NCBI GenBank assembly: GCA_964247135.1 | Contig: CAXTTL010000041.1 | Location: 1 to 26,627 of the forward strand | DNA length: 26,627 nucleotides | Direction of reading: 5' to 3' | Source: an uncultured Deinococcales bacterium | Lineage (GTDB): Bacteria > Deinococcota > Deinococci > Deinococcales > JAAFIG01 | Shown here: piece after piece, positions 1 through 26,627 of the stretch | Layout: each line of letters opens with the position of its first letter | How positions within the stretch are numbered: position 1 is the stretch's first letter | Position numbers and translations under genes: made by a program | Notes under the pieces: model-generated | What the model was told of the DNA's origin: nothing | Databases searched by the model: none | Seen by the model: the letters and a program-made list of their open reading frames with translations, nothing else

Positions 1-249
1 GTCGAGTTCCTAGACCGACATTTATGCTGCAAACATCGTGCCAGGTCGCGGCTCGAGTTCGCGCTCGAGCATGTCGCCGTGAATGTCCACAATGCCTGGA
101 ATGGCGGTCAAACCCCTGCCGTCAATGCTGGTGCCTGCGCGGCTCGGTTTGCCCTCAACGATCTCGGCAATCACCCCAGCCTCGAGCCGTATCGCGCCGC
201 GTTCGATCACGCCCTCTGGCAGAACCAGTTTTAAATCAGTAAGCCACAT
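1..249 (-). pseudogene. phnM: PhnM (alpha-D-ribose 1-methylphosphonate 5-triphosphate diphosphatase), 5' part; interrupted by two in-frame stops near the window edge (pseudogene or end-of-contig base errors)
   Basis: ATG at 249 after GAGGAG. MWLTDLKLVLPEGVIERGAIRLEAGVIAEI...IPGIVDIHGDMLERELEPRPG is the amidohydrolase/PhnM N-terminus. The frame continues FAA*MSV*ELD to the edge. It follows phnL. Confidence 0.75.
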
Positions 250-961
250 AATCAAGCTCCTCGAGCGGCGTTTCCAAAGCTTCATGCGAACTTTTAATCT
301 CCAGCCTGGCATCGATCAAACCCTGCATGTCCTCTGGATGGTGAAACACGCCGATCATGGCGACGCCGTCTTGCTTTAAAAGCTCGAGTCTGGTTTTCAG
401 GGCGGCTCGCGCCCGAACGTCCAGCGATGCGGTGGGTTCGTCCAAGAGCAGCAGACGCCGTGGTCGAATCAGGGCGCGGGCGAGGTTGACTTTTTGCTGT
501 TCGCCCCCCGAAAAGGTGCTCGGGTACGCCTGCCAGAGTTCGGGTTTTAAACCAAAAGTGTCGAGCATCTCCTCGGCACGCTCGAGCGACCTGGGGCGCG
601 ACATGCCATTTTGAAACAAGGGTTCAGCCACCAATTCCAGGGCGCTGACCCGAGGGCGAGGGTGCAAAAACTGCGCGACGTAACCAATTTCGCGCCGTCT
701 GAGCCAGGCGATGTCCTCGTCGGCTGCCCTGGCAAGATCAATCAAACCGCGCGTCGATTCAAACCAGGCACTGCCAGCGCTGGGGCGATTTGAGCGGTAA
801 ATGCAGCGCAACAGGGTGCTCTTGCCGACGCCGTTCGCACCCGAAACCAGCATCAATTTCCCAGCCTCGAGCGTCGCATCGATGCCATCGAAAGCTTGCA
901 CTTCGCGCCCCAGGTGATGGATCAAAAAGCTTTTGCTGAACGACTCGAGTTTTAAAATCAT
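236..961 (-). CDS. phnL: C-P lyase system ATP-binding protein PhnL
   Basis: Walker A GANGVGKST, FSGGEQQKVNLARA signature, LLLLDEPTASLD, IGVFHH; located in the phn operon directly before phnM. Confidence 0.93.
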   Translation of the reverse strand: MILKLESFSKSFLIHHLGREVQAFDGIDATLEAGKLMLVSGANGVGKSTLLRCIYRSNRPSAGSAWFESTRGLIDLARAADEDIAWLRRREIGYVAQFLHPRPRVSALELVAEPLFQNGMSRPRSLERAEEMLDTFGLKPELWQAYPSTFSGGEQQKVNLARALIRPRRLLLLDEPTASLDVRARAALKTRLELLKQDGVAMIGVFHHPEDMQGLIDARLEIKSSHEALETPLEELDYVAY

Positions 962-1728
962 GTGCTCATCCTTTGTGAGAAAGTCCTTGGGACTTCTAGG
1001 GTGTCCAGGTCTTCAATTCGTTTGACCCCGCGCCCGACCATCCGCGCAATGTCCAGCGGCATCCCGCTTTGCTGAATCGCAAAAATCGCATCATGAATGT
1101 TGTACTCGATTCGGTGATGGCAAACCTCGAGCGATTCGGTATCGAGCACCGCATAGGCGGCTCGGGTGTCACCGTCGATGCTGCGTCCAACCGCGCCAGG
1201 ATTGACCACGACCCTGGAAGAAATTTGACAGGCAAAAGCTTCATGGGTGTGACCGAGCACCAGCACGTCCGCATCGACCCGACTGACCAGCAGCGCCAGC
1301 TTCTCGAGGTCCTTGCTGTCGTACCAAGCGTCCAAATACTCGATGCCCGCGTGAAGCACCGCCACGTGGAGGCTGTCAAACACAAAATCCATGCGCCACG
1401 GCAGACCGTTCAAAAACCACTTGTCTCGAGGCTCGACGTGCGTGTTCGTCCAACCAATCGCGGCACGTTTGAGCGGTTCGGTGCGCTCCGAAGAAAGGTT
1501 GCGCGAGGCGGTCTCGTGCCCCAATGCCACCGCGTGATCGTAATTGCCGCGCACGCTGGGAATGCCGTGGGCGCGAAGCAGCGCAATGGTTTCTTGCGGA
1601 TTTGCGCCGTAAGTCACCAGGTCGCCGGCGCACAAAATAAAATCCACACCGTCGCAGCGAAGATCGTGCAAGACCGCCTGAAGCGCCTGAAGGTTGGCGT
1701 GAACATCCGAGATCAAACCGATTTTCAC
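958..1728 (-). CDS. Calcineurin-like metallophosphoesterase (YfcE/MJ0936-like)
   Basis: Motifs SDVHAN, GDLV, RGNYD, HAG, GHTH, NPG. GTG start overlaps the upstream stop (GTGA), and its stop overlaps the phnL ATG (ATGA). Confidence 0.9.
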   Translation of the reverse strand: MKIGLISDVHANLQALQAVLHDLRCDGVDFILCAGDLVTYGANPQETIALLRAHGIPSVRGNYDHAVALGHETASRNLSSERTEPLKRAAIGWTNTHVEPRDKWFLNGLPWRMDFVFDSLHVAVLHAGIEYLDAWYDSKDLEKLALLVSRVDADVLVLGHTHEAFACQISSRVVVNPGAVGRSIDGDTRAAYAVLDTESLEVCHHRIEYNIHDAIFAIQQSGMPLDIARMVGRGVKRIEDLDTLEVPRTFSQRMST

Positions 1729-2336
1729 AATGCACCGTATTTCTCGAGGAAGTTCTCAATATCGCCGCGAAAATCTGGAAGCCTGGTTTTGATGGTTTCA
1801 TGCGACCAATCCCACCAAGCCAATACCTCGAGGTTTTGGGCAATGTTTTTGGGAAATCGCTGTCGAATCGGTTTTGCGGGCACACCCGCCACTATCGAAT
1901 ACGGCGCAATGTCTTTGGTCACAACTGCACCCGCACCGATCACCGCACCGTTGCCAACCTTCACGCCCGCCATGATCGTGGCATTGTGCCCAATCCAAAC
2001 ATCGTGTCCAATAAAAACCGAATGCGAACGCCGCCACTCAAAAAATTCGGCATCGTCGTGACCCAGTTCAAACATCGCCGCACGGTAGGTAAAATGATGC
2101 GTGGTGGCACGCTCGAGCGGATGATTGCCAGGATTCAGGCGCACAAAACTTGCAATCGAGCAAAACTTCCCGACGCTCGAGAAATCCACCTGCGAATGCT
2201 CACCGATGTAGCTGTAATCGCCAAAACTCGAGTTTTCAATTCGGCAAAACGCCCCGATTTCGGTCCACGCGCCAAGCTCAGACGCCTTGACTCGAGCGCC
2301 AGAATGGATGGTGGGTGTGGTGGAAAGTTGGGTCAT
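1725..2336 (-). CDS. Hexapeptide-repeat (left-handed beta-helix) acetyltransferase, phosphonate-metabolism-associated type
   Basis: GDYSYI, VGKFCSIASFVRLNPGNHP, THHFTYR, IGHDVWIGHNATIMAGVKVGNGAVIGAGAVVTKD, WWDW. This family is known from phn clusters. Confidence 0.92.
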   Translation of the reverse strand: MTQLSTTPTIHSGARVKASELGAWTEIGAFCRIENSSFGDYSYIGEHSQVDFSSVGKFCSIASFVRLNPGNHPLERATTHHFTYRAAMFELGHDDAEFFEWRRSHSVFIGHDVWIGHNATIMAGVKVGNGAVIGAGAVVTKDIAPYSIVAGVPAKPIRQRFPKNIAQNLEVLAWWDWSHETIKTRLPDFRGDIENFLEKYGAL

Positions 2337-2404
2337 GGGTTAATTTCCGTTCGTAGCATTTTGGTTGACAAAGATCACGCCCTGTAAAATATTTTTGGAT
2401 TGTC

Positions 2405-2639
2405 GTAGGGGCGCTGCTTGCTGCGCCCTTGTTGGGGCGCCAACATTCATCAGAGATTTCAAATTCAATTTCTTGAAAAATTTCCTGTTTGGGATAAAAA
2501 CCACCAAGACGCTTAATAGGGCGAACCAATATCGCCCAAGGGTGAACACAAGGTTGTCTTGACCATAAAACGCACCTGTCTTGACCCTAAAGATGCACCT
2601 AACGGGCTGGGGCGCTTCGGGCATGGTCGCCACCCCTAC
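2405..2639. repeat. Cluster of REP-like palindromes with GTAG-headed units in inverted orientation, plus a short tandem repeat
   Basis: GTAG-GGGCGC-tgcttgct-GCGCCC (2405-2428); TGTTGG-ggcg-CCAACA (2430-2445); GGGCGA-accaata-TCGCCC (2519-2537); TGTCTTGACC...GCACC twice (2555-2576, 2577-2599); inverted end CCCCTAC (2633-2639). Confidence 0.6.
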
Positions 2640-2710
2640 AGGACATTTGTTTTGATGATTTTCGAGATTTGGAATTTTCATATTTTGATTTGGACTTTGA
2701 GACTGTCTGC

Positions 2711-3520
2711 TCACAACTTCGCGTGAACGAGTTGCTGCGTGTAGGCGTGTTGCGGGTCCTCGAGCACCTGATCGGTCAATCCAGATTCGACCACCCGCCC
2801 GCCGCGCATGACCATCACACGGTCTGCGAGTGTGCGAATCACGCCCAGGTCGTGCGAAACCAGAATCATGGTCATCTCGAGTTCAAATTGCAAGCGCTTG
2901 AGCGTGTCGAGCACCAGCGCCTGAACGCTGACATCCAAGCCCGTGGTCGGTTCGTCCAGCAGTAACAGTTTGGGTTTCATGGCGATGGCTTTGGCGAGTT
3001 GCACCCGTTGTTGCATCCCGCCCGAGAGGTGAATCGGCGGTTCGTCCATTCTGGCAATCGGGAATTCGCTGGCGGATAGGGATTCCCTGGCGGCGCGGCG
3101 CAGTTCGGCAAACCGTTTTTCACCCGCCAGTATCAGGCGTTCGGCGACATTGCCGCTCGAGGATTTGTGCATTCGTAGACCCAAATGCGGATTTTGGTAG
3201 ACGATGCCGATGTGATGCACGCGGGTTTCACGTTTTGCGAATCTATCCAGTTCAAATAAATTCTGCCCCGACAATTCGGGAATCTCGAGGTTATACGTGC
3301 CGGTGGTTTCGGGTTCTTCAAGATTTAAAAGGCGTAAAACGGTGCTTTTTCCGCTGCCAGATTCGCCGACAATGCCCAGCACCTCGCCAGGGTAAACGTG
3401 CAGGCTGACATCCTCGAGCGCCCGAATGCTGCCGTAATGTTTGCTGAGGTTTGAAACTTGCAGCAAGGGTTGCATCTCGAGCAGTCGCGGTGCCTCCAGG
3501 GTCATCTCGAGCAAGCTCAT
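2711..3520 (-). CDS. phnK: C-P lyase system ABC-ATPase-like protein PhnK
   Basis: GESGSGKST, YQNP, SSSGNVAERL, LSGGMQQRVQLAKA, DEPTTGLDVSVQA, GLTDQVLEDPQHAYTQQLV; ATGA overlap with phnJ. Confidence 0.93.
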   Translation of the reverse strand: MSLLEMTLEAPRLLEMQPLLQVSNLSKHYGSIRALEDVSLHVYPGEVLGIVGESGSGKSTVLRLLNLEEPETTGTYNLEIPELSGQNLFELDRFAKRETRVHHIGIVYQNPHLGLRMHKSSSGNVAERLILAGEKRFAELRRAARESLSASEFPIARMDEPPIHLSGGMQQRVQLAKAIAMKPKLLLLDEPTTGLDVSVQALVLDTLKRLQFELEMTMILVSHDLGVIRTLADRVMVMRGGRVVESGLTDQVLEDPQHAYTQQLVHAKL

Positions 3521-4458
3521 GCGTTGCCCTTCAAAAATCCTGTGATGTAAAAATTTGTGTCGTCATCAAAATAGGTCGCGCCAATTTCGATGCCCTCACC
3601 CGCCATTTGTCGCTCGAGTTTTTGTTTCAAACCTGTGTCTGAAAGTTGATAGCTCGAGCCGCCACCATCCTGCGGAATCTCGGACATGAATTTTCCGGTC
3701 GCACCCGTGCTGGCGTCCACCCAAGCGCGTTGGTCTTCGATCTGAAATGGCACGTCATCAAACTCGAGCGGGTAGACGTTTGTATACGGTGGCACGGCGT
3801 ACAGGCGTTTTTCGCGCCCCGCCGAAAGCAAAGTCAAGTGTGCCGCCTGATGGAGCTTTGGCGTGTCAAACCGTGGAATCGGACTGGGAGCCATCACATA
3901 ACGCCCGTTGACCAGCACGGGGTAATCCGCGCCGTAACTGACCTCGCGGTACTTGACCAAATCTTCGTACAGCCCGAGCCACAACAGCGCGTAATCGCCG
4001 TCGGCGTGCATCTCTCGAGCGCGGGCGTAACTCGGTTCGACCGTTGATAGGATTTCTGGCATGGGGACTTGCAAGACCAAAACCTGGCGCTCATTCAGCA
4101 TCTCTTCGGGAATGCGGTGGCGCGATTGAATTAGTGTTGCCTCGAGGGTATCGATGGTGGTTTTGACGCCAGTCATGCGGGCAATAAAACGGCGAAGATT
4201 GGCGGCATTCACGCTGTCGTCGTCGCCCTGATCGATCACCTTCACGGTGTGGTTTGCGCCGACCAGCGCCAGGCTGACCTGCAAACCGCCCGTCCCCCAA
4301 CCTCGAGCCATCGGCACCTCGCGGCTGGCATAGGGCACCTGATAACCAGGAATGGCGATGGCTTTTAAAATTTTGCGGCGCAATTCGCGTTTGGCAAATT
4401 CGTCCAAAAAAGCATAGGAATAATCTTGGCGTTCAAACGCCAGTTGCTCGAGTTTCAC
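3517..4458 (-). CDS. phnJ: PhnJ-family C-P lyase subunit, atypical (no cysteines); 313 aa from GTG at 4458
   Basis: YSYAFLDEFAKRELRRKILKAIAIPGYQVPYASREVPMARGWGTGGLQ, KVIDQGDDDSVNA, IQSRHRIPE, RYVMAPSPIPRFD, AGREKRLYAVPPYT. GTG overlaps the phnI stop (GTGA) with GAGGTG upstream. The 4704 start in the ORF track runs into phnI and is rejected. Confidence 0.93.
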   Translation of the reverse strand: MKLEQLAFERQDYSYAFLDEFAKRELRRKILKAIAIPGYQVPYASREVPMARGWGTGGLQVSLALVGANHTVKVIDQGDDDSVNAANLRRFIARMTGVKTTIDTLEATLIQSRHRIPEEMLNERQVLVLQVPMPEILSTVEPSYARAREMHADGDYALLWLGLYEDLVKYREVSYGADYPVLVNGRYVMAPSPIPRFDTPKLHQAAHLTLLSAGREKRLYAVPPYTNVYPLEFDDVPFQIEDQRAWVDASTGATGKFMSEIPQDGGGSSYQLSDTGLKQKLERQMAGEGIEIGATYFDDDTNFYITGFLKGNA

Positions 4459-5546
4459 GCGCCCACCTCTTCCAGTTCCGGCTTTAACGAACCGCCCGCC
4501 TGGGCTTTGCGAACGCGGTCGAGGTCGCTCGAGAAGGTCACGTAATGTGGCAGTTTGTAATGGATGCAAAAGCCCGATGCCTCGACGGGTTCGGTGTGCG
4601 ACAGCACGAATTCTTCGGTGTGCGCTGGGTGCGGGTTGGGCAGGCTCATGGCGACATCGAGCATGGAGGCGGCAATCAATTTGGTCTCGTTCCAGCCCAG
4701 GCACGCCGCAAATCCCAGGCTCAGTTCGGGCGGGGTTTTGCCGCTCGAGAATGGGGTCACGACCTCGGCGCTCGAGACGCGAACCCGCCCAGCCGAAAAT
4801 ACCGCGCCCGTGATCGGATGCTCGAGTTGCACCTCGGCGTAAGCAAGGCGCACCTCGTTGACGGTCGGGTGAATCCCGCCGTAACCGCGCATGTTGGAAT
4901 AACCCAGCGCCAAGATGCCGCCCGTGTCCGCCCGCGCAAGCGCCTGCAAGCGTTGCGCCCTGGGCGCGGGATAAATCGGTGGTTCGCGGGTGATGTCGGG
5001 CAGTGCAGCCACCTCTCGAGCCGTGTTGACGGCTGGCTCGAGTTCGCCACCAAGCAAGCCAACCTCGCGCTGCCAGTCGGTCAGTTTTGGGTAACTCGAG
5101 GGTGCGGCATCTTTGACCTCGAGTTTCGGCTCTTGGGTTGTTTCGGTTTCCAATACCTCGAGTTTGAGAACGCGGTGGCTGTAATCGAGCGTTGGTCCCA
5201 GAATTTGCCCGCCAGGAATGTCTTTGAACGCCGCGCTGATGCGCCGCACGACCATCGATTTTTCACTCGAGATTGGCAGGGCATAACACAGCCTCGGTTG
5301 CGTGCTGCGGTAGGCGCGAAGCAATAAGACCGCCTCGTACAAGTCGCCGCCCGTTTGTGCGAGCGCCAGCGCCGCCAGTTCGGGCGCGTACAACGAACCC
5401 TCGCCCATGACCCGATCCACCAAATACGGCATGTGCTTTTCAATGGCGCGAATGTGCTCGCGTTTCAAATCACCATTCAACAGGCGGTACAAGCTTTCAC
5501 TATTTTGAATCGCCTGTTCGCCACCTCGAGCCGCCACATAAGCCAT
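4455..5546 (-). CDS. phnI: C-P lyase complex subunit PhnI
   Basis: MAYVAARGGEQAI, VDRVMGEGSLYAPELAALALAQ, LLRAYRSTQPR, RRISAAFKDIPGGQILGPTLDYSHR, SGFCIHYKLPHYVTF. ATG at 5546 overlaps the phnH stop (TGATG). Confidence 0.95.
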   Translation of the reverse strand: MAYVAARGGEQAIQNSESLYRLLNGDLKREHIRAIEKHMPYLVDRVMGEGSLYAPELAALALAQTGGDLYEAVLLLRAYRSTQPRLCYALPISSEKSMVVRRISAAFKDIPGGQILGPTLDYSHRVLKLEVLETETTQEPKLEVKDAAPSSYPKLTDWQREVGLLGGELEPAVNTAREVAALPDITREPPIYPAPRAQRLQALARADTGGILALGYSNMRGYGGIHPTVNEVRLAYAEVQLEHPITGAVFSAGRVRVSSAEVVTPFSSGKTPPELSLGFAACLGWNETKLIAASMLDVAMSLPNPHPAHTEEFVLSHTEPVEASGFCIHYKLPHYVTFSSDLDRVRKAQAGGSLKPELEEVGA

Positions 5547-6121
5547 CAGTTGCCGCCCAAAATTTCGAGTTTGGTGCTGCGCGGAATGCCCACAAGCTTG
5601 CATTCGGCATGATCTCGAGCCACCAGCAACAAGTCCCAACCGAGCGGAAAGCTGACGATTCGGTTGCGGAGTTTAAAGACCTCGGGCGGCAAACCAGCCA
5701 CTTCGAGATTGGTCTTGTCTTGAATGCCCGCACCCGATAACTCGAGCTTTAGCCCAGATGAGAACCCGCAGGCGATCACCAAGGTCGCGCTCTGGTCTGG
5801 ATTGAGCAGCGTTCCAATCGGCGCGGATTCCAGCAAAAACAATTGCTCGAGCGAAAATGATGGGTAAAACTGATAGGCGGCTCGGTCGGCTGCCTCGCAA
5901 TGGGCGCCAGTCTTTTTGAATTTGGAACTGAGCGCGGTATCGGGCGTGAAAAAACTCGTCTCGAGGTCGAGCACGGTTTCGGCTATTGTCTCAAGTCCTG
6001 TTAAGTCGTGCTCGAGTGACGCAAAATGCTGAATTTCGCCAGGTCTTGAGAGCGCCCACATGAGCGCCGTAAAGGTCTGCTGCGAACGGGATTCTTGCTC
6101 GGTCAGGGTTGGCACAGCCAT
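5546..6121 (-). CDS. phnH: C-P lyase complex subunit PhnH
   Basis: SQQTFTALMWALSRPG, LDLET, GTLLNPDQSATLVI, LSGAGI, FPLGWDLLL, GIPRST. ATG at 6121 overlaps the phnG stop (TGATG). Confidence 0.92.
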   Translation of the reverse strand: MAVPTLTEQESRSQQTFTALMWALSRPGEIQHFASLEHDLTGLETIAETVLDLETSFFTPDTALSSKFKKTGAHCEAADRAAYQFYPSFSLEQLFLLESAPIGTLLNPDQSATLVIACGFSSGLKLELSGAGIQDKTNLEVAGLPPEVFKLRNRIVSFPLGWDLLLVARDHAECKLVGIPRSTKLEILGGN

Positions 6122-6546
6122 CAAAATGTCTCCATCTGTACACGGGTGCTTTCGACCTGAGCCAGCAAGTTGTGGTCTTGAAGCTCGAGGATTGATCGCT
6201 GGGCTGTCACAAACTCGAGAATCTGTGCTTGCGCCAAACCTTCGGTCCATGCCGCATCCAAAATGGCAATCGCCAGCGCCAACTCGAGGTCGCGCCCGAG
6301 CACCGCGTTGTAACCTTCAGACTTCCCAAGTTTCACTCGAGCGACACTTAAGAGCACTTCGCCCAAATGAAAGGTGGTTCCCTGGGCGCTGTCCACGGCG
6401 GGCAGCATCGCCAAACCCGTGCGATTCTCGAGGACGGTTAAACCGTATGGCTCGAGTTCTGGCAGCAAATCATCGGTGAAGATTTTGATGGCTTCGGGAT
6501 TTGAATTGTTCAAAATTGAAAGCATTTCTGCCTGAACCAGATTCAT
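6121..6546 (-). CDS. phnG: C-P lyase complex subunit PhnG
   Basis: TGLAMLP, FHLGEVLLSVARVKL, GYNAVLGRD, AIAILDA, VESTRVQMETF; lies between phnE and phnH. Confidence 0.9.
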   Translation of the reverse strand: MNLVQAEMLSILNNSNPEAIKIFTDDLLPELEPYGLTVLENRTGLAMLPAVDSAQGTTFHLGEVLLSVARVKLGKSEGYNAVLGRDLELALAIAILDAAWTEGLAQAQILEFVTAQRSILELQDHNLLAQVESTRVQMETF

Positions 6547-7370
6547 GTCAATCGCTCCCGAATTTTGGATGACAGGAAATCGACAAAAAACACCGAGATC
6601 ACGATCAGGGAAATAATCGCGCCTGCGGCTGGGAAATCAAAACCGCGAAGCGCCTCGTTCAAGAAAAACCCGATGCCGCCAGCGCCGACCAAACCGAGCA
6701 CCTGCGCCGCGCGAACGTTGGATTCAAAACGGTACAAGGTCATGGAGGCGATGTGCGGCAAGACCTGCGGAAAAACGCCGTGGGTAAAAGCTTGAAAGGC
6801 GTTGCCGCCCGCCGCCCGCACGGCTTCGATCTGCCCTGCATCCACGGTCTCGATGCCCTCAGAAAACAACTTGGCAAGAATGCCAGTGGTGTAGACCGCC
6901 AGCGCCAGAATGCCCGGAAAAGGTCCCAGACCGACCGCGACCACAAAGACCAACGCCAGCACGAACTCTGGCACGGCACGCAACAAATCGAGCACGCGAC
7001 GGGTGAGAAAGTAAATCACCGGATGCGGGCTGGTGTTTTTCGCCCCCAGAATTGAAAGTCCAATTGCAGGTACAATCGCCAGCGCCGTACCCCACATTGC
7101 CATTTTGATGGTCAGTAAAATTTGCTCGAGGTATTCTGGAAACCTCGAGAAATTGGGGGGTATAAATCCAGAGTTGGGCTTTTCGGCTGTCCCGAACAGC
7201 AACTTCCAGGATTCGCCAACGCCCTGCAACAATTTACCAACACTGATTTCCGTGCCAAAAAATGCCCAGACCATCAACGCCGCAATGCCGAGCCACATGA
7301 CGGTGCTCAGCAAGCGTTGGCGTTTGACTTTGGCTGGCGCCTCAATATTGATGGATTGAACACTTGTCAT
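6543..7370 (-). CDS. phnE: Phosphonate ABC transporter permease PhnE
   Basis: Hydrophobic helices; LRAVPEFVLAL, VGLGPFPGILALA, GILAKLFSEGIE, EAVRAAG loop, YRFESNVRAAQVLGLVGAGGIG. Confidence 0.95.
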   Translation of the reverse strand: MTSVQSINIEAPAKVKRQRLLSTVMWLGIAALMVWAFFGTEISVGKLLQGVGESWKLLFGTAEKPNSGFIPPNFSRFPEYLEQILLTIKMAMWGTALAIVPAIGLSILGAKNTSPHPVIYFLTRRVLDLLRAVPEFVLALVFVVAVGLGPFPGILALAVYTTGILAKLFSEGIETVDAGQIEAVRAAGGNAFQAFTHGVFPQVLPHIASMTLYRFESNVRAAQVLGLVGAGGIGFFLNEALRGFDFPAAGAIISLIVISVFFVDFLSSKIRERLT

Positions 7371-7415
7371 GGATTCCTTGAAAAATAATTCTGGATTTGT
7401 CTTTTTGAAAAGCGC

Positions 7416-7443
7416 TTGGGAGCATCAAACCCGATGCTCCCAA
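7416..7443 (-). promoter_or_regulatory. Intercistronic stem-loop between phnD and phnE (mRNA stabiliser or leaky terminator)
   Basis: Perfect 11-bp stem TTGGGAGCATC-aaaccc-GATGCTCCCAA; on the minus strand it is followed by GCGCTTTT. Confidence 0.65.
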
Positions 7444-7556
7444 ATGCACCGTATGACCCAAAAACTTACCCTCGAGCGATTCACAACGTTTTCAGATTGC
7501 TGAACTCGAGTTCTGAGATGAATCTCGGGGGGTGTCAGCCTCGAGACTCTGGAGGC

Positions 7557-8441
7557 TTACTTCTTGAGTTGCTTTTTGACTTCTCGGGCGTCACGAATGG
7601 GGTCGAAGTCTTTGTCGTCCACGGGCAGGTAGCCTTTGATGTTGAACGCGTCCAGACCTTTGGGGTCTTTGAAGTTCAAGAAGGCGTCTTTGATGGCTTT
7701 GCGCAGGCTTTCTGGCAGGTCTTTACGGACGGCGGTTGGACCGTTTGGAATCGGTTTGGAAGTCCAGATGGTCCGCACATCGCTGGCTTTGATGACGCCC
7801 TTGTCGATGGCGGTTTGCAGGCTTTGATCGTTGCTCGCACCCGCATCGACTTTGCCGCCGGCGATTGAAAGAATCGAGTTTTCATGCGAACCGGCGAAGA
7901 TCACCTTGCTGAAATAATCGTCGGGTTTGATTTTCAAATCTTTCAAAAAGTACACCAGCGGAATCAGGTAGCCCGAGGTGCTTTCTGGGTCCACGAACGA
8001 GAAGGTCTTGCCTTTGAGGTCAGCAACGGTTTTGATGGCGCTGTCGGCTTTGGTCATGATCAGGCTCTTGTACGAAGCGCCGCCCTTGATGTTGTTGGCA
8101 ATCACCAAGGCTTCAACGTTGCCATCGCTTTGTTCAACGGCATCGAGGTAGGAGTTTGCACCGTAATCGGCAAGTTCAACCTGCTTGGCTTTTTGCGCCA
8201 AAATAACGGCGGTGTAATCCGCACCGTTTTGAAATTTAACCTTCAAGCCCAAGCTCTTCTCGAGGTGCGCGATCAACGGGGCGTAACGCTGCGTGGCATC
8301 CTTGCTGGCTTCGCTGGGGACGGCGGCGTAACGCAATTCCTCGGGCCAGCCCGTGCGGTCTTGCGCGGCAACGTTCTGAAGTCCCAAACCGAGGGCTGCG
8401 ATAGCCAATGCGCCAATACCAAGTGCTGTCAATTTCTTCAT
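7557..8441 (-). CDS. phnD: Phosphonate ABC transporter substrate-binding protein PhnD
   Basis: Signal peptide [57 protein letters not shown] lies 5 nt before ATG 8441; ATGA overlap with phnC. Confidence 0.93.
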   Translation of the reverse strand: MKKLTALGIGALAIAALGLGLQNVAAQDRTGWPEELRYAAVPSEASKDATQRYAPLIAHLEKSLGLKVKFQNGADYTAVILAQKAKQVELADYGANSYLDAVEQSDGNVEALVIANNIKGGASYKSLIMTKADSAIKTVADLKGKTFSFVDPESTSGYLIPLVYFLKDLKIKPDDYFSKVIFAGSHENSILSIAGGKVDAGASNDQSLQTAIDKGVIKASDVRTIWTSKPIPNGPTAVRKDLPESLRKAIKDAFLNFKDPKGLDAFNIKGYLPVDDKDFDPIRDAREVKKQLKK

Positions 8442-9340
8442 TTCCACTCCTTTTTGCTTCTCGAGTTCGAGAGTCCTGCCGGGTCGTGCGTATAAGAATT
8501 GATGGTGAATTGATTGGTGATTGCGGCGCTCGAGACTGGGGTTGAGATTGGCATGGAAACCACTGGACGCTCGAGATTTAAGTTTTCGATTTCGCTGGGT
8601 TCGTTTTCGCCGTAATAAAGTGCCCGAGCCGCCTCATCGTCGAGTTGATCGGCGCGACCATCGAAGACCACCTGCCCGGCGCGTAAGCCAACAACGCGCT
8701 CGGCGTAATCGCGCACGGCATCGAGGTGATGGAGGTTGACCAAGACCGCAATTTGGTCTTGTTGTTGAATATCGCGCAGCAAATTCATGACCTGTTCGCT
8801 GGATTTTGGATCGAGTGCCGAAATCGGTTCGTCCGCCAAAATCAGTTTGGGTTGTTGCGCCAACGCCCGAGCAATGCCCACACGCTGCTGTTGCCCGCCC
8901 GAGAGCGTGTCCGCCCGCTGCCAAGCCTGTTCTGCCATGCCAACCCGCTCGAGCAGCCGCATGGCAAGTTCGCGGTCCGTTCTTGAGTAGGCTTTAAAAC
9001 TCGAACGCAGGGTTCCCATGAAACCCAAACGCCCGATCAGCACATTCTCGAATGCCGTCAAACGCCTGACCAGATTGAATTGCTGAAAGACCATGCCGAT
9101 CTTGCGACGCTCGAGCCGAACGACCGAATCGCTCGCCTTGGTGATCTCTGTGTTCTCGAGCCAGACCCGTCCGCTGCTGGGTCGCACCAAGCCATTCAAA
9201 ACCCGCATCAAGGTGCTTTTGCCCGCGCCGCTCGGTCCGATCAGCGCCGTGAAATGCTGCCCACCAAACTCGAGGTTGAGGTTTTGAAGCGCCAAAGTGC
9301 CGTTCGCATACTGGTGACTGACCTGTTCGAGACGAATCAA
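8438..9340 (-). CDS. phnC: Phosphonate ABC transporter ATP-binding protein PhnC
   Basis: [52 protein letters not shown] start and a long C-terminal tail. Confidence 0.94.
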
Positions 9341-9373
9341 AACGCACCCCCGACCAAAGTGTTGGTCGATTTA

Positions 9374-9394
9374 AAATTAAGCGCCAATTGTCAT
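9374..9394 (-). promoter_or_regulatory. Putative phn operon promoter: TGACA box, 9 nt, then -10 TAATTT
   Basis: Minus strand ATGACAATTG-gcgct-TAATTT. The same 10-mer and spacing occur upstream of the ugpA-like gene. Confidence 0.55.
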
Positions 9395-9463
9395 GGCAAA
9401 GTATGCCAGCAAGGTGTTTGCCCAGACGTTCATGTTCTTCAATCTCGAGCCTCTCAAAACATC

Positions 9464-9492
9464 AAAAAGCCAGCGCATATCGCGCTGGCTTT
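9464..9492 (-). terminator. Rho-independent terminator of the ugp-like operon
   Basis: Minus strand AAAGCCAGCGC-gatat-GCGCTGGCTTTTT, starting about 14 nt after the ugpB-like stop. Confidence 0.85.
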
Positions 9493-9505
9493 CGGTACGG
9501 GTTGG

Positions 9506-10810
9506 TTACTTTTTGATGGCGCTGTTGTAACGGTCCAGCGCCGCGTCCGCTTTGGCTTTGGCATCTTTCAGCGCCTCGGCGGCGGGCTTACCCTTGATGG
9601 CTTCCTCGATGGCACCAGCCACGTACTGACGAATCTCTGGGAACGCGCCAGCCAAGCATCCCGCCGAGTAATTGTTGACTTTGGTCGTCTCGAGCTGACG
9701 CAGTGCCGTCTCGAAGTTTGGTTGCTTGACGTGCGCCTGAACCACGTTTGGCAATTGTGCAACGCCCTTGATGACCGGAAAATAACCCGTGCCGAGGTGC
9801 CATTTGGCTTGGGATTGCGGCTTCAAGAGGAAGCTGATAAAGCCCCAGGTGGATTTGAGTTCATCTGCGCTCTGACCTTTCATGGCGTACAAACTCGCGC
9901 CGCCAATCGCCACGCCGTTGCGCTCTTTCAGGTATGGGAAAAACGCAGTGCGCGTCTCGAATTTGCCGCCGACAAGTTTCAACAAACCAGTCAGCGAGGC
10001 GGTCGATTGCGCGACAATCGCGGCTTTTTCCTGAGCAAACGCGGCTTGGGCATTGTCGCCGCTGCGTCCAATGTTTGCCATCACGCCGTCTTTGACCAAT
10101 CGCGCCCACCAGTCCACAAAGGCGACATCGGCGGGGTTGGTGAAATTCATCTCCGAGGCTCGGGCTTTGCGTCCGTTTTCGTTGTTGCAAAAATACTCGC
10201 CGGAGTTGTACGAGAATTGCTCGACAAACCAGGAGTCAATCGGAATGGCGATGCCGTAACGCAAGGTTGCGCCGCTGGCATCTTTGATGGTGAGTTTCCG
10301 TGCGGCTGCCTCGAGGTCGGAGAGTCGCCAAGAGTTGCGGTACGGAATGCCCGCCTTCGCCAGCATCGCCGTGTTCATGTACAACAGCGGGTTGGAGGAA
10401 TTGAACGGCATGGCGTTCAGTTTGCCGTCCACCGTGTAGTAATTGCGCGGTTGCGGCACAAATTGCTCGAGGTCGAAGTTGTTGGCTTTGGCGATGTTCT
10501 CGAGCGGCTCAATCGCGCCGCTGTCGACCATCGTGCGCGAACCGATGTCGTAGACCTGAATCAGATTGGGGACTTTGCCCGCACGAATGCCCGCAAGCAG
10601 TTTGTTGATGCCGTCGTCGTAGCTGCCGACGTAGGTGCTTTTGACGGTCGTGGCGGTTTGCGAGTCGTTGAACTCTTTGACCAGCCCCTCGACCCGTTCG
10701 CCGAGCACGCCGCCCATCGAATGCCAGAATTGAATTTCGGTTTTGGCGTTTTGTTGCGCCAACGCCATTGACAATGCCACCGCTGCGCCCACAATCACAA
10801 TTTTCTTCAT
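9506..10810 (-). CDS. CUT1-family ABC substrate-binding protein, UgpB-like (glycerol-3-phosphate/glycerophosphodiester)
   Basis: AGGAGG RBS and signal peptide MKKIVIVGAAVALSMALA; IQFWHSMGG, QVYDIG, MPFNSSNPLLYMN, IGGASLY, WHLGTGYFP. Confidence 0.85.
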   Translation of the reverse strand: MKKIVIVGAAVALSMALAQQNAKTEIQFWHSMGGVLGERVEGLVKEFNDSQTATTVKSTYVGSYDDGINKLLAGIRAGKVPNLIQVYDIGSRTMVDSGAIEPLENIAKANNFDLEQFVPQPRNYYTVDGKLNAMPFNSSNPLLYMNTAMLAKAGIPYRNSWRLSDLEAAARKLTIKDASGATLRYGIAIPIDSWFVEQFSYNSGEYFCNNENGRKARASEMNFTNPADVAFVDWWARLVKDGVMANIGRSGDNAQAAFAQEKAAIVAQSTASLTGLLKLVGGKFETRTAFFPYLKERNGVAIGGASLYAMKGQSADELKSTWGFISFLLKPQSQAKWHLGTGYFPVIKGVAQLPNVVQAHVKQPNFETALRQLETTKVNNYSAGCLAGAFPEIRQYVAGAIEEAIKGKPAAEALKDAKAKADAALDRYNSAIKK

Positions 10811-10903
10811 ACATCCTCCTCTGTCTCGGGTGGTACAGCTCAAGCCGTACCGCCCGATGCGTTCACACCCCAGAATCTCGAGGTCGAAAAGCCATTGTTT
10901 GGT

Positions 10904-11764
10904 TTAACCCTTCAAGCCGCCGAGCGCGATGCCGTTGACGAACGCCTTTTGAGCCAACAAGAATGCAAGCAAGGTCGGCAGCAGCACCAAGATCGCTCCA
11001 GCCGCCACGACGTTCCACTGCGAACCCTCGGCGGACACCAGGTTGCTGACCGCAATTTGGGCGGTCTGCATCTCTTTGGATTGGGTGGTCACCAGTGGCC
11101 AGAGGTACATGTTCCAGGCGCCCAGAAAAGTCAGCGCCGCCAGTGCGCCGAGCGCGGAGCTGGCGAGCGGAATCGCCACGTGCCAGAGAATCCGAAAATG
11201 TCCCGCACCGTCAATTTTGGCGGCGTCAAACAAATCTTGCGGCAGGCTTTTTAAAAATTGGCGCATCAAAAAAATCCCCAGCGGGCTGGCGATAAACGGC
11301 ACGATCAAGGCGGTGTAGGTATCCAGCCAACCCAGCGAATTGACGTGCAAGTACAGCGGCAAAAAAGTGATCTCGCCAGGCACCAGCAAAAGACCGACAA
11401 TCGCGCCAAAAATGAGTTCGCGGTGTGGCAATTGCACCCTCGCCAGCGCGTAACCCGCCGTGCTCGAGGTGATGACCACACCGAGCGTAATCAAGCTCGA
11501 GGTCAGAAAACTGTTCAACAAATAATGCCCGAGCGGGTAACTGGTCAGTGCCAAACGGTAAGGCTCGAGGGTGAAATGTGGCGGGAAAAAAGTGGGCGCG
11601 TACAAATCGGCGTCGGAGCGCAAGCTGGCGGAGAATAATGTCAGCAGGGGCAAAACGATCACGAAGGCGTAAGCGCTGACCATCAGGTAAAACGGAAGAC
11701 GTTTCAACAAGCTCGAGAAATTGATTGGTTTGATGCTTGGATTTGGCTCGAGGTTCTGGATCAT
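10904..11764 (-). CDS. CUT1-family ABC permease, UgpE-like
   Basis: LLNSFL, AGYALAR, GIFLMRQF, EAA-type loop DAAKIDGAG, FLGAWNMYLWPL. Confidence 0.9.
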   Translation of the reverse strand: MIQNLEPNPSIKPINFSSLLKRLPFYLMVSAYAFVIVLPLLTLFSASLRSDADLYAPTFFPPHFTLEPYRLALTSYPLGHYLLNSFLTSSLITLGVVITSSTAGYALARVQLPHRELIFGAIVGLLLVPGEITFLPLYLHVNSLGWLDTYTALIVPFIASPLGIFLMRQFLKSLPQDLFDAAKIDGAGHFRILWHVAIPLASSALGALAALTFLGAWNMYLWPLVTTQSKEMQTAQIAVSNLVSAEGSQWNVVAAGAILVLLPTLLAFLLAQKAFVNGIALGGLKG

Positions 11765-12696
11765 TCGTAATGCACCTTCCGTCCAAAAAATCGAAATTGC
11801 AGTGCGGCAAGCAGCAGCAACGCCAAGAACAAGGTCAGCCCTTCGGCAGCGGCATAGGTAAAACGAAAGTTAAAAAAGGCGTCTTGGTACACGCGGTAAA
11901 CCCAGACGAAGGTGCTCTCGGCGGGACCGCCTTTGGTGAGCAAATGAATTTGTCCAAACGCGGTCAAGCTGCGAAACAAGGTCAGCAAACCGACCAAAAA
12001 CAGTGTGGGCGAAAGCAGCGGCAGGGTGATCTTCCAAAACTGTACCCAACCCGTCGCGCCGTCGAGCCGTGCCGCCTCGTACAAGTCTTCGGGGATGCCT
12101 TGAAGCCCTGCCGTCAGCAAAATGGCGACGAAACCCACCCCAGCCCAGGCGGTGATCACCCCGAGCGTCCAAATGGCGTAACTGGGGTCGGTTAACCACG
12201 GTTGCACGGGCAAACCCAGCGCACGAACAATCCAATTTGCCCAACCCGACAGTGGATTTAAAAACCAACCCCAAGCCACCGCCGCCACCGAGGTCGGTAC
12301 AGCCGTGGTCAGGAAAAAAAGTGTCCGGTAAAAGTTTGAACCCACAAAAGGTCGCCAGACCAGCAGCGCCGCAATCAAACCCAGCAGCAGCTCAAGAGGC
12401 GCGACCAGCAAGGTAAATTTGAGTGTGGTGAAAACGCTGGCGAGAAATTCTGGGCGTGATGCCAGCTCGAGGTAATTGGCAAAGCCAGCCCATTCTCTGG
12501 ACTTGCCAAACGGGTCTTCGCGCTGAAAAGACAGCACTGCCCCCGAAATGGTCGGATAGACAATAAAGCTCAAAAGCAGGATCACGGCGGGCGAAAGCAG
12601 CAACAAACCCTCGAGCCATTCGCTTTTTGCAGGCTTCACCCTCGAGCTTCGCGGGGCAAGCGAAGCCGAATTTTGGGTTGAAGCGCTTTGGTTCAT
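11761..12696 (-). CDS. CUT1-family ABC permease, UgpA-like
   Basis: LLLSPAVILL, GFANY, AGLQGIPEDLYEAARLDGA, ITLPLLSPTLF, TKGGPAEST, VYRVYQDAF. Confidence 0.9.
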   Translation of the reverse strand: MNQSASTQNSASLAPRSSRVKPAKSEWLEGLLLLSPAVILLLSFIVYPTISGAVLSFQREDPFGKSREWAGFANYLELASRPEFLASVFTTLKFTLLVAPLELLLGLIAALLVWRPFVGSNFYRTLFFLTTAVPTSVAAVAWGWFLNPLSGWANWIVRALGLPVQPWLTDPSYAIWTLGVITAWAGVGFVAILLTAGLQGIPEDLYEAARLDGATGWVQFWKITLPLLSPTLFLVGLLTLFRSLTAFGQIHLLTKGGPAESTFVWVYRVYQDAFFNFRFTYAAAEGLTLFLALLLLAALQFRFFGRKVHYE

Positions 12697-12702
12697 GACA
12701 GG

Positions 12703-12733
12703 ACGCTAGCAAGCAATTGTCATTTGATTGTCT
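12703..12733 (-). promoter_or_regulatory. Putative leaderless promoter of the ugp-like operon with an 11-bp-periodic (A/T)GACA direct repeat (Pho-box-like)
   Basis: Minus strand AGACA-atcaaa-TGACA-attgcttgc-TAGCGT-cctgtc-ATG; no Shine-Dalgarno sequence. Confidence 0.6.
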
Positions 12734-12834
12734 GTTGGTTTGGATGAAAAAATGAAGCGCAAAGGCTTTTGCCTTTAAAGATTTAAGCCAGGGCTGATTT
12801 TGACCTGATAAAGACCCTCTAGGCTGCCGAAATC

Positions 12835-13587
12835 ATGAGATTAATTCAAGATCAACACTCCACGCGTCAAATGGTGCTCGAGGGTGCGTTTAACGTTCGA
12901 GAACTGGGCGGCTTGACGACTGGTGCTGGGCTGCAAACCCGCACCCATCAATTCTTGCGTGCCGATAGCCTTCACGCGCTCAGTCCAGCCTCGCGGTCAA
13001 GGCTGCTCGAGTACGGCTTGAAAACCGTGATCGATTTGCGCACCAGCCAGGAGGTAAGCCAAGACCCCATTCCGTTTGCCGATCACGAAAATGTTCGGTA
13101 CGTCAATATTTCGTTGTTTGAAACAATTTTGCAAAACCCAAACGCCGACACGATGTCCTCCCTCGAGAGCCTCTATATTGCCGCGCTCGACCACTGCCAA
13201 ACCGCGATTCGAGAGGTACTCGAGACGCTGGCGACCAGCCAATCGGTGACGTTGTTTCATTGCACGGCGGGCAAAGACCGCACAGGGATTATTGCCGCAC
13301 TCCTTTTGGCAAATGCGGGGGTTTCTGAGGCGGCAATCACCCACGACTACGCCTTGACCGAACAACTTGCCAAACCGATGCTCGAGCGACTGCTGGGTGA
13401 AGCCGTCAAAAAGGGGATAGACAAAGATTTTTATGCCAAACTCTTGACTTCAAACGCCCAGACCATCCAAGCCGCGCTCTGGTATCTCGAGTCTCGGTTC
13501 GGCAGCATTGAGGGCTATCTTCAAGAAGGTCTGGGAATCGAACGAGGGGTTTTAGATACCTTGAGGTTAAAAATGCTCGAGGATTAA
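12835..13587 (+). CDS. Tyrosine/serine phosphatase-family protein (PtpB/IphP-like)
   Basis: GAFNVRELGG, LRADSL, VIDLRT, P-loop HCTAGKDRTG, DYALT, FGSIEGYL. Confidence 0.92.
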   Translation: MRLIQDQHSTRQMVLEGAFNVRELGGLTTGAGLQTRTHQFLRADSLHALSPASRSRLLEYGLKTVIDLRTSQEVSQDPIPFADHENVRYVNISLFETILQNPNADTMSSLESLYIAALDHCQTAIREVLETLATSQSVTLFHCTAGKDRTGIIAALLLANAGVSEAAITHDYALTEQLAKPMLERLLGEAVKKGIDKDFYAKLLTSNAQTIQAALWYLESRFGSIEGYLQEGLGIERGVLDTLRLKMLED

Positions 13588-13616
13588 CCCGAGCACTTAA
13601 AATCGATCAACATTCT

Positions 13617-13859
13617 TTAACTGAGGTAACTCTGGCGCAACCTGACCCGCAGTTGCATCAGCTTTTCTTGAACTGGCAGCAAACGCAAGTTTTCAATTTC
13701 GGTCTGAAAATCTTGCTGCTGAGCTGCGGTGACGCTGCGATCTCGAACCAAGTCGCGCAAAATCGCCTCGCACTCGAGCAAAACATCCAGGCGGTACGCC
13801 CGTTCGTGTCTGGCTCGAACTCGTTCCAAGCGGGGTTCTATCAGCTCGTAAGTGAACAT
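13617..13859 (-). CDS. Small hypothetical helical protein (80 aa)
   Basis: Occupies otherwise empty space, converging on the phosphatase gene. TAAGGT lies 6 nt before the ATG (leaderless layout). No recognised domain. Confidence 0.6.
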   Translation of the reverse strand: MFTYELIEPRLERVRARHERAYRLDVLLECEAILRDLVRDRSVTAAQQQDFQTEIENLRLLPVQEKLMQLRVRLRQSYLS

Positions 13860-14069
13860 GGCTTAACCTTACACTTTACAAAAATCCAAACATTGCAAGC
13901 TGGGTCGCAATCACCCGAGATGCGATTTTGGTGTGGTCAATCTCGAGAGAACAGGCTTGAGCATTACGGTCTATCTTGAATAAACCTGCACTCGGTTTAA
14001 ACACGTCAATTCGCCATACGATTTGTCATGGACACGATTTTGGCAGGCGTTATCTTGCATGGTATTTTG

Positions 14070-14804
14070 TTAGAGACCAAGTACTGTGGCGTGATTCTTG
14101 GATGGAATTACCCCGAGTTCATGTTTTGCAGACAAGCGTTTCAGGTACTCCACCCGCTTTGGCTCGAACGGGTCGCGTGAAGTGTTTGAACCTCGCCAAC
14201 TCATCAGCACGGTGGGTTCTGGCAGTTGAAACAATGGGTATTTGTCCGTCGCCCGCAGCCACCAATCCCAATCCCAGTAATTGCCCATCTGCGGGTCGAA
14301 CATGCCCAATTCTTGATGAAGCGCTTTGTGATACGCCACACCAGAAGTTAACAGCGTATTGTCGCGCCTTAAGGATTCAACCGTCGTCACAGGATCAAAC
14401 ACCCGTCGTTCAAGCTCAACCCAACCAGCCTCGAGTTGCTCTTCGAGCAGCAGCCAGCCATTTCGGTACACCAAAGCTTTTTGCTGGCTCAATACCGCAA
14501 TCACTTTCTCGAGGTGTGCGCTGTCCAGCCAGCGGTCATCGTCGTCGAGCAGGTGAATCAGATCGGCACCCGCCAAGTCCAGTCCATGATTTCGGGCGTC
14601 CACCTGCCCAGAACCCGCGTTCTCAACCGCCAGCACTCGAGCATCGTTGAGGCTTTGCGCCGCCTCGATGCCCGTGCCGTCGCCGTCGTCCACCACCACC
14701 ATCTGCCAGTTTTGCAGGCTTTGCCCTTGGACATTTTTGATTGTGCGCAGCAGCAAATCGGCGCGGTTGCGGGTTGGGGTGATGAGGCTGATCTGGGGGC
14801 GCAT
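14070..14804 (-). CDS. Glycosyltransferase family 2 (GT-A)
   Basis: ISLITPTRNR, VVVDDG, ARNHGL, LLDDDDRW (DxD), GMFD, WDWDWWLR. Confidence 0.88.
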   Translation of the reverse strand: MRPQISLITPTRNRADLLLRTIKNVQGQSLQNWQMVVVDDGDGTGIEAAQSLNDARVLAVENAGSGQVDARNHGLDLAGADLIHLLDDDDRWLDSAHLEKVIAVLSQQKALVYRNGWLLLEEQLEAGWVELERRVFDPVTTVESLRRDNTLLTSGVAYHKALHQELGMFDPQMGNYWDWDWWLRATDKYPLFQLPEPTVLMSWRGSNTSRDPFEPKRVEYLKRLSAKHELGVIPSKNHATVLGL

Positions 14805-14810
14805 AACCGT

Positions 14811-14841
14811 AGCTTCAAGATATTCTGTCAGCTTCTTGTCA
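14811..14841 (-). promoter_or_regulatory. TGACA-N6-TGACA direct repeat and weak -10 upstream of the GT2 gene (Pho-box-like)
   Basis: Minus strand TGACA-agaagc-TGACA-gaatatctt-GAAGCT-acggtt-ATG; same 9-nt and 6-nt spacings as the ugp promoter. Confidence 0.55.
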
Positions 14842-14871
14842 GCCGCAAAAACCCGTTAAACTCGAGAGACG

Positions 14872-15756
14872 ATGTTAAGCATCATCAGCGTCAAATTTGG
14901 CTCGAGCCTCTGGCTTTTACAAAACCTCGAGTTGATTCGCCGCCTCAACCCAGATTCGCAATATGATTTTTTTGTGGTCAACAACGATTCAGACCCAAAC
15001 TTTAAGCCATCGCCCGAGATCAAGGTTTTGCCCGCCGCCCCTCGGGTTTTAAAAGCCGACAAGGGCAGTTATCATCATGCTGCGGCGCTGAACAGCGCAC
15101 TGCCTTTGGTCAAAACGCGGTTTTTACTGATCCTCGACCCAGATTTTTATGTGATTGTCCCAAACTGGATTGAAGCTGTGATTGACAACATGACAGCCCA
15201 AGGTTTGGCGTGTTTTGGTTCAACCTGGCATCCGCGTTGGACCTACCAATACCGCTATTTTCCCAGCGTTCACTTTATGCTCTTTGACCTCGAGAAAATC
15301 CCGCTCGAGACGCTGGATTTCACCCCTGACATCGGGGTCGGCTGGTGGGACAGAACGCTTTCGCAAAGCCAGATTCCAGCCTCACTCAAAACCATATTGC
15401 AAATTGGCACATTCCGCGACACGGGTTCTCGGGTGCAACGCCGTTACCGAGAAACCAAAACCGAGTGTTTGCAGGTGCACTTTGATGCCCAAACCGCACG
15501 CTCGGGCTTTGATGGGTTGCAAAAACTTTCGTTGGGTTTACCAGACCGACTGAGCATGATTCCAAAACGGAAAAACCATTTCACCAGCCAAAGTTTTTTG
15601 CGCGGCAGCTCACCTTACGCGTACCAGCAACAGTGGGAAGAATTCTTTTGGCAGGGCAAACCGTTCGCCTTTCATTTGCGACTGGTTGGACGCGACTCGG
15701 CACTCGAGGATCAAAGCGAATTGGACAGGATTCTCAGACGCCTTGCAAATCCATGA
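14872..15756 (+). CDS. Divergent GT-A-fold glycosyltransferase-like protein
   Basis: MLSIISV start, FFVVNND, HAAALNSAL, LLILDPDF (DxD), RDTG motif; directly upstream of the UDP-glucose dehydrogenase gene. Confidence 0.65.
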   Translation: MLSIISVKFGSSLWLLQNLELIRRLNPDSQYDFFVVNNDSDPNFKPSPEIKVLPAAPRVLKADKGSYHHAAALNSALPLVKTRFLLILDPDFYVIVPNWIEAVIDNMTAQGLACFGSTWHPRWTYQYRYFPSVHFMLFDLEKIPLETLDFTPDIGVGWWDRTLSQSQIPASLKTILQIGTFRDTGSRVQRRYRETKTECLQVHFDAQTARSGFDGLQKLSLGLPDRLSMIPKRKNHFTSQSFLRGSSPYAYQQQWEEFFWQGKPFAFHLRLVGRDSALEDQSELDRILRRLANP

Positions 15757-15780
15757 CATAAAAGCGGTTGACTCGAGGGC

Positions 15781-17112
15781 ATGACACCGCTCGAGATCAC
15801 GATGGTTGGCGCCGGTTACGTTGGACTTTCGAGCGCCGTCGCTCTGGCATTGGCTGGGCACCGCGTGAATTTGATTGAACGCAACCCTGAACGTTTGCAA
15901 AGTTTGCAATCTGGTCGAATCCCATTTCTCGAGCCTGACCTCGAAATTGCCTTTCGAGACGCTCAAAACAACATCTGCATCGCCGCAAACCTCGAGCACG
16001 CCATCAAATCCTCGAGCATTGTCATGCTGGCGGTTGGCACACCGCCCACGCCCGCGCATGGTGCTGATTTGAGTCAGGTCTTTATGGCACTCGAGGATAT
16101 TGCACCATATCTTGACCAAATACCACGGGTGATTGTCGTGAAATCCACCGTGCCCGTCGGTACGAATGCCGAGGTCAAGACTTTCTTGGAAGCTCGAGTA
16201 CCCAATGCCGTGTTTGCGGTTGCGAGCAATCCAGAATTTTTGCGCCAAGGTCGCGCCCTGCGCGATGCGCTGTTTCCGGACCGAATTGTGATTGGCGCAA
16301 GCGAACCTTGGGCACTCGAATTGTTGCGCCAACTTTACGCCCCGTTGCAACACGCCTCCGTTCCCGAAACCCTCGAACAATTCCGTCCGACGCAGCCCAT
16401 CCCGCTGCTCGAGATCAGCCCCGAAAGCGCCGAGCTTGCCAAGTACGCCGCCAATGCGTTTTTGGCAATGAAAATCAGTTTTATCAACGAAATCGCCAAC
16501 GTCTGCGCCGGAACTGGGGCGGACGTGTCTGAGATCAAAGCGGTGCTCGAGCGGGACAAACGCATCGGTGGGGATTTTTTGCAGGCTGGGTTGGGTTACG
16601 GCGGTTCGTGTTTTCCCAAAGACACCCGAGCCTTGTCCCAAATTGCCTTGCGCAGCGGTTACGAATTTCGGTTGCTGCGAGCCGTGATCGAAGTCAACGC
16701 GGAACAACGTTTTCGGGTCTTGAGACAACTCGAAGAGCGCCTGGGCGGGTTTCGCGGCAAACGCATTGCGGTGCTTGGACTGACCTTCAAACCCAACACC
16801 GACGACTTACGCGAATCGCTGGGCGTGGACATTGCGCTCGAGCTGCAAGCCAGGGGCGCAATGGTCAAAGCGCACGACCCGACACCGCTCAAGCTCGAGC
16901 AGATCGACTGCTCGAGCAACCTGAGTGGGTGCCTGACTGGGGTTGACGCGGCGATTTTGGTGACGGAATGGGACGAGTACCGTAACGCAAACTGGAAAGA
17001 CCTGGGTTGTCTGATGCGCCGCAAATTAATCTTGGACGGACGCAATGCGCTCAAAGCTCGAGCCATGCTGGCGGCAGGTTTTGAATACCTTGGGGTTGGC
17101 ACTAACACCTGA
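15781..17112 (+). CDS. ugd: UDP-glucose/GDP-mannose dehydrogenase family protein
   Basis: GAGYVG, AVGTP, KSTVPVGT, SNPEFLRQG, AELAKYAANAFLAMKISFINE, GYGGSCFPKD (catalytic Cys), GLTFKPNTDDLRES, DGRN. Confidence 0.93.
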   Translation: MTPLEITMVGAGYVGLSSAVALALAGHRVNLIERNPERLQSLQSGRIPFLEPDLEIAFRDAQNNICIAANLEHAIKSSSIVMLAVGTPPTPAHGADLSQVFMALEDIAPYLDQIPRVIVVKSTVPVGTNAEVKTFLEARVPNAVFAVASNPEFLRQGRALRDALFPDRIVIGASEPWALELLRQLYAPLQHASVPETLEQFRPTQPIPLLEISPESAELAKYAANAFLAMKISFINEIANVCAGTGADVSEIKAVLERDKRIGGDFLQAGLGYGGSCFPKDTRALSQIALRSGYEFRLLRAVIEVNAEQRFRVLRQLEERLGGFRGKRIAVLGLTFKPNTDDLRESLGVDIALELQARGAMVKAHDPTPLKLEQIDCSSNLSGCLTGVDAAILVTEWDEYRNANWKDLGCLMRRKLILDGRNALKARAMLAAGFEYLGVGTNT

Positions 17113-17152
17113 ACCAAACCCGAGACGGAACAGCTTGCGTTTTGCACAGCCG

Positions 17153-17350
17153 TTAATTTCGACGGACCACCCGCCACAGGCTGACCCCAAGAAAGCCGAG
17201 CACGACCCCTGGCAGGATCAACCAAGACCCCTCGAGCTTTGCCAGCAAGCCTGTCAAGATGAGTGCGACCACCACCGCCGCCGCGACCGTCCAATCGTCA
17301 CCGACAATAAAATCGTACCAAAAGCGCAAGAACCCAAGAATGTAGTTCAT
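17153..17350 (-). CDS. Small membrane protein coupled to the COG4280-like gene
   Basis: FWYDFIVGDDW followed by two hydrophobic helices; ATGA overlap with the upstream gene. Confidence 0.75.
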   Translation of the reverse strand: MNYILGFLRFWYDFIVGDDWTVAAAVVVALILTGLLAKLEGSWLILPGVVLGFLGVSLWRVVRRN

Positions 17351-18102
17351 GCTTTGGCTCCGCTCAGGGTGGTGCGGGCAAGTTTCTCGCGGCGCAAAAC
17401 ATACACGTAAAGCAGCGAAGCCAGCGAGTAGACCAGCAAAATGCCAATGATCGAGGCATCCGCGCCAGGCAAATGCGCCCCCGCGCCCTCGGCAGCCCAG
17501 AACGTCCCGAAGCTCGAGAGCATCAAGCCGACCGCGAATTTTAAGCTGTTCTCGGGGACTCGGCTGAGCGGTTTGTGCAAGATTGCACCCGCGATCAGCA
17601 CAACCAGCAAGGCGCTGGCAGCCCCGAGCGCGGCAAGGTCAAGCCGCTTGGCGCTGGCACCAAAGGTCACGACAATAAATGCCACCTCAAGCCCCTCGAG
17701 CAACACACTTTTGAAACTCAGGGTAAAACCGTACCAGTCAAGACCGGCTCGGGCATCGAGAGCTTGCTTTTTGGCGGCTTCGGTTTCGGCGAGGAAGGTC
17801 GCGTCTTCATCGTGCAGCGCCTTGAAACCGCTGGCTCTGAGGATGGCTTTGCGCCACCACTGCACCCCAAAAACCAGCAGCAGCCCGCCGACAATCAAAC
17901 GCAGCGTCTCGAGCGGGATGAGCGCCAGACTTGGACCAAAAACCGCCACAATCACAATCAGGGCAGCCAGCGCGGCGGCGGTGCCAGTCAAAGCCGAACG
18001 CCAACCTCGGGTCAGACCGACCGCCAGCACGATGGTCAGGGCTTCGACCATTTCGACGGCGCTGGCGAGAAAAGCGGCGAGGAACAAAAACCATTCACTC
18101 AT
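17347..18102 (-). CDS. COG4280-like multi-pass membrane protein with duplicated ExxE motifs (putative metal transporter)
   Basis: GAGGAG RBS; VEMVEALTIVLAVG and LLEGLEVAFIV in two homologous halves; LSRVPENSLKFAVG, FGTFWAAEG. Confidence 0.75.
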   Translation of the reverse strand: MSEWFLFLAAFLASAVEMVEALTIVLAVGLTRGWRSALTGTAAALAALIVIVAVFGPSLALIPLETLRLIVGGLLLVFGVQWWRKAILRASGFKALHDEDATFLAETEAAKKQALDARAGLDWYGFTLSFKSVLLEGLEVAFIVVTFGASAKRLDLAALGAASALLVVLIAGAILHKPLSRVPENSLKFAVGLMLSSFGTFWAAEGAGAHLPGADASIIGILLVYSLASLLYVYVLRREKLARTTLSGAKA

Positions 18103-18169
18103 ATCTAAACTCCTCGGTCAGCAAGTGGCTGATGCACTTCAAATGCGTTCGTGAGACAGGGTTGCCAAT

Positions 18170-18208
18170 CAAGTTCGTGACAGTCAAAAACAGACTGTCA
18201 CGAACTTG
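18170..18208. repeat. Perfect 16-bp inverted repeat in the divergent intergenic region
   Basis: CAAGTTCGTGACAGTC-aaaaaca-GACTGTCACGAACTTG. Confidence 0.9.
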
Positions 18209-18267
18209 TATCACTTTATACCCCATAACATCCTAAAGTTTCCAAGAGCCATCAAAGGGGTGAGCAT

Positions 18268-18732
18268 ATGTTGCGACGGTTCTATTTTCGACTGGTCACG
18301 GCGGTACTGTTGGCATCGTTGAGTTTCGGAGGGACAACCATGACCCAGGCAAACAATCCTGAGCAAACCCAGGTCGAAGCCAGGTTGCGCCAGTTTGATC
18401 AACTGGTTCATGCCCTAAACGCCAAGGCAATCGCGGGCATGTTTGACCCAGACGGCGAAATTCAGCACGAGCATCAAACCCCGACCCGTGGTCGTGAGGC
18501 GATTGAAAGTTTGTACGCCAGTTTTTCAAAGTATCAAATTCTCGAGAACGACACGACCCCAATCGGGACGTTGGTCTACGGCAATTTGGCAGTGCAGGTT
18601 GGTTCGTATCACCAAAAAGTCAAAACCCCAGATGGCGCATCGGTCGAGGTCTCAGGATCATTCCAAGCCGACTGGATGCGGTCAGGCTCAAAAGATTGGT
18701 TGATCAAACGCATGGCAACCACTTCACCCTAA
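18268..18732 (+). CDS. Exported NTF2/SnoaL-like (DUF4440-type) protein
   Basis: Signal-peptide-like N-terminus, AIAGMFDPDG, TRGREAI, GNLAVQVGSY, WLIKRM; AGGGGTG RBS. Confidence 0.75.
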   Translation: MLRRFYFRLVTAVLLASLSFGGTTMTQANNPEQTQVEARLRQFDQLVHALNAKAIAGMFDPDGEIQHEHQTPTRGREAIESLYASFSKYQILENDTTPIGTLVYGNLAVQVGSYHQKVKTPDGASVEVSGSFQADWMRSGSKDWLIKRMATTSP

Positions 18733-18755
18733 GCCTTAAATCGGGCGTCCTGAGA

Positions 18756-19667
18756 TCACCTCAAGGATTTTTTGGCTTGCTCGAGTTTTCTGATCGGGTC
18801 GTACTCGGCATCGCTGGCTGGCGCAAAACTTTTGAGACCGATGCGCGTCAGGGCTTTTTTATCATGAAATGACAGCACGGCTTCGCGCAGCGCTTTTTGC
18901 AAACTTGGCGGCAGGTCTTTGCGGTACGCCAGCGGAAACGTGGGAATGGTTTCGGATGTCCAGAGGATGTTGAGCGCCTTGATGTTCTTGATCTCGCCGT
19001 CACGAATCGCCACGTCGATTTCGCGGTCGTTGGTGGCGGCAACACTGACTTCGCCCTCGATCACGCTTTCGATGTTGGCTTCGTGCGAACCGCCAAACGA
19101 AACATTTTTAAAGTAGGTTTCGGGTTTGATCTTCAGGTCGCGCACCAAATGCAGCCACGGCAGCAGGTAGCCCGAGGCGCTTTCGGGATCGACAAAGGCG
19201 AAACTTTTGCCCTTGGCGTCGCTCAGGGTTTTGATGCCGCTGTCCGCCCTCGAGACGATCAACGAATGATAACCAAGCCCCGTTTTGATCGTGTTTTCCC
19301 TGGCAAACGCCACCGCCCCGCCGCGCTCTGCCGCCTGAACATACGCCAGCGGTCCCATGTAGGCAAAATCGAGTTTTTGTGACGCCATGCCAACAATCAC
19401 CGCCAGGTAATCGGGTCCAAAGTAAGGTTTGATTTTCAAACCCAATTTTTGCTCGAGGTGATCGATCAGCGGTTTAAAACGCTCCCTGGACTCGAGGCTG
19501 GCTTCGGCGGGAATGATGCCAAAGGTCAGGGTCGAAGCCCATCCCGTGCGATCTGGGACGCTTTGGAGGCTATTTGTATTGGCTCGAGTCTTGCTTGGCG
19601 CGGCTTGGCTGGCAAACATCAGGCTGGTTGCAATTAAACCAAACGCCATCACTCCAAAAAATTTCAT
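18756..19667 (-). CDS. Second PhnD/PtxB-family substrate-binding protein (no cognate permease adjacent)
   Basis: GGAGGGAG RBS before ATG 19667; signal peptide; DRTGW, DYLAVI, FVDPESASGYLLP, GGSHE, RKDLP, YDPIR. Confidence 0.88.
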   Translation of the reverse strand: MKFFGVMAFGLIATSLMFASQAAPSKTRANTNSLQSVPDRTGWASTLTFGIIPAEASLESRERFKPLIDHLEQKLGLKIKPYFGPDYLAVIVGMASQKLDFAYMGPLAYVQAAERGGAVAFARENTIKTGLGYHSLIVSRADSGIKTLSDAKGKSFAFVDPESASGYLLPWLHLVRDLKIKPETYFKNVSFGGSHEANIESVIEGEVSVAATNDREIDVAIRDGEIKNIKALNILWTSETIPTFPLAYRKDLPPSLQKALREAVLSFHDKKALTRIGLKSFAPASDAEYDPIRKLEQAKKSLR

Positions 19668-19729
19668 TGAGTCTCCCTCCAAAAAAACCCGAGATGCCAA
19701 ATCAATCTTGGCATCTCGAGCAAGCTGAT

Positions 19730-22351
19730 TTAACGGGTGGCGCTGTCGCTGTAAGGGTCGGTCAAGCCAACCGACTTGGAGAGGTTATTGACCACCGTCT
19801 GCACCGCAGCACTTGGTTTGGACATCTGAACGTTCTTCCAGTGGCGGTAGGCGCGTTGGGCTTCGGTGTTGAGTGGGTTGGCTCGAGCGCTCATTTTGAC
19901 GGCTGGCATTGGGCTGTTCTCGCCCTTGACGGCGTGCCAAATGATGTCATTGAAGACCCGTTCGTCCACCGCATCGGCTTTTGCCAAATTCAAGCCGTTG
20001 GAGAGTTTGGCTTTGTACGCCAGCAGCGTGTTCATGGTATCAAGCGGTTGTTTTGGCACGACCGACTTGTAGGGCGCAAGGTTTGGCGCGTCTTGAAAGG
20101 TGGCGATCATCGGCGTGGCGGCGGCATCAAACTGGGTCATCGGCGGCAAGCCCAAAATCAGTTCAATCGTGCGCAACATTGAGGTGGTCGAGTACATCGT
20201 GTGGTCGCGGACGTTGCGTTTGCTGTAGGCGCTGATGGCGAGCGCGGGCATACGGTGTGCGTCCACGTGATCCGCCCCGTTTTGCGCGTCATCCTCGAGC
20301 ACGAAAATGGCGGTGTCTTTCCAGTAAACGCTGTTTGAAACCGCTTCGACCAGTTTCCCGAGCGCCAGGTCGTTGTCGGCGACGTAGGCGGCTGGAATCG
20401 GCGAACCGACCCGGGTGCCATTGGTGTGATCCCTGGGCAGGCGCACCACCGAAAGTTGCGGCAGTTTGCCGTCTTTCACGTAACCGTCAAACTCTTGCTT
20501 CCAGGCGTCAAAACGAACCTGATCGCTGATTGCCATGCTGTAACCTGGGAAGGTTGGCGAGAGCCGACCCTCGAGCGCGGTGGCAAAAAGGGTTGGTTTG
20601 ACGTTGGGTGCGGCGCTGGCGAAATCGTTGAACTCACCGTAGGAGCGGTAATCCAAACCGGCGCGTTTGGCATAATCGAACAGGTAGCCGCCGGCTGGGG
20701 CGCTGGCGGTCGAACCCATCTCGAAGTCGTAATCGCGCCCCCTGGGCGAGTAATTTGCCACCCAGTTGCGTTGGGTGTATTGCGTGGCAATCGCGCCCAT
20801 CGTCCAGTTGTGACCGTCGGCGCTGACCTCGGCATCGGCGTAAAAGTTATCCAGCAAACCAAACTCGAGCGCCAGGGCGTGTTGGTTGGGGGTGACGTCC
20901 TGCCCGAACAACTCGAGGCTGGGGTCTCCGTTGCCCTCGGTCAGGCTGCCGTACAGTTGGTCGTAGGTGCGGTTTTCTTTGATCACATAAATCACGTGCT
21001 TGATCGGACTTGGGTCGCCGGCGCGAAGCGGAATGGCGTGCGGCGTGCTTGATGCCGCTCGAGCCAGCACGCCTTTGGTGTTCTCCAGACCGTTGTTTTT
21101 CGCCACGGTGGCGCTGTACGCCTCGAGGGTTTTGGCGTCTGGCGTCGGAATCACCGAGATTGTGCCTCGAGCCATCGCCGCAATGTATTGCTCGCTGGGG
21201 TTGCGTTTGTCGGGCACGGGTCCTTGCGGGTTCGGTCCGGCACCCAGACCTTTCATGTTGGCGGCAAACAAGAACGTGCCGTCTTTGCTGATTGCCACGG
21301 CGCTCGGAAACCACGCCGTCGGGATGCGCCCATTGACTTTGCCGCTGGCAATGTCCACCACCGCAATCGCGTTCTCGCCGCCGAGGGTCACGTAAAGGGT
21401 TTTGTTGTCTGGCGCAACGGTCAATGCGGTTGGCATCGAACCGGCTGGCGCTCCGGCGTAAGGCTCGAGGTTGAGGGTTACGCTGACTTTGTTGCTGGCG
21501 GTATCAACAACGCTGACGGTGTTCGCGTTGGTGTTCGCCACAAATAAACTCTTGCCGTCAGGTGACAGCGCCATTGCACTCGGATGCGCCCCAACTTCGA
21601 CTCGAGCGACCTCTTTCAGGCTGGTGGTGTCTACAACTGCAACCGCTTTGGCATTCTCGAGCGCCACATACAAGCTTTTGCCATCGCTGGAAAGTTGCAG
21701 CATGTACGGCATCTGCCCGATGTCGGTGGCACTGGCGACGCCGCCAAATTTGATGGTTTTCAGGTTCGTTTGCGTGCGGCTGCTGGCGAGGTCAATCGCG
21801 GCGACGGTGTTGCCCAGGTTGTTCGCCACGAACAAGGTTTTGCCGTCTTGTGAAGCCGCCAGACCAGATGGAAAGATTGGGGTGCTCGAGTCTCCCAGCA
21901 CGATGCTCGCGTTTTCGGTCAGTCTGCCCGCATCGAAGCTGTAGCTGCGGATTTTGTTGTTGCCGCCCGCCGAGGCGTACAAATTCTTGCCGTCCGCGCT
22001 CCAAGTTACCCCGACGTACAGGGCTTCTGGGGCTGGGTACGGGATGGTCTGGGCGACGCGGCGGGTGTAGGTGTCAACCAGCGTCAATCCCTGCACGCCC
22101 TGACCGCAGTTGACAATTGCCAGATATTGACCGCTCGGGCTGAGCGCCACACCCATCGGACGGTCGCCAACCTCGAGCTGCAAGCCGGCGGGGCTGAGTA
22201 CCCAATTGTTCGGCGTGACGCCCGTGCCATCGGCTTGCGGTCCAACTTTGCCGAAGAAGGCAAAACCTGCCGCCGTGACCGCTCCGATGGTCAAAACACC
22301 CATCACCAAAATGCTCGAGATTACCTGTTTGCGCTTTAATACCTGCATCAT
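19730..22351 (-). CDS. Secreted YncE/YVTN beta-propeller + phosphoesterase (alkaline-phosphatase superfamily) protein, copy 1
   Basis: N-terminal hydrophobic signal; repeated LSxDGKxLFVAN/VSVVDT blades; KHVIYVIKENRTYDQ, DNFY, SADGH, LPRDHT, ADNDLALG, EDDAQNGADHVDAHR. Confidence 0.9.
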   Translation of the reverse strand: MMQVLKRKQVISSILVMGVLTIGAVTAAGFAFFGKVGPQADGTGVTPNNWVLSPAGLQLEVGDRPMGVALSPSGQYLAIVNCGQGVQGLTLVDTYTRRVAQTIPYPAPEALYVGVTWSADGKNLYASAGGNNKIRSYSFDAGRLTENASIVLGDSSTPIFPSGLAASQDGKTLFVANNLGNTVAAIDLASSRTQTNLKTIKFGGVASATDIGQMPYMLQLSSDGKSLYVALENAKAVAVVDTTSLKEVARVEVGAHPSAMALSPDGKSLFVANTNANTVSVVDTASNKVSVTLNLEPYAGAPAGSMPTALTVAPDNKTLYVTLGGENAIAVVDIASGKVNGRIPTAWFPSAVAISKDGTFLFAANMKGLGAGPNPQGPVPDKRNPSEQYIAAMARGTISVIPTPDAKTLEAYSATVAKNNGLENTKGVLARAASSTPHAIPLRAGDPSPIKHVIYVIKENRTYDQLYGSLTEGNGDPSLELFGQDVTPNQHALALEFGLLDNFYADAEVSADGHNWTMGAIATQYTQRNWVANYSPRGRDYDFEMGSTASAPAGGYLFDYAKRAGLDYRSYGEFNDFASAAPNVKPTLFATALEGRLSPTFPGYSMAISDQVRFDAWKQEFDGYVKDGKLPQLSVVRLPRDHTNGTRVGSPIPAAYVADNDLALGKLVEAVSNSVYWKDTAIFVLEDDAQNGADHVDAHRMPALAISAYSKRNVRDHTMYSTTSMLRTIELILGLPPMTQFDAAATPMIATFQDAPNLAPYKSVVPKQPLDTMNTLLAYKAKLSNGLNLAKADAVDERVFNDIIWHAVKGENSPMPAVKMSARANPLNTEAQRAYRHWKNVQMSKPSAAVQTVVNNLSKSVGLTDPYSDSATR

Positions 22352-22382
22352 GATTTCCCCTTGCTACGTTTTGTAAAAATCG

Positions 22383-25007
22383 TTATTTGATTTGATCGCC
22401 AGTCAATGCCGCACCCAAACCCGTTTGTTGCTCGAGCTTTTTGGTCAGATTCTGGCTTGCCGCTGTGCTGCGCGAAACGAACGGTTTGGTGATGAAACGC
22501 TCAAACCTCGAGTGCGCCCAAGACGCGAACTTGTTGACGCGGCGGCTCGAGTTGACTTGAGGCATGAGTGTCTTTGCGCCTTTGGCGGAGTGCCACAAAA
22601 TCTCGTTCAGGATCGCGGCGTTCACGCGGTCGGGTTTGGAAAAATTGTAGTGCGAGGATTCTTTGGCTTTGTAGGAGAGCGCCGTGTTCATTTCCTCGAG
22701 TTTTTGTTTTGGAACCAGCGCTTTGTAAGGCGCGAAGTTTGGCGCGTCTTGGAAGGCGGCAATCATTGGCGTGGCTGCCGCGTCAAATTGGGTCATCGGC
22801 GGCAAGCCCAGAATCAACTCGAGGGTGCGCAGCATCGAGACCTGCGAGTATTGCGTGTGGTCGCGCACGCCGCGTTTGCTGTAAGGGCTGATGGCAAAGG
22901 CGATGGTGCGGTGCGCGTCCACGTGGTCGGGTCCACTCTGCGCGTCATCCTCGAGACTCAAGATCACGGTATCTTTCCAGTATGGGCTGTTAGAGACGGC
23001 TTCGACGATCTTGCCAAATGCGAGGTCGTTGTCGGCGACCATCGCTTTGGGCGTGGGCAAACCCTTGTACGATCCCGCCGTGTGATCTCGAGGCAGTGTG
23101 ATGATCGAAAGTTGCGGCAGCTTGCCATCTTTGACAAAACCGTCAAACTCGAGTTTCCAATTCTTGAAACGGTCTTGGTCGCTGTAGGTCATGTCAAAGC
23201 CCAAATACGTTGGTGAAAAATGATCTTTGAGGTTGGGTTGAGCGGGCGAAGGAATCAGATTGGGCAGCTTCGAGGCATAATCCCAGAATTCGCCGTAAGA
23301 ACGGTAGGAAATGCCGGCGCGTTTGGCAAAGTCGTACAAGAAACCGTTGCTCGGGTTGGCGGCATTGCTCGCGCCCTCCCAGTCGTAACCTCGGTTGCGG
23401 TCTGAATAATCCGCCGCCCAGAAACGCTGGGTGTAATCGCCCGCCACCGCCGCCATCGCCCAGTCGTGACCGTCGGCAGAAACCTCGGCATCGCAGTAAA
23501 AATTATCGAACAGACCAAACTCGAGCGCCAGCGCGTGGTGGTTTGGCGTGACATCCTGCCCGTACAGCGTCAGGCTCGGCTCGCCATTGCCCTCTTTCAG
23601 GTCGCCCAACACCTGGTCGTAGGTACGGTTTTCTTTGATCACGTAAATCACGTGCTTGAAGACGCTCGGGTCGCCAAGTTTACGCGGAATCGGTTGGGCT
23701 TTGGTGGCGCTCGAGCCTTTGACCAGCGCTTGGCGGGTTTCGTCAAAACCGTTGTTCTTGACGACTTGAGCCGTGTATGCCTCGAGGGTTTTGGCGTCTG
23801 GAGTCTCGAGGATGCTGAGCGTGCCGCGTGCCAGCCCCGCGATGTATTGCTCTTCGGGGCGGTCCACGCCGTCAATCGGTCCGAGCGGGTTTGGTCCAGC
23901 GCCCAGACCCTTCAGGTTGGCGACGTACAAGAATTTGCCATTGCTCGAGGTGGCGACGGCGCTCGGATACCAGGCGGTCGGGATCAAGCCACGGACTTTG
24001 TTGCTGCCCAAGTCCACCACCGCCAGGTCGTTGTTGCCGCCGTTGGCAACATAAAGCGTCTTGCCGTCTTTGGAGACGGTCAGCGCATTTGGAATCGAAC
24101 CGAACGGCGCACCGTCGTAAGGGCGCAAGTTGATCTCAGCCCGCACCGCGTTGCTGGCGGTATCGACAAGGCTGACCGAATCTGAGTTGGCGTTCGCCAC
24201 GTACAAGGTCTTGCCGTCATTTGAAAGGGTCATGCCCGAGGGTTGGTCGCCCACCACAATCTGTTTTTGCAACTCGAGTTTCTCGGTGCCGATCACGCTG
24301 AGGGCTTTTTGGTTGGTGTGCGAAACGTAAAGCGTCTTGTCGTCCTTTGAGAGTTGCAGCGCGTAGGGCAAAGTCACTTTGCCCGTGTCGCCACTGGCAT
24401 CACCAAACTTAAAATACCGGGCGCTCAGACCGTTGCGGCGCGTGGTGTCGATGGCGACAATCGAATTGCCGTAATTGAGGGCGGCGTAAAGCGTTTTCCC
24501 ATCTTGAGAGAGCGCCAAACCCGCCGGAAAAATCGGACTCGAGAGGTCGCCCAAAATAAACGGTGCGCCCTCGGTCAGCATTTTGCCGTCGAAACCGTAA
24601 CTGCGAATTTTGTTGTTGCCGCCCGCCGAGGCGTAGAGCGCCTTGCCGTCTTTGCTCCAAGCCAGCCCGTAAAACAAAGCCTCCGGTTCGGGGTACGGGA
24701 TTTTTTGCACGACCTTGTTGGTAAACGTGTCGAGCAACACCAGGCTTTGCACGCCCTGACCACCGTTGGTCACGGCAAGGTAGCGTCCGTCGGGCGACGG
24801 CTCGAGCGCCATCGGTCGGTCTCCGACCTCGACTTGCAAACCGGCTGGGGTCAGCGTCCACTTGTTCGGGGTCATGCCCGTACCGTCGGCTTGCGGTCCA
24901 ACCGTGCCAAAAAAGTACGAGTTTGTCCCAAAAGCCACCGCACCCACCAGTGCTGCACCAAGCAAGATCAAGGAAAGTCGTTTTTTCTGCCCGAGCATGT
25001 TCATCAT
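22383..25007 (-). CDS. Secreted YncE/YVTN beta-propeller + phosphoesterase protein, copy 2
   Basis: Same architecture and motifs as copy 1 (KENRTYDQ, SADGH, LPRDHT, EDDAQSGPDHVDAHR); GGAGG RBS; 874 aa versus 873 aa. Confidence 0.9.
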   Translation of the reverse strand: MMNMLGQKKRLSLILLGAALVGAVAFGTNSYFFGTVGPQADGTGMTPNKWTLTPAGLQVEVGDRPMALEPSPDGRYLAVTNGGQGVQSLVLLDTFTNKVVQKIPYPEPEALFYGLAWSKDGKALYASAGGNNKIRSYGFDGKMLTEGAPFILGDLSSPIFPAGLALSQDGKTLYAALNYGNSIVAIDTTRRNGLSARYFKFGDASGDTGKVTLPYALQLSKDDKTLYVSHTNQKALSVIGTEKLELQKQIVVGDQPSGMTLSNDGKTLYVANANSDSVSLVDTASNAVRAEINLRPYDGAPFGSIPNALTVSKDGKTLYVANGGNNDLAVVDLGSNKVRGLIPTAWYPSAVATSSNGKFLYVANLKGLGAGPNPLGPIDGVDRPEEQYIAGLARGTLSILETPDAKTLEAYTAQVVKNNGFDETRQALVKGSSATKAQPIPRKLGDPSVFKHVIYVIKENRTYDQVLGDLKEGNGEPSLTLYGQDVTPNHHALALEFGLFDNFYCDAEVSADGHDWAMAAVAGDYTQRFWAADYSDRNRGYDWEGASNAANPSNGFLYDFAKRAGISYRSYGEFWDYASKLPNLIPSPAQPNLKDHFSPTYLGFDMTYSDQDRFKNWKLEFDGFVKDGKLPQLSIITLPRDHTAGSYKGLPTPKAMVADNDLAFGKIVEAVSNSPYWKDTVILSLEDDAQSGPDHVDAHRTIAFAISPYSKRGVRDHTQYSQVSMLRTLELILGLPPMTQFDAAATPMIAAFQDAPNFAPYKALVPKQKLEEMNTALSYKAKESSHYNFSKPDRVNAAILNEILWHSAKGAKTLMPQVNSSRRVNKFASWAHSRFERFITKPFVSRSTAASQNLTKKLEQQTGLGAALTGDQIK

Positions 25008-25051
25008 GACGCCTCCAAATCACAACACTTCAGATGCTTCAATCCCAAAAT

Positions 25052-25504
25052 TCAAGAAATCCTGCCGACCGCGTGAATTTTGCCGTCCCGCAGCTCGAGC
25101 TTCAAGGCTTGCAGGGGTTTTTTGGTCGGACCCTGGATGACCGTGCCGTCGGCGTCGTACATGCTGTCGTGACACGGGCAGACCAGCACATGGTCAGTAT
25201 TGGGCGGCTTGGTTTCGCAGCCCTGGTGCATACAGGTCAGGGTACACGCCGTCAGGAATATCTTCTTGTCGATCTCGAGGAGTCGTTCGTTGGTTTCGCG
25301 CGGTGCTGGGATTCGTACCGCCAGAGAATTTGTGTTTTCATAGACAAAAGAAATCGAATCGAATTCTTTTTTGAAAGCCGCAACTTCGCCCACCGTGACA
25401 TCGGCGGGTTTGGCTTGTTGCGCCAAACTCGAGGGCTGTCCGCTGGCAAGTCCAACGCCGCCCACAACCAAACTTTGAACAACTTGACGACGGTTGATGC
25501 CCAT
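25052..25504 (-). CDS. Rieske [2Fe-2S] domain protein with a twin-arginine-like signal
   Basis: AAGGAG RBS before ATG 25504; MGINRRQVVQSLVVGGVGLA; CMHQGC and CPCHDSMY boxes; GPTKKPL. Confidence 0.88.
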   Translation of the reverse strand: MGINRRQVVQSLVVGGVGLASGQPSSLAQQAKPADVTVGEVAAFKKEFDSISFVYENTNSLAVRIPAPRETNERLLEIDKKIFLTACTLTCMHQGCETKPPNTDHVLVCPCHDSMYDADGTVIQGPTKKPLQALKLELRDGKIHAVGRIS

Positions 25505-25526
25505 AAAACTCCTTGTCTTTAACCAG

Positions 25527-25563
25527 AAAAGTCGTGTCCCGCAGGAGGTGATTGCGGGACACG
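25527..25563 (-). terminator. Stem-loop/terminator after the third phosphoesterase gene
   Basis: CGTGTCCCGCA-N9-TGCGGGACACG 11-bp stem; on the minus strand it is followed by acTTTT. Confidence 0.7.
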
Positions 25564-25576
25564 GTTCCGGCGGCAA

Positions 25577-26627
25577 TTACCTGTTCTCGAGGTTGATGCC
25601 CGAATGGTTGGAATCCAGATTTTTAATGACCTTTTGCAGTGCGGCTTCGCCAGTCGCAATCGGCACGCGCCTCGAGCCAGCCCCGAGCATGATGTCGGCA
25701 CTCTCGTTGAACGTGACGTCTTGTCCAACGCTTTTCAGGTAGGCGTGAACGTCGCTGGGATGGAACACTTTTGGATCGCCCGGGTAGGGCGTGTCATAGC
25801 CTTTGGTGGCGTACCAAATCGCACGGTTTAATAAGGCGGGGTCGGCGCGGTCGGGTCCACTCGAGAAATCCATTTTCTGAGACGCCCGCGCCCATGCCCC
25901 CTCAAGCGTCAGCAGCGAAACAGGTTTGGGATTCAATTCGGTCAGCGCCGTGGTCGGTTCGAGCGCCGTGAAAGGCTCGAGGTTGGCGCTGCTCGAGAAC
26001 AGCGTATTCAGGTGCGTGGGGTCCACCGCCATGTCCATCTGGTTCATTGGGGGCAAGCCCAGAATGCGTTCCATCGCGGCAATAAAATCGATTTGGGTCA
26101 TGTACTGGCTGAACGTGCCAGCCTTGCTGTAGGCGGAAATAATGTTCGCGGGTCCTCGGTGTCCGTTGACATGATCCACACCGTTTTGCACGTCATCCTC
26201 GACCACAAAAATGACCGTGTCCTTCCAATACGGACTCTTGCTGATCGCCTCGACCACGCGCCCGAGCGCCAGATCGTTGTCGGCAACCATCGCCTTGGGG
26301 GTTGGGTAGGTCGGCGCGGTACCGTTGGTGTGATCGCTGGTCAATGCCATGATGTTGAAATCGGGCAGGTTGCCGTCTTTGACATATTGGTTAAATTCTT
26401 TCAACCAAATTTCCGTGCGGTACTGATCCGAAATCACCTGATGGTACGGCGGGAAATCTTTATCAATGATCTTCTCGAGGCTCGGCACGTCCGAATGCGC
26501 CTCGAGTTTTGCAATGTGCATCGGACCCGTTTTTTTGCCGCCCATAATCAAGGCGTCGTCATAAAAATTATTCCAAACGCCCGCCTCGGTCACGCCGCCA
26601 CCGACGAAGCTCGAGCCGAGCCAGGGC
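25577..26627 (-). CDS. Third, more divergent phosphoesterase paralogue; 3' part only, open to the window edge
   Basis: ISDQYR, LTSDHTNG, MVADNDLALG, SPYWKDTVIFVVEDDVQNGVDHVNGHR, ILGLPPMNQMD; no stop in this frame up to the edge. Confidence 0.88.
   Translation of the reverse strand, partial: PWLGSSFVGGGVTEAGVWNNFYDDALIMGGKKTGPMHIAKLEAHSDVPSLEKIIDKDFPPYHQVISDQYRTEIWLKEFNQYVKDGNLPDFNIMALTSDHTNGTAPTYPTPKAMVADNDLALGRVVEAISKSPYWKDTVIFVVEDDVQNGVDHVNGHRGPANIISAYSKAGTFSQYMTQIDFIAAMERILGLPPMNQMDMAVDPTHLNTLFSSSANLEPFTALEPTTALTELNPKPVSLLTLEGAWARASQKMDFSSGPDRADPALLNRAIWYATKGYDTPYPGDPKVFHPSDVHAYLKSVGQDVTFNESADIMLGAGSRRVPIATGEAALQKVIKNLDSNHSGINLENR

What the first reader, a model, noticed from the sequence alone, without database searches (positions are those of the whole stretch)
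52..26615. CTCGAG as a HIP1-like highly iterated palindrome (about 20-fold over-represented)
Seen: about 160 CTCGAG copies by hand count versus about 8 expected. They fall in all three reading frames (Leu-Glu; Ser-Ser/Ser-Arg; x-Arg-x such as ARA, TRG) and in intergenic DNA (for example 7471, 7505, 7540, 9444, 10877, 13922, 14861, 15772, 19715), so amino-acid or codon usage alone does not explain them. Established: cyanobacterial HIP1 (GCGATCGC) behaves this way and is linked to DNA methyltransferases; CTCGAG is the XhoI/PaeR7I site, and restriction sites are usually depleted, not enriched. Inference: a methylation-coupled repair or mutational ratchet, or a selected chromosome-wide signal (nucleoid protein site, recombination or DNA-uptake signal), in a probable non-cyanobacterial lineage.
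Basis: partly seen in the sequence, partly recalled or inferred. Interest (0 to 1): 0.75.

Follow-up and report, generated by a model that had tools for sequence, protein, structure and literature searches.

The report
Hyper-abundant CTCGAG palindrome in Deinococcales
The six-letter palindrome CTCGAG occurs about every 150 bases throughout this uncultured Deinococcus relative's genome, densely enough to change protein sequences, and it resembles the still unexplained HIP1 repeat of cyanobacteria but has no matching methylase.

Summary
The window holds 163 CTCGAG against 5.6 expected. The whole 5.09-Mb genome holds 33,925 copies, or 6.7 per kb and 25 times expectation. They lie in all frames and are denser still in spacers.

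The word overrides codon choice and inflates Leu-Glu 2.35-fold. All 18 of 18 sampled genomes of the same uncultured Deinococcales family share it. A weaker form occurs in Meiothermus-titled loci and other genera, but not in the Thermus-like or Deinococcus-like genera.

In four-genome alignments, sites are lost at a third of the neutral rate and gained 4.5 times faster. A directional force therefore acts on the hexamer itself.

- I found no conserved cognate methylase.
- No Vsr was found.
- The XhoI-linked methylase of this order occurs in CTCGAG-poor genera only.

My best guess is a transformation- or recombination-linked drive, or selection, acting through an unidentified CTCGAG-binding factor.

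This scan has reported the same phenomenon at least nine times, once on this genome. My nine literature searches found no published report.

The parts
52..26615 (.). 163 copies of CTCGAG spread over the whole window (mean spacing about 163 bases)
   Evidence: 163 matches against 5.56 expected from 100 dinucleotide shuffles; 101, 18 and 32 in frames 0, 1 and 2, and 12 outside called genes.
7471..7545 (.). Three copies (7471, 7505, 7540) in the 186-base spacer between a permease gene (6543-7370) and a phosphonate-binding-protein gene (7557-8447)
   Evidence: In the four-genome comparison, 7471 and 7540 are kept in three of the four genomes.
9444..9449 (.). Spacer copy between the genes at 8438-9340 and 9506-10843
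10877..10882 (.). Spacer copy between the genes at 9506-10843 and 10904-11764
13942..13947 (.). Spacer copy.
14861..14866 (.). Spacer copy between divergent glycosyltransferase genes
15772..15777 (.). Spacer copy in front of the UDP-glucose dehydrogenase gene
19715..19720 (.). Spacer copy between the genes at 18756-19700 and 19730-22351
3517..4704 (-). phnJ with 8 copies. At the invariant Ala-Arg-Gly the site is made by synonymous choice; at variable positions the family has Leu-Glu where other phyla have other residues.
   Evidence: PhnJ, E 3.7e-121. (ARG in 66 of 68 orthologues from other phyla; at nucleotide 559 of the gene, LE against RE or AE).
4455..5639 (-). phnI with 12 copies. Several force Ser-Ser or Leu-Glu where orthologues differ.
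   Evidence: PhnI, E 4.7e-117. (VSS in 6 of 6 family relatives against VTE in 38 of 66 orthologues from other phyla; LE against VR, VK or IS).

Best explanation
CTCGAG is a lineage-specific highly iterated palindrome. It is kept at about 25 times its chance frequency by a weak, uniform, directional bias in which alleles become fixed.

Any allele carrying the complete hexamer is favoured, whatever its position, frame or strand. Alleles that break a site are disfavoured. Protein-coding and codon-usage constraints oppose this bias. This first layer is shown.

If mutation and fixation are in balance, the population-scaled advantage is roughly ln(13 to 25), or about 3 per site. This figure is inferred.

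The most likely source of the bias is a protein that recognises the bare hexamer during DNA exchange. CTCGAG-bearing DNA would then be taken up, or recombined, preferentially in these naturally transformable bacteria, and the word would spread by molecular drive, as DNA uptake sequences do. On present evidence this would not involve cognate methylation. This second layer is inferred. I put the first layer at about 0.9 and the whole statement at about 0.35.
For: Shown:
- Same excess everywhere. The observed/expected ratio is 23-27 in every GC class from 32 to 60%. All 297 contigs of 5 kb or more carry the word. Only 41 of 1,971 genes of 900 bases or more have 20% or less of the expected sites.
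- Denser where constraint is lower. Density is 7.8-11.5 per kb in 2,062 strict spacers against 6.6 per kb in genes.
- It overrides coding. 77% of Leu-Glu pairs are written CTCGAG against 4.9% expected. Leu-Glu has an observed/expected ratio of 2.35 against 1.01 for Glu-Leu. Amino acids are replaced in PhnI and PhnJ.
- The hexamer alone is the unit. Flanks are near random, and 79% of sites have no palindromic extension.
- Dynamics. At about 85% nucleotide identity, 77-85% of sites are kept (100 of 130, 81 of 96, 96 of 113, 42 of 51) against 39-44% of control hexamers.
- Polarised on 46,196 four-way aligned positions, 187 losses were seen against 566 expected (ratio 0.33), and 82 gains against 18.4 expected (ratio 4.46). 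Nine unrelated control words gave loss ratios of 0.68-1.04 and gain ratios of 0.67-1.67.
- All six positions matter, and both transitions and transversions create sites.

In favour of the drive reading (inferred):
- Uptake sequences are the one known class of short words that accumulate in genes and spacers alike and reshape peptides (recalled from the literature on Haemophilus and Neisseria, not read here).
- HIP1 is now reported to raise transformation, and a 2026 paper proposes it as an uptake signal (PMC13756078, passages read).
- Very close pairs of sites are under-represented: gaps of 30 bases or less make up 10% against 18% expected. This fits a signal with diminishing returns.
- Flanks of newly gained sites are slightly more diverged in the gaining genome (0.061-0.068 against 0.046, about 2 standard errors).
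Against: - No uptake or binding protein has been identified, and nothing here measures uptake.
- A six-base word is shorter than any known uptake sequence, and it is palindromic, whereas the known ones are not.
- The Thermus-like genus shows no enrichment. In its sampled 40 kb, 19% of Leu-Glu pairs are CTCGAG against 33% expected. Thermus is recalled to be highly transformable, so competence alone is not sufficient.
- The flank test is weak.
- On terminal branches, losses (187) outnumber gains (82), while control words are balanced. Either the word is slowly eroding in this genus, or about 15% of each branch is unfiltered polymorphism. I could not separate these two readings.
- Divergence data cannot tell drive from ordinary selection for a chromosomal function.
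Confidence: 0.35

Rival explanations
1. Direct selection for a chromosome-level function. CTCGAG would be the binding site of an abundant nucleoid, condensation, segregation or repair-scaffold protein, and cells benefit from a dense, fairly even carpet of sites.
For: - The same conservation and gain/loss asymmetry applies.
- Spacing is near geometric, with a deficit of very close pairs. The longest site-free stretch in 5.09 Mb is only 2.6 kb.
- Xu et al. 2018 argue for selection and a chromosome-architecture role for HIP1 (PMC5861425, passages read).
Against: - Any new position is favoured. Gains run at 4.5 times expectation, and 13 to 42 lineage-private sites occur in the alignments. No individual site therefore seems to be needed.
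- The cost is high, with thousands of amino-acid changes.
- Sister genera do without the word.
- No candidate protein was found.
Confidence: 0.27
2. Methylation-coupled mismatch repair, following either Elhai's model for HIPs or a very-short-patch-like repair. A CTCGAG methylase would mark sites, and a linked repair activity would convert near-sites into sites.
For: - The analogy with HIP1 and the alternate HIPs, where a cognate methylase accompanies each abundant palindrome (PMC4390886, abstract and passages read).
- D12-class methylases occur in 17 of 18 family genomes.
Against: - The D12 genes fall into at least two kinds. One is paired with a SacI-family nuclease. The other sits in a swappable restriction slot and was not found in this genome.
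- TaqI_C-type methylases occur in 6 of 18 family genomes.
- Of the two tested methylases of this genome, one has close orthologues (79% identity or more) in 4 of 18 family genomes and the other in 2 of 18, plus one at 50%.
- G011, a single contig, has no PF01555 methylase.
- Vsr was found in 0 of 18 family genomes.
- The XhoI nuclease (7 of 301 genomes) and its partner methylase (42 of 301) are absent from all 18 family genomes. The methylase is common in the CTCGAG-poor Thermus-like genus (24 of 32).
- The gain spectrum includes C>T, G>A and C<->G changes, and there is no excess CpG decay.
Confidence: 0.12
3. A self-marker read by a nuclease or repair machine, like Chi. DNA rich in CTCGAG would be spared or repaired, and DNA poor in it would be degraded.
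For: - The genome is under heavy restriction pressure. Most 6-base palindromes are at less than 0.5 of expectation, and about 30 are at less than 0.15.
- Likely recent arrivals lack sites: a methylase gene on C189, and defence genes in G011.
Against: - The known signals of this kind are asymmetric and strand-oriented (recalled); this word is a palindrome.
- Low-GC islands still carry the full 24-fold excess.
- No such nuclease was identified.
Confidence: 0.1
4. A by-product of codon or amino-acid usage, a dispersed repeat element, or an assembly artefact.
For: 62% of the window's sites (101 of 163) are in the Leu-Glu frame.
Against: - The spacer excess is 40- to 53-fold.
- Synonymous shuffles leave 6- to 15-fold excesses.
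- Flanks are random.
- The word is present in 18 of 18 independent assemblies of the family.
- Sites are conserved at orthologous positions.
Confidence: 0.01

Closest known systems
HIP1 (GCGATCGC) and the alternate HIPs of cyanobacteria (GGCGCC, GCsGC, rCCGGy): Elhai 2015, PMC4390886; Xu, Lawrence and Durand 2018, PMC5861425
   Same: - A short GC-rich palindrome tens of times over chance across the whole genome.
- It lies in genes (all frames) and in spacers, and is not part of a mobile repeat.
- It is conserved between genomes beyond control words.
- It tends to be rarer in genes with strong codon bias.
- Its function is unknown.
   Different: - It is six letters long, not eight.
- It is 2.5 to 20 times denser: 6,660 per Mb against 300-2,700 per Mb for HIP1 (Table 2 of PMC4390886, seen).
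- It is in a different phylum.
- No cognate methylase was found, whereas that is the hallmark of HIPs in Elhai's survey.
- It visibly inflates a dipeptide proteome-wide.
- Kilobase-scale periodicity was not testable on this fragmented assembly.
DNA uptake sequences (DUS of Neisseria, USS of Pasteurellaceae)
   Same: - A short word accumulated genome-wide in naturally transformable bacteria.
- It lies in genes and spacers, and is able to bias peptide composition.
   Different: - Those words are 9-12 bases long, asymmetric, and occur about once per kb.
- A receptor and an uptake bias have been shown for them. Here neither is known, the word is a hexamer palindrome, and the density is about seven per kb.
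Very-short-patch repair enrichment of CCWGG in E. coli (Dcm plus Vsr)
   Same: A repair bias tied to a recognition site raises the frequency of that site.
   Different: - That effect is modest and works only through T:G to C:G correction next to an m5C methylase.
- Here Vsr was not found (0 of 18 family genomes plus this genome).
- Gains include C>T and transversions.
XhoI/PaeR7I-type restriction-modification of CTCGAG
   Same: Same recognition sequence. A genuine XhoI-family nuclease with a 340-residue PF01555 methylase exists in this order.
   Different: - That system is in other families: 5 of 23 genomes in f4, 1 of 96 in f2, and 1 of 68 in f5.
- It is in none of the 18 family genomes.
- Its methylase is common in the genus that is not enriched.

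Membership tests
Highly iterated palindromes (HIP1 and alternate HIPs) | Short GC-rich palindrome at 15-fold or more over expectation across the genome | tested here: met
   33,925 copies, zero-order observed/expected ratio 24.7, and the commonest hexamer. 29-fold over dinucleotide shuffles in the window.
Highly iterated palindromes (HIP1 and alternate HIPs) | Present in coding DNA in all frames and in non-coding DNA; not part of a longer repeat | tested here: met
   Frames 0, 1 and 2 hold 17,478, 4,089 and 6,318 sites. Strict spacers hold 7.8-11.5 per kb. Flanks are near random.
Highly iterated palindromes (HIP1 and alternate HIPs) | Sites conserved between related genomes more than control words | tested here: met
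   77-85% kept against 39-44% for control hexamers. Loss ratio 0.33 against 0.68-1.04 for nine control words.
Highly iterated palindromes (HIP1 and alternate HIPs) | A methylase specific for the palindrome or its core is present wherever the palindrome is abundant | tested here: not met
   - No conserved candidate in the Pfam families PF01555, PF00145, PF02384, PF07669, PF12950 or PF02086.
- The XhoI-linked methylase was found in 0 of 18 family genomes.
- A methylase of an unknown family cannot be excluded.
Highly iterated palindromes (HIP1 and alternate HIPs) | Kilobase-scale periodic spacing | not tested
   The assembly has 386 contigs. Only short-range spacing was examined: mean 148 bases, coefficient of variation 0.96, and a deficit of gaps under 30 bases.
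Highly iterated palindromes (HIP1 and alternate HIPs) | Cyanobacterial lineage | tested here: not met
   The closest public relatives are titled Deinococcales bacterium MAGs, with 88-90% PhnJ identity.
DNA uptake sequences | Genome-wide accumulation in genes and spacers, with an effect on peptide composition | tested here: met
DNA uptake sequences | Asymmetric word of 9-12 bases | tested here: not met
   The word is a palindromic hexamer without informative flanks.
DNA uptake sequences | Preferential uptake shown, and a receptor known | not testable with these tools
   This needs transformation assays.
Very-short-patch repair-driven site enrichment | Vsr endonuclease present | tested here: not met
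   PF03852 was found in 0 of 18 family genomes and not in this genome. One of 31 genomes overall had it, and the control genomes did match.
Very-short-patch repair-driven site enrichment | Sites created only by T>C (A>G) correction; m5C decay signature at the methylated C | tested here: not met
   One-step gains from CCCGAG/CTCGGG number 15 against 5.3 expected. Gains from CTGGAG/CTCCAG number 6 against 0.36 expected. Losses at the CpG number 27 against 89 expected, like the other transitions.
Target of a resident XhoI/PaeR7I-type restriction system | Cognate nuclease and methylase present; site avoided or neutral | tested here: not met
   PF04555 was found in 0 of 18 family genomes and not in this genome. 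Its partner methylase was found in 0 of 18. The site is enriched, not avoided.
REP/MITE-type dispersed repeat | Conserved sequence beyond the core | tested here: not met
   Base frequencies 10 positions either side stay between 0.18 and 0.39.

The most novel reading that the evidence does not exclude
CTCGAG is a methylation-independent 'own DNA' word read during natural transformation or recombination. It spreads by molecular drive strongly enough to rewrite thousands of codons and amino acids. The same system runs at lower strength in several other Deinococcales lineages, including Meiothermus-type bacteria that can be grown. It would then be a second, independent and experimentally reachable instance of the process behind HIP1.
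Probability: 0.25. Interest if true: 0.85.

Novelty: new variant of a known kind. Interest (0 to 1): 0.77.

Why it matters
Why cyanobacteria carry thousands of HIP1 copies has been an open question for about thirty years, and every clue so far comes from one phylum.

This is an independent case in another phylum. It is denser and simpler, being a bare hexamer. On present evidence it has no partner methylase, so it separates the phenomenon from the methylation hypothesis that dominates the HIP1 literature.

It also shows how far a weak sequence-level force can go. It inflates one dipeptide 2.35-fold across a proteome and replaces residues in conserved enzymes.

A weaker form of the same signature appears in loci titled Meiothermus and in other genera. 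The question could therefore be taken to the bench, with uptake assays, methylomes and pull-downs. It could also be addressed by a phylogenetic screen for the responsible gene across several hundred genomes with graded densities.

Tried and rejected
- 4th-order Markov z-scores. These are uninformative because the sub-words inherit the excess.
- Scan of viral contigs for three close sites. The dense hits are 58-71% GC contigs, most of which also carry GAGCTC, and none has the family's signature. Nothing can be concluded about phages of this clade.
- Metagenome scan with PhnJ, to get closer relatives for short-branch counts. The best hit had 68% identity (one had 73% over its best segment), so there were no close relatives.
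- Sequencing runs. One run held 6% of the sampled words, with only thin short contigs. It was useless for polymorphism.
- Two 20-kb queries for more multi-genome alignments had poor cover. Two others worked.
- rRNA genes. Universal primer motifs were not found in this assembly, so sites in rRNA could not be counted.
- No ribosomal-protein operon was recognisable from gene order. The link between low site density and high expression therefore rests only on a codon-bias axis and on the identity of site-poor genes.
- The idea that foreign low-GC islands lack the word is rejected. The longest site-free stretches are low in GC, but the observed/expected ratio there is still 14-27.
- Conditioning on hexamers shared by all but one genome biases the controls towards slow sites. 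It was replaced by the majority-of-others polarisation.
- Supplementary tables of the HIP1 papers were not opened.

Full report
**The observation**

The window holds 163 exact CTCGAG, from 52 to 26615. Dinucleotide-preserving shuffles give a mean of 5.56 and a largest value of 12, and 0 of 100 reach 163.

With my gene calls, 101, 18 and 32 sites fall in frames 0, 1 and 2, and 12 fall outside genes. Position 13922 should read 13942.

The window itself is ordinary. It holds a phosphonate C-P lyase operon, ABC transporters, glycosyltransferases and two paralogous propeller-phosphoesterase genes.

**The whole genome**

The assembly is 5,091,702 bases in 386 contigs, with 52.7% GC. It holds 33,925 sites, or 6.66 per kb.

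- CTCGAG is by far the commonest hexamer, at 24.7 times zero-order expectation.
- All 297 contigs of 5 kb or more carry at least 2.56 per kb.
- Flanking positions are near random. The strongest preference is G before and C after the word, at 39% each. 79% of sites have no palindromic extension, so this is a bare hexamer and not a repeat element.
- 62% of all TCGA lie inside CTCGAG.
- Spacing is close to geometric, with a mean of 148 and a coefficient of variation of 0.96. Gaps of 30 bases or less are under-represented (10% against 18%). The longest site-free stretch in the genome is 2.6 kb.

**Coding against non-coding DNA**

Called genes carry 6.60 sites per kb. In 2,062 strict spacers of 20-300 bases (216.6 kb) the density is higher:

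| Spacer type | Sites per kb |
|---|---|
| Divergent | 7.8 |
| Tandem | 9.8 |
| Convergent | 11.5 |

These values are 40 to 53 times local expectation.

Shuffling synonymous codons within each gene leaves excesses of 5.7-, 14.5- and 11.2-fold in frames 0, 1 and 2.

- Of 22,537 Leu-Glu pairs, 77% are written CTCGAG against 4.9% expected from context-free codon use.
- Leu-Glu is 2.35 times commoner than the product of its residues. Glu-Leu is at 1.01 and Ser-Ser at 1.62.
- In PhnJ and PhnI the word is made by synonymous choice at invariant residues. Ala-Arg-Gly is kept in 66 of 68 orthologues from other phyla.
- At variable positions the word is made by amino-acid replacement. Val-Ser-Ser occurs in 6 of 6 family relatives where 38 of 66 orthologues from other phyla have Val-Thr-Glu.

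The excess is the same in every composition class, with an observed/expected ratio of 23-27 from 32 to 60% GC. Only 41 of 1,971 genes of 900 bases or more have 20% or less of the expected number.

Of the 20 most site-poor genes examined (out of the 41):
- eight are ABC solute-binding proteins and two are ammonium transporters;
- others are low-GC defence or surface genes.

The excess falls from about 27-fold to 17-fold along the main codon-bias axis. This resembles the negative link between HIP1 and expression reported in PMC5861425 (passages read). I could not confirm that the axis reflects expression.

**Who has the word**

The closest public relatives of the window's PhnJ are MAGs titled Deinococcales bacterium. 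All 18 of 18 sampled genomes of the same family (five genera) carry 4.3-6.8 sites per kb.

I take g9 to be Thermus-like and g7 to be Deinococcus-like from genome size and composition, not from names.

| Group | CTCGAG per kb | Comment |
|---|---|---|
| Genus g9 (32 genomes, Thermus-like) | about 0.6-1.6 | Much the same as the reversed control word GAGCTC |
| Genus g7 (86 genomes, Deinococcus-like) | 0.01-0.27 | Often depleted |
| Genera g13, g22, g24 (in the same family as g9) | 1.4-3.5 | Control word several-fold lower |
| Several genera of family f2 | 2-2.8 | |
| G285 (outlier in the family that holds g7) | 3.6 | |

In sampled DNA the full signature recurs in weaker form:

| Sample | Leu-Glu written CTCGAG | Expected | Leu-Glu obs/exp | Non-called DNA (per kb) |
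|---|---|---|---|---|
| G285 (120 kb) | 80% | 14% | 1.73 | 2.7 against 0.34 expected |
| Loci titled Meiothermus or Thermaceae, plus one contig each of G128 and G152 (63 kb) | 68% | 18% | 1.52 | 3.4 against 0.33 expected |
| Thermus-like G022 (40 kb) | 19% | 33% | not enriched | |

The trait is therefore graded and patchy across the order, with its extreme in this family.

**Dynamics**

Same-genus genomes are about 85-87% identical in DNA. Of the window's sites, the numbers kept at the orthologous place were:

| Relative | Sites kept | Control hexamers kept |
|---|---|---|
| G005 | 100 of 130 | 44% |
| G003 | 81 of 96 | 39% |
| G001 | 96 of 113 | 44% |
| G004 | 42 of 51 | 43% |

I then aligned four genomes over three regions, giving 46,196 positions covered by all four. 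Of the 359 site loci, 172 are shared by all four genomes, 102 by three, 43 by two, and 42 are private to one.

I polarised each genome against the majority of the other three, and compared the counts with average-site substitution rates:

| Word | Losses seen / expected | Gains seen / expected |
|---|---|---|
| CTCGAG | 187 / 566 (ratio 0.33) | 82 / 18.4 (ratio 4.46) |
| Nine unrelated control words | ratios 0.68-1.04 | ratios 0.67-1.67 |
| GAGCTC | | 0 / 20 |

The product of the two CTCGAG ratios, about 13, matches the standing excess of the word over its neighbours.

Further detail comes:
- Gains come from one, two, three and four changes: 37, 28, 15 and 2, against 13.6, 4.1, 0.7 and 0.05 expected.
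- They include C>T/G>A changes (15 against 5.3 expected) and C<->G transversions (6 against 0.36 expected).
- Losses at the three transition positions are alike (38, 27 and 30 against about 90 each), so the CpG shows no special decay.

Losses (187) exceed gains (82), while control words are balanced. Either the word is slowly eroding in this genus, or roughly 15% of each terminal branch is unfiltered polymorphism. I could not decide between these.

**The methylation hypothesis**

In this genome the DNA methylases I found belong to sporadic defence systems:
- a PvuII pair;
- an NgoPII pair;
- a PF01555 methylase with an unknown neighbour;
- an m5C methylase on an island that is absent from G005;
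- two MmeI-like enzymes;
- a type I system;
- a 1,499-residue methylase-helicase;
- a site-free methylase that is probably a recent arrival.

Close orthologues of the two tested candidates occur in only 4 of 18 and 2 of 18 family genomes; the second also has one 50%-identical relative. TaqI_C-type methylases occur in 6 of 18.

The single-contig relative G011 (4.6 sites per kb) has no PF01555 methylase. It has three type I systems, one type ISP enzyme, one m5C methylase in a defence island, and two D12-class genes.

D12-class methylases are in 17 of 18 family genomes, but they are of at least two kinds.
- One kind, present in this genome on contig C320, is followed by a gene matching the SacI nuclease family (E 8e-7, above the curated cut-off).
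- The other kind sits, with an unknown 376-397-residue neighbour, in the slot between a nucleoside hydrolase gene and sua5. In this genome that slot holds the NgoPII pair.

Vsr was found in 0 of 18 family genomes.

A true XhoI-family nuclease exists in the order, in 7 of 301 genomes and in none of the 18 family genomes. It is paired with a 340-residue PF01555 methylase. Homologues of that methylase, at 56-79% identity, occur in 42 of 301 genomes:
- 24 of 32 genomes of the non-enriched Thermus-like genus;
- 13 of 23 genomes of family f4;
- 0 of 18 genomes of this family;
- 1 of 26 genomes of g13, with a stop codon;
- 0 of 4 and 0 of 3 genomes of g22 and g24.

That these homologues methylate CTCGAG is inferred from the pairing and was not shown. 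MAGs are incomplete, and an unknown methylase family cannot be excluded. Even so, the defining feature of cyanobacterial HIPs was looked for in several ways and was not met.

**What it most likely is**

What is shown is a directional, position-independent force on the hexamer itself. It has the same strength everywhere and is opposed by coding constraint.

I infer that this force is a bias in transmission or fixation of about 3 in population-scaled units. I think the likeliest source is a protein that reads CTCGAG during DNA uptake or recombination. The word would then spread by drive, as uptake sequences do, in line with the recent proposal for HIP1 (PMC13756078, passages read).

Ordinary selection for a chromosomal function explains the same data almost as well. 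Methylation-coupled repair is now the weaker rival.

**Novelty**

Nine full-text searches found no report of CTCGAG over-representation in Deinococcota or elsewhere. The HIP1 papers I opened do not mention CTCGAG or Deinococcus. About 1.7 million articles are outside the searched library, and I did not open supplements.

Within this scan the phenomenon has been reported at least nine times, once on another window of this same genome. One of those reports was later marked 'part of it fell', without saying which part.

- the polarised gain and loss rates, with controls;
- the constant excess across composition classes;
- the anti-correlation with the XhoI-type methylase;
- the exclusion of a Vsr-type route;
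- the SacI-type explanation for the missing GAGCTC;
- the weaker form of the signature in Meiothermus-titled and other lineages.

Noticed in passing
Whole genome; G000:C320:1061-2985 (locus L535): The reversed word GAGCTC does not occur once in 5.09 Mb, where about 1,370 copies are expected. It numbers 3 to 25 in most family genomes. A D12-class methylase (277 aa) is followed by a 364-aa gene matching the SacI nuclease family (E 8e-7). This is a likely SacI-type restriction system, and it explains the avoidance.
   Followed up: partly
Whole genome; G000:C36 (L124:4236-6060), G000:C14 (L128:6041-7937): Most 6-base palindromes are strongly avoided, and about 30 are below 0.15 of expectation. Among them are GGCC-containing words, CAGCTG, CGTACG, CCGCGG, GCATGC and GGATCC. 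A PvuII pair and an NgoPII pair are present, and they fit the CAGCTG and GGCC avoidance.
   Followed up: partly
G000:C14:35074-39157 against G005:C6 (L534:5374-9441) and G004:C78 (L541): The slot between the inosine-uridine nucleoside hydrolase gene and sua5 holds an NgoPII nuclease plus m5C methylase in this genome. In two same-genus genomes it holds a D12 methylase plus an unknown 376-397-aa gene. It looks like a swap site for restriction systems.
   Followed up: partly
window 2537-2654: A dispersed repeat of about 75-115 bases lies between two genes. It has well over a hundred copies, at 80-100% identity, scattered through the five same-genus genomes. It is probably the REP-type element noted earlier for this genome.
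   Followed up: no
window 19730-22351, 22383-25007 and 25577-26593: Two tandem paralogues of 873 and 874 aa combine a lactonase-type beta-propeller with a phosphoesterase (phospholipase C/acid phosphatase family) domain. A third, shorter phosphoesterase gene follows. They lie next to the phosphonate operon and may form a phosphorus-scavenging cluster.
   Followed up: no
20 site-poor genes of G000 (loci L512-L531): Of the 20 genes poorest in CTCGAG, eight encode ABC solute-binding proteins and two encode ammonium transporters, which are typically very highly expressed. The excess falls from 27-fold to 17-fold along the codon-bias axis.
   Followed up: partly
Order survey: Homologues of the XhoI-linked methylase occur in 24 of 32 genomes of the Thermus-like genus, yet the XhoI-family nuclease occurs in 0 of 32. 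The methylase appears to be an orphan there, and CTCGAG is not enriched in that genus.
   Followed up: no
Order survey, genus g7: Many genomes of the Deinococcus-like genus are strongly depleted in CTCGAG, for example 26-60 copies in about 2.8 Mb. This is the opposite of the family studied here.
   Followed up: no
G000:C178:2930-4105 against G005:C34 (L450): The m5C methylase gene and about 800 bases beside it are missing from the otherwise collinear stretch of the same-genus genome G005. They form an inserted island.
   Followed up: partly
G011:C1:4981850-4983684 region (L365:1850-6684): An m5C methylase is followed by HD-CE and ORC/CDC6-like genes and a 313-aa unknown gene. The four genes hold only 0, 1, 3 and 0 CTCGAG sites. 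They look like a recently acquired defence island.
   Followed up: no

Follow-up and report, generated by a model that had tools for sequence, protein, structure and literature searches.

A cysteine-free PhnJ in a Deinococcales phn operon: evidence for a distinct C-P lyase subtype

The phnJ gene serves as a marker both of methane formation from methylphosphonate under aerobic conditions and of glyphosate and phosphonate degradation, and to our knowledge the four cysteines of its product are regarded as a defining feature that is conserved throughout. The closest described system is that of E. coli, where PhnJ is the alpha-D-ribose 1-methylphosphonate 5-phosphate C-P lyase (PDB 4XB6, 7Z15-7Z19). 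Its reaction is the SAM-dependent conversion of PRPn into PRcP and an alkane. In this enzyme Cys241, Cys244 and Cys266 are the ligands of a [4Fe-4S] cluster and Gly32 is the glycyl radical site. In recent work Cys272 is the proposed thiyl radical residue, and the four cysteines were used to validate PhnJ calls (PMC11978286). According to a structural study, the product PRcP was found at the "His" site of the E. coli complex, where His328 and His333 of PhnI are the metal ligands and the loop beginning at Phe37 of PhnJ lines the pocket. The cluster site lies approximately 30 Å from Gly32, an arrangement which the study reports could not be reconciled with the radical mechanism (PMC9947105). With the product at a third site, the E. 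coli mechanism has an acknowledged gap.

The phn operon investigated here is located on a contig of an uncultured Deinococcales bacterium (CAXTTL010000041.1, 26,627 nucleotides; this whole stretch is called the window). The operon is intact and translationally coupled, and its order is phnCDE-GHIJK-(acetyltransferase, phosphoesterase)-LM with phnJ between phnI and phnK. The features were assigned as follows, the phnI start having been picked by aligning relatives.

8438-9340, minus strand: phnC, phosphonate ABC transporter
7557-8447, minus strand: phnD, phosphonate ABC transporter
6543-7370, minus strand: phnE, phosphonate ABC transporter
6121-6546, minus strand: phnG, profile match
5546-6121, minus strand: phnH, ATG at 6121 overlapping the phnG stop codon, profile match
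4455-5546, minus strand: phnI, 363 aa, ATG at 5546; Pfam PhnI 391 bits, E. coli PhnI E 3e-69
3517-4458, minus strand: phnJ, 313 aa
2711-3520, minus strand: phnK, profile match with intact Walker A, signature and Walker B motifs
2337-2710, no strand: AT-rich spacer of 374 nt, its ORF without family match
1725-2336, minus strand: hexapeptide-repeat transferase of the phosphonate-operon family TIGR03308, 304 bits (cut-off 201.65)
958-1728, minus strand: YfcE-like calcineurin-type metallophosphoesterase, profile match
236-961, minus strand: phnL, profile match with intact ATPase motifs (Walker A, signature, Walker B)
1-249, minus strand: N-terminus of phnM with its start codon ATG at 249; truncated at the contig end, the remainder being on contig C128

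The reading frames overlap by 1 nt at phnG/phnH and phnH/phnI and by 4 nt at phnI/phnJ, phnJ/phnK, acetyltransferase/phosphoesterase and phosphoesterase/phnL. A preliminary description of this DNA had already noted the tight coupling from phnG to phnK and an intact phnL, and both observations agree with these overlaps and with the ATPase motifs of PhnL. Its suggestion that stop codons in phnM hint at decay is not supported. The apparent stops are confined to the terminal ~25 bases (window 1-25) and are a contig-edge artefact; the overlapping end of contig C128 is open, and PhnM is split over contigs C41 (the window) and C128 with matches of 333 bits (model positions 69-376) and 64 bits (1-80). 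The 124-aa ORF at 2340-2714 was considered as a missing subunit and rejected because it has no family match, is of low-complexity sequence and lies in the AT-rich spacer.

PhnD reached the level of an equivalog match for phosphonate binding (288.7 bits vs a cut-off of 261.1). The best NCBIfam matches of PhnK (229 vs 303) and PhnL (221 vs 256) stayed below their equivalog cut-offs, as did that of PhnG, and these low scores would fit a divergent subtype. The genome is 84% complete, and its best scores for PhnP (101.5 vs a cut-off of 272) and PhnN (55 vs 156) were far below threshold. The YfcE-like phosphoesterase of the operon might replace PhnP. When the neighbourhoods of 80 phn loci were clustered, this phosphoesterase occurred at 10 of the 29 loci of the clade described below and at 0 of the 51 others, and a 278-aa family occurred at 6 of the 29; no further clade-specific accessory gene was enriched. 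A profile search of the window revealed no radical-SAM gene. The genome contains 10 genes with a radical-SAM domain, none of them on the two phn contigs. The phn operon sits in a gene island for phosphorus scavenging. Rfam gave 0 matches in the window, and the public sequencing runs listed as matching it (two, with a word share of 0.05 each) included no RNA dataset.

Translation of positions 3517-4458 of the minus strand yielded a PhnJ of 313 residues with 0 Cys. The protein matches Pfam PF06007, the family of E. coli PhnJ, with 404.8 bits (cut-off 25) over profile positions 2-271 of 275, and it aligns with E. coli PhnJ (7z15_D) at an E value of 2.8e-84 and ~49% identity. This alignment placed the residues of interest as follows.

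3715-3717, minus strand: PhnJ Asp248 (GAC), column of E. coli Cys241
3706-3708, minus strand: PhnJ Thr251 (ACG), column of E. coli Cys244
3643-3645, minus strand: PhnJ Leu272 (CTT), column of E. coli Cys266
3625-3627, minus strand: PhnJ Lys278 (AAA), column of E. coli Cys272
4345-4347, minus strand: PhnJ Gly38 in AIPGYQVP, retained glycyl radical site (E. coli Gly32)

All three cluster ligands and the thiyl radical residue are thus absent, and the D/T/L/K replacements with their four codon positions are exactly those of the preliminary description. The motifs around the lost cysteines (G-x-T, (F/Y)(L/M)-x-E and SDT) remain in register with E. coli PhnJ. Consequently, the cysteine columns were substituted and no frameshift occurred, as had been proposed. 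With Cys244, Cys266 and Cys272 lost, neither the [4Fe-4S] cluster nor the Cys272 thiyl radical on which the E. coli mechanism relies can exist in a PhnJ of this subtype. Other functional positions of the E. coli system are kept: Gly38, His114 (E. coli His108) in the RHRIPE motif, the PhnK-docking residues, the metal-binding histidines of PhnI (His329 and His334) and the operon partners PhnG, PhnH, PhnI, PhnK, PhnL and PhnM. The retention of the glycine and of these histidines had been recognized before.

The predicted structure of PhnJ (AF2, pLDDT 88.8) superimposes on E. coli PhnJ (7z19_D) with a Z score of 37 and an rmsd of 1.7 Å over 273 of 276 residues. The fold common to both proteins covers residues 10-284, and the model keeps the central insertion and the C-terminal domain. 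The paralogous core subunit PhnH, which has no Fe-S site, shares the core fold (2FSU, Z 15.2). According to PMC9947105, PhnH has neither the central insertion nor the C-terminal domain, whereas the window protein is predicted to have both; it is therefore a PhnJ, and an assignment as PhnH was ruled out.

Three features were gained in the window proteins relative to E. coli. They were located by alignment together with the metal ligands of PhnI.

3520-3600, minus strand: PhnJ residues 287-313, clade-specific C-terminal extension past the end of E. coli PhnJ
4330-4332, minus strand: PhnJ Tyr43 in the column of E. coli Phe37, where the loop lining the His-site pocket begins
4566-4568, minus strand: PhnI Cys327 (TGC; E. 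coli Val326), two residues before the metal ligand His329
4545-4562, minus strand: PhnI His329 to His334 (H-Y-K-L-P-H), metal ligands His328 and His333 of E. coli

The 27-residue aromatic extension carries the motif G-x-T-Y-[FY]-D-D-x-G-x-F-Y-x-x-G-[YF]-L-K, which was found in 119 of the 120 nearest database clusters of the window PhnJ. It was modelled at pLDDT >90 up to residue 310, and the E. coli chain aligned only to model residue 284-286. Tyr43 is a tyrosine in 63/63 rows of the variant clade and in 120/120 nearest clusters, and 98% of 47 canonical rows have phenylalanine in this column. Cys327 of PhnI was present in 29 of 30 variant-clade rows and in 24 of 25 further Deinococcota variants, as against 0/43 canonical and 0/4 group B rows. 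The PhnI monomer model is poor (pLDDT 53.5, with residues 319-340, the stretch that holds Cys327, below 50). A compensating cysteine cluster was not found: in the columns of PhnG, PhnH, PhnI, PhnK, PhnL and PhnM the clade gains at most single specific cysteines. On the basis of the alignments we regard the His site as remodelled in the variant clade by Cys327 of PhnI and Tyr43 of PhnJ. Among the options offered in the preliminary description (another radical source, the His metal site, tolerance of O2, substrates that need no radical), this favours the His metal site, short of proof; overall, its interpretation is partly supported.

The preliminary description had raised the question whether the cysteine loss might be unique to this genome. 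This is clearly not the case. None of the 120 nearest clusters has a cysteine at the C244, C266 or C272 columns, C241 is kept in 64 of them, and 48 have no cysteine whatever. Gly38 and the surrounding AIPGYQVP are invariant in all 120. Among Deinococcota, fetched sequences revealed the variant PhnJ in 33 of 36 genomes and the canonical form in 3. For Chloroflexota, 8/8 variant-like matches were confirmed from sequence; the phylum sampled is the one to which a genome under the name Pleurocapsa belongs, its relatives being Chloroflexota. Further clade members are encoded on alphaproteobacterial plasmids. A representative library at 50% identity was uninformative for PhnJ, which is too conserved, and fragments made up most of the matches. 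The window PhnJ is the single PhnJ found in its own genome (386 contigs, 84% complete), so the second canonical copy looked for there did not appear; 4 of 5 other variant carriers tested were also single-PhnJ genomes.

In a tree calculated without the trait columns the variant PhnJ proteins form one branch (SH-aLRT 97), and so do the PhnI proteins of the same clade (SH-aLRT 98). The partner subunits have co-diverged with the variant PhnJ: PhnI identity to the window protein is 56-91% among clade members but only 31-44% for the other subtype. For phnJ a dN/dS of 0.047-0.10 was calculated (10 pairs), for the Cys-less domain 0.03-0.26 (10 pairs) and for other variant lineages 0.10-0.34. These values argue strongly for maintenance of the variant phnJ by purifying selection. 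From the sequences compared, we conclude that the window PhnJ is a genuine, selection-kept member of a distinct and widespread C-P lyase subtype.

Two further groups have lost the same three cysteines. PhnJ of Thermus thermophilus, a member of the same phylum, from plasmid pVV8 of strain HB8 and from strain SNM1-1 has C244, C266 and C272 replaced (C-T-V/I-M). Its locus comprises a full phnCDE-GHIJKLM set, and genes for a hexapeptide-family protein and a metallophosphoesterase lie close by. Unlike the window protein it keeps Cys241 and has neither the extension nor Tyr43 (QVPF), and its PhnI reads GFALHY without the cysteine. In an AU test of a shared origin with the window clade a p value of 0.53 was obtained. 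The second group consists of PhnJ proteins of Dehalococcoidia (loci L031, L032, L034, L035 and L037), which also keep Cys241 (C-S-A-A) and, like the window clade, are under purifying selection (dN/dS 0.10-0.34). Here PhnI is canonical at the His site, extension and Tyr43 are missing, and the loss appears to be an independent event, since in the PhnI phylogeny it is nested among Dehalococcoidia of the canonical type (sets at 96 and 99). The claim of two separate losses is based on this PhnI tree; with the PhnJ core alone, one common origin for every variant, the Dehalococcoidia group included, was not rejected (AU p 0.12, lnL 23 lower). As both groups lost three cysteines without gaining the PhnI cysteine or the extension, the Cys/Tyr gain is not a general solution to the loss.

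Since PhnCDE, PhnGHIJ, PhnK, PhnL and PhnM are complete and coupled, imported phosphonates are most likely still turned into usable phosphorus. The likeliest reading of these data is that the variant complex is a working phosphonate complex which operates without the PhnJ-bound [4Fe-4S]/SAM/thiyl route, and its carriers probably break down phosphonates by an undescribed route. We lean, by a modest degree, towards a more specific proposal. PhnCDE would bring in the phosphonate, and the variant complex would yield usable phosphorus. Breaking of the C-P bond would be carried out or initiated at the His metal site between PhnI and PhnJ, which holds PRcP in the E. coli structures, by a route that would need neither a PhnJ-bound cluster nor SAM. 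The C-terminal extension of PhnJ would brace the C-terminal domain in place of the metal centre that was lost. His-site chemistry is proposed because the PhnI cysteine and the PhnJ tyrosine are linked gains at one pocket and are accompanied by the extension. Unactivated C-P bonds do not undergo heterolytic cleavage; thus, an oxidant or a radical source would still be required. The invariant Gly38 would also be compatible with a radical mechanism that is started by something else.

It is a tentative and rather doubtful extension of this proposal that the whole branch cleaves unactivated C-P bonds without Fe-S and SAM, by an O2-tolerant protein-radical or metal-thiolate centre which Cys327 of PhnI and Tyr43 of PhnJ would form at the His-ligated metal. 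O2-dependent or protein-radical chemistry at a His-ligated metal without Fe-S or SAM is known from the oxidative C-P cleavage by PhnY*/PhnZ and from the Cys-Tyr/metal cofactors of galactose oxidase and cysteine dioxygenase. For the gained Cys and Tyr these enzymes offer a mechanistic analogy only.

Alternatively, PhnJ could have become a scaffold. The PhnI and PhnM steps (ribosylation of the phosphorus compound and pyrophosphate release) would be kept, and the complex would act on substrates whose leaving group departs without a radical or pass the ribosyl-phosphonate on to another enzyme. Candidate substrates of this kind are phosphite, P-N, P-S or P-O compounds and activated phosphonates. 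According to PMC9947105, PhnJ is integral to the PhnG2H2I2J2 core and forms the docking site of PhnK, so conservation for assembly alone is conceivable. Some alphaproteobacteria have the variant operon in addition to canonical ones, with 3 PhnJ genes in Mesorhizobium retamae, and on plasmid pMspAR07c of Mesorhizobium sp. AR07 it adjoins a peptide-type ABC transporter instead of phnCDE; both arrangements suggest a different substrate. The clade-restricted phosphoesterase also counts in favour of this alternative. However, the Cys-less domain and the extension are conserved beyond the need of a dispensable appendage, as their low dN/dS indicates. Moreover, the active-site His114 is kept, and in Deinococcota and Chloroflexota the operon comes with an equivalog-level PhnD and contains the sole PhnJ present. 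We therefore judge a mere scaffold to be unlikely.

A radical chemistry retained in PhnJ with the radical made in trans appears still more improbable. Here a separate radical-SAM activase or an adenosylcobalamin-dependent partner would install the radical on Gly38, as glycyl-radical enzymes and B12-dependent ribonucleotide reductase illustrate in parallel. The invariance of Gly38 and AIPGYQVP in all variants and the 10 radical-SAM-domain genes of the genome would agree with such a partner. Yet canonical PhnJ shows the same invariance of the glycine motif, whose role may be structural, no radical-SAM gene lies on the phn contigs, and the clustered neighbourhoods offer no clade-specific accessory gene other than the phosphoesterase. 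With Cys272 gone and 48/120 variants free of cysteine, no known glycyl-radical relay is left within PhnJ.

Decay of the operon with cysteine loss under relaxed selection, to which the apparent phnM stops and the sub-threshold PhnK, PhnL and PhnG scores might point, is very improbable given that the stops are a contig-edge mismatch, that all operon genes are open and coupled, that the dN/dS of phnJ is 0.05-0.10, and that the same Cys-less state is conserved across phyla. An assembly or sequencing error that erased the cysteine codons is hardly credible, as each of the four codons is 2 or 3 base changes away from TGY and independent assemblies, including complete plasmids of cultured strains, agree. 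The assembly of the window is fragmented into 386 contigs, and no evidence was counted in favour of an error.

A full-text literature search yielded no paper on a PhnJ without cysteines; the texts or supplementary alignments of Kamat 2011 and 2013, Seweryn 2015 and Hove-Jensen 2014 may mention such variants. The same kind of search gave no paper on how Thermus, Deinococcus or Meiothermus use phosphonates and no study of the one-Cys PhnJ of Thermus thermophilus. With the cysteine loss real, the complex intact and no published description found, the locus stands as the candidate for an undescribed system that the preliminary description had seen in it. The existence of a large, selection-kept group of PhnJ proteins without the cysteines means either that phnJ surveys count enzymes of another function or that C-P bonds are broken without Fe-S, SAM and thiyl chemistry. 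If the reading with a centre of Cys327 and Tyr43 were true, it would further suggest that C-P lyases in general cleave the bond at the His site rather than at the remote cysteine cluster. The variant branch predominates in Deinococcota, is frequent in Chloroflexota and extends to plasmids of rhizobia. Among the carriers of variant complexes are aerobic and thermophilic bacteria that are amenable to genetics, such as Thermus thermophilus HB8 and isolates of the Deinococcus group. Stable proteins from such tractable thermophiles would make the gap in the E. coli mechanism directly testable. In RefSeq, the one-Cys protein of Thermus thermophilus is annotated as PhnJ.

Translation of positions 3517-4458 (minus strand) yielded a protein of 313 residues without a single cysteine, as the preliminary description had claimed. 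The protein scored 404.8 bits against Pfam PF06007 (cut-off 25) and matched E. coli PhnJ (PDB 7Z15 chain D) with an E value of 2.8e-84. Its AlphaFold2 model (pLDDT 88.8) superimposed on E. coli PhnJ with a Z score of 37 and an rmsd of 1.7 Å (273/276 residues). By these three measures the protein is a full-length PhnJ. In the pairwise alignment Asp248, Thr251, Leu272 and Lys278 stand opposite E. coli Cys241, Cys244, Cys266 and Cys272, and the flanking residues on both sides of these columns are conserved and in register. The four codons (GAC, ACG, CTT and AAA), whose coordinates the preliminary description had placed exactly, are each two or three substitutions away from a Cys codon. Alignment with the E. 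coli proteins also confirmed the retention of Gly38 (E. coli Gly32) and His114 (His108) in PhnJ and of His329 and His334 (His328 and His333) in PhnI. The acidic and aromatic PhnK-docking residues of PhnJ are kept as well. Ligation of a [4Fe-4S] cluster through the known ligands and formation of a Cys272 thiyl radical are thus impossible in this protein. By sequence, fold and context it is a member of the PhnJ family. Since the defining features of the catalytic mechanism known from characterised PhnJ are missing, it should not be classed as a radical-SAM-type C-P lyase.

In passages of several papers the four PhnJ cysteines are taken to be conserved and serve to check that a PhnJ is valid (PMC11978286; PMC9947105; PMC6852614; PMC9477430). 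No description of a Cys-less PhnJ was found in the full-text literature outside the primary mechanistic and structural papers, the main review and the supplements, and an earlier mention in print may exist. Such a protein bears on the open mechanistic problem of C-P lyase and is relevant wherever phnJ serves as an environmental marker.

In the window phnJ is part of a single minus-strand operon. Six of its junctions are stop/start codon overlaps of 1 or 4 nt, in line with the tight coupling noted before:

8438-9340, minus strand, phnC
7557-8447, minus strand, phnD
6543-7370, minus strand, phnE
6121-6546, minus strand, phnG
5546-6121, minus strand, phnH
4455-5546, minus strand, phnI
3517-4458, minus strand, phnJ
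2711-3520, minus strand, phnK
2337-2710, AT-rich spacer of 374 nt
1725-2336, minus strand, hexapeptide-repeat transferase (TIGR03308)
958-1728, minus strand, YfcE-like metallophosphoesterase
236-961, minus strand, phnL
1-249, minus strand, N-terminus of phnM

The Walker A, signature and Walker B motifs are intact in PhnK, PhnL and PhnC. The stop codons in phnM, previously regarded as a possible sign of decay, all fall within the final ~25 bases of the contig. The gene is split by the contig break into window positions 1-249 and positions 13013-13990 of locus L093, at the end of C128, a second contig of the same genome. There the remainder of phnM is open (model positions 69-376, 333 bits), and the overlapping end encodes the same phnM peptide without stops. 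Several mismatches in the ~50 nt shared by the two contig ends give rise to the false TAG and TAA stops in the first 25 bases of the window. Downstream of phnM, C128 carries unrelated CoA-transferase genes. The spacer at 2337-2710 separates phnK from the hexapeptide transferase in an operon whose genes are otherwise tightly coupled. Within the spacer, one segment of 80 nt and one of 97 nt show 84-86% conservation in a locus of the same genus (L003), and there is a GC-rich palindrome-like element; the spacer gave no Rfam match.

Besides another ABC importer, the window encodes:

12835-13587, tyrosine-phosphatase-family gene
18756-19700, second PhnD-like binding protein
19730-25007 (19730-22351 and 22383-25007), minus strand, two tandem beta-propeller/phosphoesterase paralogues of 873 and 874 aa

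Jointly, the phosphorus-related genes of the window form a phosphorus-scavenging island. The two paralogues, which adjoin the second PhnD-like protein, combine a 7-bladed, lactonase-like beta-propeller with a PF04185 phosphoesterase domain. This architecture is unusual, and their role is probably in phosphorus scavenging.

The scoring of the four Cys columns, proposed in the preliminary description, was performed on the 120 most similar clusters of a 5.8-billion-protein collection (67-92% identity). None of them has Cys at the C244, C266 or C272 column. The C241 column holds Cys in 64 clusters, Asp in 48, Ser in 6, and Ala and Gly in one each; 48 clusters have no Cys anywhere in PhnJ. Gly38 and Tyr43 are each present in 120/120 clusters and the C-terminal motif T-Y-[FY]...F-Y in 119. 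Among 80 species-representative genome loci, L002-L030 are variants, without Cys244, Cys266 and Cys272. Their hosts are Deinococcales, Meiothermus and other Thermaceae, Trueperaceae, many Anaerolineae and Chloroflexales, and Mesorhizobium retamae. In five loci from Dehalococcoidia, Cys241 is the sole Cys of the four that is retained. The remaining 46 loci are canonical, with all four Cys in 45 and Cys244 missing in L051.

A PhnJ match was found in 42 of 364 Deinococcota genomes. Inspection by sequence covered 37 regions from 36 of these 42; four same-genus genomes (92-94% identical) were left out, and one genome has fragments only. Variants were found in 34 regions of 33 genomes (none of the four Cys in 9 regions, Cys241 only in 25), and canonical PhnJ in 3 of the 36 genomes. 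In a second phylum, taken as Chloroflexota because one match is identical to a protein source-named Candidatus Oscillochloris fontis, 28 of 401 sampled genomes have PhnJ. All 8 variant-like matches were confirmed by sequence. Four of the 20 canonical-like matches were checked: two have four Cys and two lack Cys at the C244 column, possibly through an alignment offset. On plasmids of cultured strains, 215 records have PhnJ and the best 16 matches are of the variant type. All five inspected are one-Cys variants, namely those of Thermus thermophilus HB8 pVV8, T. thermophilus SNM1-1, Mesorhizobium sp. AR07, Sinorhizobium sp. B11 and Haematobacter massiliensis OT1.

In a PhnJ tree of the N-terminal core (residues 10-243, trait columns excluded; 122 rows, with 38 library rows taken out because they were fragmentary or had a pattern other than GCCCC) all 63 variant rows fall on a single branch (SH-aLRT 97). 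The five Dehalococcoidia one-Cys rows are nested in four-Cys Dehalococcoidia. A second tree was thinned to 87 rows; left out were 8 library rows on long branches, 17 near-duplicate loci and 5/6 of the database rows. It placed the alphaproteobacterial plasmid forms within the clade and Thermus outside, with a grouping of Thermus and the clade not rejected (AU test, p 0.53). A single origin of all variants was 23 log-likelihood units worse and not formally rejected by PhnJ alone (p 0.12). On the number of origins PhnI is decisive. In its tree (64 rows, without one frameshifted locus and 16 near-duplicates) clade PhnI forms one branch (SH-aLRT 98), and PhnI of the Dehalococcoidia group lies inside canonical Dehalococcoidia (starred sets, 96 and 99). 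Therefore, the same three cysteines were lost independently at least twice, with Cys241 spared at first each time. The Dehalococcoidia group (L031, L032, L034, L035 and L037; pattern C-S-A-A, PhnI canonical) is a natural replicate of the loss.

Comparison of the clade with other loci showed that the partner subunits have co-diverged with the variant PhnJ. Identity to the PhnI of the window is 56-91% in the 29 clade loci and 31-44% in the others; for PhnJ the contrast is smaller (60-94% versus 52-61%). No gained Cys cluster was found in any Phn subunit. Clade PhnI reads S-G-F-C-I-H-[YF]-K-L-P-H in 29/30 rows, the exception being a frameshifted row; all 43 canonical and all 4 Dehalococcoidia-group rows read S-G-F-[VLI]-[ES]-H-L-K-L-P-H. 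The new, near-invariant residue, PhnI Cys327, aligns with E. coli Val326 and lies two positions ahead of the metal ligand His328. It is also present in 24/25 further Deinococcota variants and 8/8 second-phylum variants. Among the clade-specific residues of PhnJ is Tyr43: position 43 is Tyr in 63/63 clade rows, and Phe in 98% of 47 canonical and 5/5 Dehalococcoidia-group rows. It corresponds to E. coli Phe37, the first residue of loop 37-49. According to the cryo-EM work, this loop lines the pocket of the active site at the zinc site between PhnI and PhnJ; PRcP, the product of the E. coli pathway, was modelled there (PMC9947105). The third feature linked to the loss is a C-terminal extension of PhnJ (residues 287-313), which continues past the last residue of the E. 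coli chain and has high confidence in the model. The phosphoesterase is restricted to the clade and not universal in it (10/29 loci versus 0/51 others), and the hexapeptide transferase is not clade-specific (20/29 versus 15/51); several loci are short, which makes absences soft in both counts. Neighbourhood clustering revealed no other clade-specific gene of note. A family of 278-aa ORFs (L006 2167-3003, minus strand, and five more clade loci) occurs only in 6/29 loci of the variant clade.

Despite the lost cysteines, the PhnJ of the window is conserved and kept by selection, and its operon is complete. Its genome (84% complete, 386 contigs), for which a search for a second, canonical phnJ had been proposed, contains no other PhnJ; 4/5 other carriers tested also have one PhnJ. 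In the genome of the window, PhnP and PhnN gave no match at family cut-offs. Phosphonate use is probably still the task of the complex, given that PhnD and PhnE next to it reach equivalog level, that the context is one of phosphorus scavenging and that PhnM and the ATPases are intact. If methyl- or alkylphosphonates are the substrates, radical or oxidative chemistry would still be required, since these compounds cannot lose a carbanion. The best candidate for the location of such new chemistry would be the His site, owing to the Cys and Tyr gained together there, and the C-terminal extension probably takes the structural place of the lost metal centre. In Thermus and the Dehalococcoidia group none of these gains (Cys, Tyr or extension) accompanied the loss of the cysteines. 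The predicted model of the window's PhnI is poor.

Alternatively, the radical might be installed in trans, as the invariant Gly38 would permit. However, PhnJ has no Cys relay and no linked activase was found: the search for a linked radical-SAM gene located 10 radical-SAM-domain genes in the genome, none on the two phn contigs. PhnJ might also act only as a scaffold, with the complex acting on other phosphorus compounds, a reading that fits the variant being kept alongside canonical copies in rhizobia. Decay or artefact as the cause of the Cys loss is excluded for practical purposes. dN/dS (Nei-Gojobori; window against close relatives and these among themselves, 10 pairs) was 0.047-0.10 for whole phnJ and 0.03-0.26 for the Cys-less C-terminal 70 codons alone, and values were 0.10-0.34 in Dehalococcoidia, Thermus and alphaproteobacterial variants. 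These ratios denote purifying selection rather than decay.

Several further observations concern individual hosts. M. retamae (L030, L094, L099, L100) has three PhnJ genes in one genome: the variant operon, a second PhnJ ~14 kb away (454 bits, Pfam PhnJ) and, on another contig, a PhnJ confirmed to have four Cys. The two types thus seem not to be redundant. The one-Cys PhnJ of T. thermophilus HB8 pVV8 (L113, 8977-9858) lies within a full phn operon; unlike the clade of the window, it lacks the C-terminal extension and the PhnI Cys. This makes HB8, a model thermophile, a convenient test organism for the question. In a Thermus-like one-Cys PhnJ (L151, genome G229) AIPGHQVP replaces AIPGYQVP, which alters the residue beside the radical glycine. 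PhnJ of three Chloroflexota loci (L051, L109, L110) keeps Cys241, Cys266 and Cys272 without Cys at the aligned Cys244 column, where L051 has an insertion (C-S-Y-G-H-Q...); such proteins may represent an intermediate state, or the columns may be offset in the alignment. Locus L020 (genome G002) is labelled 'uncultured Pleurocapsa sp.', its PhnJ and PhnI are closest to Anaerolineae, and its phylum sample includes the protein source-named Ca. Oscillochloris fontis; probably either the label or the binning is in error. Finally, Actinomycetota (Pseudonocardiaceae, Streptomyces, Nocardia and others) encode an in-frame PhnJ-PhnK fusion of ~600-630 aa with four Cys (L056, L059-L061, L063-L065, L070, L072-L074, L076-L078).
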